This document shows, one piece after another, positions 1 through 55,583 of a stretch of 55,583 nucleotides of DNA. Made by a program: the position numbers and the translations under genes. The stretch comes from an uncultured Clostridia bacterium (GTDB lineage: Bacteria > Bacillota > Clostridia > Tissierellales > Sedimentibacteraceae): assembly GCA_937875315.1 (NCBI GenBank), contig CALNCE010000020.1, positions 1 through 55,583 on the forward strand. The letters run 5' to 3'. Below the pieces are notes generated by a model. That model saw nothing but the letters and a program-made list of their open reading frames with translations, did not search any database and had not been told where the DNA came from. Positions within the stretch are counted from its first letter, which is position 1, and each line of letters starts with the position of its first letter.

Positions 1-2587
1 GTTCAATTGTTGATAAGCTTTCTTCCTTATACTTAATGGAATTTTTGTTTCTTTCAATTTCCATATTAATATTATTCAGCTTTTCTTCCATAAGCTTGAT
101 ATCCTGAGTAATCTTCGATACCTGATCTCTTTGCTTTAAAATTGTATTGTTGTATTCATCATATTTCAACTTATTGGAATTATTTAAGAGTACAGTTTCC
201 TCAATGCTTTTTTCTTTTTCCTCAACCAATAATTTTAGTTTTTCTGTTTCATTATTCAAGGCCCTTAGCTCATTTTCATATTGCTGCTTTTCTTTTTGTA
301 TGAAATTAATTTCTTCATTGTATTTGTTTATGACAGCAGTCGTTTTTTCGTTTTGTTCTGACAGCATTTTAATTTTTGAATTATTCATTTCATAATAATT
401 ATTTTTCTCATTAATAAAACCCTTAATTTCTTCTGTTAAACTACTATATTCTTTTATTTTTAAATTCAAAGAATTCAATGAATTATTTTTTTCTTGTAAT
501 TTTTTTGATAACTTATCAAGGCTGACTTTTAATTCGTCAATTTCTCTTTTTCTTCCCAAGAGTGCTTGGTTTTTGCTTATATGACCGCCTGTAACAGAGC
601 CCCCTGCATTTATTACGTCTCCTTGAAGTGTTACAATTTTAACTGTATTCCCTAATTTCTTGGATATTTTAAAACCGTTGTTCAGGTTGTCCACAATTAT
701 TATTCTTCCAAGTAAATTCTTAATGACAATTTCGTATTTGGGGCTTGTTTGAATTAAATTGTCTGCTGTGTCAATAACGCATTTTTCCTTGAGCACTTCT
801 CTTTCGAAGTTATTTAAACTTCTTTCCGCAAGCATATTAATAGGAAGAAATGTAACTCTCCCAATTTTATTTTTCTTTAAATATTCGATTATTTCTTCGG
901 CTTCCTTGTCAGTCTTAACGATTATATTTTGTATTGCAGAGCCTAATGCTATTTCAACAGCTGTTTCATACTTTTTATCTGTCTTTATTACATCGGCCAC
1001 TGTACCCAATATGCTGTTTAATACCGGCTCCTTGTCCTTGTTGTTCATTACAGTCTTTATACTTTTATAGTAGCCGTCATAATATGCTTCCATATTTGAA
1101 AGAATATTTATTTTTGATTTTGTGCCGTTATATTCTTCACTTAACTTAGAGCTCTGTAAATTAAGCGTTTCCTTGTTTTTTTCTGCACTTATTAATTCTT
1201 CCGATGTGCTTTTCAGTTCTGCTTTCTTTTGAGTCAACAGTTCAGTTGTAATACTTAGCTCATCCCGGAGATTGTTAATTATTTCTGTTCTGTTATTTCT
1301 TTCTTCTTCTTCAGAATTTACTTCTTGGTTTAAATGCTTAATTCTATCTCCGTTGTTAATTATTAATGATTCAATTGTGTTTTTACTTGAATTCTTTTTG
1401 TTGATATCTTTGTGAAGTTCAAATAACTCATTTTTTTGCTGCTCAATCAATTGCACAATTTCATCAATTTCTTTTTTATATTCTTTTATATCTGAGTTTA
1501 ATGATTCAAACTTCTCGGTATCTCTCTTGTATATTTCTTCATACGAAGCTTTTTCCCGGATTAAGATATTAATATTTTCATTTAATTCCAAGTTCCTTTT
1601 ATCAAGTCCTGCTATTTCATTTTTGATATTTTCTATGTTGGAGCTGTATAACAGTTTCTTTTCTTTGTGAACTTGGCTTAAGCTGTTATAGTTCTCCAAT
1701 TCCTTATTCTTTGAATCTCTTAGCTCTTCAGTTTCACTAATTTTATTTTGAAGTTCATTAATTTTCTCTTTTTGAGATTCAATAATTTCAGAATAGTTGT
1801 CTCTTCTTTTTTGAAACCTTGTCTTGTCTTCCAATGACATATCTCTTTGGTTTTTGAGAGCTTTAAGCTGCTCACTTCGTTTTTCGTATTCATGAGATAA
1901 ATAATTCAGCTCGTACTTTTTTAAATTATCTCTGATTTCAATAAATTTCTGTGCCCGTATGCTTTGTTCATAAAGAGGTTCAATACGCTCCTTAAGCTCA
2001 TATATAATATCTTCTGCTCTTTCCAAATTATTCTTTGTCTTTTCAAGCTTTCTTTCAGATTCCTCTTTTCTTACCTTGTATTTTACAATTCCGGAAGCTT
2101 CCTCAAAAACTTGTCTTCTCACATCAGAATTAGGGCTTAAAATATCCTCCACCCTGCCTTGTCCAATAAAAGAATAACCTTCTCTTCCTATTCCGGTATC
2201 CATAAAAAGCTCTTTAATATCTTTGAGTCTGCATTGCTGTTTGTTTATGTAATATTCACTTTCACCTGTCCTGTAGAGTTTCCTGCTGATGCTTACTTCC
2301 TTGTATTCAAGGGGTATTGTACCTAATTCGTTGTTAAAAATAAGCCTTACCTCAGCATAGCCCAAAGGGAGCCTCTTTGCTGTTCCGGCAAAAATAACAT
2401 CATCCATTTTGCCACCTCTGAGAGATTTTGCACTTTGCTCTCCCAAAACCCACTTAATGGCATCGGAAATGTTGCTTTTTCCGCTCCCGTTCGGTCCTAC
2501 GATAGCTGTAATACCTTTTTCAACTTCTATTTCTGTTTTTTCCGCAAAAGATTTAAATCCGTTTACATATATCTTTTTTAAATACAT
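1..2587 (-). CDS. smc: Chromosome segregation protein SMC (N-terminal part; runs off the window's left edge)
   Basis: Not in ORF track (no stop within window). Manual translation from ATG at 2587: MYLKKIYVNGFKSFAEK...GPNGSGKSNISDAIKWVLGEQSAKSLRGGKMDDVIFAG, then coiled coil and hinge (GRVTFLP). Confidence 0.97.
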   Translation of the reverse strand, partial: MYLKKIYVNGFKSFAEKTEIEVEKGITAIVGPNGSGKSNISDAIKWVLGEQSAKSLRGGKMDDVIFAGTAKRLPLGYAEVRLIFNNELGTIPLEYKEVSISRKLYRTGESEYYINKQQCRLKDIKELFMDTGIGREGYSFIGQGRVEDILSPNSDVRRQVFEEASGIVKYKVRKEESERKLEKTKNNLERAEDIIYELKERIEPLYEQSIRAQKFIEIRDNLKKYELNYLSHEYEKRSEQLKALKNQRDMSLEDKTRFQKRRDNYSEIIESQKEKINELQNKISETEELRDSKNKELENYNSLSQVHKEKKLLYSSNIENIKNEIAGLDKRNLELNENINILIREKASYEEIYKRDTEKFESLNSDIKEYKKEIDEIVQLIEQQKNELFELHKDINKKNSSKNTIESLIINNGDRIKHLNQEVNSEEEERNNRTEIINNLRDELSITTELLTQKKAELKSTSEELISAEKNKETLNLQSSKLSEEYNGTKSKINILSNMEAYYDGYYKSIKTVMNNKDKEPVLNSILGTVADVIKTDKKYETAVEIALGSAIQNIIVKTDKEAEEIIEYLKKNKIGRVTFLPINMLAERSLNNFEREVLKEKCVIDTADNLIQTSPKYEIVIKNLLGRIIIVDNLNNGFKISKKLGNTVKIVTLQGDVINAGGSVTGGHISKNQALLGRKREIDELKVSLDKLSKKLQEKNNSLNSLNLKIKEYSSLTEEIKGFINEKNNYYEMNNSKIKMLSEQNEKTTAVINKYNEEINFIQKEKQQYENELRALNNETEKLKLLVEEKEKSIEETVLLNNSNKLKYDEYNNTILKQRDQVSKITQDIKLMEEKLNNINMEIERNKNSIKYKEESLSTIE

Positions 2588-3675
2588 AGCTCCCCCTGTT
2601 GCATATTCAGATAGTTTTGAAATATTTCTGAGCTGTTAAAGCTGCATAATCTTTTATTTTTATGATATATTTCAATTATATCATCATTTTTCTTCTTAAA
2701 GTATATTTGTTTTATTGAAAATTTTTCTTTCAATTTATTGATATTAGTTTTTTTTTGGCCTGCAATACAGCTTATGAGATTGTCAGGTGCATGAATCACA
2801 ATGCTGTCTTTAAGCTTTTGTATATTCAATTTAATCAATTTTGAGATTAATACATAATAGTAAATTCTTTCTTCAACCAATTGCCTGAAAGCAGGATGAA
2901 AGGGTCCCGCTTTAACATCTTCATCTTCGTTAATGGAGTCTGTATTTTGAAGTCCTATTCTTATAACATTTATATCATTAACCCTGTATAGGCTGTAGAT
3001 ATATGCGGATATTTCTACTGCCTCATCTATGGAAAGAGGTTTAAAGGAGCCCTTTTCATACATATCAAAAAGCTCCGTTTCCTTTATTATTAGTGTGGGA
3101 TAAATTCTCACAATGTCGGGTTTCATTTCAATGGATTCAACACATGTTTTTATGTCAACTTCTTTGCTGCTTCCCGGAAGTCCCGGCATTATCTGGTGAC
3201 CTAAAATAAATCCATGTTCTTTTATAAGCCGGCTTGCCTCAATGGACTGCTTTTTATTGTGTCCTCGGTTTGAATTTTTCAAAACCTCATCATCGAGGCT
3301 TTGAATTCCTAATTCAATTATATCCATTCCGTACTTTTTTTGCAGCTTTAGTATTTCGTCATTTATTGCATCCGGTCTTGTGGAGCATCTTATACTGTTT
3401 ACAATTCCTAAATCCTTGTAGTATTTGGCAGCCCTTAATAATTCCTTCTGAATTTCAATATCGATTGCCGTAAATGAGCCGCCAAAAAATGCAATTTCTG
3501 TATGGGTACCCTCATTAATTGTTTCAATATATTTTCTAACAGTATTATGAACATATTCCCCATCAGCAATAACATTTTTCTGTCCTGTAATTCTTCTTTG
3601 GTTGCAAAATACACAGTTGTTTGGACAGCCTACATGAGGTACAAAAATGGGGATAATTTTCATTTTCTTATTCAT
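2578..3675 (-). CDS. Radical SAM protein (Elp3-like, no acetyltransferase domain)
   Basis: CPNNCVFC (CxxxCxxC), FFGGSFT, STRPD, ELGIQS motifs; lies between rnc and smc as is common in clostridia. Confidence 0.88.
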   Translation of the reverse strand: MNKKMKIIPIFVPHVGCPNNCVFCNQRRITGQKNVIADGEYVHNTVRKYIETINEGTHTEIAFFGGSFTAIDIEIQKELLRAAKYYKDLGIVNSIRCSTRPDAINDEILKLQKKYGMDIIELGIQSLDDEVLKNSNRGHNKKQSIEASRLIKEHGFILGHQIMPGLPGSSKEVDIKTCVESIEMKPDIVRIYPTLIIKETELFDMYEKGSFKPLSIDEAVEISAYIYSLYRVNDINVIRIGLQNTDSINEDEDVKAGPFHPAFRQLVEERIYYYVLISKLIKLNIQKLKDSIVIHAPDNLISCIAGQKKTNINKLKEKFSIKQIYFKKKNDDIIEIYHKNKRLCSFNSSEIFQNYLNMQQGELCI

Positions 3676-4375
3676 TTAACAGTCCTTCTTGTATAAGTGC
3701 ATCCTTGGCGGCATTTTGCTCGGCTACTTTCTTATTCTTTCCAACGCCTTTTCCCACCACATTTTTGTTAACCACCACATTAACATAAAATACTTTTTCG
3801 TGGTCAGGTCCTTCTTCCTTTGTTACTACATATCTGATTTTGCAAAGCTGACTTTTGCTTTGATAGTATTCTTGAAGGTATGATTTAAAATCCGTTACAA
3901 TTTTACCTTTTACGGCAAGTTTTATGTACTTTGTTAAATTCTCCAATACGAATTTTTCAGCCTGCTTGTATCCTCCGTCTAAATATATGGCAGCTATTAC
4001 CGATTCAACAGCATCTGCCAATATTGAGCTTCTTTCCCTGCCTCCTGAAGCTTCTTCGCCTTTTCCCAAAAGCAAATATTTCCCTAAATTTAGATTCCCG
4101 GCCACCAAGCTTAATGTATCCTCGCAAACTACCTGAGCCCTTAATTTTGTCAAGTCTCCTTCAGGATAGTCAGGAAATTCATCAAAAATATATCGGCTTA
4201 CTGAAATACTTAAGACTGCATCTCCCAAAAACTCAAGTCTTTCATTATTTACCTTGCTATATGTCTTATCCTCATTTGAATATGAACTGTGTGTCAAGGA
4301 TTTTTGCAGTATTTCAATATTGTTAAATTTGTAATTAATTATTTTTTCGAACTCATATACTGAATCTGTAATCAT
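3668..4375 (-). CDS. rnc: Ribonuclease III
   Basis: NERLEFLGDAVL signature and C-terminal dsRBD; start moved to ATG 4375 behind GGAGG. Confidence 0.97.
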   Translation of the reverse strand: MITDSVYEFEKIINYKFNNIEILQKSLTHSSYSNEDKTYSKVNNERLEFLGDAVLSISVSRYIFDEFPDYPEGDLTKLRAQVVCEDTLSLVAGNLNLGKYLLLGKGEEASGGRERSSILADAVESVIAAIYLDGGYKQAEKFVLENLTKYIKLAVKGKIVTDFKSYLQEYYQSKSQLCKIRYVVTKEEGPDHEKVFYVNVVVNKNVVGKGVGKNKKVAEQNAAKDALIQEGLLNE

Positions 4376-4448
4376 TTTTCCCTCCGGGTTATAATTGCTT
4401 ATTACTATAATGAACAATTTCATTAAAATAATAAATAATCATATAATA

Positions 4449-4559
4449 GGGGACATTCCTCAACCCCAAAGACCTAAAATTGGGGACATTCCTCGACCCC
4501 AAAGACTATCCCTAAGCAGAGGTGTGTCCCCATACCTTATTCGGTGTGTCCCCATACCT
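4449..4559. repeat. REP-like palindromic element with duplicated arms
   Basis: GGGGACATTCCTC(A/G)ACCCCAAAGAC at 4449-4473 and 4482-4506; GGTGTGTCCCCATACCT at 4521-4537 and 4543-4559; GGGGACA/TGTCCCC are complementary; related copy at 33954-34013. Confidence 0.8.
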
Positions 4560-4561
4560 AT

Positions 4562-4789
4562 TTAACTATTTATTTCTTCCAAGTATTTTACTATATCTCC
4601 TACTGTTTTAATTTTTTCAATACTTTCATCATCAACTTCAATGTCGAATTCGTCTTCAATTGCCATAACCAATTCAAAAAGTGTTATTGAATCCGCCTCT
4701 AAATCGTCTGTAAAGGATGTTTCCATTGAAATGTCTTCAGGCTCAACACCAACCTTTTCTGCCACTAATTCCTTAATTCTTTCAAACAC
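4562..4789 (-). CDS. acpP: Acyl carrier protein
   Basis: DDLEADSITLFELVMAIEDEF phosphopantetheine motif; GTG start behind GGAGGTGA. Confidence 0.96.
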   Translation of the reverse strand: MFERIKELVAEKVGVEPEDISMETSFTDDLEADSITLFELVMAIEDEFDIEVDDESIEKIKTVGDIVKYLEEINS

Positions 4790-4794
4790 ATCAT

Positions 4795-5793
4795 TCACCT
4801 CCTCATTATGCTTTGTTCAATTAATTCATTCACATTGCTTTCACAGCAAATTTTCGCCTGACGAATGGCATTTTTAATTGCCTTTGCATTAGAACTGCCG
4901 TGTGCTTTTATTACCGGAGCCTTAACTCCCAATAGGGGAGCACCGCCATGCTCTGAATAATCAAATTTTCTTTTGAAGTTTTTAAGTGCCGGCTTAATTA
5001 ATACACCGCCTATTTTAGACCTCATGCCCGCCATGATTTCTGCTTTCAAGCCGTTCATAAGTTCCTGCACCGTACCCTCCATAGTTTTCAATATCATATT
5101 TCCCGTAAAACCGTCACATACTACTATATCAGCTTCTCCCTTAAGTATGTCTCTTGCTTCAATATTGCCTGTGAAATTAAGGTCAAGATGAGAATTTTTA
5201 AGCAATTCGTATGTCTCAACAGTTAATTTGTTCCCCTTGGAGCTTTCCGTTCCTATATTTGCTAAGGCAATCCTTGGGGAGCTGATATTCATAACTCTTT
5301 TCAAGTAAATATCACCCATAATGGCAAAGTCATATAAAAACTCCGGTTTTGAATCCACATTTGCACCGGAATCTATCAATAAGCAAAAACCCCCTGCTAT
5401 ACAAGGTATCAGTGAGCCTATTGCGGGTCTTTCAATTCCTTTAATTCTTCCTACAAGAAGAGTTCCGCCGCTTAATAATGCTCCTGTGCTGCCCGCTGAT
5501 ACAATTGCATCAGCTTTGCCTTCCTTAACTGCATATAAAGCTTTAACCATTGAAGAGTCTTTCTTGCGCCTTATTGCCAAAACAGGTTTGTCATCATTTG
5601 ATATTATGTCTTCTGCATTAATGAGCTCAATATTATTGAAATTTGATGTGTTTTTTTCTAATATTCTTTTAATTTCAATTTCTTTTCCGGAAAGTATTAT
5701 ACCGAGGTTATATTCATCTCTAGCCTGTATACTTCCTATTATAACTGCCTCCGGTGCATTGTCTCCGCCCATGGCATCAATTGCAATTTTCAT
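4795..5793 (-). CDS. plsX: Phosphate acyltransferase PlsX
   Basis: KIAIDAMGGDNAP, SAGSTGA, VCDGFTGN, KAHGSS motifs. Confidence 0.97.
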   Translation of the reverse strand: MKIAIDAMGGDNAPEAVIIGSIQARDEYNLGIILSGKEIEIKRILEKNTSNFNNIELINAEDIISNDDKPVLAIRRKKDSSMVKALYAVKEGKADAIVSAGSTGALLSGGTLLVGRIKGIERPAIGSLIPCIAGGFCLLIDSGANVDSKPEFLYDFAIMGDIYLKRVMNISSPRIALANIGTESSKGNKLTVETYELLKNSHLDLNFTGNIEARDILKGEADIVVCDGFTGNMILKTMEGTVQELMNGLKAEIMAGMRSKIGGVLIKPALKNFKRKFDYSEHGGAPLLGVKAPVIKAHGSSNAKAIKNAIRQAKICCESNVNELIEQSIMRR

Positions 5794-5852
5794 ATTCACC
5801 TCTATCTTATATACTTATATCAGTATATAGCAGTAATATTTGTTTTGCAATA

Positions 5853-5879
5853 AAAAAATAGTGCCAAGCACTATTTTTT
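5853..5879. terminator. Intrinsic terminator downstream of rpmF
   Basis: AAAAAATAGTGC-CAA-GCACTATTTTTT hairpin with A/T tails. Confidence 0.7.
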
Positions 5880-5909
5880 ATAGCTCTGACAAGATTTAGA
5901 GCACTTTTT

Positions 5910-6089
5910 CTATTCTACGGCTACCACTTCTTTACCGTCATAATATCCGCATGCTGCGCATACTCTGTGAGGTAGCTTTGGTTCATGACATTGTGGGCAT
6001 TCCACAGTATTAGGAACAGTTAATTTCGCATTGGACGCTCTTCTTGAATCTCTTTTGGCTTTGGAAGTTTTTCTCTTAGGTACTGCCAT
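5910..6089 (-). CDS. rpmF: 50S ribosomal protein L32 (Zn-ribbon form)
   Basis: Below ORF-track cutoff. Manual translation [59 protein letters not shown]; RBS GGAGGTG. Confidence 0.97.
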
Positions 6090-6101
6090 TTTTACACCTC
6101 C

Positions 6102-6596
6102 TTATTTCAACAGGTCTTTCAACTTATCAAATCGTGAGTCTGTTAAGCTGTTTTCACATTGACATTTTTCATTATTTAAGTTTGCTCCGCAATTGGGGCA
6201 TATGCCTTTACAGTCTTTATCGCACAAAGATTTCATTGGCAGGGATAAATAAATCAACTGTTTGATTGTATCATCCATTTTTATAATTCCATCTGTTATA
6301 ACCATTTGAACTTCATCAGATTCCATATCTTCTTTTTGTACAACGGCTGCCTGGAATTTGGTTTCAATTCTATTGTCAAACTCCTGTAAACATCTTGCAC
6401 ATTCATCTGCGAGAGTATATTCTATTTTCCCTGAAAATGTTACACTGTCATCAGTTTTGAATATTTCGCCGGTTAATAAAACATTTTTGTCAAGACGTGT
6501 TTCATCTAAGAACTCATCATCATCTATTGCAAAATTTTCTTTTACTATCAAAGATACATCATCAGATGATAAAAACTTGTTTATCTTAAGCAACAT
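6102..6596 (-). CDS. yceD: YceD/DUF177 family protein
   Basis: ECARCL and LCDKDCKGICPNCGANLN motifs; upstream of rpmF. Confidence 0.92.
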   Translation of the reverse strand: MLLKINKFLSSDDVSLIVKENFAIDDDEFLDETRLDKNVLLTGEIFKTDDSVTFSGKIEYTLADECARCLQEFDNRIETKFQAAVVQKEDMESDEVQMVITDGIIKMDDTIKQLIYLSLPMKSLCDKDCKGICPNCGANLNNEKCQCENSLTDSRFDKLKDLLK

Positions 6597-6625
6597 AATA
6601 CCACCCTTTTTAATTCGCAGAGTTT

Positions 6626-6654
6626 ATTATATGAGAAAAGAAAATATTTGTCAA
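6626..6654 (-). promoter_or_regulatory. SigA promoter of yceD-rpmF
   Basis: Perfect TTGACA-17 bp-TATAAT on the - strand. Confidence 0.85.
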
Positions 6655-6673
6655 GGTTATATTTCTTAAGGCA

Positions 6674-7870
6674 TTATTTACTTGTAAATTCCTTTGTATC
6701 TCTTGCAATCACAAGTTCTTCGTTTGTAGGAATAACAAATACTTTTACTTTAGAGCCATCCTTTGATATTTCAGCTTCTTTCCCCCGTATTTTGTTCTTT
6801 TCATCATCTATTTCAACTCCAAGAAATTCCAAGCCATCACATATCTGTTTTCTTGCAGTTGAAGAATTTTCACCAAGGCCTGCAGTAAATACTACATAAT
6901 CCAGTCCTCCCATTGCTGCTGCGTAGGAGCCTATATATTTTTTTACTGTATATGCAAATTTATCTAATGCCAAACGAGCTCTCATATTTCCTTTATCTGC
7001 CTCAGCTTCAATGTCTCTAAAATCGTTTGAAACACCTGAAATACCCAAGACTCCGGATTTTTTATTCATTAGATTGTCAACCTGTTCAGCTGTCATGTCT
7101 TGCTTACACATTAAGAATGTTACTATTGCAGGGTCTATATCACCGCATCTTGTTCCCATTACCAAACCTTCAAGAGGAGTCATACCCATGCTTGTGTCAA
7201 AGGAGCATCCATCCTTAATTGCTGTTAAACTTGCTCCATTTCCTAAGTGGCATGTAACTATTTTGGTTCCTTCAAGTCTTTTGCCTGTTAAACCGGCAAC
7301 TCTTTCAGAAACATATTTATGTGATGTTCCGTGGAATCCGTATCTTCTTATTTTCATCTCTTCATATAATTCATAAGGCAATGGATAAATGTAGGATACA
7401 GGAGGCATTGTCTGATGGAATGCAGTATCAAATACTCCTACCATGGGCACATCCGGCAATATTTCCTTGCATGCTTCAATACCTATGATGTTTGGAGGAT
7501 TGTGAAGAGGTGCCAATCCTATATTCTCTTTCATTGTGTCAATAACTTCATCGTTAATTACTACTGAACATGCAAATTTCTCTCCGCCGTGAACTACTCT
7601 GTGTCCGATAGCATCAATTTCGTCCAATGAGCTGACTGCTCCGTATTTTTCGTCAAGCAGTGCTTTCAGCATAAGGTTTACTGCATCCTTATGATTTTTT
7701 AAATCTTCTTCAATAATTAATTTGTCCTGTCCCGGTTTTTCATGTTTTAATAAACTGCCTTCAATTCCTATTCTTTCAACTAAACCTTTAGCTAAAACAC
7801 TTTCATCATCCATATTTATTAATTGATATTTTAATGATGAACTACCGCAGTTAATTACTAATACATTCAT
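6674..7870 (-). CDS. ackA: Acetate kinase
   Basis: [44 protein letters not shown]. Confidence 0.97.
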
Positions 7871-7917
7871 ATTATTCCTCCATAGTTTTTTTATATATAA
7901 AATCTTTAAGATTTTAA

Positions 7918-8487
7918 TCAACATTTAATAATTTTTTCTATTTTTTTGTTATTTAATACAAAGATATCACAGTTTGATATTTTATAATTCCACAATGTAT
8001 CATCATCGACTATTTTGAAATACAAAAGTACCGATTGAATTACACCGTAATGAGTTAATATTAACGAATTGTCAGGTACATTATCTATAAAGCATGAAAT
8101 TCTGTCAATTATGTCATCATAACCTTCCCCTTTCGGGAAGATATATTTATGTTTAAATTCAATCCAGCTTTCTATTTCACCTGAATACATCCGGACTATT
8201 TCTTCCCACGTAAGATTCTCAAAAATGCCAAAATTAACCTCTGTTAACCGGTTATCAATAATTATATCTTTTTTATTGAAACCAATTTCATCTGCTATTA
8301 TTTCCGCCGTATTTTTTGCTCTTTTTAACGGGCTTGAAAAAATTTTATGTATTATTTTACCCTTTAATTTCTTACCTGAATTTACTGCCTGCAATCTACC
8401 GGTTTCAGTCAGTTCAACATCTGTTATTCCGCTGAATCTCCTGCTTGTATTTGCTTCAGATTCTCCGTGGCGCACTAAGTATATCAT
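7918..8487 (-). CDS. cobC: Histidine phosphatase, probable alpha-ribazole-5'-phosphate phosphatase
   Basis: [29 protein letters not shown]; downstream of cobS; start trimmed to ATG 8487. Confidence 0.8.
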
Positions 8488-8489
8488 AA

Positions 8490-9221
8490 CTACCTCATTA
8501 AGAAAAGTACAGTTGTCATAAAAACTATTTGGCTTATTTCTATAATAGCTCCGCATGTATCCCCTGTCATTCCGCCTATTTTTTCGTCTATCAATGTAGA
8601 TATGAAATATGAAACGGCAATTGCAGCAAAGCATGCAGTAAATATGATTGTTCTGTACCATGAAAGCATTGAAAAAACAGATAATATAATTAAATTTACG
8701 GCTACAACCCTGCTATTTATATTTTCAATAAATGCAGTTCCCATACCCTTTGAATTCTTGGCATATTTTTTATTCCAACAAGCAGCTATTGCACTTGCCC
8801 TTCCTGCAACAGGCATCATAAAAACAGTTTCAATGCTGCTGAAGGAAAACAGAACATATTGTGAAAGCACAATTAAAATCAATGTAATAACTCCAAAGCT
8901 TCCTATGCGGGAATCACTCATTATTTCAAAAATTTCATCCCCTGTTCTTCCGGATAATAAACCGTCTGAAGTATCGGCAGCACCATCTAAATGAATGCCG
9001 CCGGTTATAACAATATACATAACAGTAATTAACAGTCCTCTGATAAAGGATATTTGATTGTTAAAAATTAAATATATAACAGCTAAAAGAAAACCTATTA
9101 CCACTCCTACAAGCGTGTAAAGATTCAGTGAGCTTATAAAATTTTCTTCATTAAATTCTATTTTTCTTCCGACAGGAATTCGAGTAAAAAAAGAAATGAG
9201 AATTAAAAATCCTGAGGCCAT
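8490..9221 (-). CDS. cobS: Adenosylcobinamide-GDP ribazoletransferase
   Basis: FFTRIP, TGGIHLDGAADTSDG, MSDSRIGSFG, GGMTGDTCGA. Confidence 0.95.
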   Translation of the reverse strand: MASGFLILISFFTRIPVGRKIEFNEENFISSLNLYTLVGVVIGFLLAVIYLIFNNQISFIRGLLITVMYIVITGGIHLDGAADTSDGLLSGRTGDEIFEIMSDSRIGSFGVITLILIVLSQYVLFSFSSIETVFMMPVAGRASAIAACWNKKYAKNSKGMGTAFIENINSRVVAVNLIILSVFSMLSWYRTIIFTACFAAIAVSYFISTLIDEKIGGMTGDTCGAIIEISQIVFMTTVLFLMR

Positions 9222-9796
9222 TTTACCATTTCTCCTTTATGTTTAAGCTTAATTGGTATTCCTGAAAAAATAAAATACATATGCTCAGCTTGTATTCCAA
9301 TTTTATTATTAATCCTTCCGCTTATATCTCTGAAATAATTTCCCATGTAGTAAGAAGGTACAACACCCATACCTGTCTCGTTAGATACTATTATTAGTTT
9401 TTTATTGTTTTCATTGCATACATTTATTAAAGAAAAAACCTCTTCGGTGATTTTATTTTCCAATAGATTTACATCTTTGGCGCTGCAGGTGTCAAAATCC
9501 AATTTGCTTTCAACCATGAAATTTCCAATCATTGTTGTTATGCAGTCCATAAGAATTACTTCTGACTGCTTGAATTCAGCTTTATTGATAAGTGTTGTAA
9601 AATCAGAATACATCTCCAAAGTCAGCCAGGATGATGGTCTTTGCTCTCTGTGTTTTTTTACCCGGTCAGCCATTGCCTGATCTGTTACAGTTGCTGCCGC
9701 TATGTACAATACATTGTCCGAATATTCTTTTGCTTTTAATTCCGCAAATGTGCTCTTTCCGCTTCTCGCACCACCGATAACAAATATAACGCTCAT
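9203..9796 (-). CDS. cobU: Bifunctional adenosylcobinamide kinase/phosphate guanylyltransferase
   Basis: GGARSGKSTFAE, HREQRP, VSNETGMGVVP. Confidence 0.95.
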   Translation of the reverse strand: MSVIFVIGGARSGKSTFAELKAKEYSDNVLYIAAATVTDQAMADRVKKHREQRPSSWLTLEMYSDFTTLINKAEFKQSEVILMDCITTMIGNFMVESKLDFDTCSAKDVNLLENKITEEVFSLINVCNENNKKLIIVSNETGMGVVPSYYMGNYFRDISGRINNKIGIQAEHMYFIFSGIPIKLKHKGEMVKWPQDF

Positions 9797-9874
9797 TATA
9801 TCACCATTCAATATTTTTTCCACCAACACTAAACAGTATATCATTTATTTAATAAAAAATAAACAATGAATTTT

Positions 9875-10176
9875 AAAATTTTAGGGGCAGCTCTTATTGT
9901 ATAATTTCAGCAATTTCAGGGACTGTTCCTACTGCTTAGGGAAAATGATAAAAATGTGAGAGAACATTTGCAGGACACGACTATAATTCTTAGCGAATGC
10001 AGACTAAAAATCCGTTAAGCAGCTTGCACTGTTTGAACGAAGTGAGTTTGCAAGCTGTAGGATTTTTAGACGGAATGAGCTATTAGAATTATTCGTGTCC
10101 GAAACCGTGAACGATATTTTTATCATTTTCCTCCACTGTGAATAATAACACGACAAAGAGCCGTCCCCAAAATTTT
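9875..10176. mobile_element. MITE/REPIN-like non-coding element: 21-bp imperfect terminal inverted repeats enclosing a ~190-bp interrupted hairpin
   Basis: TIRs AAAATTTTAGGGGCAGCTCTT (9875-9895) / AAGAGCCGTCCCCAAAATTTT (10156-10176), 18/21 complementary; nested stems 9940-9955/10116-10131, 9973-9980/10093-10100, 9983-9990/10085-10092, 10004-10013/10060-10069, 10020-10028/10049-10057. Confidence 0.7.
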
Positions 10177-10233
10177 GTTGACTTTGGGGTTGATTATAAT
10201 TAAGATATATGTAAAAGTCGAAGGGATATAATC

Positions 10234-11433
10234 ATGAGAATAACAGGTGTTGTAGCGGAATATAATCCATTTCATGCAGGGCATGAATATCAGCTTAAGA
10301 TGGCTAAAAGGCTATCCGGCTGTGATTGTATTGCCGTTGTTATGAGCGGTAATTATGTACAGCGGGGGGAGCCTGCTATCATAGATAAGTTCAAACGTGC
10401 GGAAGCTGCAATATATGGCGGTGCCGATATTGTCATTGAGCTTCCCATGCCTTTTTCCTGCCAAAATGCGGAAATGTTTGCTCTTGCCGCAATAAAAGAA
10501 TTAAGCAAGCTTCACATTAATTCCATAAGCTTTGGCTGTGAAAACGATGATGTAAAGCTTTTGGAAAAAATTGCTTGCGTACAATTAACGAGTGAATTTA
10601 ATAATTGTATAAAAAAAGAAATAAAAAAAGGTCTGTCCTATCCAAGTGCCATGTCTTGTGCTCTAAAGTCAGTACTTGATGATGAAGCTGAAGCCGTGTA
10701 TTCGCCTAATAACGTCTTGGCTGTTGAATATATAAAAAGCGCCATGAAGCTTAATTTAAACCTTCAATACTATCCTGTAAAGCGTATGGGTATGGCTCAC
10801 AATGACCCTGAGGTTAAAGGGACTTTCCATAGTGCCACAGCCATAAGAAATTCCTTGTTAGATGGCTATTTTAATAATCTTAAAATAACTGAAAAAAGTA
10901 TGCAATTAATAAAAGAGTTTTATATGGAACACAAGAAATTTAATACTTTAAACAATTATACTGATTATTTGTATTATAAAATACTTTCATGTGATGACTT
11001 GGACGGGATTTATGAAATAAAGGAAGGATTAAACAATAAAATCATGTCACGATCTTACAAACACGAAAGTGTTGATGAGCTTATTATGTCAATTAAGTCC
11101 AAACGTTATACATATTCAAAACTTAGGAGATGTCTTCTTAATATTTTGCTTGATATAAGAAAGGTTGACATAATTAACATTATGTCAACCAATAGTGATT
11201 ATGTTAAAGTGCTTGCTTTTAATAATACAGGCAGAAACGCAATAAAATATGCAAAAAACCATGAAACAAAAGTAATAAACAGATATTCAGACTATAAAAG
11301 GTATAACATAACTCCTGAAAAACTTAGGGTATTTAATATTACCTGCAAGTCATCAAATATTTATTATCTTCCTTTGAAAAACAGAAAAATGAACAGCGAA
11401 TATACAGAAAATGCAGTCTATATAAATGATTAA
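10234..11433 (+). CDS. tmcAL: tRNA(Met) cytidine acetate ligase (YlbM family nucleotidyltransferase)
   Basis: GVVAEYNPFHAGHEY (HIGH-like), MSGNYVQRGEPA, SPNNVLAVEY, SATAIR, KSKRYTYS. Confidence 0.92.
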   Translation: MRITGVVAEYNPFHAGHEYQLKMAKRLSGCDCIAVVMSGNYVQRGEPAIIDKFKRAEAAIYGGADIVIELPMPFSCQNAEMFALAAIKELSKLHINSISFGCENDDVKLLEKIACVQLTSEFNNCIKKEIKKGLSYPSAMSCALKSVLDDEAEAVYSPNNVLAVEYIKSAMKLNLNLQYYPVKRMGMAHNDPEVKGTFHSATAIRNSLLDGYFNNLKITEKSMQLIKEFYMEHKKFNTLNNYTDYLYYKILSCDDLDGIYEIKEGLNNKIMSRSYKHESVDELIMSIKSKRYTYSKLRRCLLNILLDIRKVDIINIMSTNSDYVKVLAFNNTGRNAIKYAKNHETKVINRYSDYKRYNITPEKLRVFNITCKSSNIYYLPLKNRKMNSEYTENAVYIND

Positions 11434-11442
11434 CATCCAAAT

Positions 11443-12054
11443 TTACTTTTTTGATTTCAGTCTTTTTAATCTGAAAAAGTCTTCTCTTTCCTTTTCTTCA
11501 AGTACTTCCTGAATGTATTTTACTTGTTCCTTATATTTAGGTATCTGAACATATTGAAGTGCATTTGTTCTTTTTTGTGTTTTTTCTATTTCTATAGCTA
11601 ATTTAAACGCAGAATTTTCAACTTCTGCCAACTCGTATATTTTACTTTTAACTTCTTTAAACATTTGCCTTGCTTCATCAAGATATGCATTACTGCTGTA
11701 AAAGCCATAAGCAGGAACCAAATTGTCTTCCTTGTATTTAATGGTTGGAATATCAACCCCCATTACACTCTTAAGTAAAATTTCGTAATATTCATCATCA
11801 GGCACTCCCTGGCTTATATCTTCCACATTTTTAACTCCTAATGTCAAGTTTGCCTTCTTTAGTTTTTCATATGCTTCCGCTAATATATTATAAATATCAT
11901 TATGCATACTTTTAGCCTTTTCAACAATTACCATCATTTCCTTTATGAGGATATTCCTTTTCTTGTCTAAAAATTCATATCCTTTTTTTGAAAGCACCAA
12001 AGATGATTTTGCCTTTATAAGATTTGATTTAGTTGGTGCGACCATTACTGCCAT
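11443..12054 (-). CDS. ntpD: A/V-type ATP synthase subunit D
   Basis: PTKSNL, GYEFLDKKR, EIEKTQKRTNAL, EREDFFRLK. Confidence 0.95.
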   Translation of the reverse strand: MAVMVAPTKSNLIKAKSSLVLSKKGYEFLDKKRNILIKEMMVIVEKAKSMHNDIYNILAEAYEKLKKANLTLGVKNVEDISQGVPDDEYYEILLKSVMGVDIPTIKYKEDNLVPAYGFYSSNAYLDEARQMFKEVKSKIYELAEVENSAFKLAIEIEKTQKRTNALQYVQIPKYKEQVKYIQEVLEEKEREDFFRLKRLKSKK

Positions 12055-12056
12055 AT

Positions 12057-13460
12057 CTATCTCTCCCTGCTATGAACATAATACTTTTTAATCATCTCCG
12101 GTTTTACACGATCTAATTCAGATTCAGGAAGAATGGATAATATATTCCACCCTATATCCAATGTTTCGCTGATACTTCTGTTTTCATTGCTTTCCTGAGC
12201 AATGAATTTTGATTCTAATTCCCGGCCATATTGAAGATATAATTTGTCAACTTCTCCTAAGTCATCTTCACCTATTATCTGTGAAAGACTTCTAATATCC
12301 TGAACCTTTGAATATGAAGCATAAATCTGACTCTGCAAATCTGCATGGTCTTCTCTTGTGTAATCGCTGCCTATTCCATCCTTCATCAATCGTGATAAGG
12401 AAGGAAGTATATCAATAGGAGGATAAATTCCCTTTTGGTTAAGTTCTCTGTTAAGAACTATTTGCCCTTCAGTTATAAATCCGGTCAAGTCAGGTATTGG
12501 ATGTGTAATATCATCATTGGGCATTGTGAGTATTGGAATAAGTGTTATTGAACCTTCACAGCTCTTTAACATTCCTGCTCTTTCATATATAGTTGAAAGG
12601 TCTGAATACAGATATCCGGGATATCCTTTACGCGAAGGTACTTCTTCCTTTGCAGAAGATATTTCACGTAGTGCTTCTGCGTAGCTGGTCATATCCGTAA
12701 GAATTACAAGTACGTGCATGTTGTTATTAAATGCAAGAAATTCTGCAGCAGTCAAGACGCATCTTGGTGTTGATATTCTTTCAATAATAGGCTCATCTGC
12801 TGTGTTGATGTACATTACAACATGGTCTGATACACCTGCCGATTCAAAACTTTTCCTGAAATAATCCGCATCATCGTGTCTTACGCCCATTGCCCCGAAC
12901 ACAACGGCAAAATTATCCTTTGAAGCTCCCTTTATTTTAGCCTGCTTAACAATTTGTACTGCCAATTCATTGTGGTACATACCGCTTCCTGAAAATATAG
13001 GCAGTTTTTGTCCCCTTATTAGTGTCATCAAAGCATCAATTGAAGATATGCCTGTTTGTATAAAATTCTTCGGGTATCTTCTTGCAACAGGATTTATAGG
13101 TCTTCCGTTAATATTTTGCTTTACCGTTGATAAAACCTGGTAAGCATTATCAATCGGCTCACCTGCTCCGTTAAATGTCCTTCCTAACATTTCCTTCGAT
13201 AAAGGAATACTTAAAGGCTCTCCCATAAACTTAACAGAGGAATTGTCGGTGGATATACCGCCGGTTCCTTCAAAAACCTGTGCAATTACTTTATCATCTT
13301 CTATTTTAATAATCTTGCCTGTTCTTAATTCATTATCGTTTATTTTTATTTTAACTGTTTCTCCATAGGAGGCATCTTCAATTCCGTTAAGAACTATTAA
13401 CGGTCCTTCAATTTTTTGAATTTGTAAATATTCTTTTTTCATTTTATACGCTCTATTCAT
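12057..13460 (-). CDS. ntpB: A/V-type ATP synthase subunit B
   Basis: [45 protein letters not shown]. Confidence 0.97.
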
Positions 13461-15219
13461 ATTTCATTCTTAAACTTAAGTAAGTGTCAGTAATTCTATC
13501 CATTAACTCATACAAAGCTTCAGGTTTGTCGTTTGGTATTTCATATTTTATTTTTAAAATATCCTGTATAACGGACTCTTTTCTTATTACGGATATAGGT
13601 ATGCCGATTTTTATGCATTTCAATGCTTCTTCATAAAAAGTGTCTATTGTTTTAAGCATTAAATATTGTTTATTTAAAACCACATAAGTATCTTCAGGGT
13701 GCATGGCATTTTGCTGCAGGAAACCCTTCTTTATAATTCTTGCTGTTTCTAAAATCAATGCCTGATCGTTAGGAAGTACATCTTCTCCTACAAGCTGCAC
13801 TATTTCATTTAATTTTTCTTCTTCCTGAAAAAGTACTATCATCTTATTTCTTAAAGTCATCATATCTTGTGCTACATTTTCTTCATACCATTCCTTCAGC
13901 ATATTTACATAACCGCTGTAGCTTGTTAAATAATTTATTGCAGGATAATGTCTTGCGTAGGCAAGTTTTTTATCGAGCGCAAGAAATGCCGAAACAAAAC
14001 GTTTGGTATTTTCTGTAACAGGTTCGGAAAAATCACCTCCGGCAGGCGATACTGCTCCTATTATTGTTACAGTTGCTTCTTCATTGCTTAGTGTATTAAC
14101 GCATCCGGCTCTCTCGTAAAACTGTGCAAGCCTTGATGGAAGGTATGCCGGGTATCCTTCTTCCGCAGGCATCTGTTCAAGACGGCCTGAAATTTCACGC
14201 AAAGCCTCCGCCCACCTTGAAGTGGAGTCTGCCATTATCGCAACATCATATCCCATATCCCTGAAATATTCCGCCATTGTAATTCCTGTATAAATGCTTG
14301 CCTCACGTGCAGCAACCGGCATGTTTGAAGTATTGGCAATTAATATTGTTCTTTCCATCAGAGGTCTGTTGCTACGCGGGTCTATAAGCTTTGGAAATTC
14401 CTCCAAAACATCTGTCATCTCATTTCCGCGCTCTCCGCATCCTATATAAACAATAATATCCGCATCGCACCACTTTGCCAATTGGTGCTGTGTAACAGTT
14501 TTTCCGGTACCGAATCCTCCCGGAAGAGCTACCGTACCACCCTTTGCAATGGGATAAAAGCTGTCAATTACTCTCTGACCGGTTATAAGAGGTTTATATA
14601 TGGGAAGCCTGCTTTTAATCGGTCTTGGTTTTCTTACAGGCCATTTAGTACATAAAGACAGCTTTATTGTTTCATTTTCTTTTTCAAGAAGAACTATTGT
14701 ATCATTTAATGTGTACTTCCCGCTATCTTTAGTTTCTTTTACAACACCGCGTACATTATACGGCACTATTAATTTATGCAGAATCCCCTCAGTTTCCTGT
14801 ATCGTTGCATAAACATCACCTTCATTAAGCATGTCGCCTGCTTTTACAGATATATTTACATCCCACAGTCTATCTTCGCTAAAAGTTATAAGCCCTATTC
14901 CTTCCGGTATAAAATCTCTTGACATATCTTGAATTACTGTAAGGGGTCTTTGAATACCGTCAAATATATTTCCAATCATTCCGGGTCCCAATGTAACTGA
15001 CAGCGGGCTGCCTGTTGACAATATTTTCTCTCCTGCTTTTAACCCTTCTGTTTCTTCATAAACCTGTATAGTGGCTTTATCTTCATTTAATGAAACAACT
15101 TCTCCGATAAGCTTCCTGTCGCCTACCATTACCATTTCATTCACTTTAAAGGAACCCATATTAAGTCCTTGTACCACAGGTCCGTTTATCGAGCTTACAA
15201 TGCCTGTATTATTATTCAC
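13453..15219 (-). CDS. ntpA: A/V-type ATP synthase catalytic subunit A
   Basis: Walker [29 protein letters not shown]; no intein. Confidence 0.97.
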
Positions 15220-15835
15220 CTATGCCACCTGCCTCTAAAGCATCAAATATTGTCTGCATTATATATGTTTTGTTATCTTCCAACACAGAATCAATGGAAA
15301 AGTCTATTTTTGTATTTTTATCCTTATCAATAACAATAAGACCTCCTATAATGTTATAGGAATTCTTAAATTCAATATTTATATTGTTTTTCTTAAGCTC
15401 TTCCTTTATTAATTCTGAATACCTTTTATTGTCTGACTCAGTCAAATAAATCACCCAATCGTAATTTTCGTCTGTTATATTTATTTTCTTTATCAAATTT
15501 AACAAATATGTTTTATATTCTTCAGTATTAACAAATTCAGTAAGTCTGCTTTTTAATTTTTCCATAAAAATATAATAACACTTTTCTTTCTGCAGCAGTA
15601 TTCCCCTTTTAATATTTACCGCTTGTTTGCTTAAGCTTTCAGTTCGTCTCATTTCTGCTTTTTTCCTTGCTCTTTCCTCAATGGATTGTGCGGCAGCATC
15701 TATTTCATCTTTGCTGCTATCGGACCTTAAGCTGTATTGTTTCTCCAATTCTTTTAACTCATCTTTAAAGTCCTTTTCCATTGAATGATTTATAAGCTTA
15801 GAAAATAATAATAATTTTTGTTCTATTGTAACCAT
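15212..15835 (-). CDS. ntpE: A/V-type ATP synthase subunit E
   Basis: N-terminal coiled coil, C-terminal IIGGLIV..IDFSI; immediately before subunit A. Confidence 0.85.
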   Translation of the reverse strand: MVTIEQKLLLFSKLINHSMEKDFKDELKELEKQYSLRSDSSKDEIDAAAQSIEERARKKAEMRRTESLSKQAVNIKRGILLQKEKCYYIFMEKLKSRLTEFVNTEEYKTYLLNLIKKINITDENYDWVIYLTESDNKRYSELIKEELKKNNINIEFKNSYNIIGGLIVIDKDKNTKIDFSIDSVLEDNKTYIMQTIFDALEAGGIGE

Positions 15836-15842
15836 AATTACC

Positions 15843-16151
15843 TCATATTTGAATACCTACGGATTCTCTTATATGATCCGCAATGGCACTTGATTCCCTG
15901 ATGGAACCCTTTCTGTCCGGAATTTCTATAATGAGAGGGATACGAGTTTTTAATTTTAATTCCATCACCTCATCATGAATCATATCTGCAACCGTTTCAT
16001 TAAGAATTACTATCCCAACGTCCTTGTCCTTCACTGAACTTTTTAAATATTTCAGCACTTCATTTCTGTCTCTTACCAGGACACCGTTTATTCCTGCAAG
16101 TCTTAAGCCTACCCAGGTGTCTCTGGAGTTGCTAATTAAAAAAGATTTCAT
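15843..16151 (-). CDS. A/V-type ATP synthase subunit F
   Basis: DTWVGLRLAGI, PLIIEIPD, IRESVG; ~100 aa. Confidence 0.9.
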   Translation of the reverse strand: MKSFLISNSRDTWVGLRLAGINGVLVRDRNEVLKYLKSSVKDKDVGIVILNETVADMIHDEVMELKLKTRIPLIIEIPDRKGSIRESSAIADHIRESVGIQI

Positions 16152-16167
16152 TATTTATCTTCCCTTA

Positions 16168-16617
16168 TTAAACAAATAAAATTAAAATAGAAATAATCAA
16201 GCCATAAATTGCAATACCTTCTGCCATACCAACAAATATTAAAGTTTTTCCAAGAAGTGATGAATCTTCTGATATTGCACCTATTGCTGATGAACCAACT
16301 GAGCCTACTGCAAAACCTGTAGCAATAGTGGCTATCCCTGTTGATAATGCTGCAGATAAATATTTAAGTCCTTCTCCGATTCCGCCTGCTCCTGAAGCAG
16401 CCCCTGAGGTAGCTGCTTCAGCTTGAGTTTCAGCAAATACATTGCCTCCGAATACTGTTGTAATTACAGCCCCTGCCATAATTAACCCAAAAGCTGATAC
16501 CGTTGTTAAAATTGCCTTTTTAATATTTCCTGTTTTCCCTTTTTTTATTGCTTTTTTCCCATAAATAATTGTTCCAATTGATACTGCTGATGCAGCAATT
16601 AAAAATATGATAAGCAT
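16168..16617 (-). CDS. ntpK: A/V-type ATP synthase proteolipid (c/K subunit), one hairpin plus N-terminal hydrophobic extension
   Basis: C-terminal hairpin with GMAEGIAIYGL carrying the conserved Glu. Confidence 0.9.
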   Translation of the reverse strand: MLIIFLIAASAVSIGTIIYGKKAIKKGKTGNIKKAILTTVSAFGLIMAGAVITTVFGGNVFAETQAEAATSGAASGAGGIGEGLKYLSAALSTGIATIATGFAVGSVGSSAIGAISEDSSLLGKTLIFVGMAEGIAIYGLIISILILFV

Positions 16618-16667
16618 AATTCTTTCCCTTCACTTTTCATTTATTATTTTTTATTATTTTTTATTAT

Positions 16668-18653
16668 TTATTGTTTACTTATTATAAGAGGTTTATATTC
16701 TATACCGTCACCTTTAAAATATTTGCTGAACATTTCATAATATTGTAGACGAAGTCCTTGAATGAACACAATAATCCCCTCCAATGATAGAATTAATATG
16801 TTTCCTATTACTAAAATCAATATTTTCAAAAATATATTTTCAACCATTTGTGATATTACCAAAAATGCCATAAACAATCCTGCATGATTTAATGCAAAGG
16901 CGCCTACACGTACAAATGAAATAGAGTTGCTCATTGCACCAAGTATTGTTTCCACTGCTTCAAAAATGCTTTCCGTAAAATAAGAACCGGGGCTTTCATG
17001 AAATAACGGCTTCTTGCCAAGAACCAAGTTGGTTAAAGGCTCTTTTACAATTATTATAATTAAGCTTAAAATCAGTACACTGAACGGTATATATAATGGT
17101 ATGTTAATAATTCTTGTAATTGCTGCAATGGTCACTATGAAACTTATAAAGAATAAGTAACCGAATATTCCGTTCTTACCGAATATTCCCTCTTCAATAT
17201 TTTGATTTTTCATAGAATTAACAATACCATATACATATGAAACAGTAAGTGCAAAAATTCCATAAACAATACTCGCTATCAGTATATTAGGAATATTATC
17301 CGGATTTAGAGGACCCCCTTCAATCAAGCTTGGGAGCCATGAAAGTTCATGCTTTTCCAAACCAAAGAAACTGCCGTATACAAACCCGAAAACAATGGAG
17401 AATAAACCAAGTCTCATTACTATTTCAGCAAGTGCACCTATCTTTTTCCTAAACAGTAAACCAAATAAGAAATATATAAGTCCCTGACCTATATCACCAA
17501 ACATTATACCAAATGCAAGACAAAAGGTTAACGCAAGGAAAGGAGTGGGATCTAATTCATTATAGGACGGCATCCCGTACATTTTAACAATCCATTCGAA
17601 GGGTCTTATAAGAAAGTTGTTTTTAAGCATGGTTGGAGGTATTACCTGATTTTTCAATTCTTCTGCCGTTTTTTCAGATAATATTATTTTATCCGTGATT
17701 TTATGAATTGAATCTTTTAGATTATTTAATTCACTATTCTTAACCCACACATCCACTGCAAAAATATTATCCCCATATTCAGCATCCCGGGTCAATTCGG
17801 AAATTTGTTCTTCCAAATTGAATATATTATAATATCTGTTTATACTGTTTATTTTTGATTTTTTTTCTGCTTCCATGGATGATGATAATGTTTGAATTTT
17901 ACCCTCCATGGTTTTTATTCTATCATCAATTATTAAAAGCATTTGGGCAGGTGTTCCCATTAATTCATCAGGAATTTTAAGTTCATTCCAATCCAATGAC
18001 TTCAACAAGTTTTCCGTTTCCTGCCTGTAGTGTTTCGGAAAAATGATCATGTACAAATCTTCTGCTGCAGCAGGCATACTTCCTATTCTCATAACTATTG
18101 CGCTTAGATTTTCGTAGTTCTTCTTTAAACGCCATTTATTCATCTTTGAAAGTGTACCAACTGCAAAATTAAAATAATTCAAATCAGAAATCTTATCCAA
18201 TTCCAAATCTTTATCAAAGATACTGTCGATTTTCTCTCTTAGTTTTTTTAATTCATAAATACTAGTATTGTATTTATATATTTCTCTTATTTTATCCCCT
18301 ACAGAAGAATCCAATATTTTTAATTCAGACGTTATTCTTGCTATATCATAGTTTTCTTTCAATATATTTTCGTCAATTTTAAGCTCTATTTCCAATCCGG
18401 CAGCCAAGTCTTTAACAACATTCAGGCAATCAGTACATCTGTTATCATTTGGATTTATTATGGTACTATAAATTTCAGAACCTAAAATATCTGTTTCAAA
18501 TTTATGTATGACATAATAGTCTGTATATGCGCTGCTGTTTTCAATATTCATGTTAAAATGCACATTTTTATTTAATATCAGTTCTTTGATTATGGGACTC
18601 ATTTCTTCGGTTGAGCCTACAACCTTCAAAAGAACCATCTTTTCTATAGACAT
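16668..18653 (-). CDS. ntpI: A/V-type ATP synthase subunit I (a)
   Basis: YGMPSYNELDPT, FGIMFGDIGQG, SNSISFVRVGAFALNH, LRLQYYEMFSKYF. Confidence 0.95.
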   Translation of the reverse strand: MSIEKMVLLKVVGSTEEMSPIIKELILNKNVHFNMNIENSSAYTDYYVIHKFETDILGSEIYSTIINPNDNRCTDCLNVVKDLAAGLEIELKIDENILKENYDIARITSELKILDSSVGDKIREIYKYNTSIYELKKLREKIDSIFDKDLELDKISDLNYFNFAVGTLSKMNKWRLKKNYENLSAIVMRIGSMPAAAEDLYMIIFPKHYRQETENLLKSLDWNELKIPDELMGTPAQMLLIIDDRIKTMEGKIQTLSSSMEAEKKSKINSINRYYNIFNLEEQISELTRDAEYGDNIFAVDVWVKNSELNNLKDSIHKITDKIILSEKTAEELKNQVIPPTMLKNNFLIRPFEWIVKMYGMPSYNELDPTPFLALTFCLAFGIMFGDIGQGLIYFLFGLLFRKKIGALAEIVMRLGLFSIVFGFVYGSFFGLEKHELSWLPSLIEGGPLNPDNIPNILIASIVYGIFALTVSYVYGIVNSMKNQNIEEGIFGKNGIFGYLFFISFIVTIAAITRIINIPLYIPFSVLILSLIIIIVKEPLTNLVLGKKPLFHESPGSYFTESIFEAVETILGAMSNSISFVRVGAFALNHAGLFMAFLVISQMVENIFLKILILVIGNILILSLEGIIVFIQGLRLQYYEMFSKYFKGDGIEYKPLIISKQ

Positions 18654-18672
18654 TAATTTTACTCCCTTCTTA

Positions 18673-19695
18673 TTATTTGCTGTATGATAAATAATCCAAT
18701 ATCTGTTCTTTAGGTGCTTCGTATTTTATTCCTTCGGCTATTGTAATAATATCATCAGTTATTATGTCAATTAAATAAATATATGAAATAGCAATACCGA
18801 TATTTTTGAATTTTTCTTTTTTAAGATAATCATACAAATAATAATTCACGTTTCCCGTCTTACCTTTTTTCTTAGATACTTCAATCCCAATATAAGACTT
18901 GACTAATTTCCTGAATTCATCATAAGACTTGCTGTAGCATAATTTTTTTAACTGTTTATAGTCCATGGAGCTGCCGCCGACAAGGCTGTAAAACAACACT
19001 TCTTCAGGCGATAATTTATAATAGTTTAAAGCTCTGTTAATCCATTGAACATTTAATAAATCAATTTTTAGACCAATAATGTCCTTGACTGCTTCCCTGT
19101 CTTCCTTATTTAGGTTTTCTGATTTCTCCATTAATCTCTTGTAAAATTCCACATAAAGCTTCATTTCAATATGAAATTCGCGCTTAACAGCATCTTCCTC
19201 AGTCAAGTTTTTCAACCCTGTGTAATATGGAGTACCCTTTAAATTTTCAGTAAACCGGTGAACATTTTTTGAAGTCAAAAGTTTATCAAAATTCAATGTA
19301 GCATATCTGTTAGAATGTACAAATCTATTTTCTATTCCCTCTAAACTTTCCTGTTTGGCTATCTTTCTTAAAATTAAACTAATATCCTTTATTTCGCTTT
19401 CAATTAGTAATTCCTCAATAAAATCTTTATAATGCCCCGAAAAATAATGAAGCAAATCTTCAATTTCAATAGTTGTAAACCGACCTAAAATAGCTTCAAA
19501 ACTGTCCCTGTTTATATTATCACTTTTGGCTGCTAAGAATATTCTTTCAAATTCCTTATTATTAAGCAAAAGCGACCTAAGCTGTTCCACTGTAGAGCAT
19601 TCCAAAATATTATCCAAATTAAGACTTTTTGAAATATAACCTTTTTTTGCTGTAATTTTTGTTTGAACAGCATAAAATGCCATGTTGGAGTTCAT
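18673..19695 (-). CDS. ntpC: A/V-type ATP synthase subunit C (d)
   Basis: 340 aa, IDLLNVQWINR motif, position in the operon. Confidence 0.85.
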   Translation of the reverse strand: MNSNMAFYAVQTKITAKKGYISKSLNLDNILECSTVEQLRSLLLNNKEFERIFLAAKSDNINRDSFEAILGRFTTIEIEDLLHYFSGHYKDFIEELLIESEIKDISLILRKIAKQESLEGIENRFVHSNRYATLNFDKLLTSKNVHRFTENLKGTPYYTGLKNLTEEDAVKREFHIEMKLYVEFYKRLMEKSENLNKEDREAVKDIIGLKIDLLNVQWINRALNYYKLSPEEVLFYSLVGGSSMDYKQLKKLCYSKSYDEFRKLVKSYIGIEVSKKKGKTGNVNYYLYDYLKKEKFKNIGIAISYIYLIDIITDDIITIAEGIKYEAPKEQILDYLSYSK

Positions 19696-20024
19696 TACAG
19701 CTCCTCCAATGAAAATAATCTGTTGAATACTTCCTGAATCAATCTATGTTCTGTTTTTTTATAGACTTTTTCTATCTGCACAGAAACTTTATTTACTTTT
19801 TCCTTTTCAATTCTTTCGGTTTCAGCAACAAATGCCTCTATTTCTTCTGAAATAGTCTGTACTTTTATGTTTGCTTTTCGCAAGTTTTCGCTTTTGTAAT
19901 TTAAAACCTTTTCTTCATATTCCTGCTTTTTCTTAAGCAAAAATTCTTCGTTTTTATTTTTGTTTTCATAAGCTTGCGAGTCTATCCTTATAATTTGATT
20001 TAGAATCTGGTTCAAATATATCAC
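19695..20024 (-). CDS. Probable A/V-ATPase peripheral-stalk subunit G/H
   Basis: ~105 aa charged helical protein first in the operon. Confidence 0.65.
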   Translation of the reverse strand: MIYLNQILNQIIRIDSQAYENKNKNEEFLLKKKQEYEEKVLNYKSENLRKANIKVQTISEEIEAFVAETERIEKEKVNKVSVQIEKVYKKTEHRLIQEVFNRLFSLEEL

Positions 20025-20329
20025 TCCCTAAATGTCATGAACCGGTACACTTTATCACTGATTATTGTTACCATCAAATCAACAATTATAAACTTAAATA
20101 AGTATTTTACTTATATTAAATTATAATTTCATAAAAAAGAGTCTCATCCTCCTTCATACTTCCTTTTTTGCAGTCTCGCTTATTGTATCGTTTATTTTCA
20201 AAAATAAAAAATATTTTTTAACCTTGTTAATAACATGGAGCTTTTATTAAAATCAATAAACTACAAATATTATATTCAGAAAAGCATATAAACAATTTAT
20301 GGACAATAAAATAAACAGGGGGTGTTTTT

Positions 20330-21280
20330 ATGTTCAAAAGAAATTTTATTCCGGTTTTCATAATGTTTATTATTTGCTTATTTGTTATGAAACCGGGCAT
20401 AGTATCGGAAGGTGTTTTTAACGGTCTTAAAATATGGATCAACAACATGATTCCATATTTGCTTCCTATGTCTATTTTATCAAATATATTGCTGCAATAT
20501 AATTTTTTGTACAGAATGTCAGATAAATTATCCTTTTTATCAAATAAAATTTTTAACAGTAAATATGCATTCATCCCCTACTTTATCAGCCTCGTGGTAG
20601 GTTATCCTTCCGGAGCAATGACAGTAAATACAATGGCTTCTTATAAAAGAATCGACAGCAACGAAGCAAATGCATTGGTTGTTTTTACCAACAACTGCAG
20701 CTTTCAATTCATGGCGGGAGCAGTATCCTTTTCAATGCTTGGTGATTTAAGTTTGGCCAAATATATTGCCGCTCCGCATTTGCTAAGTGCATTACTTATA
20801 GGTATGCTCATTAAAAAAAGTACAATATCCTCCACTTATACAAAGGTAAAAAAACAAAAATATATATCGTTTTATGATGCTTTCAATTCTTCAATTTATA
20901 AATCAATTACTTCCATATTGTCCATTGGAGGTGTAATAGTTATATTTTCGGTATTTTCCAATTTTTTTGACAACCTCCTTATTTCAATTTCAAAATATTT
21001 TTCATTAAGTACACTGCTAAGTGATTTAATACATTCTACTTTTGTAGGTATCTTGGAAATATCAAACGGCTGCAGCGTTGCTTCATCCTCCGCTCTTCCC
21101 TTGGATGTAAAGCTTATAATAATAAATTTTCTCATCAGTTTTTCGGGAATATCTGTGATTTTTCAAACTGTAGCAGTTGCAAATAATTTTGATTTTAATA
21201 TCAGCAATTATGTTTTTTATAGAGCTGTACAGGGCATATTATCAGTTATAATATGCATGGGAATGCTAATTCTATATTGA
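20330..21280 (+). CDS. ylbJ: Sporulation integral membrane protein YlbJ-like
   Basis: GLKIW..IPYLLP, GYPSGA, GILEISNG, SFSGISVIFQ. Confidence 0.8.
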   Translation: MFKRNFIPVFIMFIICLFVMKPGIVSEGVFNGLKIWINNMIPYLLPMSILSNILLQYNFLYRMSDKLSFLSNKIFNSKYAFIPYFISLVVGYPSGAMTVNTMASYKRIDSNEANALVVFTNNCSFQFMAGAVSFSMLGDLSLAKYIAAPHLLSALLIGMLIKKSTISSTYTKVKKQKYISFYDAFNSSIYKSITSILSIGGVIVIFSVFSNFFDNLLISISKYFSLSTLLSDLIHSTFVGILEISNGCSVASSSALPLDVKLIIINFLISFSGISVIFQTVAVANNFDFNISNYVFYRAVQGILSVIICMGMLILY

Positions 21281-21305
21281 AAAGCTCAGCATTACTATGT
21301 ATAAT
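21277..21305 (+). promoter_or_regulatory. SigA promoter of rnz
   Basis: TTGAAA-17 bp-TATAAT; supports the internal start at 21334. Confidence 0.7.
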
Positions 21306-21333
21306 GTTATTACTTAAGAAAAAAGGTGATATA

Positions 21334-22242
21334 ATGATAAACGTTACTTTAATCGGCACAGGCGGTATGGTGCCTCTTCCCGGCAGGTATTTAGCTTCAT
21401 GTCATATTGAATACAAAGGAAAAGCCATTCTTATAGACTGCGGCGAAGGTACACAAATTTCACTGCATAAGGGAAAGCTCAGCCTTAATAAAATCGACAC
21501 AATATTAATAACCCATTGCCATGCAGACCATGTTACAGGTCTGCCCGGACTGCTTTTAACCATGGGAAATCACGGCAGAACAGAGCCGGTAGATATTATT
21601 GCACCAAGGGGGAGCACGAAAATATTGAACTCTCTTTTGGTGGTATGCGGATTTCTTCCCTTCGAGGTTAGAATTGCAGAGCTTCACGATACAAAGCCTC
21701 AGGAATTCAGTAAGATAGGATTAAATGTAACATCGATTCCTTTAAAACATCATATAAATTGTTTAGGATACAGCTTTGAGCTTATTTTAAGACCTCATTT
21801 CCAGCCTGAAAAAGCAAAAACACTTAATATTCCGGTTAGACTTTGGAGACTACTTCACGGCGGTGAAAAGGTTGTTGTAGATGATAAAACATTTACACCG
21901 GATATGGTTTTGGGAAGCGCAAGAAAACCAATTAAAATTTCTTATGTAACAGATACAAGACCTGTTAAACTTATAGATGAAATCGTTAAGGATTCTGATT
22001 TGTTTATTTGTGAAGGAATGTACGGAAATGATGAGATGCTTGATGGTGCTGTTGCTAAAATGCATATGATTTTTTCGGAAGCTGCTTATATAGCATTGAA
22101 TGCTGATGTTAAGGAATTATGGCTTACTCATTTCAGTCCTTCAATGCCTAATCCTGAAGAGTATAAAGAATTTGCCGAAAAAATATTTTCTTGCACAGTT
22201 ATCGGAAAGGATTTAATGAGCAAGACATTAAGCTCACTATGA
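21334..22242 (+). CDS. rnz: Ribonuclease Z
   Basis: LIGTGG, DCGEGTQ, THCHADH, exosite, TDTRP, THFS. Confidence 0.95.
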   Translation: MINVTLIGTGGMVPLPGRYLASCHIEYKGKAILIDCGEGTQISLHKGKLSLNKIDTILITHCHADHVTGLPGLLLTMGNHGRTEPVDIIAPRGSTKILNSLLVVCGFLPFEVRIAELHDTKPQEFSKIGLNVTSIPLKHHINCLGYSFELILRPHFQPEKAKTLNIPVRLWRLLHGGEKVVVDDKTFTPDMVLGSARKPIKISYVTDTRPVKLIDEIVKDSDLFICEGMYGNDEMLDGAVAKMHMIFSEAAYIALNADVKELWLTHFSPSMPNPEEYKEFAEKIFSCTVIGKDLMSKTLSSL

Positions 22243-22296
22243 TATTTTTATTAATAAGCATGGCATACTATACAGCGTATTATGAATATTGCATAC

Positions 22297-22325
22297 GAAA
22301 AGGAGCGGAATCCCGCTCCTTTTTT
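22297..22325. terminator. Bidirectional intrinsic terminator between rnz and the NSS transporter
   Basis: AAAAGGAGCGG-AATC-CCGCTCCTTTTT. Confidence 0.85.
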
Positions 22326-22343
22326 ATTTTATAATAGTAACTG

Positions 22344-23822
22344 TTAAAAAATTCCCAATCCGAAGAAGTCATCTAACTGACCAAGAAGTACGAAAAACAT
22401 AGCAGCGGGAACAATATATTTAAAGCAAATATCCCAGAAATTGTACGCCTTCATCTTATAGCCGGGAGTTTGTTCAATCTCATCCTTAATAAGGACTGTC
22501 TTGAGTTTCCAGCCGATTATCAATGACATCAACATGGCACCTAAAGGCATGAACACACCTTCCGAAATCATGTCATAGAAGTCAAGCCAGCAGTCAAATG
22601 CAACTCTTACCTCGCTCATACCAAATACAACTGCAGGGATATCAATCATTGCCCCTCCTGCTACGCCGGAGCCAAGTCCATCCATTGCTACAGGGAATCC
22701 TAAGAAGAATATTATAACTCCCATAATAAGAGTGATTTTTTTACGGTCAGGCTCTAAACCCTTCTCAACTCTTTTGTCTATAAAGTATGCCGTACAAACC
22801 TCCAATAGAGAAATAGAAGATGTAACAGCAGCAATAAATACTAAGAAATAGAAAAAGGCACCGAAGAAATTACCCATAAATCCGCCCATACCTACACTGA
22901 AAACTCGGTGAAGAGTAACAAACAAAAGTCCGGGGCCTGCTCCGAAAGAAACGCCTTCAACTCCTTGATAAACAAATGCACCTACTGCAGGAAGAACTGC
23001 CAATGCTGACAAGAATGCAAATGATGTGTCTGCTATAGGAATAAACATTGCATTCCACTCTAAGTTTTCTTTTTTACTGAGGTAGGAACCGTAAGTAATC
23101 ATGCAGCCCATACCAAGAGACAGTGAGAAGAACATCTGCCCGGCTGCAGTTTTAAGAATCCTCATAAGACCTATTTCCTTCATAGCCTCAAAGTCAGGTT
23201 TAAACATAAATTCAAGCCCTACAAAAGCACCTTCCAAAGTAACGCTTCGAATAACTACGATTATTATCATTACAAACAATGTAGGCATAGCCACTGCAGT
23301 AAACTTTTCAATACCGCCTGAAATTCCGCCCATTACTATGATGATTGTAGCTGCCATAAAGAGCGCATGAAATAAAATACTCATAGGAGCGCTGACGATG
23401 AAGCTGCCAAAGAATGCACCGCTGTCCATTCCGCCAAAACCTGCACCACCGCTGAACATTTCCATTAAGAATCCAAAACAATACCTTATAGTAAATCCGC
23501 CTAATACACTATAGAATGCTAAAATGAGGAAACCCGAAAGCCAGCCCAGCCAGCCTATCCATGCGTACTTTTCACTGATTTTCCTATAAGTTCCGATAAC
23601 TCCCATACCATACCTACGACCTAAAGTAAGCTCACCAAGCATAGTTGCAAAACCAACAAAAGATACCAACGCTAAATATATAATGAGAAAAATAAATCCG
23701 CCGTTTGCACCCATCTTATATGGGAATCCCCAAATATTACCCAAGCCTATAGCTGAACCTATAGCTGCCATTAAGAAACCAAAATTAGTTCCCCACTGAC
23801 CTCTTTTATTATCTTTTTCCAT
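22344..23822 (-). CDS. Sodium-dependent transporter, NSS/SNF family (copy 1)
   Basis: GSAIGLGNIWGFPY, QMFFSLSLGMG, GPGLLF, AAVTSSISLLE. Confidence 0.93.
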   Translation of the reverse strand: MEKDNKRGQWGTNFGFLMAAIGSAIGLGNIWGFPYKMGANGGFIFLIIYLALVSFVGFATMLGELTLGRRYGMGVIGTYRKISEKYAWIGWLGWLSGFLILAFYSVLGGFTIRYCFGFLMEMFSGGAGFGGMDSGAFFGSFIVSAPMSILFHALFMAATIIIVMGGISGGIEKFTAVAMPTLFVMIIIVVIRSVTLEGAFVGLEFMFKPDFEAMKEIGLMRILKTAAGQMFFSLSLGMGCMITYGSYLSKKENLEWNAMFIPIADTSFAFLSALAVLPAVGAFVYQGVEGVSFGAGPGLLFVTLHRVFSVGMGGFMGNFFGAFFYFLVFIAAVTSSISLLEVCTAYFIDKRVEKGLEPDRKKITLIMGVIIFFLGFPVAMDGLGSGVAGGAMIDIPAVVFGMSEVRVAFDCWLDFYDMISEGVFMPLGAMLMSLIIGWKLKTVLIKDEIEQTPGYKMKAYNFWDICFKYIVPAAMFFVLLGQLDDFFGLGIF

Positions 23823-24043
23823 TTTACACCTTCCTCCCTTTTCAATATAAATATTATGAAATAATAATAAATGATAACATAAAAATAAATTTTTTGAGTA
23901 ATACTATCTCAAAGTTTATTTATTCACCTCCCTCTTGCTATATAATCTTTTTTAGCAACAATTGTTTATTTTGCTTTATAAGGCTTATTGTCACACCCCC
24001 TTATTATAAGCACCTTGTTATGGTCTTCTTCCTTAATATATTT

Positions 24044-24093
24044 TGTAAACGTTTCTTAAAAATGATTATACTACGCATATTTCTTTTTGTAAA
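24044..24093 (-). promoter_or_regulatory. SigA promoter plus cre-like operator for NSS copy 1
   Basis: TTTACA-17-TATAAT (24065-24093); TGTAAACGTTTCTT at 24044-24057 just downstream. Confidence 0.6.
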
Positions 24094-24190
24094 GTATAAT
24101 TTACCGCACCATAAATATTAGCATAACTTAAACTTTATACTATATTATGGCTATAAAATGTTGTTTATGCTATAACCATGTATTTCGCAA

Positions 24191-24220
24191 AAAAAAAGAG
24201 CGGACGTCCGCTCTTTTTTT
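24191..24220. terminator. Intrinsic terminator after NSS copy 2
   Basis: Perfect palindrome AAAAAAAGAGCGGACGTCCGCTCTTTTTTT. Confidence 0.85.
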
Positions 24221-24238
24221 ATCTTGAATTTACATATC

Positions 24239-25717
24239 CTAGAAAATTCCCAATCCGAAAAAGTCATCCAACTGACCGAGTAATACGAAAAACATAACAG
24301 CAGGAACAATGAATTTAAAGCAAATATCCCAGAAGTTGTATGCCTTCATCTTATAACCGGGAGTTTGTTCAACCTCATCCTTAATGAGAACAGTCTTGAG
24401 TTTCCATCCTATTAATAGTGACATCAACATTGCGCCAAGAGGCATGAAAACACCTTCAGAAATCATATCATAGAAATCAAGCCAGCAGTCAAATGCAACC
24501 CTTACCTCGCTCATGCCGAATACAGTTGCCGGGATATCAATCATTGCCCCTCCTGCTACACCTGAGCCAAGTCCATCCATTGCTACAGGGAATCCCAATA
24601 AGAAAATTACGGTTCCTACAATAAGAGTGATTTTTTTACGGTCAGGCTCTAAACCCTTCTCAACTCGTTTGTCAATAAAGTATGCCGTACAAACCTCCAA
24701 TAGTGAAATAGATGATGTAACAGCAGCAATAAACACTAAGAAATAGAAAAGAGCGCCGAAGAAATTACCCATCATTCCACCCATGCCAACACTGAAAACT
24801 CTATGCAGGGTAACGAATAAAAGTCCGGGGCCTGCCCCGAAAGAAACACCTTCAACTCCTTGATACATGAATGCACCAACTGCCGGTAATACTGCTAAAG
24901 CTGATAATAATGCAAATGATGTGTCTGCTATAGGAATAATCATAGCATTTTTTTCTAAGTTTTCGTTTTTACTGAGGTAGGAGCCGTAAGTAATCATGCA
25001 GCCCATACCGAGAGATAATGAAAAGAACATCTGTCCGGCGGCAGTTTTAAGCACCCTCATAAAACCTATTTCCTTTAAACTCACCCAGTCCGGTTTAAAC
25101 ATAAATTCAAGACCCACAAAAGCACCTTCCAAAGTAACGCTTCTGATAACTACTATTATCATCATTACAAATAATGCAGGCATCGCAATAGTTGTAAACT
25201 TTTCTATACCGCCTGCAATACCGCCCATTACTATGATAACTGTAGCACCCATAAAGAGTGCATGATACAAAATACTCATGGGAGCACTGGTTATGAAGCT
25301 TCCAAAGAATGCACCGCTGTCCATTCCGCCAAAGCCTGCACCGGCGCTAAAAATTTCCATTAAAAATCCAAAACAATACCGTAGAGTAAATCCGCCTAAT
25401 ACACTGTAAAATGCTAAAATAAGAAAACCTGAAAGCCAGCCCAACCAACCTATCCATGTGTATTTTTCGCTGATTTTCTTATAAGTTCCAACAACTCCCA
25501 TGCCGTATTTACGACCTAACGCTAATTCTCCAAGCATAACAGAAAAACCAACAAAAGATACCAAAGCTAAATATATTATTAGAAAAATAAATCCGCCGTT
25601 TGCTCCCATCTTATATGGGAATCCCCAAATATTACCCAAGCCTATTGCTGAGCCAATAGCTGCCATTAAGAAACCAAAATTTGTACCAAATTGCCCTCTT
25701 TTATTATCTTGTTCCAT
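24239..25717 (-). CDS. Sodium-dependent transporter, NSS/SNF family (copy 2)
   Basis: Same length (492 aa from ATG 25717) and long identical blocks with copy 1. Confidence 0.93.
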   Translation of the reverse strand: MEQDNKRGQFGTNFGFLMAAIGSAIGLGNIWGFPYKMGANGGFIFLIIYLALVSFVGFSVMLGELALGRKYGMGVVGTYKKISEKYTWIGWLGWLSGFLILAFYSVLGGFTLRYCFGFLMEIFSAGAGFGGMDSGAFFGSFITSAPMSILYHALFMGATVIIVMGGIAGGIEKFTTIAMPALFVMMIIVVIRSVTLEGAFVGLEFMFKPDWVSLKEIGFMRVLKTAAGQMFFSLSLGMGCMITYGSYLSKNENLEKNAMIIPIADTSFALLSALAVLPAVGAFMYQGVEGVSFGAGPGLLFVTLHRVFSVGMGGMMGNFFGALFYFLVFIAAVTSSISLLEVCTAYFIDKRVEKGLEPDRKKITLIVGTVIFLLGFPVAMDGLGSGVAGGAMIDIPATVFGMSEVRVAFDCWLDFYDMISEGVFMPLGAMLMSLLIGWKLKTVLIKDEVEQTPGYKMKAYNFWDICFKFIVPAVMFFVLLGQLDDFFGLGIF

Positions 25718-25904
25718 TCTGCACCTTCCCTTCTTATTATCAATACGATTGCAATACAACGAAAATTATATCCTTTTTAACTATATTTCATTAACCTCCT
25801 ATCTTTGTTAGTTTTTTTCAATTATGTCCTTATTAAATAAGCTATAACGTATGCATTTAATAATTATATGTATATAAATGAATGCATAAAATATGATTAA
25901 GTCT

Positions 25905-25954
25905 TGCAAACGTATCTTTCCATGAATTATACTATATAGCAATTCGTTTGTCCA
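25905..25954 (-). promoter_or_regulatory. SigA promoter plus cre-like operator for NSS copy 2
   Basis: TGGACA-17-TATAAT (25926-25954); TGCAAACGTATCTT at 25905-25918, same spacing as in copy 1. Confidence 0.6.
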
Positions 25955-26142
25955 GCTAAAAGTATATTATATTTAAAACAATTAATGCATAAAATAATAA
26001 TTCATAATGTTTATATTATGCATTTGTATAAAATGCTTATAACGTATTTATATTACTTTTCTGTAAAAAAGTTGCTGCGCAACTTCCGCTATAGGGACAT
26101 ATGTCCTATTTGCAAGGGCAAAAGAATCTTATTCTTTGTTTA

Positions 26143-27492
26143 CTATTTTTCACCTATTGACAGCATAAGATTAAGAAGGATTCCAACTACAGCTGCGGAT
26201 GCTATAGCCGGTATTTCAATACCAAACATAGGAATCATACCGCCTTCAAATCCAAAACTCCCTCCAAGTCCTACTACTAAAATTACTGCTATCACTGCTA
26301 AATTTTTTGCGCTGAACATATCAACTTTTCTATCCAACATAATGGTAATACCTTGTGCTCCTATAACTCCGAATAAATAAATTGACAATCCTCCGATTAC
26401 TGCTGTAGGAATAGAATATATTATATTAATTAAAGGTGTAAAACAGGAAATAATCATTGTAAATATGGCAGCTAACATCAGAACATGTATGGAGAAGTTT
26501 TTGGATATTGCCATTGCACTGATATTCTCTCCATAGTTTGTTCCTGCAGGACCGCCTATAGCTCCTGAAATAATATCTCCGATTCCATCACCTATAAGAT
26601 TTAATCCCAATTTACTTTCGATATCATATTTTTTGCCGACACCTTTTTTATTAGCCAAGTCATTTACATATATGTCAAGCTGATAAACGTGTGCTGTGGA
26701 TTCGGGAATTGTTGCTATAGCAATAGGCATGATTGCAATAACAGCTGTAAGAGTAGGTTTAGGGAATGTAAAAATAGGAAGATTAAATACTCCCGCTGTT
26801 TGAATAGTGTCAAATGATACAAAAGGAATACCTGATACTCCTCCTATTACCAAAGCGGCGGCATATCCTGTCAACAACCCGAACAAAATAGGTAGCTGAC
26901 TTAGTTTGCCTTTTAAATACACTGAATATAAAATTGTTGATAATAAAGTAATTATTGCTATAACCCATGCATAACTGCCGGCATAAGGATTGTTTTGAGC
27001 CGCCGCAGGAAAGGATGCGGCATTTGTCATCGCATTAGCTGCCAAAGACAATCCTATAATTATGGCTATACTTCCTGTTACGGTTGCAGGAAGAACTTTG
27101 TCTATTTTATCTTTACCAGATCTATTAATAATGTAACCTGCAAATATTGAAACAAATCCTGACATTACAATACCGAATTGGGCAACCGAAATTTTATCAT
27201 CAAGAGAGTATAAAGCGAACTGCTCGGCACTCATAATCGATGCTATTGCTGCTATATATGAAAAGCTTGAACCATAGTATAAAGGAATTTGTCTTCCTGT
27301 GATAAGTATAAAACCTAATGTTGCCAAACCGCTGGCAAATATTGTAGTAGAAACATGGAAACCTGTGATGAGAGCAACCAAGACTGTTGCAGGAAACATA
27401 ACAACTATCTGCTGCAGTGCGAAGAAAATAAGACCAAGAATCGGCGGACGCTCGTCCGGTAAATAACCTGAAACTTCATTTTTTGTTGACAT
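26143..27492 (-). CDS. NCS2 nucleobase permease (uracil permease UraA/PyrP-like)
   Basis: YYGSSFSYI, PESTAH, TNYGEN signature, GGLSIYLFGVIG; start trimmed to ATG 27492. Confidence 0.88.
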   Translation of the reverse strand: MSTKNEVSGYLPDERPPILGLIFFALQQIVVMFPATVLVALITGFHVSTTIFASGLATLGFILITGRQIPLYYGSSFSYIAAIASIMSAEQFALYSLDDKISVAQFGIVMSGFVSIFAGYIINRSGKDKIDKVLPATVTGSIAIIIGLSLAANAMTNAASFPAAAQNNPYAGSYAWVIAIITLLSTILYSVYLKGKLSQLPILFGLLTGYAAALVIGGVSGIPFVSFDTIQTAGVFNLPIFTFPKPTLTAVIAIMPIAIATIPESTAHVYQLDIYVNDLANKKGVGKKYDIESKLGLNLIGDGIGDIISGAIGGPAGTNYGENISAMAISKNFSIHVLMLAAIFTMIISCFTPLINIIYSIPTAVIGGLSIYLFGVIGAQGITIMLDRKVDMFSAKNLAVIAVILVVGLGGSFGFEGGMIPMFGIEIPAIASAAVVGILLNLMLSIGEK

Positions 27493-27568
27493 AACTACCT
27501 CCATAAAATAAATTATCCTCGACCGGATGGTCAAGGATTACTATACACAATAAAATACATGAATATTA

Positions 27569-27642
27569 AATCTTGACGGCATCACGGTACCGTGTTAAAG
27601 ATTATTTTGTCCAATTATAGCATGTATAAATTGCTCAGTCAA
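27569..27642 (-). promoter_or_regulatory. SigA promoter followed by a PyrR-binding-loop-like leader hairpin
   Basis: TTGACT-17-TATAAT (27614-27642); leader AATCTTTAACACGGTACCGTGATGCCGTCAAGATT resembles CUUUAA...GUCCxGUGAGGC; second hairpin before the RBS. Confidence 0.5.
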
Positions 27643-27830
27643 CAAGAAAATTTATTGCCGTTTATTTGCAGCTCTGAAAATGATATCTTCGTGATTTATA
27701 ATCAAGAGTGCAAGAGTTTTGATAGGATGACGGATTGATAGGGTATAAAACAGCAGCTATGCTTGCAATAAAGTATTGATTTATACTCTGCTATTATATA
27801 TAATCATGTTAGTTTGTGCGGAGGGGACAT

Positions 27831-29057
27831 ATGACTCAATTATTTATCGTAATTATAGTTTTTTTAATAATACCATTGTTAGGTCGATTTAAAATTAATT
27901 TAAGTTATATTCTATTGATATCATGCGGAATTTTAGCTTTACTGTCGGGAATAGGAGCGGAAGCCGCATGGCAGTCGGCAACAAGTATTTTTACTGACTT
28001 TTTATCATTAAACACAATACTTTCAATTATGATGGTAAGTATTTTAGGCGGTTTAATGAAGCATTATAAAATTCTTGATAAAATAGTTGGCTCAATTTAT
28101 CAGATAATACAAAACAAAAAATTGATATTAATGATTCTTCCAGCTTTGGTCGGTGTGTTGATAATTCCCGGAGGAGCGCTTTTATCCGCACCTTTTATAG
28201 ATGAAATGGGCGAAGAAATGAAAATTCCTGCACCTAAGCGAGCAGCAATAAATTTGGTATTCAGACATATTGCAATGTTTATAATGCCTTTTTCAACGGG
28301 AATCTTAGTTGTTTCTGCTGCTCTTCCGGAAATTAATATTTCAAGATTTATATTTTTAAACCTATTTTATGTAATTCCCATAGTATTTGCAGGTTATATT
28401 TTGTTTATTAAAGATATCGAATATAGCAATACATTAAAAATTAAATTTTCGGGCAGAAATCTATTATATTTTTTACTGTACACATCACCTATATATGTTT
28501 GCGTAATTATCAATGCCGTAACCGGTCTGCCTTTTTCTATTTCTCTAATTTTTAGCGTATTGGCTGTTTATTTATTGTGTGACAAAAAGAACTTTTTCAG
28601 CATATTGATAAGCTCCATAAATTACCATACTGTTTTAACAGTTGCTGCAATTCTTATTATGAAAGAAATAATTCTAAATATGGATGAACTCCTCATGCTT
28701 TTCAGCAGCATGTTTAATTCAGAAAGCAATATGATGTCGATTTTATTGATATTCTTTATATCATCGGTATTTTTCGGAGTTGTTACCGGAAATCAAACAG
28801 CTACCTTAGCAATTATCCTCCCTATGATATCCCGGCTTGATGTATCTCTTGATATGATTTATATCTACACATATTTTTCATTTGCATGTACATATGCAGG
28901 ATACTTTTTCTCACCCATCCATTTGTGTCAAGCTTTCACAATTGAGTATATGAATGTTTCGACCATGCAGCTTTATAAGGAATACCGGCTGTATGTGCCC
29001 CTTTCATTCATTGTGTTGTTTTTGTCCGTGTATTTGTTGAAATTTCTATTTGCTTAG
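27831..29057 (+). CDS. DUF401 family membrane transporter-like protein
   Basis: PGGALLSAP, INLVFRH, FSPIHLC motifs; many TM helices. Confidence 0.75.
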   Translation: MTQLFIVIIVFLIIPLLGRFKINLSYILLISCGILALLSGIGAEAAWQSATSIFTDFLSLNTILSIMMVSILGGLMKHYKILDKIVGSIYQIIQNKKLILMILPALVGVLIIPGGALLSAPFIDEMGEEMKIPAPKRAAINLVFRHIAMFIMPFSTGILVVSAALPEINISRFIFLNLFYVIPIVFAGYILFIKDIEYSNTLKIKFSGRNLLYFLLYTSPIYVCVIINAVTGLPFSISLIFSVLAVYLLCDKKNFFSILISSINYHTVLTVAAILIMKEIILNMDELLMLFSSMFNSESNMMSILLIFFISSVFFGVVTGNQTATLAIILPMISRLDVSLDMIYIYTYFSFACTYAGYFFSPIHLCQAFTIEYMNVSTMQLYKEYRLYVPLSFIVLFLSVYLLKFLFA

Positions 29058-29097
29058 GTAAGAATTCAGGGACGGACCTTTTAGTTCCCGGAAAGTA

Positions 29098-30198
29098 TTA
29101 TATATTAAGGGAAATTTTATCGGCGCTTACTTTTATTGCACCTTTCATTTCCAATAATGTTAAATTACCAAGCAATTCACCGGTTTCCATTTTTATTTCC
29201 TGCCTTAATTCTTCAACTGTATTTTTTCCGGATTTAAGACTGTCCATTATTCTTATTTCATCATCAGTTAATGTGCTTAAATCAATAAATGCATTTTGCA
29301 GTTTAACCCTTTCCTTTAATTCTAAAATTTCTTCGATAATATCATCAATTGATACTGTTATTTTTGCGCCGTCTCTGATTAAAGCATTGGTTCCTTTGCT
29401 GTACAGGCTGTCAATGTTCCCGGGAACCGCAAAAATTTCTCTTCCTTGATTGGCGGCGTGACCGGCTGTAATCAATGTGCCGCTTTTTTCCTGAGCTTCA
29501 ATAACAAGTACTCCCTCGGAAAGACCGCTTATAATTCTATTTCTGTCATGAAAGTTAAATGCAACCGGTTGTATATCAAAAGGATATTCGGTAATCACCG
29601 CTCCGTTGTTTCCTGATATTTGTTTAAACAGCTCCAAGTTCTTCTTTGGATATACCACATTGATGCCGCAGCCGATTATGCCGTAGGTTTTAGCATTATA
29701 TTTCAAAGCTGTTTTATGAGCAATTGTGTCAATTCCAACTGCTAATCCGCTTACAATATTTACGCCGACTTCCGACAATTCCTTTGTAAGCTTCTCCGCA
29801 GCCCATTTCCCGTAGCTTGTAGCCTTCCTTGAGCCTATTACTGCAATTGATATGTTGTTTATGAAATCCAAATTGCCCTTGTAGTATAACAAATAAGGAG
29901 CACCTTGAATTTGTTTAAGCTTAGCGGGGTATTCTTCATCAAAAATAGTTACTATTTCGGCCTTTTCAATTTCTAATTTCTTCATTAATCTTTCTTCAAC
30001 AAAATTATTTTTGTTTTCTGAAAGCTCTTCTATTGCGTCGGTTTTAAGGAAAGATAAATTATGTTTCTCGCTTACAAAGTTTTCCCATAAATTCTCCGGC
30101 GACCCGAAATACTCAAGAAGCTTTGAAATCTTGTTGTTTGAAACTCCATTTGCTGAAAGCCATAATAAGGTTTTTTGATTGATATTTATATTTCCCAT
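29098..30198 (-). CDS. dprA: DNA processing protein DprA
   Basis: AVIGSRKAT, VSGLAVGID, RNRIISGLS, SGTLITA, VPGNI. Confidence 0.96.
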   Translation of the reverse strand: MGNININQKTLLWLSANGVSNNKISKLLEYFGSPENLWENFVSEKHNLSFLKTDAIEELSENKNNFVEERLMKKLEIEKAEIVTIFDEEYPAKLKQIQGAPYLLYYKGNLDFINNISIAVIGSRKATSYGKWAAEKLTKELSEVGVNIVSGLAVGIDTIAHKTALKYNAKTYGIIGCGINVVYPKKNLELFKQISGNNGAVITEYPFDIQPVAFNFHDRNRIISGLSEGVLVIEAQEKSGTLITAGHAANQGREIFAVPGNIDSLYSKGTNALIRDGAKITVSIDDIIEEILELKERVKLQNAFIDLSTLTDDEIRIMDSLKSGKNTVEELRQEIKMETGELLGNLTLLEMKGAIKVSADKISLNI

Positions 30199-30199
30199 A

Positions 30200-31723
30200 C
30201 TACCTCCAGTATTTGCGGTCTAAACTTCTATACTGAATTGCTTCCGCTATATGTTTTGTTTCTATATTTTCAAAATTCTCCAAATCAGCTATTGTTCTTG
30301 CCACCTTTAGTATTTTATTGTATGCTCTTGCACTTAAGCCTAAAATCTCAAATGCATTCTTAAGCAATACTTCCGACTCCTTATTGACTTTACAGAACTT
30401 TGATATACCTTTTGTTGAAAGCTCCGAATTAGTAAGAATCCCCATATTTTTATATCTGTTCATCTGAATATTTCTTGCTTTTACAATTCGCTTTTTAATT
30501 TCTACAGAGGCTTCTTCCGCTCTGTTATCTTTCAGTTCATCATATTTAACCGGCAGTACTTCAATTTGAATATCAATACGATTCAGCAATGGACCCGAAA
30601 TCTTCCCTAAATATTTGTCAATATGTCTTTGGCTGCAGGAACAGTCGTGGTTAGGGTCACCTAAATATCCGCAGGGACATGGATTCATTGAAGCAACCAT
30701 CATAAATTTTGCAGGAAATGTAAATGAGCCGCTTGCCCTTGAAATGGAAATTTTTCCGTCTTCCATAGGCTGGCGGAGAACCTCAATAACGCTTTTAGGG
30801 AATTCGGGAATTTCGTCCAAAAATAAAACTCCGTAATGAGACAGGGATACTTCCCCCGGCTGTGGTTTTGTACCGCCTCCTGCTATGGATGTGCGTGAGG
30901 AAGTATGATGAGGCGAACGAAAAGGTCTTTTGGTTATTAAACCTTTATTGTCCAACAATCCTGATATGCTGTAGATTTTTGTAACTTCCAAAGATTCTTC
31001 AAATGTCAGATCCGGTAAAATAGTTGGAATACGTCTTGCTATCATCGTTTTTCCCGAGCCGGGACTTCCTAAAAGGAGAATGTTATGCATCCCGGCAGCG
31101 GCTATTTCAACTGCCCTTTTCATTGCAGGCTGTCCTTTTATTTCAGAAAAATCTTCATTATAATAATCCGGTTTACCGGAAAAATCATATTTGAATTTAT
31201 ATGGAGCTATTGATAAATTTCCGTTTAAATAACTTACTAGTTGGGTTATACTTTCAACAGGAATTATTTCTATGCCTTCTATGGCGCCGCATTCTTCCTT
31301 GTTGTCTTCGGGCACTATTGCTTTTTTAAAGCTGTTGTTCCGCATGGAAATAACCATGGGTAAAGCGCCGTCAATTGCTGTTATCCTTCCGTCCAATGAT
31401 AATTCACCTATAATGCATGAGCTTTCATCCACAGTCTTAATTACCTTAGAAGCAGCAAGTATACCCACTGCAATAGGAAGGTCTATCTGGCTTCCTTCCT
31501 TTTTCAAATTCGCCGGTGCAAGATTGACCGTAATGCGGCTTACAGGAAAATCATATCTGCTGTTTTTAATGGCAGACCGTACTCTTTCCTTTGACTCTTT
31601 AATTGAGATATCAGGCAGACCCACAATATTAAAATTTGGCAGACCTCCCGATAAATCTGTTTCCACATTAACTTCATAACCTTCAAGTCCGTAAAGGACA
31701 CATGTTTTTATTTTTGAAAGCAT
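30200..31723 (-). CDS. comM: YifB/ComM family Mg-chelatase-like AAA+ ATPase
   Basis: VGLPD, VNLAPA, GSPGSGKT, PFRSPHHT, LFLDE, MNPCPCG. Confidence 0.93.
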   Translation of the reverse strand: MLSKIKTCVLYGLEGYEVNVETDLSGGLPNFNIVGLPDISIKESKERVRSAIKNSRYDFPVSRITVNLAPANLKKEGSQIDLPIAVGILAASKVIKTVDESSCIIGELSLDGRITAIDGALPMVISMRNNSFKKAIVPEDNKEECGAIEGIEIIPVESITQLVSYLNGNLSIAPYKFKYDFSGKPDYYNEDFSEIKGQPAMKRAVEIAAAGMHNILLLGSPGSGKTMIARRIPTILPDLTFEESLEVTKIYSISGLLDNKGLITKRPFRSPHHTSSRTSIAGGGTKPQPGEVSLSHYGVLFLDEIPEFPKSVIEVLRQPMEDGKISISRASGSFTFPAKFMMVASMNPCPCGYLGDPNHDCSCSQRHIDKYLGKISGPLLNRIDIQIEVLPVKYDELKDNRAEEASVEIKKRIVKARNIQMNRYKNMGILTNSELSTKGISKFCKVNKESEVLLKNAFEILGLSARAYNKILKVARTIADLENFENIETKHIAEAIQYRSLDRKYWR

Positions 31724-31875
31724 GGTACCTCCAACAATTCAAGGTTATAAAATTATACTATAATTTTCCAATTATTACAATGAATAATATATATATTAAA
31801 ATTATAAAATTGCAATAAAATCTACCCAAATTAATATAGTGGTGCAAGCCCTCCTAACGGCTGTTTCTTAAACAA

Positions 31876-32520
31876 TTATTCCTTTTTTTCAAGGGCATTC
31901 TTCACTGCATTCATCAAAGCTTTACTTGTTATGGTTGCACCTGAAACAGCATCCACATCAGTTGTTTGATTTTCTATTATGGATGAAATTATTGTACCTA
32001 TTGCATTTTCACTGACACCCTTTGTTTCATTGTGAGACACAACTTCGATTTGAATAATTTTATCGTCCTTCAGAGTTACTGATACTATGATAGGACCTCC
32101 GATACCTCTATCTTCACCTGTATATTCTATTGAATGAGAATTTATTTCTTCCGACTCCTCAGAAGGGGGTGTTTGTTCCGGTTCTGTTGTTATATATTCT
32201 TCCGATTGTGAAATTATTTCTTCCGGTTCATCTGCAGGTGAAAGTGTCTGTTCTTTTTCGGATTCTTCAGTAGTTTCGGACTCTTGTTCTACAGGTTTTT
32301 CCGGCTTTTGTTCTACATGCTGTTGCACTTCAGTCTGTTGCTCTTCTGAAATATTCTCTTTATTATTATCTTCTGTCTCTTGGTTTATATTTTCACTACT
32401 TAAAATAGTGTTATTTTCAATTCCTTTTGAAGCTTCAGTATCCGTTTTTATTCTCTCATCCGAAGAACAACCAACAATACTAAGCATCAAAATTAATAAT
32501 ACCATCAATAGATTTTTCAT
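31876..32520 (-). CDS. Lipoprotein with E/Q/P-rich linker and C-terminal FMN-binding (flavinylation) domain
   Basis: Lipobox IVGC; GIGGPIIVSVTL...HNETKG...DVDAVSGATITS. Confidence 0.85.
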   Translation of the reverse strand: MKNLLMVLLILMLSIVGCSSDERIKTDTEASKGIENNTILSSENINQETEDNNKENISEEQQTEVQQHVEQKPEKPVEQESETTEESEKEQTLSPADEPEEIISQSEEYITTEPEQTPPSEESEEINSHSIEYTGEDRGIGGPIIVSVTLKDDKIIQIEVVSHNETKGVSENAIGTIISSIIENQTTDVDAVSGATITSKALMNAVKNALEKKE

Positions 32521-32530
32521 AGTCGCCTCG

Positions 32531-33148
32531 TCAAAGCAGTTTTCTTCTTTTTTCAATAGCTTTTAACTCTTTTTGTTCTTCTTCAATAATTTTTTCTTTT
32601 TCTATATTTAGTTTTTTAGATAATATTTCAATAAATATATTCCTGAAATTATTTTTCCATTCTGTCATTGAAGGGCTGTAAGTCAGCCCAAAGGCCAATA
32701 ATTTTCCTGCATCCTCTTGTATATTACCGAGCCGTACCTGTTCAAAATCAAGTCCGTAAATTTCATTACCGGCAATAATAAAGTTTTTAAAATTTACATC
32801 ATATAAAATATATTGCTCTTTATAGAACCCAAAAACAGCAGAGTAAAAACTCTTAAGATAGCTGCATAGAGTATTAACCATTCTTAAGTCCAAAGTATTA
32901 CTTTTTTCTTGTTCCTCATACCAATCAAGAAAATTAAACTCTCCCAAATCTTCAAGATATAAATGGTTTTCTTCTTCTTTAATTATTGAAGGAACCTTAA
33001 CTCCTGCTTTTTTTAAAATATTCAGTATTTCTTTTTCCATTATGTAATTTTCATGATTTTCAAATTTTTTTATAATATATGTGCAGTCATCTTCTACAAT
33101 TCGAAATACTTTATTTCTTTTGCTTATTAATTCTATCTCTTTATGCAT
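32531..33148 (-). CDS. Small-molecule kinase, APH/choline-kinase-like fold
   Basis: IIKKF, GVKVPSII, catalytic loop LYDVNFKNFI, DFE; no signal peptide. Confidence 0.72.
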   Translation of the reverse strand: MHKEIELISKRNKVFRIVEDDCTYIIKKFENHENYIMEKEILNILKKAGVKVPSIIKEEENHLYLEDLGEFNFLDWYEEQEKSNTLDLRMVNTLCSYLKSFYSAVFGFYKEQYILYDVNFKNFIIAGNEIYGLDFEQVRLGNIQEDAGKLLAFGLTYSPSMTEWKNNFRNIFIEILSKKLNIEKEKIIEEEQKELKAIEKRRKLL

Positions 33149-33879
33149 ACTTCAATGTCCCCGTTTTCTGTGTAGCCGCTTAATTCCTTTGCTATTCCTT
33201 CAATGGCATTTTTCAAAATACTCTGAACAAACGGAACCATTGTAATTTCCTGTCCGTTAATTTTAAGCATTACACTCTGCTCAGTCAATATACAGTCCCT
33301 CCTTTCCGCCTCGCCTTTCAAAATCTTTGAGCTTAATTCAGCGCATGTGTATCCGCATTTTTGGCAGCATTCATCCTTCATGTCCGGAGGTCTGTCAAAT
33401 ACTTTCTCCTCAATAATATTCACCATTTTTTCAATTTCAGTTATTGAGTTTATAACGGGAATACCCTCATATTCCGACATGCTATTGGATATTTTCCCTG
33501 ATATTGCAAAGGTTGTTTCATCCATCCTGTCTTGAATTCCTTCCACATCGTGGGCTGTTACTATTTTAGGTATACATGTATCCCTCACTCCTTCTAAAAT
33601 AACAAAATCATGGTTGTAAAAACTAAGAATTTCATTCATGCTCAGCTGTTTTTGGAATAATACGTCTGTTTCATAGGCTCCTCTTGCAGTAACCAGCTGA
33701 GAGCCTGCCATTTTGTGTCTGTGAGTGTTGGTTCCTTCCACGTCCATTTTAAATTCCTCAAAATGAATTTCTTTTACGCTGCCTACAGTATAATTACGTT
33801 TTCGAAGCTCCTTTATTATATTTTCTATGGTAGTAGTTTTACCGGACTTTGTTATTCCGATTACTGAAAAGACCTTCAT
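33133..33879 (-). CDS. mobB: MobB-family GTPase with C-terminal Fe-S domain
   Basis: SVIGITKSGKTTTIE, VGSVKEIH, DVEGTNTHRHKMAG, ILEG; CQKCGYTC...C cluster motif. Confidence 0.88.
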   Translation of the reverse strand: MKVFSVIGITKSGKTTTIENIIKELRKRNYTVGSVKEIHFEEFKMDVEGTNTHRHKMAGSQLVTARGAYETDVLFQKQLSMNEILSFYNHDFVILEGVRDTCIPKIVTAHDVEGIQDRMDETTFAISGKISNSMSEYEGIPVINSITEIEKMVNIIEEKVFDRPPDMKDECCQKCGYTCAELSSKILKGEAERRDCILTEQSVMLKINGQEITMVPFVQSILKNAIEGIAKELSGYTENGDIEVCIKR

Positions 33880-33920
33880 AATATACGGTTTCTCCTTTCT
33901 TTGTCTATTGAAAAATTAAG

Positions 33921-34047
33921 ATGCCCTAACCCTATTTTTCAGAGTCCTGATTTGGGGACATTCCTCCTACCAACAAAGACTTTCCCTAAATAAGGAGGTG
34001 TGTCCCCATACCCCTAATAAATAGCGGTAGGTCATTCGCAACGAATT
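33921..34047. repeat. Composite palindrome: REP-like unit (33954-34013) inside the arms of a second palindrome family
   Basis: GGGGACATTCCTCCT...AGGAGGTGTGTCCCC core matches 4449-4559; flanks match 55425-55490. Confidence 0.72.
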
Positions 34048-34808
34048 CCCAATTTATGTGACGCAAGGAACAAATAAATTGGTGAATGAGACTGCGCTAA
34101 TAACAATAATGCTGCTGCAATACTTAGGACTATTATAATATAATCAACTGCCCGCATTTTCAAAACCATGCAGCTTGTTCTTTCGGGGTATGCTCTGAAA
34201 CCTCTCATTTCCATTGCTGCAGCCAATTCCTTTGCCTTTGTTACGGAATTAATGGTAATGGGAGTAAGTATGTATTTGTAAACTTGAATTTTCTTATTTA
34301 ATTTAACTTTCTTTAGCTCAATTCCCCTAAGCTGTATTGCAGTTACCATATCCGTCATTTCCTCTTTGAATATGGGTAAAAATCTTATTGCAACGGAAAC
34401 CATAAAGGCTATTTCATAAGGACAATGCCATTGAATAAGCCCTTGTATTATTTCCCTGCTTGACGATGTTGTTATTATTGCAGCAGAAATTATAATTATT
34501 ACCATTCGCAAAATAAATTCAAGTGCTCTTAAAATTCCGTAATCAGTTAAAATTGTAAGGCTGCCTATTTTCAAAACAGGAGCTCCCGCATTAGTTAACA
34601 AACTCTGAATTAACGCTATTAAAACTATTATTTTAAGAAGCCTTTTTAGCTTTACAAGAGTCGATATTAAATTAACATTATTTATAAGCGCAATTACTAT
34701 TGCTGCAAATAGTATTAATGATAAAACAGATATATCATTGTAAATTAATCCGAGGGTTGATAAAATTAAAACTTGAACTATTTTTGTTCGAGGGTCTATA
34801 TCATTCAT
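34032..34808 (-). CDS. ECF transporter transmembrane component T
   Basis: IDPRTKI, AIRFLP, AIQLRG and AMEMRGF coupling motifs. Confidence 0.93.
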   Translation of the reverse strand: MNDIDPRTKIVQVLILSTLGLIYNDISVLSLILFAAIVIALINNVNLISTLVKLKRLLKIIVLIALIQSLLTNAGAPVLKIGSLTILTDYGILRALEFILRMVIIIISAAIITTSSSREIIQGLIQWHCPYEIAFMVSVAIRFLPIFKEEMTDMVTAIQLRGIELKKVKLNKKIQVYKYILTPITINSVTKAKELAAAMEMRGFRAYPERTSCMVLKMRAVDYIIIVLSIAAALLLLAQSHSPIYLFLASHKLGIRCE

Positions 34809-35457
34809 AATTTACCCCCTCAAGAGCTAATACTTTGTCTTTATGCCTTTCAATAAAATCCTTGTTATGGCTTATAATAAGCATACCTATATTTATCTTT
34901 TTTAATTTGTCCAAAACTTCCGATAATGCATCTATTCTTTCTTTATCAAGGGATGCAGTAGGCTCGTCCAAAATAAGATATTTAGGACCAATCATCAATA
35001 CGGAAGCAATGGCTAAACGCCTTTTTTCTCCATAACTTAAAAAAAGGGGATATGAGTTTTTAACTTTTCCAAGGTCAAAAATTTCAAGCATTTCTTCAGC
35101 TTTATCCATGGTTTCTTCCTTATTGTATCCCTTAAATAATAAAGGGAATGTCAATTCTTCCACTACAGATGTGCTGAAGAGCTGCCTTTCAGGATACTGA
35201 AAAACATAGCCTACCATTTCGCCGATACTGCCAAGAGACAGACTTGCTGTACTTTGACCGAATACTTTTACTTCACCGAAAGATGGTTTCAATATTCCCA
35301 TGATAAGCTTGGTTAAGGTTGTTTTCCCGGAGCCGTTTTTTCCTGTCAGTACAGTTGTTTCTCCATTTTTTAAATTAAGAGAAAAATTGTCAAATACCTT
35401 TCTTCCCTTAGGGTATTTATAAGAAATATTGTTGAGCTCAATTGTGTTATTCATCAT
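34801..35457 (-). CDS. ECF transporter ATPase (A')
   Basis: GKNGSGKTT, VFQYPERQLF, LSYGEKRR, LDEPTASLD. Confidence 0.92.
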   Translation of the reverse strand: MMNNTIELNNISYKYPKGRKVFDNFSLNLKNGETTVLTGKNGSGKTTLTKLIMGILKPSFGEVKVFGQSTASLSLGSIGEMVGYVFQYPERQLFSTSVVEELTFPLLFKGYNKEETMDKAEEMLEIFDLGKVKNSYPLFLSYGEKRRLAIASVLMIGPKYLILDEPTASLDKERIDALSEVLDKLKKINIGMLIISHNKDFIERHKDKVLALEGVNYE

Positions 35458-36111
35458 TCACCTAAGATTAAAAATCCTGTCTGCAATTTTTATATTATCA
35501 TAATCATGGTCAACCATGATTATTGTTTTTCCTTCTTCTTTTAACTTTAATAAAACATCTTTAATTATTTCTTTTCCTTCATCATCAATCCATGACATTA
35601 TTTCATCACATATAAGAATTGAAGGAGCAAGCATTAAAACAGATGCAATTGCAACAAGCTGCTGCTGTCCTCCCGATAAATTATTAGGATTGTCGTATCT
35701 GTATTTTTCCATATTCATTGTTTTTAATATTTTATCAATACGATTGCATATTTCTTCTTTGTCAACACACAGGTTTTCAGGACCAAATGCAAGCTCATCT
35801 TCAATAGTAGGTGAAAAAAGCTGTGTCGAAGGATTTTGAAATATAATTCCTATCTTTGAAACTGTTTCCGAAATACTTAACCTATTTATATTTTCGCCGA
35901 AAATTAATACTTCGCCGGATAATTCACCTTTGTATAACCTTGGTATCAGTCCGCATATTAAGTTACACAAGGTGCTTTTACCGCAGCCGCTTTGTCCGAT
36001 TATTGCAACCGTTTCACCTTTTCTTACGCTAAAATTAACATCCTTTAAAACATATCCTTCCGAGTTGTTGTATTTAAAACTTAAATTTTTAACTTCAACT
36101 GCATTCATCAT
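35458..36111 (-). CDS. ECF transporter ATPase (A)
   Basis: GQSGCGKST, IFQNPSTQLF, AFGPEN, LSGGQQQ, CDE. Confidence 0.92.
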   Translation of the reverse strand: MMNAVEVKNLSFKYNNSEGYVLKDVNFSVRKGETVAIIGQSGCGKSTLCNLICGLIPRLYKGELSGEVLIFGENINRLSISETVSKIGIIFQNPSTQLFSPTIEDELAFGPENLCVDKEEICNRIDKILKTMNMEKYRYDNPNNLSGGQQQLVAIASVLMLAPSILICDEIMSWIDDEGKEIIKDVLLKLKEEGKTIIMVDHDYDNIKIADRIFNLR

Positions 36112-36620
36112 TTAACCTCAATTTCAGTAATCCACTTGCATCTTCTGTTGCTGAAAGTATCCGAAACCACAATGGATTCATAGGGACCTCTTCCTCCTGA
36201 GTCCCTACCGCCTAAGTATTTCCCTTCTTCCATAAAAGCAATATAAACATTTTTATCTATTGAGACCTCTTCTGAAGAATAAGCAACAGAATAACCATCC
36301 GCTGCTTTGATAATAATTATTTTGTTTTGAAAATCAATATTATTCTTATTAAGCAGCTCTTTCAGCTGAACTCCGGTATAGATATGTGTGGCGGGCTCAG
36401 TCGTTGATGTGTCAAGAACTGCTTCAAAATCCCCACTGTAAAGAATTATATCTTCTATGGTTATAACTCTTTTATTTTCATCATCTGCCAAAACAATTTG
36501 TGCATTTGCCAATATTTCTTTTTGTTTTTCAATATATTCTTTGTTTAAATTTAATGAAACAAATAATGTAATTGTCAATATTATTATTAATATAACAATT
36601 ATTGCAGCACTTCTTTTCAT
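36108..36620 (-). CDS. Membrane-anchored single sulfite-oxidase-like (molybdopterin-binding fold) domain protein
   Basis: N-terminal TM; YTGVQLKELL, AADGYSV, IAFMEEG, GPYESIV, KWITEIEV pattern. Confidence 0.72.
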   Translation of the reverse strand: MKRSAAIIVILIIILTITLFVSLNLNKEYIEKQKEILANAQIVLADDENKRVITIEDIILYSGDFEAVLDTSTTEPATHIYTGVQLKELLNKNNIDFQNKIIIIKAADGYSVAYSSEEVSIDKNVYIAFMEEGKYLGGRDSGGRGPYESIVVSDTFSNRRCKWITEIEVK

Positions 36621-37615
36621 GGCTCTTTAATGAAATATGGAACAATAATATCTGATTGAACGCATATTCCGTGTCCTCCTCCTTCATCTGTTTCATGCAT
36701 ACCATGGTCAGGCGCAATTATTATGGCTCCATCCCATACCTTGCCTAAAGTTTCAATATATTGGTCAATGGCTTTTATGTATTCCATTGTTTCATCAGAA
36801 TATGGTCCGAAGCTGTGGCCTCTGTCATCAATTCCGTGAAAATGAATGAAAACCAAATCATAATTTTCATTTACTGCTTTTAAAGCACTTTCATATACTT
36901 CATCATCTGTTTCACCGTTTTTGTTATTATCAATATGGAGTTCAGGCTCAATTTCTGTATTTAATACTTTTATGTCCCCTTCAAGCAAAATAGAATTTTT
37001 ATTGTTCTCGAGACAATAGGCGAATATGCTTTTCACACGCATCTCACGTACACTTCTGTCATGCACTCCGTTAACGTTTGGAGTTTCTCCGGTAATTATT
37101 GCTGCAAAGCCTGCATTTGTAACAGGAGTATAGACGCTTAAGGCAGGATATTTAAAATATTTGCTTAAAAATGGAATGCTGCCTTCTTTAACAGCCATTT
37201 TAAACTGATTGTATGAAAAACCATCTAATAAAACTGCCATAACCTTTTCTTCGTTTCCCAAATATTCTATCATATGAAAATAAGCATTGGTGATGCTTTG
37301 ATAATCATTTGTTAAGTAAATACCTTCAATATTTTCAAATTTAGTCTGGCCGGCAGTCGCATATACCGTGCTGTCACTGCCTATATAATTATCGGAAGAA
37401 AATAAAACTGTGAGCCCTGTGTCACAGATAATGGCTGCACGAGAATAATTCTCCTGTGACAATTCATGTATATAAACATTTCCCTCAGGGATAAAGTCAT
37501 CAATTAGATTTTCATCTTTATTGAATACACTAATACCCTTTAATTCTGTTTCATTTACCCTTGCACTGCAGCTTGTTAAGAATATTAAAATTAATAATAA
37601 TAATATTTTTTTCAT
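36617..37615 (-). CDS. Lipoprotein, alkaline-phosphatase superfamily (NPP/PafA-like)
   Basis: Lipobox LTSC; LLDGF, PVTNAGFAAIITG (Thr nucleophile), HFHGIDDRGH, APDHG, GGGHG. Confidence 0.82.
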   Translation of the reverse strand: MKKILLLLILIFLTSCSARVNETELKGISVFNKDENLIDDFIPEGNVYIHELSQENYSRAAIICDTGLTVLFSSDNYIGSDSTVYATAGQTKFENIEGIYLTNDYQSITNAYFHMIEYLGNEEKVMAVLLDGFSYNQFKMAVKEGSIPFLSKYFKYPALSVYTPVTNAGFAAIITGETPNVNGVHDRSVREMRVKSIFAYCLENNKNSILLEGDIKVLNTEIEPELHIDNNKNGETDDEVYESALKAVNENYDLVFIHFHGIDDRGHSFGPYSDETMEYIKAIDQYIETLGKVWDGAIIIAPDHGMHETDEGGGHGICVQSDIIVPYFIKEP

Positions 37616-37658
37616 ACCGGCATTCCTTTCAGTGAGCATATTATAATCAGCAGCATCT

Positions 37659-38210
37659 TTAATTCTCTAATATATTCATTTTTTCCAAACTTATGTTGAT
37701 TGTATATGCTATGAGCCCGCCTATTGTACCTGACAGGGCTGCGGCAGACAATATTAAGATAACCGTAACAAAGGGAAGCCTGAAAAATAATAAATTGGAA
37801 ATAAGTGTGCCAGTAACATTTGCGGCTAAGCAGCCAAACACATAATGAAGAATATTGTACTTTTTATTCTTAGAAAATAAGAATACAATATCAACAACTA
37901 TTCCCGGCAGAGTGTAGGAAACAATGCTCATGATACCGTGAGTTCCCATAGTTCCCGCTGCAATCACCAGTATTCCTTGTACAATGCCTATTAATGCGGC
38001 TGTGCCTGTTTTTTTTACAATTCCTGCACCCAATACTATCCAAAACATATAGAAACCGCCGGCAATGGCTCCCCCCGGAATAAACAAGGGGCCCGTTATA
38101 ACATGAACCAATGGTACCACAATTGGTTTGGTTGCTATTCCAAGGGCTGATACCACTGCTATTATAATTAAGTTATAGACTGAAAATTTATTAAGAAATT
38201 TTTTTACCAT
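37659..38210 (-). CDS. ECF transporter substrate-binding S component
   Basis: 183 aa, ~6 TM, AVVSAL in TM1, KKTGTAALIG loop; co-encoded with EcfA/A'/T. Confidence 0.82.
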   Translation of the reverse strand: MVKKFLNKFSVYNLIIIAVVSALGIATKPIVVPLVHVITGPLFIPGGAIAGGFYMFWIVLGAGIVKKTGTAALIGIVQGILVIAAGTMGTHGIMSIVSYTLPGIVVDIVFLFSKNKKYNILHYVFGCLAANVTGTLISNLLFFRLPFVTVILILSAAALSGTIGGLIAYTINISLEKMNILEN

Positions 38211-38218
38211 GAAAACCT

Positions 38219-38689
38219 CTACTCAAGTATTATTTCATCCACATGCTTAATCCAGCGCTGGCTGAAGGGGTCTCTTCTTATAATCAGCTGGAAGGGACCG
38301 TTTCCTCCCTGTTTCTTTGACTTAAGCAATTCGTTGTCCCTTTCAAATGTCAAATATACATTTGAAGGCTCTTTGATTTCTTCAACGCTTAAAATTATTC
38401 TGTAGCCGTCAGATGCATTAAAGGTAATCTTGCTATAGTTTGAAATATCTATATTCAACGTTTCAAAAAGTTTTATAAGTTCAATGCCTTTGTATTCCGT
38501 TTCAACGGGCTTTGAACCGCTGCTTCTAACGACAGCAGGAAATTTAACTGCTTCTTCATGAGTGTAAATAATTTTCGTATCAACCGTTTCATATTTACCG
38601 TCAATATTTACGGTTAATGAGGGCAGCTCTTCAGAGCAGCCTGTTAAAATAAATATTAAAATTATAAAAATAAGAATTTTCTTTAACAT
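38219..38689 (-). CDS. Lipoprotein with single sulfite-oxidase-like domain
   Basis: Lipobox LTGC; YKGIELIKLF, ASDGY, GPFQLII, RWIKHVDEIIL. Confidence 0.75.
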   Translation of the reverse strand: MLKKILIFIILIFILTGCSEELPSLTVNIDGKYETVDTKIIYTHEEAVKFPAVVRSSGSKPVETEYKGIELIKLFETLNIDISNYSKITFNASDGYRIILSVEEIKEPSNVYLTFERDNELLKSKKQGGNGPFQLIIRRDPFSQRWIKHVDEIILE

Positions 38690-38703
38690 ATTTTCCCCTC
38701 TGC

Positions 38704-39858
38704 TCAATTGTCCAATGAGCTGTTCACTGCATCCTTTACGGAGTTTAAGAAACCCCTGCAGGTTGAAGTAGCCCCGCTTATGGAATCCACGTTTAAATTT
38801 TGAGTTTCAGTGATTTCATAGGATAATTCTCTAAATGCTTCTTCGAAATAGCCTGTAGTTTCACCGTGACTCAGAACTTTTATATTTGTTATTTTCTTAT
38901 TGTTTATAATAACTTCCGTATTCATTATACCGCCAAAGCCCATCCCAAAGCCTTCATAGGTTCCATCTTTTATGCTGTCAATTGAAGTTATTGCCTGCAC
39001 TGAAGTATTTGAACCTGATAATGGGAAAAATATATATAAACCTGCAATTATACAAATACATATTAATATATAGGTTGAATTCTTAAGTTTTCTGTTTCCA
39101 ATAGTCAGCGAAAAACCATCATTATTTTTGATGCATTTATTTATACATTTAAGACAGTTAATGCATTCGGGTGATATTTCTTCCGCCTCGGTTTGCTGCT
39201 CTTCTACAGGACAGTCTTTTAAACAATAAGAGCAGTTACAGCTCCCTTTATTAATTTTAAATGGTCCCACTGCATATAGCAAGCTTTGAAATGCTCCCAA
39301 AGGACAAAAATATCTGCAGAATATTCTCCTTCCAATCAGTGATACAAAGATAATCAATAATAAAACTATTGTTCCGGTTTGAAATTTTGCTCCTATGAAT
39401 ATATTTAAGTATGCAAGCCAGGGAGAAAACGGAGAAACTATGTTTCCCATGCCAAGTATACTTAAAATCATTATTGCAATTAAAACAATATATTTAAGAA
39501 GTTCAGGATTATGAGGAAATTTTACTTCCTTCAGCCCGATTTTACTTCCTGTATATTTGAAAAAGTCCTGCATTGCTCCAATAGGACAAATATAACCGCA
39601 AAAAGCTCTTCCCATCAAAAATGCGGTGACAGCTATTCCTGTTGTTAATGCAATGCTTCTTGAAGCTCCACGCCATCTGTAAGATAGATCCATAAAGAAA
39701 GACTTAAGAGCACTCCATCCGCCGTAAGGATTCATATCTCCTATGGAGAGAATTCTAAACCCAATTATTTCATTTATATACATGCCGTAGCTCAAACATG
39801 ACAATACCACTATAATGGTTGCAGTGATTTGTATTACGCTTCTTATATTCAACTTCAT
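38704..39858 (-). CDS. NapH/NosR-like membrane polyferredoxin with C-terminal FMN-binding domain
   Basis: FCGYICPIG and FCRYFCPLG, CSYCLKDCP, CINCLKCINKC; VDSISGATST. Confidence 0.87.
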   Translation of the reverse strand: MKLNIRSVIQITATIIVVLSCLSYGMYINEIIGFRILSIGDMNPYGGWSALKSFFMDLSYRWRGASRSIALTTGIAVTAFLMGRAFCGYICPIGAMQDFFKYTGSKIGLKEVKFPHNPELLKYIVLIAIMILSILGMGNIVSPFSPWLAYLNIFIGAKFQTGTIVLLLIIFVSLIGRRIFCRYFCPLGAFQSLLYAVGPFKINKGSCNCSYCLKDCPVEEQQTEAEEISPECINCLKCINKCIKNNDGFSLTIGNRKLKNSTYILICICIIAGLYIFFPLSGSNTSVQAITSIDSIKDGTYEGFGMGFGGIMNTEVIINNKKITNIKVLSHGETTGYFEEAFRELSYEITETQNLNVDSISGATSTCRGFLNSVKDAVNSSLDN

Positions 39859-41423
39859 TTCTTTTCAATCCTTGATAGTTCCGTCATTATTTTCTTATCC
39901 TTATGTAGACTGACTTGTCCATCTTCATAAATCAAATAACATTTAAGCATATCATCCATAGAAAGCTCAATCTTTTCATCATTTTTATTTACTGCAGTAA
40001 ATTTGTCATCTTCATCCCATCTCATGCCTGCAACCAAAAGCACATCTTCCAAAAGCATTCCTTCACTTCCCCCAATTGATTTTGTTCTTACAACTTCAAT
40101 CATTTTCTCGGGGAAAATAACGGCATCCTTTGTGGTTGAAAAATGAGTCATATGTTTTACATTCATTCCAAGCTTAAAATTAGGAGCAATATTCATCGGA
40201 GCATTATCTCCTTCAACCTTAATAAAATATCTTTGCCTTACCAATGATATTGTTTCATGTTTTGCAAGACCGTCTGTGGCAGACATGGTAAAGAATCCTT
40301 TTTCATCTACTTCATCAAATTTTCTTAATATTTTCCCTACTTCTATGGAGCTATCCTTAGAGCCGTAGTATTCATAATAATAGGGCTCAATATCTTCGGT
40401 CAAAGGGTTGAACATGTGCACTTTATCAATATCCTTGGGGGATATTTCCTTATATAAATCAATATTTGAAACCATTTTTACCCAGTAAGGACCAAGCTCC
40501 AAAGGAACAGAAATTCTTACCGGTTTTTCTTCGTCTTTGATATCCTTTCCGTTTATCTGCCAGGTAAGTATTATATCATTTACAGCTAATTTTTCCTTGT
40601 CTATCATGGTGTAGTATCCGTCCCTCCCGGTCACACCTATACCTGCATACCGGCTTAAGTCAATACCTTCATTTTCCAAAACATCACGAAGAGAAGGTCC
40701 TTTTACACGCATATCCGTTTCTGTTCCCGTTGTATTAATTAAAGTAACATCCATGTCTAACTGTTCATATTTTTTAATTTCATCAGTATCTATTCGAACA
40801 GAGCCGCCATCCCAATTTATTGCAAAGCTGTTAATATCCTTCTGCCACATTTCCTGAGGCACCACATCAGGAACTTTTGCCATTTGAATATTATAATTCC
40901 AATACTGATAATGTCCAATGGCTGCATTTACGGCATTTACCACAGCCTGAGAGCTTATGGTGGCGCCTGTCAGCTGGATGATATCTTCGGGGTTTTCCTT
41001 ATCAAGAACTACCAAATTTAAATATTTATTAATAGGTAAATTTGTAAACCTGTCCAAAAAGTAATCATATTCCATATGCTCCGCATAGTCCGGTGATTCC
41101 TCGTGGTTTAAAATTTTAATTCCAATTAACAACTCATCATATTGGTCTAAAGCAGCCAAAACTTCTATAGGACCGTTATATCCGACACAGCTTACAACAT
41201 ATGCACATGTTTTTCCATCAATTTCATATGCTCTTTTTACTGCGGGAAAATACAATGAACCATATAAGTCATCAGAAAAGCCTTTTATCAGTGTTATTTT
41301 TTTCGCAGTTGGATAAAATAACTTTACTGCTTCCTTTTCCTCAGAAGAATCATTTAGCGTAAAAAACAAAGTGCCTGCAACAACCAAAATAATTATGATA
41401 ATAAGTATGTATCTGTTTTTCAT
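39855..41423 (-). CDS. Membrane-anchored RnfG-like FMN-binding domain fused to sulfite-oxidase-like domain(s)
   Basis: GYNGPIEV, NHEESPDY, QLTGATISS; then KGPSLRDVLE, GRDGY, PVRISVP, YWVKMVSNI. Confidence 0.8.
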   Translation of the reverse strand: MKNRYILIIIIILVVAGTLFFTLNDSSEEKEAVKLFYPTAKKITLIKGFSDDLYGSLYFPAVKRAYEIDGKTCAYVVSCVGYNGPIEVLAALDQYDELLIGIKILNHEESPDYAEHMEYDYFLDRFTNLPINKYLNLVVLDKENPEDIIQLTGATISSQAVVNAVNAAIGHYQYWNYNIQMAKVPDVVPQEMWQKDINSFAINWDGGSVRIDTDEIKKYEQLDMDVTLINTTGTETDMRVKGPSLRDVLENEGIDLSRYAGIGVTGRDGYYTMIDKEKLAVNDIILTWQINGKDIKDEEKPVRISVPLELGPYWVKMVSNIDLYKEISPKDIDKVHMFNPLTEDIEPYYYEYYGSKDSSIEVGKILRKFDEVDEKGFFTMSATDGLAKHETISLVRQRYFIKVEGDNAPMNIAPNFKLGMNVKHMTHFSTTKDAVIFPEKMIEVVRTKSIGGSEGMLLEDVLLVAGMRWDEDDKFTAVNKNDEKIELSMDDMLKCYLIYEDGQVSLHKDKKIMTELSRIEKK

Positions 41424-41431
41424 GTTATCAC

Positions 41432-42217
41432 CTATTCAATGATAATTACATCTATATTTGATACCCACTGGGGTTTATTTATATCTCCGGGCTCTTTTTG
41501 TCCTACTGCAAGTTTATAGGGAGCACCTTCATTTGTGGAATATTCTTCGCCGTTCTCTTCCCATGCAATAATCATGGGATATTTATTGTCAGGATTTGTT
41601 TCATCCATATATTCCATTTTAACCTGCTCAATTGTAAATTCCATGATGTATCCGTCCTGAGCTGTAATGGATATCTTTGAAGCTTCAGACTTTATCAGGG
41701 CTTTGCTTTCCAATAAGTCCCACAGCTTAACACCCTTAAAATGCGTATAGCCTGTTGTGCCGAAATTGTTCAGCCAATAAAAGTCAGCTTCAAAAATAAT
41801 ATCACTCATTCCCTTTAACTCATCTAAAGATAAAGAAAGCTCATTATCTACAAGACCTTTAACTTTTAAAACATTTTCTGCAATTACCGGCTGCTCATCC
41901 ACCGGCGGGGCTTCTTCTGTCGTCTTAGCAGTTACCGGCAATTCTTTAGAAGAATCAACCTTTGCATCTCCTTCCGGTTGTTCTGCTTCAGGTGTTTCTT
42001 CGGGAATTTCTTCAATTTCGCTTTCAATAGGTTCTTCAGGTTTGCCTGCTTCTTCCGGTTCATCCGGTGCTTCAGTTTCCCCTTTGATTATTTCATTATT
42101 GTTTTCTTCAATTGCAGCATTACTATCTCCATTTGCTGCCGGAGCATCAGTTTTTTCTGCAGAGCACCCTGCCAATATAAATATTACCGCAAATACTATA
42201 ATTAATAGTTTTTTCAT
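41432..42217 (-). CDS. Lipoprotein with long E/P-rich linker and sulfite-oxidase-like domain
   Basis: Lipobox LAGC; LKVKGLVDNELSLSLDEL, FKGVKLWDLL, AQDGY, IAWEENGE, QWVSNI. Confidence 0.8.
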   Translation of the reverse strand: MKKLLIIVFAVIFILAGCSAEKTDAPAANGDSNAAIEENNNEIIKGETEAPDEPEEAGKPEEPIESEIEEIPEETPEAEQPEGDAKVDSSKELPVTAKTTEEAPPVDEQPVIAENVLKVKGLVDNELSLSLDELKGMSDIIFEADFYWLNNFGTTGYTHFKGVKLWDLLESKALIKSEASKISITAQDGYIMEFTIEQVKMEYMDETNPDNKYPMIIAWEENGEEYSTNEGAPYKLAVGQKEPGDINKPQWVSNIDVIIIE

Positions 42218-42257
42218 ATAATACACCTCTTAAGAGGGGAGGAAACCTCCCCCTTAA

Positions 42258-45098
42258 TTATTTATTTAAATATCTTAAAAGCATTACCGTCGCTTCTGCT
42301 CTTGTTGTATTTTGTGTGCCGCCAAAAATATTGCCGGGCAATCCTTTGATAATCTCAGCTTTAACTGTCTTTGCAACATTTACCTTTGCCCACTGAGACA
42401 CCTCATCATTGAAAACAGACAATACTTCATCAGCGTTTGTTATTTCTTCTTCCAAAAGTGAGCCTATTACAGTTCCTATTTCCTGCCTTGTAATGGGAGA
42501 ATTTGGCTTGAATGTTCCATCTTCATAGCCTTTTACATATCCTTTTTCTGCTGCTGCTAAAACATCCTTTACAAACCAGTCTGTAGGTTTCACATCAGCA
42601 AAGTTTGATACTGCATCTTCATCAGCAATATTTAATACTCTGATTAACAATGATACAAATTCTGCTCTGCTGATATTATTATTTGGTCTGAATAAACCGT
42701 TGCTGCCTTTTGCATAACCCATTGCCGCCATTTCCAGAATACTGTCCTTTGCCCAGTGGTTATCAATATCAGCAAAAAGAATATCCTTATCGGTTTTTAC
42801 ATCCTTCATTTCAGGTGCTTCATAATCTCCGGTGCCTAAAACTATGCAGTCAACCCATTTAACCCACATGGATTTGCTTTCTTCGATAATGAGTCTCAAA
42901 GGACCATACGCATTGTTATTTATATATCCTAAGCTTGATTCGTTTGGCACTAAGGGATAGCCTTCTGCTGCATATGCTAAAATTATTTTCTTATTCTGAC
43001 CCTGTGAATTTAAAACTCCATTTACGACCTGCTCATTGCTTCTTAATATTTGATTGTAATTTTGACCGGCAAATACCCTTATGTTTGGAGCATCTACATC
43101 ATCTTTAAGTCCAACAACATCATTGATCAAATTCCAAAGAACAATACCCTGCATTTCAAGAATGCCGTCACCTGTGTAAGTATCTCTCTTTGCATACTCT
43201 GTCATTGCTTCAATCTGCCTTAATGTAAATGTCATAGGTTCTTTAATTTGAGAGCCTGTTACACGTAATACCGGCATGTCCAGGTATCCTTTATATACAC
43301 CTTGATTGTGTCCCCAGGATTCATCAATTTCTTGTTCTGTACTTGTACCTTCACCGGTTCCTTGAGTATCTGTTGCAATTGACTCCCCTTCACCGATAAT
43401 TATTTCTTTTGCAAACTGCACCTGGTTTGAGCCGTTTGTATCGTTATAACCTGTTTTGCCGAATATTATTCTAAGGGGTCCTCCGTCATTTCCAAGACCC
43501 GGATTATAACCTTGGTCTGCAGGCCGGGCTACATAAGGATATCCGTTGTATCCATAGGCAACCAATACCGGAAGCTCTGTATAAACAGGATTAACATATT
43601 CTCCCGGGAAAGCTCCGTCACCTTTGTCCAATGCACTTTTCTCATAATAACCGTACAAAGAATCATCCTTTATTTGCTTTATGGTCATTGGTGCAAAATT
43701 ATAATTATCTGCAGCAATGAAACGCACGCTGATATTTTCATCTATATTTGGGTCCAAGCCTGCCTCAAGAAGCAAGTCCCACAAAGGAACACCTTTGTAT
43801 GAATTGTAATACCAAAAATATTCACTGTTTGAAAGGCTGTATTCCTTGACTGTATGAAGGTCTGTCATTGCTTCAATATCTTTGACGGTGTACCTTGTTT
43901 CTTTGCCTAAAGCGTCTCCGTGAATTATCAATTCATAATCAGTATATTTTGGATTATTGTATGGAGCATAGCTGTGCTCGTAAATATTTTCAGCATCCTT
44001 TTCTTCAATATAAATATATGCTACATTGGTAAATTCCTTGGCTGTGTTTTTATCTTGTTCATATACTAGCTTAAAACAACCGTCGTCATTATTCTTTTCC
44101 TTTATATAACCTTCTTCTGTGTCCAAGTATACCAAGGGAACTTCATTAATGCCGTAGGCAACGACATAATTATCTGCTTCGGAAATATTAACCGTAAGAA
44201 TGTTCTGTCTTGATTTATCCTTAAATATGATATTGCCTGCATTATCCTTTGCTTTCACATAATTATCGATTAAATATTTTACATTTATTCCCTCATATAA
44301 ATTTTCAACAACTTTACCGTCAATCTTTTCATAATATTTATTTAATAACTGTCCACCGGTATCCTCTTCTACCTGCCTCAATGAAACAGCTCTGTATCCT
44401 TCAACTCCGGGACCTTCAATTGTAAATGTGGCTCCGGTTATTGCATCCACATTGTAAGGTTCACCATCATGACTGATGTGTTTGTAAGGTGATGAGGGAG
44501 TAACCTTTATTAACTCATCCCCCACTGTGAGCTTCACTACTTCCTTGCCCCATTTAGACATATTCATATCATCAATGTCTGTTTGTCCAAATACAAGTTT
44601 TGGAAAGTCTTTATCTATATCAGCTTCTGTTATAGGAATATCTGTCCATGTAACCGGGGGAGCAAAAATATTCTTTGGAAAATCAGCCATTACCGTTATG
44701 TATTTTGCTACCATAGGCATAACTTCTTCCTTGCTCCCTAAGGTAAAGTCACTGAAATAGTAAGCATTTTTAAGCTCGCTGAGGGTTTTGGTAAATTCAA
44801 AGCCGTCAGAGCAAGTAAATTTAACTGTATAATCTTTGTCTGTTTTTAAACCGTCTCCAATAAGGTCGAATAAATCATATCCTTTTGCTTTTACGATTTT
44901 ATGAAATCCAAGGCTGTTGTTTGTGGAATATGTTCTCTCAATTAAGCTGTAATTTGACCAGTCCCCTGATGAAATTATTACTTCTTCTTCCATTCCCGTG
45001 CCTGTAATTACAAGTTCAGGCTGAGCTGCTGAAACAGGCATTGCATTCATAATAATCAGGGATATAATCAACAGCCATATTGTAACTTTTCTTGCCAT
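42258..45098 (-). CDS. SLH-anchored surface protein with four tandem sulfite-oxidase-like domains
   Basis: Sec signal; four repeats (KGYDLFDL, YEGINVKYL, YKGVPLWDLL, MQGIVLWNL; GPLR/PKL cores); three C-terminal SLH motifs (FRPNNNISRAE, FKPNSPITRQE, TTRAEA). Confidence 0.82.
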   Translation of the reverse strand: MARKVTIWLLIISLIIMNAMPVSAAQPELVITGTGMEEEVIISSGDWSNYSLIERTYSTNNSLGFHKIVKAKGYDLFDLIGDGLKTDKDYTVKFTCSDGFEFTKTLSELKNAYYFSDFTLGSKEEVMPMVAKYITVMADFPKNIFAPPVTWTDIPITEADIDKDFPKLVFGQTDIDDMNMSKWGKEVVKLTVGDELIKVTPSSPYKHISHDGEPYNVDAITGATFTIEGPGVEGYRAVSLRQVEEDTGGQLLNKYYEKIDGKVVENLYEGINVKYLIDNYVKAKDNAGNIIFKDKSRQNILTVNISEADNYVVAYGINEVPLVYLDTEEGYIKEKNNDDGCFKLVYEQDKNTAKEFTNVAYIYIEEKDAENIYEHSYAPYNNPKYTDYELIIHGDALGKETRYTVKDIEAMTDLHTVKEYSLSNSEYFWYYNSYKGVPLWDLLLEAGLDPNIDENISVRFIAADNYNFAPMTIKQIKDDSLYGYYEKSALDKGDGAFPGEYVNPVYTELPVLVAYGYNGYPYVARPADQGYNPGLGNDGGPLRIIFGKTGYNDTNGSNQVQFAKEIIIGEGESIATDTQGTGEGTSTEQEIDESWGHNQGVYKGYLDMPVLRVTGSQIKEPMTFTLRQIEAMTEYAKRDTYTGDGILEMQGIVLWNLINDVVGLKDDVDAPNIRVFAGQNYNQILRSNEQVVNGVLNSQGQNKKIILAYAAEGYPLVPNESSLGYINNNAYGPLRLIIEESKSMWVKWVDCIVLGTGDYEAPEMKDVKTDKDILFADIDNHWAKDSILEMAAMGYAKGSNGLFRPNNNISRAEFVSLLIRVLNIADEDAVSNFADVKPTDWFVKDVLAAAEKGYVKGYEDGTFKPNSPITRQEIGTVIGSLLEEEITNADEVLSVFNDEVSQWAKVNVAKTVKAEIIKGLPGNIFGGTQNTTRAEATVMLLRYLNK

Positions 45099-45150
45099 TT
45101 GTACCTCCTGATAATAAATGAGCAAATATCGCTCATTTATTTTCTTTATA

Positions 45151-46311
45151 TTATTCCGTTACTATTTCCGGTTCCGGAAACAGCGTGTTAAACACAACCA
45201 ATGCTGCTTCCGCACGATTAACATTCTTCACAGGTTCAAAGTTCTCAGCTGCTACTCCCACGAATACATCCTGTGCTTCAAGCCATGCTACAGCATTTCC
45301 TGCCCAGTCTGCAACATCTTCTTTGTCTGTGTAATTTGATTTTTCCATTACAAATTTGTCGACTCTTGCTTGTTCAACAAGTCCTTTTTTAACTGCTGCC
45401 CTTGCCGCTACAACTGCCATCTCTTGTCTTGTTATTACTTTTTCCGGTGCAAATGTGCCGTCTGTATATCCTACGAACAGCCCTGAATCAACAGCAGCTT
45501 GTACATATGGCGCTGACCATCTGTCAACAGTTATATCGCTGAATGCTCCTTCATAATCTTTAAGTTCATATTCCAATGCCACAACAATTATTTTGCAAAA
45601 TTGTTCTCTTGTAAACTCATTTCCGGGAGCATAAAGTCCGCCGCCCACACCATCTATTATTCCTCTTTTTGCAAGGTCATAAATTGCTGTTTCTGCAAAC
45701 TTGTATTCTTCTGTTATATCTGTAAAAGTAACTGTTTCTGTTACTTCTTCTTCAGCAGGTTCGGTATCCGGTACTTCTTCTTCCGGTGTTTCTTCAACAA
45801 CTTCTGCTTCACCTACAGTAATTTTATTAACCAATTTAAAAACGGTGCCAAATTCGCCTTCTGCTTTTACATTTCTGTAAACAGTTATTTCTTCAATTAC
45901 AGCTTCATCATTGTCTACAGCCTCACCGTCTACCTCATAAGCTAATACAAATTTTAGTTCATCATTTAAAACATCCTGAAGCGGTTGAGGGTCGATATCA
46001 TAACCATCTGCTGCGAAAAACTCAACGCTTCCATCTTCAGCAGTCACTCCTGCTTTTTCCTTCAATAAATAAGCTAAGCTTACGCCTTTAACCTGGACTG
46101 TTTTTTCTCCGCCTTTTGAATTATAAACATAATCCTGTGCTATTTGAGCTTCTTCAGGCATTCCCTTCAGCTCATCAAGAGTAAGCTTGAGTTCTGTTGC
46201 AGCCAAAGTGCCTCCGATTTCAACTGCGTAATTTTCTTCTGCAAAAACCAATGATTGCGATAGAATTATCACAATAACCAATACCAATGAAATTACTTTA
46301 AATTTTTTCAT
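45151..46311 (-). CDS. SLH-anchored surface protein with one sulfite-oxidase-like domain
   Basis: Sec signal; LTLDELKGM, KGVSLAYLL, AADGY, LAYEVDGE; acidic linker; three SLH motifs. Confidence 0.82.
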   Translation of the reverse strand: MKKFKVISLVLVIVIILSQSLVFAEENYAVEIGGTLAATELKLTLDELKGMPEEAQIAQDYVYNSKGGEKTVQVKGVSLAYLLKEKAGVTAEDGSVEFFAADGYDIDPQPLQDVLNDELKFVLAYEVDGEAVDNDEAVIEEITVYRNVKAEGEFGTVFKLVNKITVGEAEVVEETPEEEVPDTEPAEEEVTETVTFTDITEEYKFAETAIYDLAKRGIIDGVGGGLYAPGNEFTREQFCKIIVVALEYELKDYEGAFSDITVDRWSAPYVQAAVDSGLFVGYTDGTFAPEKVITRQEMAVVAARAAVKKGLVEQARVDKFVMEKSNYTDKEDVADWAGNAVAWLEAQDVFVGVAAENFEPVKNVNRAEAALVVFNTLFPEPEIVTE

Positions 46312-46385
46312 ACTTTCCTCCATAAGTTTTTATTATTTAATTTAGCAGGACTAAATTTAAATCATAAAAGTACGATAAAAAACCC

Positions 46386-46417
46386 AAAAAAACAACACTT
46401 CTGATAGAAATGCTGTT
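46386..46417 (-). terminator. Leader terminator (riboswitch expression platform)
   Basis: AACAGCAUUUCU-AUC-AGAAGUGUUGUU followed by a U-tract, between aptamer and first start codon. Confidence 0.75.
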
Positions 46418-46427
46418 CCCATGCTAT

Positions 46428-46528
46428 GTATATCTCCTTTCCATCAGGAGGCTTGACCGTTTCCAGTCAAACCCTATCGGCATAACGCCATAAATTTACA
46501 TTCTAAGGCTGTTATGCTCGGAGCTATT
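46428..46528 (-). ncRNA. Moco-family riboswitch (Moco RNA motif), P3-less 'Tuco' variant
   Basis: - strand: CUCCGAGCAUAACAGCC...UAUGGCGUUAUGC-CGAU-AGGGUUUGACUGGAAACGGUCAAGCCUCCUGAUGGAAAGGAG; hallmark CUCCGAG, AGGG, GAAA tetraloop, GCCUCC..UGGAAAGGAG; no P3 between P2 and P4. Confidence 0.9.
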
Positions 46529-46539
46529 AAGTTAAATTA

Positions 46540-46568
46540 ATTATATCACAATCTAAAAGTAGTGTAAA
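46540..46568 (-). promoter_or_regulatory. SigA promoter of the riboswitch-controlled operon
   Basis: TTTACA-17 bp-TATAAT with extended TG, just upstream of the aptamer. Confidence 0.75.
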
Positions 46569-46583
46569 CTACCTTTAATTTTT

Positions 46584-47288
46584 TTATTCTTCGAAGACCT
46601 TGCCGATGCTGTCATTAATAACCAAGTCTGCTCTTTTGTCCATGGGAGTTGATGATTTGTTAACAAGTACCAATTTGCTTCCGTCAAAGTAATTAATAAG
46701 ACCGGCAGCGGGATAAACCACAAGAGATGTTCCGCCGACAATTAAAACATCGGCTTTCTCTATAAAGTGAACTGAGCTTTCTATAACATTGCTGTTAAGA
46801 CTTTCTTCATACAATACGACATCCGGCTTAACGATTCCCCCGCATCGACATTTTGGAATTCCTTTTGAGCTGACAATAAAATTGACATCATAAAATTTTC
46901 CGCATTTCATACAGTAATTTCTGTGTACGGAGCCATGAAGCTCCAATACATTTTTGCTTCCGGCAGCTTGATGAAGACCGTCAATATTCTGGGTTATAAC
47001 TGCTTTTACTTTTCCTTCTTTTTCAAGCTCAGCAAGTTTTTTATGGGCAGTATTCGGCTCAGCCTCCAAAAAAATCATTTTATTTATATAAAAGTCAAAG
47101 AACTCTTCAGTGTTGTTTCTGAAGAAACTGTGGGAAACCATCGTTTCAGGCGAATACTTATATTTTGTGCTGTACAATCCGTCAGTACTTCTAAAATCAG
47201 GTATCCCGCTTTCAGTTGAAACACCGGCTCCCCCAAAAAATACAATATTGTCGCTATTCGAAATTATTTCTTTTAATTCAGCGTTCAT
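46584..47288 (-). CDS. cobB: NAD-dependent protein deacylase (sirtuin)
   Basis: GAGVSTESGIPDFR, TQNIDGLH, HGS, CxxC..CxC, GGTSLVVYPAA. Confidence 0.95.
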   Translation of the reverse strand: MNAELKEIISNSDNIVFFGGAGVSTESGIPDFRSTDGLYSTKYKYSPETMVSHSFFRNNTEEFFDFYINKMIFLEAEPNTAHKKLAELEKEGKVKAVITQNIDGLHQAAGSKNVLELHGSVHRNYCMKCGKFYDVNFIVSSKGIPKCRCGGIVKPDVVLYEESLNSNVIESSVHFIEKADVLIVGGTSLVVYPAAGLINYFDGSKLVLVNKSSTPMDKRADLVINDSIGKVFEE

Positions 47289-47313
47289 GTAATCACTCCT
47301 TCAGCACATTATA

Positions 47314-48402
47314 TCAATATACATTTACTATTCTGTCTCCCACAATATCCATGTTCAGGTATTCGTTATGTCTTTTTGGAATGGTTACCACGTCAGGATT
47401 ACCGTCGCTTATGAATCTTTCTCTTTTGTTTTCATCGTATTGTTTAAAATAATCATATATACCGCAATTATCTACATTGATTTCGCTTGCCGTCACACGG
47501 TAAAGACTATTGAAATTTGTCAATATGTCAAAAGGTGAATAAGCCGGCCTCCAGCCTACGTCTAAGACCGCAATGGTATTGTATTTATTGCCGTCGTATT
47601 CTCCTTCAAGCATTGATTCAATAAATTCATCCTTTGGATTGCTGCCGAGAGGAAGAGATAGTGTTTCTACCGCATAATCAGGTAAATATTGTTTTATTAT
47701 ATTATTTACAGAGCCTATTTCGATTTGTATTTCATCCGGGTTTAATTCTGCCATTTCATTGTGGCTGTATGTGTGGTTTCCCAAATCATATCCATTGTCT
47801 ATAAGCCAATTAAGCTTTTTTTCTGCATATTCTTTTCGACCGAATAGATTAGTTCCTAAAAAAAAGCTCGCAGTTACATTAAAATCAGGATATTTATTTT
47901 TAAATTCTTCCAAAATTCCTATGGCGCAGTCAGTATCTAACACCATTTCTCCGTTTTCTTCGATTAAATTAAAATTATTCTGCCTTCCATCATCAAAGGT
48001 GAGTATTATTGGAGTAAAGCCTGCTTCTGTTTTAATTTCCCCCTTGGCATAATCGTTTAAGCTTATCATGCGATAACCGTTTTGGTACATATATTCCAAA
48101 TCCTTGCGAAAATTATCGGGAGTTCTCTGCCATACCGATTCTTCCGGACCGATTCCATGATACATCAATATCATAATTTCACCTAACTCATTAGGGTTCA
48201 ACGACATATCAATAGATGCAATAATATCTTCTTCAGTAAGGTCATGGTTTTCTTCGTTTGTCCCATCCGTATTTGTTTCCTGTTCTGCCGGAAGCTCATC
48301 AACCGGAGCCTCAATAACAGGGGGCTCCTCAGGAGCTTCTGCTGTAGGAGCTGCACATCCTGTCAGCAATAATAACGTCATTAAAATAATTGTTTTTTTC
48401 AT
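47314..48402 (-). CDS. Polysaccharide deacetylase lipoprotein
   Basis: Lipobox LTGC; ILMYH, LTFDDG, GNHTYSH. Confidence 0.85.
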   Translation of the reverse strand: MKKTIILMTLLLLTGCAAPTAEAPEEPPVIEAPVDELPAEQETNTDGTNEENHDLTEEDIIASIDMSLNPNELGEIMILMYHGIGPEESVWQRTPDNFRKDLEYMYQNGYRMISLNDYAKGEIKTEAGFTPIILTFDDGRQNNFNLIEENGEMVLDTDCAIGILEEFKNKYPDFNVTASFFLGTNLFGRKEYAEKKLNWLIDNGYDLGNHTYSHNEMAELNPDEIQIEIGSVNNIIKQYLPDYAVETLSLPLGSNPKDEFIESMLEGEYDGNKYNTIAVLDVGWRPAYSPFDILTNFNSLYRVTASEINVDNCGIYDYFKQYDENKRERFISDGNPDVVTIPKRHNEYLNMDIVGDRIVNVY

Positions 48403-48538
48403 TTACTCTCCTCTTTCTTTATCATTATTCTATATTATTTAAGTATAAATGTCCACATGAAGTATTTTCATATTTTTGTTTATTATTGACTGTATATTTG
48501 ATATAATGACTGAGGATGTCTAAGTTAGGAGGTAAGAT

Positions 48539-49060
48539 TTGAAAAGCGATAATAAAAATGCACAAGATAAGCTTAAGCTTTTGTATATATTGGACTATAT
48601 TGAAATGCCTTTGACAAATATTGAAATAACAAATTATATATTGGAATATGGCATGATGGATTATTTCACATTGCAGCTTTTGTTAAGTGACCTTTGCGAT
48701 GTTAAGTTTACGCTTCTTAAGCCTTATAACGGAAATGAATATTACTCTGTTTCAAAATCAGGCAAGGCAGCCTTGGAAATGTTCAGCGATAAACTTCCCG
48801 AATATTTTATAAATGAGGTAGAAAAGAATTTCTCCGGCATAAAAAAACATGTAAAAAAGCAGAGAGAAATATTCGGCCATTATTATAAAAGAAAAGATGA
48901 TGAATATATTGTATCTCTTCAAGTCACGGAAAACTCCACAACTATTTTTAATATCAGCATAAATGTGACCGATGAAATTACGGCAAAAAATATAATTAAA
49001 AAATGGGAAACCTCTCCTGAGAAAATATTCGGGCAAATTATTAATGCATTAACAAATTAA
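48539..49060 (+). CDS. DUF4364 family protein
   Basis: KLKLLYIL, MDYFTLQ, wHTH-like N-terminus; TTG start behind AGGAGG. Confidence 0.75.
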   Translation: MKSDNKNAQDKLKLLYILDYIEMPLTNIEITNYILEYGMMDYFTLQLLLSDLCDVKFTLLKPYNGNEYYSVSKSGKAALEMFSDKLPEYFINEVEKNFSGIKKHVKKQREIFGHYYKRKDDEYIVSLQVTENSTTIFNISINVTDEITAKNIIKKWETSPEKIFGQIINALTN

Positions 49061-49947
49061 CGGATAACTTTTATTAAAAAAGGTGTAAACATAAGTTTTA
49101 AGGAGCTTAAGTTGTGCCCTTTTTTTTCTATTATGTCAATTTGCTGCTTCTTTGAATTTGTAATATAAATATTTTTGCTGCCGCAGGAAATGGATTCCGG
49201 ATATCCTCCCAAATATATTTTTTTATTAATATTTCTTGATATGGCATCTGCAATATAAAGACTTTTATCGACTATATTTAATATGTAAAGCAGATTATTT
49301 TCATAATCCAACAAGAAATCAGAAGCAAGCCCATTTATGTTGATTGTATTTTCAATGGTTTTGTCTGTTAAATTAATAAAATTTATTTTTGTTTGAACAT
49401 TTCCGTTGACGTAATATGTCATAACTATTATTGTGTCCTTTAACACAAATATATGCATAGGCTTCCCATCTGTTTTGAATCGTCTTTTCATTCCTTTGTC
49501 AATACTGTATTCCGCCACTTCATTTTCTTCATAGCAGGTTGTGTAAAGTGAGTTGTTTTTTTCTGAATATATTACATCGTGTGATTTTATACCTGCAGGT
49601 ATAGAGCCTGTCAATATGAAGGAATCCAGCTCAATGATTGAAATATTATCAGATTCAAAATTTGCAACATATATATTTTCTTTGTCCAAACACATATGAC
49701 GTGGGTCTCTTCCAACGTTTGTTTCAAAAAATTCATTTTTGCTGTCAAATTTATATATTTTGTTATTGAAGGAATCTGCCATGTATACTGCATTTTCAAA
49801 AACTTCAATACTGTGAATGGCAAAGCTGTCACTTGCTCCTAAATGTAAAGCCTTCTTAAAAGAGTAATTATCCCCTAATAGTTCCATTATATACAAAAAT
49901 AATCTTCCCTGACTTATGCCGGTTGTGACGATTTTTTCATCATACAC
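49057..49947 (-). CDS. YncE/YVTN-type beta-propeller protein
   Basis: Repeated VGRDPRHM / YVANFESDNISII / GGYPESI blades; GTG start behind GGAGGTG; upstream AC-16-CATAAACTA (SigK-like, 49964-49990). Confidence 0.75.
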   Translation of the reverse strand: MYDEKIVTTGISQGRLFLYIMELLGDNYSFKKALHLGASDSFAIHSIEVFENAVYMADSFNNKIYKFDSKNEFFETNVGRDPRHMCLDKENIYVANFESDNISIIELDSFILTGSIPAGIKSHDVIYSEKNNSLYTTCYEENEVAEYSIDKGMKRRFKTDGKPMHIFVLKDTIIVMTYYVNGNVQTKINFINLTDKTIENTININGLASDFLLDYENNLLYILNIVDKSLYIADAISRNINKKIYLGGYPESISCGSKNIYITNSKKQQIDIIEKKGHNLSSLKLMFTPFLIKVIR

Positions 49948-50029
49948 TGCAATCACCTCCATATAGTTTATGAATCATAACAAAAGAAGTGAGTATTTTT
50001 GAAAAATTCATTAAATTTTCTGATAATTA

Positions 50030-50056
50030 AAAAAAACAGCAGTTTTACTGCTGCTT
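50030..50056 (-). terminator. Intrinsic terminator downstream of the LysM gene
   Basis: CAGCAGU-AAA-ACUGCUG followed by a U-tract. Confidence 0.75.
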
Positions 50057-50144
50057 AGACTATTGACTCTCCATGTATGTCATCCGCGGCATCTTCAAAC
50101 TGTGCCTCCTTAGAATGACATAAATTTTAATTATTAGTTACGAC

Positions 50145-50849
50145 TTATACTGCAGGGATACACACACTTGTTCCTACAATTAGAAAGTTTGCCGGTCTCA
50201 AATGAGGATTTGCAATAAGTAATTCTGAAGGTGTAATATTATTAGCTATTGCCACCGTTGAAAGACTGTCTCCTGCTTGAATTACATATTCTGTAGTTGT
50301 TTCTGCAGGGCACTGCATAAATGCTTCCGGCGGTATGCACAGGTCAGTTCCGGGCACAATAATATTAGGATTGAAATTTACATTTGCATCTCTTAATTCA
50401 TTTATGCTTAAATTGTAAGATATGAGTATATCACTTAATCTTGTTCCTTCTTGTATAGTCACTAAAGTACCGAAAGGGCACCCTGCAGGAACATTAGGTA
50501 TGCATATTTCCTGACCTACCTTCAAGTCATAGGGATTTGCTTCCGGATTGGCTTCTAATAGCAAATTCAAAGGAATACCATATCTTTGCGCAATATTATA
50601 AAAACTATCTCCTTCTCTTATTGCATAATAGGCACCGTTAATACACGGTGGTCTTTCAGGAACCCTTGGAACACATATGGTCATTCCTTCCGTTAATGAC
50701 CTTAATCTTAATGTAGGATTTAATTCAATCAGCCCCACTAAATTCGTTCCAAATCTTGCTGCGATGGAATTCAATGTATCTCCCGGCCGCACTTCGTATG
50801 GCATTGAATATATATTAGGGCATAATTGCTGATTTTGTCTATAAATCAC
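50145..50849 (-). CDS. Four-LysM-domain protein, probable spore cortex/coat protein
   Basis: Four YxVxxGD-like...NP...GxxICxP repeats, no signal peptide. Confidence 0.85.
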   Translation of the reverse strand: MIYRQNQQLCPNIYSMPYEVRPGDTLNSIAARFGTNLVGLIELNPTLRLRSLTEGMTICVPRVPERPPCINGAYYAIREGDSFYNIAQRYGIPLNLLLEANPEANPYDLKVGQEICIPNVPAGCPFGTLVTIQEGTRLSDILISYNLSINELRDANVNFNPNIIVPGTDLCIPPEAFMQCPAETTTEYVIQAGDSLSTVAIANNITPSELLIANPHLRPANFLIVGTSVCIPAV

Positions 50850-50923
50850 TATAATCACCTCATATTATAATTTGTTAGTTTATAATATTCATGAGATAGT
50901 GAATGTTTCCATAATATACTTCT

Positions 50924-51367
50924 TTACTTTATTTCAAACTTTTTTCTTTCTTCAACGGCTAATTTGTCACACCTCTCATTGTAGCTATGACCCTTGTGCC
51001 CGGGTACATGAACAAATTTTACCTTGTGTACCTCTGAAGCTTTTAAAAGTCTTTGCCATAATTCCTTGTTTAAAACTGCTTTACCGTCAGATTTTTTCCA
51101 GCCCTTTTTCTGCCAGGAATCAATCCATCCTTTATTGAAGGAATCCGTAACATATTTTGAATCAGTTACAATTGTAACATTGCAGGGCTCCTTTAATGCC
51201 TCAAGACCTGTAATAACTCCCATAAGCTCCATTTGGTTGTTAGTTGTATTTTCTTCACCGCCTGAAAGCTCAACTTCATGTCCCTTGTATTCCAATATTA
51301 CCCCATATCCTCCAGGGCCCGGATTCTTGCTGCAGGCTCCATCCGAATATATGTTGACTTTTTTCAT
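50924..51367 (-). CDS. rnhA: Ribonuclease HI
   Basis: YSDGACSKNPGPGG, TTNNQMEL, TDSKY, GHKGHSYNERCD. Confidence 0.96.
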   Translation of the reverse strand: MKKVNIYSDGACSKNPGPGGYGVILEYKGHEVELSGGEENTTNNQMELMGVITGLEALKEPCNVTIVTDSKYVTDSFNKGWIDSWQKKGWKKSDGKAVLNKELWQRLLKASEVHKVKFVHVPGHKGHSYNERCDKLAVEERKKFEIK

Positions 51368-51370
51368 TTA

Positions 51371-52552
51371 TTACCCCTTGTTTTTAATAAACATTACTCT
51401 TAGTATTCCATAATGCTCTTGTAGTTCATTAAGTTTATCCTCATTGAACTCACCAATTACGTCTATTATATTGCAAGCATAGTCACCTTTTGATTTATTG
51501 ACCATCCCTATGATGTTGACATTGTAAGATGCAAGTGCAGTTGTCATTTTACCTATCATATTGGGAATATTCTTATTCAATACAACAATCCTGTCTGTTC
51601 CCGGATATCTGTCCATGGAGCAGTCGGGAAAATTAACGGAATTTGTAATGTTGCCATTTTCCAAATATTCGGTAAGTTGTGTAGCAGCCATTTCTGCACA
51701 GTTTTCCTCGGCTTCAATTGTAGAGGCTCCTAAATGGGGAATGCATAATGTATTTTTTGCTCTTAAAAGCTTTTCATTGGGCAGGTCAGAAACGTGATAA
51801 CCTACCTTGCCATTTTCCAAAGCTTCTATTAAATCATCCTCGTTGATTACTCCATGGCGGGCAAAATTCAAAATTACTACACCGTCCTTCATCAATTTAA
51901 TATTATCTTTATTTATTCTATTTTTTGTTTCATTATTATAAGGAACATGAATGGTAATATAATCGCTTCTTTTATAAAGATCATTAATATCAACCGTATA
52001 TTGAACATCCCAAGATAATGCCAATGCGTTTTTTATAGAAATATAGGGGTCATGTCCGATAACTTCCATTCCTAATTTCACACCGAGGTTTGCAACAAGA
52101 TGTCCCACATCCCCAAGTCCAATAACACCTAAAGTTTTTCCTTTAAGCTCCCTGCCCACAAATTGCGACTTACCCTTTTCCACAGTTTCAACAACGTTGC
52201 TTTCTAATTTCTTAGTCCAATCAATACCGTCTATAGCCCTTCTTGAGCTCATTAAAAGCCCTAAAAATGTCAGTTCGCAAACTGCATTGGCATTCGCTCC
52301 GGGTGCATTAAATACAACAATACCCTCTTCTGAGCATCTATCAACAGGTATATTGTTCACTCCTGCTCCTGCCCGGGCTATTGCCTTTAGCGGCTTAGAA
52401 AATTTCATGTCATTAATATCCAAGCTTCTAATTATTATTCCGTCAGCTTCTGATGTAACTTCCTTTATTAAGCTGTATTTATCCTCGGGAAACAAATTCT
52501 TTGTTACCTGAGGTATATTACAAAATAGTGCTATTTTGTACATTTTGTCCAC
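51371..52552 (-). CDS. serA: D-3-phosphoglycerate dehydrogenase with ACT domain
   Basis: RAGAGVNNI, GVIGLG, NFAR, PHLGASTIEAE, NSVNFP, C-terminal ACT. Confidence 0.88.
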   Translation of the reverse strand: MDKMYKIALFCNIPQVTKNLFPEDKYSLIKEVTSEADGIIIRSLDINDMKFSKPLKAIARAGAGVNNIPVDRCSEEGIVVFNAPGANANAVCELTFLGLLMSSRRAIDGIDWTKKLESNVVETVEKGKSQFVGRELKGKTLGVIGLGDVGHLVANLGVKLGMEVIGHDPYISIKNALALSWDVQYTVDINDLYKRSDYITIHVPYNNETKNRINKDNIKLMKDGVVILNFARHGVINEDDLIEALENGKVGYHVSDLPNEKLLRAKNTLCIPHLGASTIEAEENCAEMAATQLTEYLENGNITNSVNFPDCSMDRYPGTDRIVVLNKNIPNMIGKMTTALASYNVNIIGMVNKSKGDYACNIIDVIGEFNEDKLNELQEHYGILRVMFIKNKG

Positions 52553-52650
52553 GTCCTCCTAAAGTATATTAAAGATTAGTATACAACCTAAATAACAGAA
52601 AATCAAGAGATAAAAAAATGCGACCTCCTTGGCCGCACTTTTGATAAGTA

Positions 52651-52791
52651 CTATCTGCAGAATCCTCTACCGAAGAAGCTGTTTCCTCCTAACAGGAAAA
52701 ATATAATCCCCAATATAATCAGCCATTCAATCCAATTATTAGAGCTGTCATCGCAGCATCTATAATTTGCAGCTCTTACTTCATCTGACAT
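52651..52791 (-). CDS. Unannotated 46-aa single-TM protein, YjcZ/SscA-like sporulation peptide
   Basis: MSDEVRAANYRCCDDSSNNWIEWLIILGIIFFLLGGNSFFGRGFCR; RBS GAGAGGTG; own terminator at ~52612-52642; SigK-like promoter upstream. Confidence 0.75.
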   Translation of the reverse strand: MSDEVRAANYRCCDDSSNNWIEWLIILGIIFFLLGGNSFFGRGFCR

Positions 52792-52864
52792 ATAATTCAC
52801 CTCTCTTAATTTATAATTCAATATATGTCAGATAGAAAAATATGTGATACCCAAGATTTTTTTA

Positions 52865-54025
52865 TTATAAAATTTCTATTGTTGAACATACCTTCTCAAT
52901 TAATTCTTCAACATTTAATTTACTTTCAGACCTTTTTATATTCTCAAGCTTAGGATTTATTAAAGGATGCTGTGGAGCAAAAACTGAGCAACAATCATCA
53001 TATGGTAAAATTGAAGTTTCATAGGTGCCTATTTCTCTTGCAATTTCTATTATTTCGGATTTGTCCAATCCCACCAAGGGTTTAAGAATAGGCATATTAA
53101 TTGCATTTTCAATAACAGCCATTGACTTCATGGTTTGGCTTGCAACCTGGCCTAAACTTTCTCCCGTAATAAGCATATCCATTTTATTTTCTAAAGCAAT
53201 TTTTTCTGCAATGCGCATCATAAACCGCCTTGCCAATATGGTAGTTTCTTCTTCCCTGCAAAATTCTCTTATCGCTTTGTGGATTTCAAGCATATTAATG
53301 TTGTATAATTTTATTTTCCCGCAATACTCTTCAAGCTTTTGTTTTAACTTCACTACCTTTTCATTTGCTCTCTCAGACGTAAAAGGATATGTATGAAAAT
53401 AAAGCGCATTTATTTCAACACCTCTTTTTGCAATCATATATCCTGCGACGGGACTGTCAATTCCACCTGACAATAAAAGCAGTGCCTTTCCGTTTGAACC
53501 TACGGGAAGGCCTCCCAATGTTTTTATTTTTTCAGAAGATATGTAGCAGCATTTTTTTATATCAATAAAAACTTCCACATCAGGTGCATGTACATCAACT
53601 TTTACCGAGCTGAAATTCTCCAAAATTTTGCTTCCTACTAAAGCACTGAAATCCATTGAGCTAAAAGGAAATCCCTTGTCAGTTCTCTTGGTCCTGATTT
53701 TAAACGTTTTAATATCCTGTTTATTTATAAGATATCTAAACAGTTCAATTGTTTTTTCAATAATTATATCGGGGGCTTTTGTTGTTTTAATTGATGGGCT
53801 TATATTTGATATGCCGAAAATTTTTCTTGCCTTTCCGACTATTTCACCCATATCTGCTTCATTTTTTGTTTCAACATATACCTTGCCTGAATCTTTGTAT
53901 ACGGAAACATCGTTAAATTCTTTAAGGGCATATTTTATCTGCTCAATTAACTTATGCTCGAATGAACCTCTGTTTTTTCCTTTTAAAAATAATTCTCCAA
54001 AACTTACTGCAGCTATATTGTACAT
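52865..54025 (-). CDS. thiI: tRNA 4-thiouridine synthase ThiI
   Basis: GELFLKGKNR, THUMP domain, LLSGGIDSPVA, GESLGQVASQT, PYDDCC. Confidence 0.96.
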   Translation of the reverse strand: MYNIAAVSFGELFLKGKNRGSFEHKLIEQIKYALKEFNDVSVYKDSGKVYVETKNEADMGEIVGKARKIFGISNISPSIKTTKAPDIIIEKTIELFRYLINKQDIKTFKIRTKRTDKGFPFSSMDFSALVGSKILENFSSVKVDVHAPDVEVFIDIKKCCYISSEKIKTLGGLPVGSNGKALLLLSGGIDSPVAGYMIAKRGVEINALYFHTYPFTSERANEKVVKLKQKLEEYCGKIKLYNINMLEIHKAIREFCREEETTILARRFMMRIAEKIALENKMDMLITGESLGQVASQTMKSMAVIENAINMPILKPLVGLDKSEIIEIAREIGTYETSILPYDDCCSVFAPQHPLINPKLENIKRSESKLNVEELIEKVCSTIEIL

Positions 54026-54026
54026 A

Positions 54027-55172
54027 TTATCCCCTCTTTGTTATGCTTCTTATATCTTTAACTGATTGTTTAATATTTTCAATAACATATTCTACTTCTT
54101 CAAGATTGTTGAAATGACCCAAACTAATGCGTATGGTTCCTTCCCGGTATTCCTTGCCAAGATTTATTGCATCTAATATCCTGTTATCTCTTGATTTTGA
54201 AGAGCATGCAGAGCCGGTGGAAACGTAAATATCCTTGTCTTCCAAATAGTGAACCAATACTTCCCCGGGCACATTTTTAAAGGAAACGTTAATAATATGA
54301 GGAGCCCCATCTGCCGGACTGTTTATTTTAATATCTTCAATTTCTTCTTCTAACTTTTTTACATAAGTATCTTTTAAGCTGTAGAGTTTATTTGTTTCTT
54401 CATTAAAGCTATCATACACTAACTCACAAGCTTTGCCAAAGCCTATAATTCCTGTTGTGTTCTCTGTTCCTGAGCGTATTCCACTCTCTTGACCGCCTCC
54501 GTAGATTAATGGAGCTATCTTTAAACCTGAGCGTATATACAATCCCCCAACGCCCTTAGGTCCATGAATTTTATGGCTGCTGAATGTCAATGTATCAACC
54601 GGAACTTTATGTACATCAATTTTAATTTTCCCATAGGATTGAACCGCATCTACATGCAGTCTTGCATTTTCATTTTTTCTTTTTATGGTTGATGCAATTT
54701 CATTCAGCTGCTGTACTGTGCCTATCTCATTATTAACATGAATTATTGATACAAGAAGAGTGTTTTCATCTACCATATCATAGAGCTCTTGAGTGTTTAT
54801 TCTTCCGTTTTCATCCGTATCAAGATACTTAACTTGGCATTTATCTTCAATATGTTTAAAAACATTGTATACTGAAGGATGCTCAATTTTAGTGGTGATA
54901 ACACTGTTGTGTTTATTTAAGTTTGTCAGATGTCCGAAAATTGCAATATTGTTGCTTTCTGTTCCTCCTCCGGTAAAATATGTCTCCTCCGGTTTTGCAC
55001 CTATTAATTTAGCTGAAGTCTTTCTTGCTTCATCAATTTTCTTTTCAACCACAAGTCCCATTCTATGCAGTGACGAAGGATTTCCGTAAAAATTTTCGTT
55101 TGCATCAATTATTTCTTTCAATACTTCATCTCTTACTTTTGTTGTTGCACTGTTATCCAAATATACTTGCAT
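54027..55172 (-). CDS. iscS: Cysteine desulfurase (IscS/NifZ-type, ThiI partner)
   Basis: YLDNSATT, GNPSSLH, HVDAVQ, SSHKIHGPKG, STGSACSS. Confidence 0.93.
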   Translation of the reverse strand: MQVYLDNSATTKVRDEVLKEIIDANENFYGNPSSLHRMGLVVEKKIDEARKTSAKLIGAKPEETYFTGGGTESNNIAIFGHLTNLNKHNSVITTKIEHPSVYNVFKHIEDKCQVKYLDTDENGRINTQELYDMVDENTLLVSIIHVNNEIGTVQQLNEIASTIKRKNENARLHVDAVQSYGKIKIDVHKVPVDTLTFSSHKIHGPKGVGGLYIRSGLKIAPLIYGGGQESGIRSGTENTTGIIGFGKACELVYDSFNEETNKLYSLKDTYVKKLEEEIEDIKINSPADGAPHIINVSFKNVPGEVLVHYLEDKDIYVSTGSACSSKSRDNRILDAINLGKEYREGTIRISLGHFNNLEEVEYVIENIKQSVKDIRSITKRG

Positions 55173-55297
55173 ATTTACCTCTCTGTTTATTTTACCGGTT
55201 ACAGTTCACACTGAATTAATTCGTCATCCGCCGTAGCGAAGGATTTCGAAACATTAACCGGGATTATTCGTCAAACCGCGAAATTTGTAAAAAAAGC

Positions 55298-55421
55298 TTG
55301 CATAACGGTTTTATGTTTGCTATAATTATTATTGGTTATCCCCCCCGATAACCAAATATATTCCCAATACCCCTTTTATGCATATTAATGCTTCACAACA
55401 ATGGCCACCAGGCCATTTTTG
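55298..55421 (+). ncRNA. Candidate ~90-nt small RNA with own SigA promoter and terminator
   Basis: TTGCAT-17-TATAAT with extended TG (55298-55326); hairpin UUGGUUAUC-CCCCCC-GAUAACCAA; second C-rich tract; terminator AAUGGCC-ACCA-GGCCAUUUUU. Confidence 0.6.
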
Positions 55422-55424
55422 TGT

Positions 55425-55490
55425 ATGCCCTAACCCCATTTTTCAGAATGGTTTTCTCTGAAAAATGGCGGTAGGTCAACCGCACAGAAT
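55425..55490. repeat. Palindromic repeat, uninterrupted relative of the 33921-34047 flanks
   Basis: CCATTTTTCAGA / TCTGAAAAATGG perfect 12-bp stem within ATGCCCTAACC...GCGGTAGGTCA. Confidence 0.65.
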
Positions 55491-55494
55491 GCCA

Positions 55495-55583
55495 CTATTC
55501 GATCTCTTTCCTGATTTCCTCCAAATACAGCCCCGACACCTTCTTCACAACTTCATTTTCTGAAGAATTAAATACCATTTGGT
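55495..55583 (-). CDS. 3' end of an unidentified gene entering from the right edge
   Basis: Open frame ...QMVFNSSENEVVKKVSGLYLEEIRKEIE* ending at TAG 55495-55497. Confidence 0.5.
   Translation of the reverse strand, partial: QMVFNSSENEVVKKVSGLYLEEIRKEIE

What the first reader, a model, noticed from the sequence alone, without database searches (positions are those of the whole stretch)
31876..46568. Candidate molybdenum/tungsten-cofactor scavenging and salvage operon (riboswitch, surface relay, redox module, ECF importer, phosphatase/kinase, MobB)
Seen: one promoter, a Moco-family riboswitch and 15 closely packed co-directional genes. They encode two SLH proteins and four membrane- or lipid-anchored proteins with sulfite-oxidase-like domains, a NapH-like ferredoxin, FMN-binding domains, a full ECF transporter (S, A, A', T), a phosphatase lipoprotein, a kinase and MobB-FeS. 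No moa/moe biosynthesis or modABC/tupABC/wtpABC genes are in the operon. Established: ECF transporters import vitamins and cofactors, and the riboswitch upstream usually reports the substrate. Inference: the operon captures exogenous metal-pyranopterin at the S-layer, relays it across the wall (analogous to Isd heme relay), keeps it reduced, trims, imports and re-activates it. I know of no characterised bacterial Moco/Wco importer. Alternative: reductive acquisition of Mo/W oxyanions.
Basis: partly seen in the sequence, partly recalled or inferred. Interest (0 to 1): 0.95.

Follow-up and report, generated by a model that had tools for sequence, protein, structure and literature searches.

The report
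Tungsten-cofactor salvage importer operon
A molybdenum/tungsten-cofactor RNA switch sits in front of a vitamin-type importer and cell-surface proteins built on the cofactor-binding fold, and related bacteria that have tungsten-enzyme genes but no detectable genes to make the cofactor nearly always carry it, so it likely takes the cofactor up ready-made, a route I did not find described for bacteria.

Summary
In detail: a promoter, an RF01055 riboswitch (71.7 bits, tungsten-type P3-less form) with terminator, and 15 co-directional genes. Six exported proteins carry at least 10 cysteine-less sulfite-oxidase-fold domains, most like the pterin-binder PruR. The core (riboswitch, such a domain, ECF S/A/A'/T, MobB, kinase, phosphatase) recurs across 80 loci; S is fused to the domain or the phosphatase elsewhere. 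In 171 genomes of the order, S was found in 14 of 16 with aldehyde oxidoreductases but no moaC, versus 1 of 41 with neither. Both exceptions, and this genome, have biosynthesis genes cut by contig ends; the other 13 lack moaA, and 11 lack moeA. Best reading (0.68): import of metal-loaded pyranopterin. Against: no binding data; 39 of 50 carriers keep moaC; S-layer and NapH parts are accessory, so the relay and redox steps are unsupported; this genome's own auxotrophy is unresolved. The scan noted this system before on other DNA; I found no paper describing it.

The parts
46540..46568 (-). sigma-70-type promoter-like site (TTTACA-17-TATAAT)
   Evidence: 11 of 12 matches; consensus match only
46418..46535 (-). 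Moco/Tuco riboswitch aptamer RF01055, P3-lacking (tungsten-type) form
   Evidence: 71.7 bits vs GA 36; P3 columns deleted in the alignment; P3-less = Tuco-associated per PMC2408646 (passages)
46388..46420 (-). intrinsic-terminator-like hairpin, likely expression platform
   Evidence: (1 found; 0.1 expected)
45151..46323 (-). g01: secreted protein, one Cys-less SUOX-fold domain (aa ~26-171) + 3 SLH
42258..45125 (-). g02: secreted 955-aa protein, four Cys-less SUOX-fold domains + 3 SLH
   Evidence: domains 26-202, 223-374, 384-578, 609-764
41432..42226 (-). g03: lipoprotein, acidic linker + one Cys-less SUOX-fold domain
   Evidence: lipobox
39855..41423 (-). g04: membrane-anchored FMN-binding domain (TGAT motif) + at least two SUOX-fold domains
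38704..39858 (-). g05: NapH-like membrane ferredoxin with C-terminal FMN-binding domain (SGAT); accessory
38219..38707 (-). g06: lipoprotein, single Cys-less SUOX-fold domain, paralogue of g09
37659..38210 (-). g07: ECF S component, YkoE-like fold; predicted substrate-binding subunit
   Evidence: PF09819 E 5e-14; model pLDDT 86.9, best fold match 5edl TM 0.78, 19% identity
36617..37639 (-). g08: lipoprotein of the alkaline-phosphatase/nucleotide-pyrophosphatase superfamily
   Evidence: D139, D271, H275, D311, H312, H323 invariant and T174 nearly invariant in 30 homologues
36108..36620 (-). g09: membrane-anchored Cys-less SUOX-fold protein, core partner of S
   Evidence: model pLDDT 94.1; PruR 7kom Z 16.3, rmsd 2.0, 123 aligned; downstream of S in 55 of 56 loci
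35458..36111 (-). g10: ECF ATPase A
   Evidence: TIGR04520 E 3e-64, below its cut-off
34801..35457 (-). g11: ECF ATPase A'
   Evidence: TIGR04521 E 9e-49, below its cut-off
34032..34808 (-). g12: ECF T component
   Evidence: PF02361 CbiQ E 8e-29
33917..34097 (.). ~180-bp multicopy repeat (MITE-like) overlapping the end of T and the T-mobB gap; not part of the system
   Evidence: 85-92% identical near-full copies on several contigs of G000
33133..33879 (-). g13: MobB with C-terminal putative Fe-S domain (PRK14494-like), cytoplasmic
32531..33148 (-). g14: APH/RIO/Bud32-like small kinase, cytoplasmic, catalytic motifs intact
   Evidence: D117, N122, D134 invariant, K27 nearly invariant in 44 homologues
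31876..32556 (-). g15: lipoprotein with FMN-binding domain only; relatives have an added FAD_binding_2 domain

Best explanation
The operon encodes a dedicated ECF importer under a tungsten-type cofactor riboswitch, and it likely takes up ready-made metal-pyranopterin cofactor (most likely the tungsten form) to supply the cell's aldehyde:ferredoxin oxidoreductases. Shown: the gene set, the riboswitch with terminator, the folds of S and of the Cys-less domains, their fusions, and the distribution across genomes. Inferred: when cofactor is scarce the terminator is read through; outward-facing sulfite-oxidase-fold domains, which have Asn/Ser/Thr where the enzymes have the metal-ligating Cys, would hold and shield the labile cofactor without catalysis; the membrane-anchored copy (g09) would hand it to the S component; the lipoprotein pyrophosphatase/phosphatase would remove the nucleotide tail or phosphate; A/A'/T would drive import; the kinase would restore the phosphate and MobB-FeS would pass the cofactor to apo-enzymes. 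The S-layer multi-domain proteins and the NapH/FMN module are optional add-ons (capture surface and, possibly, reducing power). In most carriers this is facultative salvage beside intact synthesis; in some lineages it has likely allowed loss of the whole pathway.
For: (1) Riboswitch upstream on the same strand in 53 of 80 loci; of the 27 misses, 19 have under 8 kb upstream before a contig end and 5 have the 10 kb filled by giant SLH/SUOX genes, 3 are real misses. (2) Core in the 56 of 80 loci with >=6 kb downstream: A, A', T 56; small SUOX protein 55; MobB 54; kinase 45; phosphatase 44. (3) 171 genomes of the order (>=95% complete, plus G000): S in 14 of 16 AOR+/moaC-, 1 of 41 AOR-/moaC-, 20 of 74 AOR+/moaC+, 0 of 40 AOR-/moaC+. 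The two exceptions have biosynthesis operons cut by contig ends (G176; G207). Dropping these two and G000 leaves 13 of 13 carriers, in 6 genera of 4 families, including G118 (1 contig), G027 (2) and G140 (9); no moaA in 13 of 13, no MoeA_N in 11 of 13, no TupA match in 12 of 13. The single AOR-less carrier (G153) has other Mo/W-enzyme genes, one just downstream of its operon. (4) All 11 moaC-less carriers among 50 further loci also lack moaA and MoeA_N; 5 of 5 tested have AORs. (5) SUOX fold with no Cys in the hairpin in 502 of 503 scored domains; the Asp-Gly-Tyr motif and the C-terminal Lys are kept (Asp 450, Tyr 362, Lys 287 of 503); the related PruR proteins bind pterins at this site (PMC11194511, passages). 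(6) Of 43 longer S homologues, 10 are annotated S+Oxidored_molyb and 26 S+phosphodiesterase (order seen). (7) Weak only: predicted S-g09 complex 0.56 vs best control 0.00, runs agree in >=90% of contacts, partner pLDDT >=82; that mark was reached by 116 of 157 solved and 2 of 215 mismatched pairs, but at <=0.60 by only 18 solved pairs and both mismatches.
Against: No binding, transport or expression data. 39 of 50 carriers keep moaC, so the operon is not a marker of auxotrophy. G000 itself holds a moaA fragment at a contig end, so it may be a prototroph. 7 of 39 tested genomes with no S, no AOR and no moaC still encode xanthine-oxidase-family (G126, G169, G194, G047) or DMSO-reductase-family proteins (G039, G119, G051): other routes or cofactor-less enzymes exist. 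PruR, the closest fold match, is reported to have a cleft too short for Moco (PMC11194511, passages). Kin are not independent: the 13 genomes may represent as few as 4 losses. ModA/WtpA were not searched in the 13. G201's S gene has no A/A'/T beside it. Free Moco is unstable (PMC9793310, passages), so the form available outside is unknown.
Confidence: 0.68

Rival explanations
1. Same salvage system, but the cargo is a metal-free pyranopterin (MPT, dephospho-MPT or cPMP); the metal is added inside by an unrecognised route, for example MobB-FeS.
For: PruR-type domains bind metal-free pterins (PMC11194511, passages); a phosphatase/kinase pair fits a dephospho-pterin cargo; 2 of the 13 moaA/moaC-less carriers keep a MoeA domain and 2 of 80 loci include moeA.
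Against: 11 of 13 lack MoeA_N and 12 of 13 lack a TupA match, so the known metal-insertion and tungstate-uptake steps are missing; in G000 the only MoCF_biosynth hit is CinA.
Confidence: 0.15
2. The operon acquires tungstate/molybdate or a chelated form of the metal, possibly reductively, with the riboswitch acting as product sensor (as B12 riboswitches do for cobalt ECF transporters).
For: Precedent of product sensing for CbiMNQO (PMC13119186, passages); most carriers can make the pterin; NapH/FMN module resembles extracytosolic electron-transfer systems (PMC8238504, passages).
Against: Carriers without moaA, moaC and moeA could not use free metal; most prototrophic carriers tested already have TupA (15 of 20); S is YkoE-like, an organic-substrate fold; pterin-fold, phosphatase and kinase partners have no role in oxyanion uptake.
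Confidence: 0.05
3. The cargo is a simple pterin or another vitamin (thiamine/HMP, as the S-component annotation says), unrelated to W/Mo enzymes.
For: S belongs to PF09819/YkoE-like and some sources name homologues thiamin/HMP permease; PruR binds monapterin/neopterin.
Against: Only RF01055 is in the window, no TPP or THF riboswitch; S is found in 34 of 90 AOR+ but 1 of 81 AOR- genomes; mobB is nearly always linked (54 of 56); identity to 5edl is 19%.
Confidence: 0.06
4. The direction is outward or local: the ECF module moves cofactor or flavin to the cell surface to load an extracytosolic redox chain made of the SUOX-like and FMN domains.
For: An ECF-based outward flavin route exists in Listeria (PMC9973259, search listing and start of abstract only); flavinylation motifs are present and ApbE is in 5 of 5 genomes tested.
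Against: The domains lack the catalytic Cys; NapH is in only 30 of 80 loci and minimal loci have no FMN domain; export makes no sense in carriers that cannot make the cofactor; an OFF-type terminator fits supply genes.
Confidence: 0.06

Closest known systems
Group I (dedicated) ECF vitamin importers, nearest S structure PDB 5edl (YkoE of YkoEDC; name and thiamine role recalled and from earlier scan notes, the PDB title gives only 'S-component of ECF transporter')
   Same: S + A + A' + T in one riboswitch-led operon; S model matches 5edl best (TM 0.78).
   Different: 19% identity; Moco/Tuco riboswitch instead of TPP; linked or fused SUOX-fold domain and phosphatase; mobB and kinase.
PruR pterin-binding proteins (PDB 7kom, 7kp2, 7kos, 7rkb; PMC11194511)
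   Same: Exported, small, Cys-less SUOX fold (Z 16.3); pterin-stacking Tyr position kept (alignment).
   Different: No Pro-Trp motif; hairpin 3 residues longer than 7kom; many copies, tethered by SLH, lipid or a helix; partner is an ECF transporter, not a DcpA-type signalling protein; Gram-positive anaerobes.
Sulfite-oxidase-family enzymes (MsrP/YedY 1xdq, SorA 2blf, chicken SO 1sox)
   Same: Same Moco-domain fold (Z 11.7-15.6); Asp-Gly and C-terminal Lys motifs align with SorA.
   Different: Mo-ligating Cys absent (502 of 503 domains); bare domains without the rest of the enzyme.
Moco/Tuco riboswitch regulons (RF01055; PMC2408646)
   Same: P3-less aptamer with terminator; the paper notes two P3-less RNAs of Syntrophomonas wolfei before 'putative sulphite oxidase' genes as unexplained exceptions, possibly relatives of these genes (my inference, not checked).
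   Different: The passages read list mod/tup transporters, moa/moe genes and enzymes, no ECF importer.
Dietary Moco uptake in Caenorhabditis elegans (PMC9793310)
   Same: Ready-made, protein-stabilised cofactor taken from other organisms.
   Different: Animal; transporter unknown; the 2022 paper states that uptake of exogenous Moco had not been observed in another organism.
NapH-like flavinylation systems (PMC8238504)
   Same: PF12801 membrane ferredoxin with FMN-binding domains; ApbE in the genome.
   Different: Accessory here; the paper's main text has no hit for 'ECF' or 'molybd'; supplements not read.
Dephosphorylate-import-rephosphorylate salvage (NAD via NadN/e(P4)-PnuC-NadR; recalled, no call)
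   Same: Surface nucleotidase/phosphatase plus importer plus cytoplasmic kinase.
   Different: Different protein families and cargo; analogy only.

Membership tests
Group I ECF transporter | S component with six-helix ECF fold | tested here: met
   PF09819; model matches 5edl, ThiT, RibU
Group I ECF transporter | Dedicated A, A' and T genes in the same cluster | tested here: met
   56 of 56 loci with enough downstream DNA
Group I ECF transporter | ATP-dependent uptake of a micronutrient | not testable with these tools
   needs transport assay
YkoEDC thiamine/HMP importer | YkoE-family S component | tested here: met
   PF09819 E 5e-14; 5edl TM 0.78, 19% identity
YkoEDC thiamine/HMP importer | TPP riboswitch control (recalled) | tested here: not met
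   only RF01055 in the window
YkoEDC thiamine/HMP importer | Thiamine-pocket residues | not tested
   no residue-level alignment to 5edl obtained; sequence search of PDB gave no hit
RF01055 Moco/Tuco riboswitch | Covariance-model score above gathering threshold | tested here: met
   71.7 vs 36 bits
RF01055 Moco/Tuco riboswitch | P3-lacking (Tuco-associated) form | tested here: met
   P3 columns deleted; same in the 15 aligned leaders; a pattern count over all loci was inconclusive
RF01055 Moco/Tuco riboswitch | Expression platform in the 5' leader | tested here: met
   terminator-like hairpin 46420-46388
RF01055 Moco/Tuco riboswitch | Ligand-dependent switching | not testable with these tools
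   needs reporter or binding assay
Sulfite-oxidase-family molybdoenzyme | SUOX Moco-domain fold | tested here: met
   g09 model: Z 15.6 to 3hbg, 11.7 to 1xdq; other domains by profile only
Sulfite-oxidase-family molybdoenzyme | Mo-ligating cysteine in the hairpin | tested here: not met
   no Cys in the hairpin window in 502 of 503 domains; Asn/Ser/Thr instead
PruR pterin-binding protein | Exported Cys-less SUOX fold with pterin-stacking Tyr | tested here: met
PruR pterin-binding protein | Pro-Trp motif and truncated hairpin | tested here: not met
   profile has Ser-Ser and 3 more residues than 7kom
PruR pterin-binding protein | Adjacent DcpA-type cyclase/phosphodiesterase gene | tested here: not met
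   none in the operon
ModABC/TupABC/WtpABC oxyanion importer | Oxyanion substrate-binding protein plus type I permease | tested here: not met
   no such gene in the operon; TupA in 1 of 80 loci, on the opposite strand
Isd-type relay | NEAT domains, sortase anchoring | tested here: not met
   no NEAT domain; NF033190 hits fall on the SLH part only
Isd-type relay | Directional hand-over between surface proteins | not testable with these tools
   only S-g09 was folded, weak support
NapH-like flavinylation system | PF12801 protein with FMN-binding domain and flavinylation motif; ApbE available | tested here: met
   ApbE elsewhere in the genome, not in the operon
Alkaline-phosphatase/NPP superfamily | Two-metal ligand set and Thr/Ser nucleophile | tested here: met
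   invariant Asp/His set and Thr174; nearest structures ENPP5 and bacterial NPP; roles of the residues recalled

The most novel reading that the evidence does not exclude
This is the first prokaryotic importer of intact tungsten/molybdenum cofactor: anaerobes in digesters and sediments cross-feed metal-loaded pyranopterin, catch it on arrays of catalytically dead sulfite-oxidase domains that act as carriers, edit its phosphate or nucleotide tail, and import it through an ECF transporter; several lineages have become true cofactor auxotrophs that treat it as a vitamin.
Probability: 0.6. Interest if true: 0.9.

Novelty: new variant of a known kind. Interest (0 to 1): 0.82.

Why it matters
Moco/Tuco is usually taken to be too unstable to share and to be made by each cell; ready-made uptake is documented in nematodes with no known transporter (PMC9793310, passages). 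A defined bacterial importer plus carrier domains would make cofactor transfer directly testable, explain genomes with W/Mo enzymes but no biosynthesis genes, add a growth factor for uncultured digester anaerobes, resolve the odd 'sulphite oxidase' targets of P3-less riboswitches, and offer cofactor-stabilising proteins for enzymology and for Moco-deficiency research. The transporter architecture is a known kind; the cargo, the capture domains and the resulting auxotrophy would be new.

Tried and rejected
Own-genome auxotrophy: no MoaC, MoeA_N, TupA/B, MogA or MOSC found in G000 (94.8% complete, 398 contigs), but moaA is present up to a contig end on the 1,359-bp C130. Laying four runs on C130 gave fragmented, mixed cover (none in X7) and no piece beyond the break: unresolved, so G000 is not counted as an auxotroph. 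No RNA holder listed. Single-sequence PDB search with g03 and profile search with S found nothing. My domain profile did not pick up MsrP itself, so the Cys position was set by offset from the shared Gly, not by alignment. A pattern count of P3 across all riboswitches was inconclusive. Fisher tests (p 2e-10 and 1e-5) overstate because genomes are kin; not relied on. Rejected: sulfite-oxidase enzymes (no Cys), thiamine importer (wrong riboswitch and distribution), NEAT/Isd membership, weak Pfam hits on g09 (SidE_mART, Baculo_11 kDa; below cut-offs). SLH and NapH as obligatory steps rejected (38 and 30 of 80 loci). Literature searches found no description of this operon; the library lacks most subscription papers and no supplements were read, so tables of ECF families or riboswitch regulons may already list these genes.


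Full report
OBSERVATION. The 15 minus-strand ORFs from 46323 to 31876 are real and tightly packed: gaps of -26 to +31 bp, except 152 bp between T and mobB. Rfam finds one family in the whole window, RF01055 at 46535-46418, 71.7 bits against a gathering score of 36. The alignment lacks the P3 stem; Regulski et al. (PMC2408646; passages read) link P3-less RNAs to tungsten-cofactor metabolism. A promoter-like site (11 of 12) lies just upstream and a terminator-like hairpin directly after the aptamer (leader z -4.95). Source names of close homologues and titles of related loci point to Sedimentibacter (Tissierellia).

THE SURFACE DOMAINS. An iterated local profile finds at least 10 Oxidored_molyb-like domains in six proteins: g01 (1), g02 (4), g03 (1), g04 (2 or more), g06 (1), g09 (1). 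The AlphaFold model of g09 (pLDDT 94.1, 90-row alignment) has the sulfite-oxidase Moco-domain fold: PruR 7kom Z 16.3 (rmsd 2.0, 123 aligned), chicken sulfite oxidase C185S 3hbg Z 15.6, YedY 1xdq Z 11.7; unrelated folds start at Z 4.8. Of 577 domains from the 96 loci scanned plus the window, 528 were distinct and 503 scored (25 dropped: no anchor Gly or too short). 502 of 503 have no Cys in the hairpin; at the offset of the MsrP Cys (12 before the shared Gly, measured on the fetched E. coli msrP) they have Asn 184, Ser 93, Thr 60, with Ser/Thr next to it; Asp-Gly-Tyr (Asp 450, Tyr 362) and the C-terminal Lys (287; 63 of 66 and 50 of 50 in the two small core classes) are kept. PruR proteins are Cys-less SUOX folds that bind small pterins through that Tyr, with a truncated hairpin and a Pro-Trp motif thought to exclude Moco (PMC11194511, PMC13259868; passages). 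Here the hairpin is 3 residues longer than in 7kom and has no Pro-Trp, and by offset is as long as in MsrP; that the cleft is Moco-sized is inference. That the Lys binds the cofactor phosphate in the enzymes is recalled, not shown.

THE TRANSPORTER AND ENZYMES. The S model (pLDDT 86.9) matches the ECF S component 5edl best (TM 0.78, 19% identity), then ThiT, PanT and RibU. g08 keeps a full two-metal ligand set and a Thr at the nucleophile position and is nearest to nucleotide pyrophosphatases. g14 keeps APH/RIO-type kinase motifs. Among 43 longer S homologues, 10 are annotated with Oxidored_molyb and 26 with a phosphodiesterase domain; in those read, S comes first, then a helix and the domain. 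So both parts are tied to S itself. A predicted S-g09 complex scored 0.56 against a best control of 0.00; runs agree in at least 90% of contacts and partner pLDDT is at least 82; the mark was reached by 116 of 157 solved and 2 of 215 mismatched pairs, but at 0.60 or under by only 18 solved pairs and both mismatches: weak support.

CONSERVATION. 445 stretches in GTDB genomes encode a relative of S; the best 80 were read. By titles they span Tissierellia, Clostridia, Syntrophomonadaceae, Alkaliphilus and single Thermotogaceae and Fusobacteriales bins. A local riboswitch profile hits upstream on the same strand in 53 of 80; 19 of the 27 misses have under 8 kb before a contig end, 5 have the 10 kb filled by giant SLH/SUOX genes, and 3 (L058, L090, L104) are real misses. 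SUOX-like domains occur in 79 of 80. In the 56 loci with at least 6 kb downstream: A, A', T 56, small SUOX protein 55, MobB 54, kinase 45, phosphatase 44. SLH proteins occur in 38 of 80 and NapH in 30 of 80 (partly truncated loci), so the S-layer and redox parts are add-ons. Minimal versions read riboswitch-phosphatase-mobB-S-SUOX-A-A'-T-kinase.

THE GENOMIC TEST. In an even draw of 170 genomes of the order at 95% completeness or more, plus G000, S (E <= 1e-40) was in 35, moaC in 114 and AOR-family genes in 90. S was in 14 of 16 AOR+/moaC-, 1 of 41 AOR-/moaC-, 20 of 74 AOR+/moaC+ and 0 of 40 AOR-/moaC+. The two exceptions look like assembly gaps: G176 has tupA, two moeA and moaA up to a contig end; G207 has mogA, a riboswitch and tupA up to a contig end. 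G000 has the same problem (below). Dropping these three leaves 13 of 13 carriers, in 6 genera of 4 families, including genomes of 1, 2 and 9 contigs; none has moaA, 11 have no MoeA_N and 12 no TupA match (ModA and WtpA not searched). Lacking the first steps, the metal insertase and the tungstate importer, they would need the finished metal-pterin. Of 50 further carriers (50 of 66 loci given; a few are the same genomes as in the draw), 11 lack moaC, all 11 also moaA and MoeA_N, and 5 of 5 tested have AORs. Kin are not independent; the safe count is 4 to 6 lineages against a background of 20 of 74.

AGAINST. 39 of 50 carriers keep moaC: salvage is mostly facultative. G000 has four AORs, two behind weak RF01055 matches, and no MoaC, MoeA, MogA, TupA/B or MOSC match (its MoCF_biosynth hit is CinA), but a moaA cut by the end of a 1,359-bp contig; close relatives have such small moa contigs and reads did not settle it. 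Of 39 tested genomes with no S, AOR or moaC (40 of the 41 were given; one is the carrier G153), 4 encode xanthine-oxidase-family and 3 DMSO-reductase-family proteins, one of them in a single-contig genome; so the link is tightest with AORs, and other routes may exist. G201 has S without A/A'/T beside it. Nothing was measured.

MECHANISM. Shown: gene set, regulatory RNA, folds, fusions, distribution. Inferred: read-through when cofactor is low; capture and shielding on dead SUOX domains; hand-over from g09 to S; tail or phosphate removal by g08; ATP-driven import; re-phosphorylation by g14; delivery through MobB-FeS. The phosphatase-importer-kinase logic is by analogy to NAD salvage (recalled). 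The redox module has flavinylation motifs and ApbE exists in 5 of 5 genomes tested, but a role in keeping the dithiolene reduced is a guess. Confidence 0.68 for metal-loaded cargo, 0.15 for metal-free pyranopterin, the rest for oxyanion, other vitamin or outward trafficking.

WHAT IS KNOWN. Nine searches found no paper on this operon. Seen as passages: PMC2408646, PMC8238504, PMC7759655 (no Moco salvage passage), PMC11194511, PMC13259868 (states that how pterins cross the membrane is unknown), PMC9793310 (states exogenous Moco uptake had not been observed outside C. elegans), PMC13119186, PMC13390414. Seen as listing only: PMC9973259, PMC7619442. No supplements were read; older regulon tables may list these genes. 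Six earlier notes of this scan describe the same system on other DNA; they are unchecked AI notes, not support. I had the PruR match and the contingency table before reading them; they prompted the fusion search and the 5edl check.

VERDICT. A real, conserved, apparently undescribed system: a known transporter type with a likely new cargo, new capture domains and strong genomic signs of cofactor auxotrophy. New variant of a known kind; interest 0.82.

Noticed in passing
L054:9522-14739 (G027:C1:264,500-270,060): A second RF01055 riboswitch in a 2-contig genome without moaA/moaC heads a FecCD-type ABC importer (permease, ATPase, Peripla_BP_2) followed by a MobA-MoeA fusion and mobB: a second candidate pterin-cofactor importer. 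FecCD genes are also inserted in the ECF operon in 4 of 80 loci (L099, L110, L124, L128).
   Followed up: partly
L052:7781-11000 and L053:6935-10000: A distant paralogue of the S component (30-34% identity) sits beside xdhC and a TehB-like methyltransferase, near xanthine-oxidase-family genes or mobA/moeA-like genes; possibly a separate supply route for Mo hydroxylases.
   Followed up: partly
window 33917-34097: A ~180-bp repeat with many 85-92% identical copies in the genome (MITE-like) overlaps the 3' end of the T gene, whose ORF is about 10 codons longer than in relatives, and fills the T-mobB gap.
   Followed up: partly
window 31876-32556: The last gene lacks the ~450-aa FAD_binding_2 domain found in ~630-aa relatives; the same short form occurs in L056 (237 aa).
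   Followed up: partly
G000:C130:1-1359 (L008): moaA fragment preceded by a ModC-like ATPase end; in two runs other contigs continue moaA upstream into a mogA-like sequence, so several moaA-bearing populations coexist and the contig may be mis-binned.
   Followed up: partly
L096, L097, L106, L113, L131, L135: Giant 1,900-2,680-aa proteins related to g02 (SUOX-domain arrays) precede S in Syntrophomonas/Eubacteriales-type loci.
   Followed up: no
G039:C1:2178783-2180051: A single-contig genome without moaC, AOR or this S component encodes a ~900-aa molybdopterin oxidoreductase with an in-frame TGA (selenocysteine FDH-like): cofactor source unexplained.
   Followed up: no
L051:1318-9304: The standard biosynthesis operon of the genus is riboswitch-tupABC-mogA-moeA-moeA-moaA-moaC-MOSC with no moaD/moaE among the ORFs listed.
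   Followed up: no
L040-L045: A rubrerythrin-like gene is inserted in or beside the operon, in either orientation, in several relatives.
   Followed up: no
window 11443-19695 and 22344-27534: Ordinary neighbours: a V/A-type ATP synthase cluster, two tandem SNF-family transporters and a xanthine/uracil permease; sir2 upstream and comM/dprA downstream of the operon are conserved flanks in close relatives.
   Followed up: no

Follow-up and report, generated by a model that had tools for sequence, protein, structure and literature searches.

We describe a minus-strand operon that we read, with a probability of about 0.75, as a salvage import system for metal-loaded W/Mo-pterin, in which nine SUOX-fold domains are predicted to act as non-catalytic surface capture receptors. 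The operon lies in a 55,583-nucleotide stretch of DNA from an uncultured Clostridia bacterium (assembly GCA_937875315.1, contig CALNCE010000020.1), hereafter the window. More broadly, it seems likely that anaerobic Bacillota harvest the intact W/Mo pterin cofactor from their community by means of S-layer receptors, a redox-assisted relay with a phosphoesterase, and an ECF- or FecCD-type importer. The Cys-less SUOX-fold pterin-binding domain is not a new type, as PruR is a solved precedent; for bacteria we found no report of a route that scavenges ready-made cofactor. The literature searched contained no description of the system, and members may be listed, uninterpreted, in the cluster table of PMC8238504 or in Fig. 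4 of PMC13259868, a network of SUOX-like pterin binders.

Organization of the operon

The first-pass annotation had placed the unit at 36108..46311, which proved too narrow, and the functional unit extends over about 31876-46568. Its parts are as follows:

46540..46568, minus strand: promoter-like sigma-70-type site (TTTACA-17-TATAAT, extended -10 TG), immediately ahead of the riboswitch
46418..46535, minus strand: Moco/Wco riboswitch aptamer RF01055, P3-less (71.7 bits vs gathering score 36, E 2e-15)
46388..46420, minus strand: intrinsic-terminator-like hairpin and U-run, the probable expression platform
45151..46311, minus strand: A, Sec-type signal, one SUOX-fold domain (45799-46239), three SLH repeats
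42258..45098, minus strand: B, Sec-type signal, four SUOX-fold domains, three SLH repeats
44511-45026, 43992-44441, 43386-43943 and 42828-43283, minus strand: SUOX-fold domains of B (B1 to B4)
41432..42226, minus strand: C, lipoprotein, acidic linker, one SUOX-fold domain (41435-41881; PF00174 E 2e-10)
39855..41423, minus strand: D, TM anchor, FMN_bind (RnfG-like), SUOX-fold domain (40446-40835), degenerate C-terminal repeats
38704..39858, minus strand: E, NapH-like 4Fe-4S membrane protein with C-terminal FMN_bind domain
38219..38707, minus strand: F, lipoprotein, single SUOX-fold domain, R-S-S-G hairpin
37659..38210, minus strand: ECF S component (PF09819 family)
36617..37639, minus strand: G, nucleotide pyrophosphatase/phosphodiesterase (NPP)-family lipoprotein
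36108..36620, minus strand: H, TM-anchored single SUOX-fold domain with invariant C161, kept in the smallest operon seen
35458..36111, minus strand: ECF ATPase A (TIGR04520 best match, below cut-off)
34801..35457, minus strand: ECF ATPase A' (TIGR04521 best match, below cut-off)
34032..34808, minus strand: ECF T component, CbiQ family (PF02361 E 8e-29)
33133..33879, minus strand: cytoplasmic MobB with FeS domain
32531..33148, minus strand: cytoplasmic APH/RIO-like kinase (APH/RIO only in the Atlas)
31876..32556, minus strand: FMN_bind lipoprotein

The promoter-like site, a consensus match only, agrees at 11 of 12 positions and is the best in the 15 kb scanned. The likely start of A is the ATG at 46311, preceded by GGAGG, and a flavinylation-like DAITGAT motif stands ahead of domain 2 in B. 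The operon holds three FMN_bind domains and ApbE is encoded in the genome; at the position of the FMN_bind lipoprotein gene, several relatives carry a 628-639-aa FAD-oxidoreductase with FMN_bind. Residues D139, T174, D271, H275, D311, H312 and H323 of G, aligned to ENPP5, were invariant in 23/23 sequences and represent the Thr nucleophile and the Asp/His metal ligands. Comparison by hhalign gave no support for the N-terminus of G concealing a SUOX-fold domain (probability 1).

The group I ECF gene set is complete in one cluster, with S, T and two ATPase genes, and the S component gave no sequence match to a solved S component; its substrate is predicted from the riboswitch and the genome profile. 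YkoEDC is a riboswitch-controlled group I ECF importer with a thiamine-precursor substrate. The window's importer resembles this type in that S, A, A' and T share one operon with a cofactor riboswitch and the S component falls in PF09819, but its riboswitch is RF01055 rather than TPP, and it adds the putative pterin-fold capture proteins, a phosphoesterase, a redox module, MobB and a kinase.

SUOX-fold domains without the molybdenum-ligating cysteine

The proposal that six ORFs carry about nine SUOX-fold domains was borne out by an HMM iterated from these domains, which gave exactly nine full ones, four in the 946/955-aa SLH protein B and one each in A, C, D, F and H. The same HMM found no further full domain elsewhere among the 4392 ORFs of at least 70 aa called in the assembly, and ORF D holds an extra degenerate partial repeat (hhalign probability 88). 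The recurring sequence pattern seen at first pass does run across all six ORFs, but it is incomplete in some copies: the hairpins of B2 and B4 are short or different. The C-terminal Trp is missing from the A and B2 domains. All seven hairpin strings quoted at first pass were located in their ORFs (YNSKGG at A67, STNNSLG at B67, LSNSEY at B431, WLNNFG at C151, INTTGT at D229, VRSSG at F60 and LDTST at H69).

Alignment to PF00174 agreed in part with the proposed fold, as the score was above the cut-off in three of the six ORFs (A, C and D) and just below it in H (23.8 vs 24); F matched weakly and B gave no match. Structure prediction gave confident AlphaFold models (mean pLDDT 85.8 for B and 95.8 for domain C) whose matches were SUOX-fold structures. 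Domain C matched SoxC (Z 15.4), PruR 7rkb (15.1), SorA (14.6) and YedY/MsrP (11.1), with the first unrelated match at Z 6.8; B domain 3 reached Z 13-14.6 to SUOX-fold structures and B domain 2 up to 13.8. Searches of the PDB with single sequences or with the B alignment gave no match; SUOX and PruR were reached only with the domain profile and by fold searches.

The position of the canonical Mo-ligating Cys was defined as that of E. coli MsrP Cys102, 12 residues ahead of the invariant Gly. As predicted from the sequence, a Cys at the hairpin tip was found in 0/9 window domains. Asn occupies the position in A (N68), B1 (N70), B3 (N433), C (N153) and D (N230), and the other domains carry Ser62 (F), Thr71 (H), Lys (B2) and Asp (B4), in a hairpin that has the MsrP length in five of the nine domains and one additional residue in two more. 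H carries a separate Cys, C161, within FSxRxCK, which was invariant in 25/25 aligned orthologues. Across homologous domains the Cys column varies among N, T, K, D and S, with Asn the commonest (302 domains); at position -12 Cys is not one of the frequent residues, any Cys within -15..-9 occurs in only 12/681 domains, and in a wider set Cys within -14..-10 occurs in 3/594.

D-G-Y and W-x-K predominate among the homologous domains. D-G-Y aligns to N-D-Y of PruR, whose pterin site comprises Asn102, Tyr104 and Trp160 (Asp in 536/670 and Tyr in 419/667; Trp is present in 261/458, its equivalence to PruR being presumed), and the PruR-type PW was found in 0/681 domains and in 2/594 of the wider set. 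Homologues of B reach 2.8 kaa and up to 10 domains, and in a tree across loci every domain position forms a separate clade, as would be expected for specialised steps.

PruR (Agrobacterium, Vibrio, Klebsiella; PDB 7kos, 7kom, 7kp2, 7rkb) is the closest precedent. PMC11194511 describes it as a Cys-less fold that binds pterins after Sec export; it is often mis-annotated as a molybdopterin oxidoreductase. The window domains share with it the degenerate SUOX fold without Mo-ligating Cys, Sec export and a non-catalytic character (both predicted here), and an Asp/Asn-x-Tyr conserved at the presumed pterin site. They differ in that the PruR hairpin is truncated and carries Pro-Trp, in place of Asn or Ser/Thr in a mostly full-length one; the ligands of PruR, as described there, are small pterins other than Moco, and it signals to DcpA in Proteobacteria. 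The window system, by contrast, is from Bacillota and has multiple copies with SLH, lipid or TM-helix anchors, an importer as partner and a Moco riboswitch; downstream come ECF and accessory genes, whereas the PruR gene lies directly upstream of a DcpA-type regulator. With the molybdoenzymes MsrP/YedY, SorA, SoxC and sulfite oxidase, the window domains share the core fold, the invariant Gly, the G-P-x-R/W-x-K motifs and the MsrP hairpin spacing, but they lack the Cys ligand, the Tat motif (MsrP has RR) and the dimerisation domain, and they occur in tandem arrays.

The lack of a twin-arginine motif also held, as RR is missing from the first 50 residues in 6/6 ORFs, and the N-termini, by eye, are Sec (A, B), lipoprotein (C, F) or TM anchor (D, H), as first described. 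A Tat-like pattern was present in 1/326 homologues and in 1/142 of a second, wider set, and TatC had no match in the window's 95%-complete assembly. These results support the original suggestion that the domains are exported empty and act as non-catalytic capture or carrier domains, given the confirmed fold, the missing Cys across hundreds of homologous domains, and the absence of a Tat motif and of a TatC match, although a Ser/Thr or the Cys particular to H might conceivably ligate the metal. The riboswitch, the ECF importer, the S fusions and the co-occurrence with AOR in moaC-lacking genomes point in the same direction.

Riboswitch and operons of relatives

RF01055 was detected at 18/20 such loci tested (1/1 for the window, then 7/7, 6/6 and 4/6, with misses at L066 and L079). 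The P3 columns are gapped in the window's alignment, and P3 was missing in 7/7 riboswitch alignments viewed. This P3-less form of the Moco riboswitch has been associated with tungsten metabolism, by correlation in the 2008 paper rather than by ligand measurement (PMC2408646). Two weaker RF01055 matches in the window's genome sit before AOR genes.

The smallest operon seen (L098) consists of riboswitch-S-H-A-A'-T. At five loci (L062, L065, L067, L068, L070) S is fused to a TM helix and a SUOX-fold domain, and these gene fusions suggest that S and H may contact each other directly. A second ABC type instead accompanies the multi-domain protein at several loci (titled Mogibacterium, Anaerovoracaceae, Lentihominibacter or Bacillota); in L079 it is FecCD, with ExbB-like and DUF2149 genes. 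In L065 and L066 a calcineurin-like phosphoesterase takes the place of the missing G, and L105 encodes a genuine SUOX lipoprotein that has the Cys, together with FMN_bind and haem motifs.

Co-occurrence with AOR and cofactor biosynthesis

We tabulated 201 genomes of the order, counting as carriers those with at least two domains, a threshold chosen after the data were seen; the genomes are related, so that kin are not independent and Fisher p-values are given no weight. Among AOR+ moaC- genomes 17/18 were carriers, spanning four families, compared with 21/80 AOR+ moaC+ genomes and 1/103 AOR- genomes (1/59 moaC-, 0/44 moaC+). In the one AOR- carrier (G169) the operon is followed by an FDH-like bis-MGD gene, and this genome also encodes three XDH-family proteins; the one AOR+ moaC- non-carrier (G188) has mogA and two moeA, so its moaC absence is probably an assembly gap. 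The 13 single-match genomes, four of them AOR+ moaC+, were counted as non-carriers; of the ten in genus g32, three were inspected, each with a solitary domain gene and without a riboswitch match, and the match in G053 is a Cys-bearing enzyme. Many carriers do have moaC (10/19 in the family, 21/38 AOR+ in the order, 33/50 in a wider set).

A single PF00994 match, CinA where checked (G000, G049), was found in 12/17 AOR+ moaC- carriers, and extra PF00994 proteins in 5/17, including a MobA-MoeA fusion in G056. MoeA_N was found in 0/5 carriers tested, which argues that the cargo is already metal-loaded. As a sole marker of auxotrophy, absence of MoeA_N was rejected because a MoeA-like protein can lack it, as does the 345-aa one inside a moa operon in L097. 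Two genomes each encode four AORs: G049 (9 contigs, 97%) has no moaA over the cut-off and no match for moaC, MoeA, TupA-family or TatC, and G056 (2 contigs, 99%) has no moaA over the cut-off and no moaC. The moaC-lacking genomes are mostly fragmented assemblies. The window's own genome was rejected as a proven auxotroph because moaA was found there, cut by a contig end, in an assembly of 398 contigs; this moaA follows directly on a 26-codon mogA remnant, where G012 has mogA-moeA-moeA.

Discussion

We propose the following mechanism for salvage of the metal-loaded cofactor. At low cofactor, transcription would read through the terminator, and SLH-anchored A and B would catch and shield labile cofactor shed by other cells. 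The pterin may be held at the Tyr/Trp/Lys site with the hairpin Asn/Ser/Thr hydrogen-bonding the metal-oxo group without ligating the metal, and we propose that binding thereby stays reversible. Membrane-bound C, D and F would hand the cofactor on to H, G may trim nucleotide or phosphate, and H would deliver to the S component for import by ECF AA'T. The accessory NapH-like/FMN module may keep the cargo reduced or aid its release, and cytoplasmic MobB-FeS and the kinase could finish the cofactor or pass it to AOR-family and other Mo/W enzymes.

An alternative is that the cargo of the importer is a precursor still lacking the metal, whether cPMP, MPT or another pterin, from which the cell itself completes the cofactor. 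PruR-type domains bind small metal-free pterins, as described in PMC11194511, some carriers keep MogA-/MoeA-type genes (G056, G147, G214, G002), and a phosphoesterase with a kinase would suit a cycle of dephosphorylation, import and rephosphorylation on a pterin. However, the 12/17 AOR+ moaC- carriers lack PF00994 proteins of MogA or MoeA size and G049 lacks a TupA-family match, which leaves those carriers without a known metal-insertion route, and the hairpins of MsrP length (or one residue longer) do not show the PruR truncation. We consider a metal-free cargo unlikely.

The domains might instead be extracellular oxidoreductases, with Ser/Thr/Asp or the H Cys as ligand and electrons from the NapH-like/FMN proteins, the ECF genes being neighbours or the cofactor moving outward. 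Such a module is typical of extracellular oxidoreductase systems according to PMC8238504, and here the NapH-like protein and the FMN_bind domains lie in the operon and ApbE in the genome. A flavo-oxidoreductase ends the operon in relatives, L105 has its Cys-bearing enzyme, and the invariant Cys161 of H and the Ser/Thr of F and H could be read in the same way; Regulski 2008 took similar S. wolfei genes for sulphite oxidases (PMC2408646). Yet the Cys column is variable, unlike a catalytic ligand, chains carry up to 10 copies, and the minimal operon L098 has no redox module. Catalysis would also leave unexplained both the enrichment in moaC-lacking genomes and expression behind a riboswitch type reported as cofactor-repressed. 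We regard it as very unlikely. The NapH-like flavinylation systems of PMC8238504 resemble the window's module in the PF12801 membrane protein, the FMN_bind domains and ApbE in the genome, but here the module is accessory and missing from minimal operons; a molybdopterin or ECF link has 0 occurrences in the main text of that paper.

High-affinity uptake of tungstate or molybdate, with the domains or a bound pterin as metal chelators, is highly improbable. Oxyanions can be bound by Asn/Ser/Thr loops, modABC and tupABC belong to known Moco-riboswitch regulons, and no TupA-family match was found in G049; but metal alone cannot supply AORs where moaC is missing, the residues of the presumed pterin site are conserved, and the phosphoesterase and kinase would have no role. 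That the domains are PruR-like pterin sensors signalling to a membrane regulator is barely conceivable, since, despite a structural match to PruR as good as that to SUOX enzymes, the window's operon has no DcpA-like or sensor-kinase gene, the PW motif is missing and the partners are importers.

Salvage import of the metal-loaded cofactor bears on three earlier observations. Moco has been described as too unstable for cell-to-cell movement, and PMC7849362 names C. elegans as the sole organism with dietary Moco uptake, reporting that protein-bound Moco is stable and transferable. The two cases are alike in using ready-made Moco from other organisms, stabilised by protein binding; C. elegans is a eukaryote whose transport pathway that paper calls unknown, and no shared components are shown. 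A survey of ~5,900 genomes left unexplained the prokaryotes with molybdoproteins but without biosynthesis (PMC6147048), and in Syntrophomonas wolfei the P3-less RNAs that precede 'sulphite oxidase' genes were flagged as an exception (PMC2408646). The operon offers one testable answer to Moco movement, to the orphan molybdoproteins and to the S. wolfei exception, and it names genes, a predicted cargo and candidate auxotrophs. If the reading is correct, it would overturn the annotation of these proteins as sulfite oxidases, and the small Moco/Wco carrier domains might find use in cofactor stabilisation. Moco/Wco would then be a cross-fed vitamin with true cofactor auxotrophs, which would explain 'orphan molybdoprotein' genomes, and an unrecognised growth factor for anaerobes of the gut and of anaerobic digesters.

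SUOX-fold domains without the Mo-ligating Cys

The first-pass annotation had described about nine SUOX-fold domains without the Mo-ligating Cys or a Tat signal, and had proposed that they are exported empty as non-catalytic cofactor-capture or carrier domains. Its six ORFs and seven quoted strings were all located on the minus strand, and an iterated domain profile identified nine full copies, four of them (B1-B4) in the SLH protein B, with no further copies elsewhere in the assembly. AlphaFold modelled both B and domain C with confidence, and the models matched the SUOX Moco-binding fold with Z scores of 11-15, far exceeding unrelated matches, indicating that the fold is indeed SUOX-like. E. 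coli MsrP has a single Cys, 12 residues upstream of an invariant Gly; the corresponding residue is Asn in five domains, Ser in F, Thr in H, Lys in B2 and Asp in B4, and the hairpin of F and H is longer by one residue than that of MsrP. Among 681 homologous domains from 78 loci, this position was mostly Asn (302), Thr (76), Lys (72), Asp (68) or Ser (63), and only 12 domains carried any Cys within -15 to -9; the same picture was obtained with 594 domains from 142 library representatives. A separate Cys in H, C161, is invariant in 25/25 orthologues and lies beside the Lys that is conserved in the C-terminal motif. The domain ORFs carry no twin-arginine motif, and TatC had no match in the assembly. 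In a tree of sampled rows, each domain position formed one clade across loci, apart from four rows outside or splitting their label group (three from divergent L057 or mislabelled L060 copies), which fits fixed, differing roles. Taken together, these results confirm the earlier observation and support its interpretation in outline.

The nearest named homologues are in Sedimentibacter and other Tissierellia, with remoter ones in Geosporobacter, Anoxynatronum, Desulfosporosinus, Mogibacterium and others. Many longer B homologues (P0041-P0098 type) carry Reg_prop beta-propeller repeats behind the SUOX-fold domains, which we take to resemble beta-propeller vitamin-capture proteins. Immediately before domain 2, residues 227-234 of B (at the boundary of 43992-44441 in the window) contain DAITGAT, similar to an ApbE flavinylation site, which is retained in 21/29 aligned homologues with a weak PF04205 match. 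This motif continues into the opening strand of domain 2 in the model and may therefore not be modified. Separately, L105:286-2136 (genome G053) encodes a 616-aa lipoprotein in which FMN_bind and a pair of CxxCH-type haem motifs are joined to a SUOX domain retaining the Cys. It is a candidate self-contained extracellular Mo-reductase; its N-terminus has RR, yet lacks a clear Tat consensus.

The operon combines a Moco riboswitch with an ECF importer

Three features lie upstream of gene A.

Regulatory features upstream of gene A
46568-46540, minus strand, promoter-like site
46535-46418, minus strand, RF01055 Moco riboswitch, 71.7 bits
46420-46388, minus strand, terminator-like hairpin

The aptamer lacks P3, a form associated with tungsten metabolism by Regulski et al., who noted two P3-less RNAs upstream of putative sulphite oxidase genes in S. 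wolfei as possible exceptions (PMC2408646). The genes follow in the order A, B, C, D (FMN_bind plus SUOX-fold domain), E (NapH-like), F, ECF S component, G (NPP family, catalytic residues intact), H, two ECF ATPases, T, MobB-FeS, an APH-like kinase and an FMN_bind lipoprotein, and by gene content the transporter qualifies as a group I ECF importer. This order is kept in most long loci of L016-L061, and the riboswitch was found in 18/20 such loci tested, with no match in L066 and L079. The minimal operon (L098) is riboswitch-S-H-A-A'-T, where A and A' are the ATPases; in five loci S is fused to a TM helix plus SUOX-fold domain, arranged as in H; and in L079 a FecCD-type ABC system takes the place of ECF. 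Comparison of these loci indicates that what consistently accompanies the domains is an importer, with redox genes accessory. L065 and L066 have a calcineurin-like phosphoesterase and no G.

Several further arrangements were observed. Tandem Moco riboswitches precede a B homologue in L078 (6967-7338), while L065 has one riboswitch upstream of the operon and a second upstream of another ECF S-component gene (PF12822) (8660-8777 and 22740-22858). L079 15902-21674 encodes a giant multi-domain protein, then a FecCD permease, ATPase, binding protein, Ig-domain protein, ExbB-like protein and DUF2149, adjoining an AOR and without a riboswitch match in the locus; the order is similar in L084, L088 and L089, and all four loci come from monoderm gut anaerobes. 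By eye, positions 22344-25759 of the window hold two tandem, highly similar genes resembling sodium:neurotransmitter-symporter-type transporters.

The domains co-occur with AOR genes in genomes without moaC

B was identified in 19 of 49 family genomes of 85% or higher completeness, and each of these 19 had at least two AOR genes. Sixteen of the 49 lacked moaC: the nine with at least two AORs all carried B, while the one with a single AOR and the six without AOR did not. In an overlapping order set of 201 genomes (that of the window itself and 200 others with completeness of at least 95%), at least two domain matches were found in 17/18 AOR+ moaC-, 21/80 AOR+ moaC+, 1/59 AOR- moaC- and 0/44 AOR- moaC+ genomes, with the threshold chosen after the data were seen and 13 single-match genomes scored as non-carriers. 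Both exceptions favour the pattern, since the AOR- carrier (G169) has an FDH-like gene downstream of the operon and XDH-family genes, and the AOR+ moaC- non-carrier (G188) has mogA and two moeA genes. A single PF00994 match was present in 12/17 AOR+ moaC- carriers, being CinA in the two checked, indicating that known metal-insertion proteins are missing as well. These counts come mostly from fragmented assemblies of related, non-independent genomes; the least fragmented cases are G049 (9 contigs), G056 (2 contigs) and G135 (1 contig). Against an auxotrophy pattern, moaC was present in 33/50 carriers of a wider set.

In the window's own genome, moaA is cut off at a contig end; C130:1-1359 holds a modC-like ATPase, a 26-codon mogA remnant and then moaA. 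Two moeA genes occupy the equivalent place in G012 and are missing here and in G002, which looks like decay of a biosynthesis operon. In L102-L104 (genus g32; 3.4-kb loci), a lone TM-anchored SUOX-fold gene lies, by eye, between dUTPase-like and MutS-like genes, with neither riboswitch match nor importer, and the genomes are mostly AOR-less.

A putative salvage pathway for a metal-loaded cofactor

The fold and ligand loss of the domains, their anchoring signals, the gene content of the operon with its riboswitch motif, the fusions and the genome co-occurrence best support salvage of metal-loaded W-MPT (or Mo-MPT), at a probability of roughly three in four. The cofactor would repress the operon; A and B would capture it at the S-layer, C, D, F and H would relay it, G would trim the cargo and the ECF complex would import it, with E and D providing redox upkeep and MobB-FeS and the kinase finishing the cofactor. 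Cys loss would suit a carrier obliged to release its cargo, and the kept hairpin length and Asn/Ser/Thr loop may leave space for the metal-oxo end, which PruR cannot hold.

Import of a precursor is an unlikely alternative. Slightly less probable still is an oxidoreductase using another ligand. The window domains differ from SUOX enzymes in lacking both Cys and Tat signal. Oxyanion uptake appears improbable. The domains resemble PruR, a Cys-less, Sec-exported SUOX-fold binder (PMC11194511, PMC13259868), but have neither the PW motif nor a DcpA partner, and PruR-like sensing is very improbable.

Within its available text, a survey of Moco-riboswitch regulons names moa, mob, moeA, mod and tup genes and, beyond these, only a miscellaneous class (PMC3766115), and a survey of ~5,900 genomes offers no explanation for orphan molybdoprotein genomes (PMC6147048). 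The main text of a flavinylation survey mentions neither molybdenum nor ECF (PMC8238504), and the accessible portions of PMC11477304 and PMC13119186 held nothing of relevance. Bacterial Moco/Wco import was not described in the literature searched, which consisted mostly of open-access papers. Overall, the architecture resembles known kinds, a riboswitch-controlled ECF importer and a PruR-like binder, but the predicted cargo and pathway were absent from the literature searched.

What the first reader, a model, noticed from the sequence alone, without database searches (positions are those of the whole stretch)
46386..46568. P3-less (Tuco-type) Moco riboswitch with transcription-terminator platform
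Seen: only CGAU separates P2 from the AGGG of P4, so stem P3 of the E. coli moaA-type RNA is absent. A hairpin with U-tract follows about 10-15 nt after the aptamer. Established: P3-less variants were associated with tungsten-cofactor genes, and the direct ligand is not biochemically settled. Inference: an OFF switch, pointing to tungsten cofactor as the operon's target.
Basis: partly seen in the sequence, partly recalled or inferred. Interest (0 to 1): 0.8.

Follow-up and report, generated by a model that had tools for sequence, protein, structure and literature searches.

The report
Riboswitch-gated tungsten-cofactor salvage operon
A known type of RNA switch for the tungsten/molybdenum cofactor sits in front of a vitamin-type uptake system with predicted pterin-catching surface proteins, and related bacteria that keep cofactor-dependent enzymes but lack a key cofactor-making gene nearly always carry it, so it likely imports the ready-made cofactor from the surroundings.

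Summary
Rfam RF01055 matches 46535-46418 (-) at 71.7 bits, with no P3. A promoter-like site precedes it and a hairpin with seven U follows. I also found an antiterminator (46447-46438 with 46410-46401) that is predicted to dominate the nascent, ligand-free RNA; its pairing beats shuffles in 27 of 27 homologous leaders. An OFF switch is therefore likely. P3-less switches with terminators are already published (E. limosum).

The surprise is the 15-gene operon. It encodes an ECF importer (S subunit folds like YkoE, Z 20), several surface domains of the sulfite-oxidase/PruR pterin-binding fold without the metal-binding cysteine, a phosphodiesterase and MobB. In 201 genomes of the order, the S gene occurs in 16 of 18 genomes with AOR-family enzymes but no MoaC, 20 of 76 with both, and 1 of 107 without AOR. 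Near-closed genomes show the same pattern. Best reading: salvage of ready-made pyranopterin cofactor (about 0.7). Tungsten rather than molybdenum is only moderately supported. Ten literature searches found no such transporter, but this scan's earlier notes reached the same idea on other genomes. Nothing is shown experimentally.

The parts
46540..46568 (-). sigma-70-like promoter, 17-nt spacer, extended -10; start of transcription predicted near 46533
   Evidence: 11 of 12 matches; 4 sites found against 1.9 in shuffles, so not proof by itself
46418..46535 (-). RF01055 Moco/Wco riboswitch aptamer without P3 (P1 core 46523-46520 with 46437-46434; P4 GAAA loop 46463-46460; P5 46448-46441)
46476..46479 (-). 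4-nt J2/4 junction (CGAU) where P3 would stand
46438..46447 (-). 5' arm of the predicted antiterminator (P5 and J5/1 of the aptamer)
46401..46410 (-). 3' arm of the predicted antiterminator (5' arm and loop of the terminator)
46386..46420 (-). intrinsic-terminator-like hairpin with a 7-U tract
45151..46323 (-). gene 1: secreted SUOX/PruR-like domain plus 3 SLH domains (390 aa; true start likely 46311 after GGAGG)
42258..45125 (-). gene 2: 955-aa SLH protein; weak SUOX-like stretches (best iE 0.001 with my profile; Atlas cluster 70% PF00174, a lead only)
41432..42226 (-). gene 3: lipoprotein with SUOX/PruR-like domain
39855..41423 (-). gene 4: FMN_bind (RnfG-like) plus SUOX/PruR-like domain
38704..39858 (-). 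gene 5: NapH-like 4Fe-4S membrane protein plus FMN_bind
38219..38707 (-). gene 6: lipoprotein, SUOX/PruR-like domain (paralogue of gene 9)
37659..38210 (-). gene 7: ECF S component of YkoE type (PF09819)
36617..37639 (-). gene 8: alkaline-phosphatase-superfamily phosphodiesterase, lipoprotein signal
36108..36620 (-). gene 9: membrane-anchored SUOX/PruR-fold domain without the molybdenum-binding cysteine
34801..36111 (-). genes 10-11: two ECF-type ATPases
   Evidence: best NCBIfam matches ECF_ATPase_1 and _2, below curated cut-offs
34032..34808 (-). gene 12: ECF T component (CbiQ/EcfT)
33133..33879 (-). gene 13: MobB with C-terminal FeS domain
32531..33148 (-). gene 14: kinase-like (APH family, weak)
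31876..32556 (-). gene 15: FMN_bind lipoprotein (close relatives often have a 630-aa FAD-oxidoreductase-FMN_bind protein here)

Best explanation
This is a P3-less Moco/Wco-class riboswitch that likely stops transcription of a 15-gene operon when pyranopterin cofactor is plentiful, and that operon likely imports the ready-made cofactor, more probably the tungsten form, through an ECF transporter. Predicted switching: without ligand, P5 and J5/1 pair with the 5' arm of the terminator as it is made, so polymerase reads through; with ligand, P1 and P5 are held, the terminator forms and transcription ends near 46386. Inferred pathway: SLH- and lipid-anchored SUOX/PruR-fold domains catch the cofactor at the surface; the flavinylated and FeS proteins may keep it reduced; the phosphodiesterase may trim nucleotide-tagged forms; the S/T/A/A' importer takes it in; MobB and the kinase-like protein may hand it on to the genome's four AOR-family enzymes. 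Shown: family, geometry, folds, gene content and co-occurrence. Inferred: ligand binding, direction of transport, cargo, metal and every enzymatic role. Odds by step: family 0.99, OFF terminator 0.85, cofactor import 0.7, tungsten-selective about 0.55.
For: Riboswitch. Antiterminator: pair probability 0.90-0.98 with P1 at 0.05 or less for transcripts of 133-139 nt; the terminator state wins at full length (-52.2 against -47.0 kcal/mol); 27 of 27 distinct operon leaders beat 300 shuffles at p of 0.05 or less, median z -3.6; 95% of cells paired against 66% or less when slid. Regulation: a switch precedes 17 of 20 operon loci fetched across the order (16 of 19 by cmscan; one by pattern); two misses stop inside gene 1. 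Importer: the S model matches YkoE 5edl at Z 20.1, rmsd 2.7, 174 aligned, next best Z 14.0. Capture domain: Z 16.6, rmsd 2.0, 123 aligned to PruR 7kom, tied with sulfite oxidase 3hbg at Z 15.9; no cysteine at the metal position; positions that I match to PruR's pterin-contacting N/Y/W (PMC11194511 passages; alignment for N and Y, by eye for W) are D 83/83, Y or F 83/83, W 76/83. Profile, order draw of 201: S in 16 of 18 AOR+ MoaC-, 20 of 76 AOR+ MoaC+, 1 of 107 AOR-; one miss has the operon's MobB. MoeA not found in 5 of 5 further MoaC-lacking carriers; MoaA not found in 5 of 5. Carriers without MoaC include genomes in 1-2 contigs: G027, G068, G305, G313, G422. Phylum draw of 401: 38 of 42 other S carriers have AOR; MoaC is missing in 19 of 42 carriers (13 families) against 3 of 38 sampled AOR+ non-carriers; two of those three carry a divergent S fused to a SUOX-like domain.
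Against: No binding, transport or expression data. Antiterminator covariation is not significant on 11 close homologues (1 compensatory pair; 129 of 500 shuffles as high), so the support is conserved complementarity and folding energy. PruR's pocket is reported too short for Moco (PMC11194511), and I did not measure pocket size here. 20 of 76 AOR+ MoaC+ genomes also carry the operon. G126 (210 contigs), G468 (70) and G020 (110) have AOR and no MoaC, and neither S nor PF00174 was found in them. G151 counts as a carrier but its locus lacks the A/T genes and the switch; without it the count is 15 of 18. This genome is in 398 contigs and has the 5' part of moaA at a contig end, so its own lack of moaC and moeA is not secure. 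Kin are not independent, so the Fisher P values (1e-6, 5e-4) overstate. G103 and G027 argue against strict tungsten specificity.
Confidence: 0.7

Rival explanations
1. The operon is a cofactor importer as described, but the P3-less switch and the cargo are metal-blind or molybdenum-type. This rival concerns only the metal and is compatible with the rest.
For: G103 has the operon and a P3-less switch, no MoaC and no AOR, but 3 XDH-family and 2 DMSOR-family genes. G027 has 3 XDH-family genes. The P3 rule is a correlation, and deleting P3 in E. coli abolished regulation rather than switching it (PMC2408646).
Against: 36 of 37 carriers in the order have AOR-family genes. 19 of 19 tupA-type leaders are P3-less. 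E. limosum P3-less terminator switches respond to tungsten limitation. G027 keeps MoeA, so it could re-metalate imported pterin.
Confidence: 0.35
2. The ECF imports a metal-free precursor (molybdopterin, cPMP) or a simple pterin, and the cell finishes the cofactor itself.
For: The closest solved relatives, PruR proteins, bind small pterins and are reported unable to hold Moco. YkoE-type S units are filed with thiamine or its precursors. G027 and G018 keep MoeA.
Against: Seven carriers among 61 relatives and 5 of 5 further carriers have no MoeA_N match. None of the 8 MoaC-lacking carriers among the 61 has a match to the TupA query. Without MoeA no known route inserts the metal.
Confidence: 0.12
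3. The operon is an extracytosolic electron-transfer system of flavinylated proteins, and the ECF module exports flavin or cofactor to surface enzymes.
For: Three FMN_bind domains and a NapH-like protein. Listeria uses ECF subunits for extracytosolic flavin trafficking (PMC9973259, listing and abstract start only).
Against: Many carriers outside the genus lack matches to genes 2, 3, 5 and 15 but keep S, T, A, A' and SUOX-like genes. The SUOX-like domains lack the catalytic cysteine. An OFF switch and enrichment in non-producers fit import, not export.
Confidence: 0.08
4. The ECF is a new tungstate or molybdate importer that replaces TupABC.
For: This genome has no match to TupA or TupB queries. 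Metal-ion ECF systems exist (CbiM-type 5x3x appears at Z 9.8).
Against: Bare oxyanion is of no known use to cells without MoaC and MoeA. The S fold is far closer to vitamin-binding YkoE (Z 20.1). Pterin-fold domains flank S in 25 of 29 phylum loci.
Confidence: 0.06
5. The link to missing biosynthesis genes is an artefact of incomplete assemblies.
For: Most genomes are metagenome bins. This one has a cut moaA on a 1.36-kb contig.
Against: Genomes in 1-2 contigs show the same pattern (G027, G068, G305, G313, G422). Random loss would not favour carriers (19 of 42 against 3 of 38).
Confidence: 0.04

Closest known systems
Moco/Wco riboswitch class, Rfam RF01055, P3-less ('Tuco') subtype (Regulski 2008, PMC2408646; parts 1-5 of 7 read and the supplement searched)
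   Same: P1, P2, P4 with GAAA loop, P5, no P3; terminator platforms are described for some members.
   Different: Listed targets are biosynthesis genes, oxyanion transporters and enzymes. No ECF operon is named in what I read (0 hits for 'cbi', COG1122, SLH in the supplement, which was cut when stored). Two S. wolfei P3-less switches before 'SO family' genes were left as exceptions; they may be this kind of non-catalytic domain (not checked).
Eubacterium limosum Tuco riboswitches (PMC11725836, passages)
   Same: P3-less RF01055 followed by a terminator; fetABC1 and focA rise under tungsten limitation.
   Different: Targets are WOR1, TupABC, 'iron' ABC transporters and FocA in a cofactor producer; 'ECF' does not occur in the main text.
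Group I ECF vitamin importer YkoEDC (S component 5EDL; PMC5037267, listing and abstract start only)
   Same: S fold (Z 20.1), PF09819, dedicated T and A/A' genes in one operon. Riboswitch control of YkoEDC is recalled, not read.
   Different: 19% identity; a Moco/Wco switch instead of TPP; extra surface SUOX-fold domains, phosphodiesterase, MobB and FMN_bind proteins.
PruR pterin-binding proteins (PMC11194511 and PMC13259868, passages)
   Same: Secreted stand-alone SUOX fold without the molybdenum cysteine; aromatic residues kept at the pterin-stacking positions.
   Different: PruR is a proteobacterial signalling partner of DcpA and binds monapterin. Here the domain is multiplied, surface-anchored and linked to a transporter; Asp replaces Asn and the PW motif is absent.
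Dietary Moco uptake in nematodes (PMC7619442, passages)
   Same: Organisms without Moco synthesis that depend on ready-made cofactor.
   Different: Eukaryotic; that paper says the import mechanism is unknown.

Membership tests
RF01055 Moco/Wco riboswitch | Covariance-model score above the gathering threshold | tested here: met
   71.7 bits against 36
RF01055 Moco/Wco riboswitch | P1/P2/P4/P5 junction with GAAA tetraloop on P4 | tested here: met
RF01055 Moco/Wco riboswitch | 5' of pyranopterin-related genes on the same strand | tested here: met
   MobB and PF00174 genes in the downstream run; all gaps 31 nt or less except one of 152 nt
RF01055 Moco/Wco riboswitch | Direct binding of the cofactor and ligand-dependent control | not testable with these tools
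   needs probing or a reporter; direct binding was not shown in PMC2408646
P3-less (Tuco) subtype | No P3 stem | tested here: met
   4-nt junction; 27 of 27 operon leaders caught by the pattern
P3-less (Tuco) subtype | Host and target genes belong to tungsten metabolism | tested here: inconclusive
   4 AOR genes here and 36 of 37 carriers AOR+, but G103 lacks AOR and this genome lacks tupA
Terminator-type (transcriptional OFF) platform | Hairpin with U tract and a mutually exclusive antiterminator that overlaps the aptamer | tested here: met
   (computed folds only)
Terminator-type (transcriptional OFF) platform | Compensatory changes in the antiterminator | tested here: inconclusive
   1 pair; 129 of 500 shuffles as high
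Terminator-type (transcriptional OFF) platform | RNA 3' ends at the U tract | tested here: inconclusive
   only contigs with scattered pieces were available
Group I ECF importer | Six-helix S-component fold | tested here: met
Group I ECF importer | Own T and two A genes in the same operon | tested here: met
Group I ECF importer | Substrate bound and imported | not testable with these tools
   needs reconstitution
Sulfite oxidase family enzymes | SUOX Moco-binding fold | tested here: met
   Z 15.9, rmsd 2.3, 128 aligned to 3hbg
Sulfite oxidase family enzymes | Conserved molybdenum-binding cysteine on the hairpin | tested here: not met
   no Cys in that region of genes 1, 3, 4, 6, 9; the only conserved Cys in alignment A1 is C161 near the C end
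PruR proteins | Cys-less SUOX fold with pterin-stacking aromatic pair | tested here: met
PruR proteins | PW motif and a dcpA-type gene directly downstream | tested here: not met
   the corresponding hairpin reads LDTS; neighbours are transporter genes

The most novel reading that the evidence does not exclude
This operon is a dedicated bacterial uptake system for intact, metal-loaded tungsten pyranopterin cofactor. It lets many anaerobic Bacillota run tungsten enzymes with no cofactor synthesis, so Wco/Moco is traded between microbes like vitamin B12, and the P3-less riboswitch is its tungsten-cofactor sensor.
Probability: 0.5. Interest if true: 0.9.

Novelty: new variant of a known kind. Interest (0 to 1): 0.74.

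Why it matters
Pyranopterin cofactors are labile and are generally taken to be made inside each cell (established knowledge). In nematodes uptake is known but the importer is not (PMC7619442). A named bacterial importer would make cofactor cross-feeding testable in anaerobic communities and would explain genomes with AOR enzymes but no moa/moe genes. It would also offer a way to settle what P3-less switches sense: in a natural non-producer the cofactor inside the cell could be set from the medium. The riboswitch alone is ordinary.

Tried and rejected
Expression: the two RNA-labelled runs held 0.09 and 0.07 of the words; laid, they gave only short scattered contig pieces, so nothing on read-through or habitat. 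Sequence searches of the PDB with gene 3, gene 7 and alignment A2 found nothing useful; only the fold search placed them. The ESM Atlas hit for gene 2 scored 0.76, a lead only. Covariation test of the antiterminator: not significant. In the tupA group the same duplex test was weaker (median z -2.2). No strong terminator-like site on the - strand inside the operon; four weak ones lie inside genes. Reading the SUOX-like genes as sulfite oxidases was rejected (no metal cysteine). 'This genome has lost all synthesis genes' was rejected as too strong, because moaA is partly present. Literature searches for prior description of the transporter: (0 papers); for the switch; for PruR. No listing or passage I saw described a Moco/Wco ECF importer; most listed papers were seen as title and abstract start only. 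PMC3766115, PMC11477304, PMC13328260, PMC9971707, PMC13119186 and bioRxiv 2024.10.15.618519 were read as passages and added nothing on it. The 2009 survey of ECF families and the 2023 moaA structure paper were not read; subscription papers, RegPrecise tables and unread supplements could hold a prior prediction. ApbE (flavin transferase) was not looked for. No complex prediction was run.

Full report
Observation. The only Rfam hit in the window is RF01055 at 46535-46418 on the - strand, 71.7 bits against a gathering score of 36, with the P3 columns gapped. Four bases, CGAU, join P2 to the AGGG of P4. An 11/12 sigma-70 match lies at 46568-46540 and one terminator-like hairpin at 46420-46388, followed by seven U. 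The aptamer folds at z -3.5 and the hairpin at z -5.6. On 11 homologues the P3-less structure has 7 pairs with changes on both sides, and 0 of 500 shuffles reach this.

How the switch likely works. Bases 46447-46438 (P5 and J5/1) are complementary to 46410-46401 (5' arm and loop of the terminator). For transcripts of 133-139 nt the predicted pairing probability of this helix is 0.90-0.98 and that of P1 is 0.05 or less; at full length the aptamer-plus-terminator state is 5 kcal/mol more stable. So read-through is predicted without ligand and termination when ligand holds P1 and P5. I collected 49 distinct leaders by pattern from the fetched loci; the pattern misses some, including three P3-containing ones. 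27 precede this operon, and in 27 of 27 the terminator arm pairs with its own aptamer end better than 300 shuffles at p of 0.05 or less. On an alignment of 11 of them, 95% of cells pair against 66% or less when slid, but only one pair is compensatory and 129 of 500 shuffles do as well. The antiterminator is thus conserved and energetically favoured, not proven by covariation. RNA data were uninformative.

What it controls. Fifteen genes run from 46323 to 31876 with gaps of 31 nt or less, bar one of 152 nt. They encode SLH- and lipid-anchored proteins with PF00174-like domains, three FMN_bind domains, a NapH-like protein, a PF09819 membrane protein, a phosphodiesterase, two ATPases, a T component, MobB-FeS and a kinase-like protein. 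The gene-7 model (pLDDT 84) matches the ECF S component YkoE at Z 20.1, rmsd 2.7, 174 aligned; the next is Z 14.0. The gene-9 model (pLDDT 93) matches PruR 7kom at Z 16.6 and sulfite oxidase 3hbg at Z 15.9, a tie. It lacks the molybdenum cysteine and keeps D108, Y/F110 and W163, which I match to PruR's pterin-contacting N102, Y104 and W160 (PMC11194511, passages; the W match is by eye). A profile of this domain also finds genes 1, 3, 4 and 6 and, weakly, gene 2. The closest named relatives are Sedimentibacter (record titles). The operon is conserved across the order in a long and a short form, with the switch in front in 17 of 20 fetched loci.

Who needs it. This genome has four AFOR_C genes, two of them behind weaker P3-less RF01055 matches below the gathering score (33.9 and 31.8 bits). 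It has no match to MoaC, MoeA, TupA, MOSC or MobA or to the XDH family; one weak PF00384 match is unresolved. A 1.36-kb contig holds the 5' part of moaA and a 26-residue remnant of mogA, so its own status is uncertain. In an even draw of 201 genomes of the order (minimum completeness 95, plus this one), the S gene is in 16 of 18 with AOR and no MoaC, 20 of 76 with both, and 1 of 107 without AOR. Of the two misses, G157 has the operon's MobB on a short contig and G126 has nothing found. G151 is a doubtful carrier. MoaA was not found in 5 of 5 and MoeA in 5 of 5 tested non-producers. In a phylum draw of 401, 42 other genomes carry S, 38 of them with AOR, and 25 of 29 inspected loci have a SUOX-like gene within 1.5 kb. 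MoaC is missing in 19 of the 42, across 13 families, against 3 of 38 sampled from the 176 AOR+ non-carriers. Two of those three have a divergent S fused to a SUOX-like domain; G468 remains unexplained. G027, G068, G305, G313 and G422 are in 1-2 contigs. Kin are not independent and MoaC is a single marker in most of these counts.

Which metal. For tungsten: AOR-family enzymes are mostly tungsten enzymes (established knowledge); 36 of 37 carriers in the order have them; 19 of 19 tupA-type leaders are P3-less (the TupA label is the best NCBIfam match, below cut-off); of the four P3-containing leaders seen, three precede FecCD-type transporter or moeA genes and one a contig end; P3-less terminator switches in E. 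limosum are de-repressed by tungsten limitation (PMC11725836, passages). Against strict specificity: G103 has the operon, a P3-less switch, no MoaC, no AOR and XDH- and DMSOR-family genes; G027 has three XDH-family genes and a MobA-MoeA fusion. The P3 rule itself is a correlation (PMC2408646).

Comparison and novelty. The RNA is a member of RF01055, P3-less subtype, with an architecture already in print. The operon meets the genomic and fold tests for a group I ECF importer; its accessory domains work like PruR by fold but fail PruR and sulfite-oxidase membership. I found no paper on a Moco/Wco ECF importer; the library omits most subscription papers. I wrote down the salvage idea, before looking at the scan's notes. 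Those notes show eight listed reports with the same reading on other genomes; they are not independent support, but the idea is not new to this scan. Look-ups for this genome and for this leader returned nothing.

Verdict. A real, ordinary riboswitch in front of a likely undescribed cofactor-salvage importer. Confidence 0.7 for salvage, about 0.55 that it is tungsten-selective. Interest 0.74.

Noticed in passing
L077 (G026:C2:186000-202000), L076; also G005, G009, G019, G022, G028: Several Sedimentibacter genomes, one 99% complete, have mogA-moaA-moaC-MOSC or a MoaC match but no MoeA_N match. How they would insert the metal is unexplained.
   Followed up: partly
L048 (G027), L056, L057: P3-containing RF01055 switches with terminators precede FecCD-type ABC transporters and moeA or a mobA-moeA fusion; possibly molybdate importers of the MolABC kind (label recalled) or a second cofactor route.
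   Followed up: partly
L133:333-2530 and L134 (G348, G374): Divergent ECF S component fused to a C-terminal SUOX-like domain, after a two-domain SUOX-like gene, in AOR+ genomes without MoaC.
   Followed up: partly
L045 (G000:C130): mogA is reduced to a 26-residue 3' remnant between a modC-like gene and moaA, which suggests a decaying synthesis operon or a mis-binned piece.
   Followed up: partly
L078 (G020:C64) against G000 contigs C206, C275, C57: 98-100% identical DNA, including G020's only AOR gene; one of the two bins may hold the other's contig.
   Followed up: partly
L003:1328-1422 and L002:954-1065: Two degenerate P3-less RF01055 matches before AOR operons; the first has a very short P2 and no GAAA loop, the second a GCAA loop and a U-tailed hairpin.
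   Followed up: partly
tupA leaders, e.g. L010, L012, L015, L021: The U-tailed hairpin also covers the likely ribosome-binding site, so it may act on both transcription and translation; its antiterminator uses a different register from the ECF-operon leaders.
   Followed up: partly
L091:1795-1967 (G103): A cobalamin riboswitch lies just downstream of the operon copy, which also sits beside a DMSOR-family gene.
   Followed up: no
window 22344-23822 and 24239-25759: Two near-identical tandem genes that look like sodium-dependent (SNF-type) transporters (label from the translation, not tested).
   Followed up: no
window 11443-20024: A complete V/A-type ATPase operon (labels from the translations, not tested).
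   Followed up: no
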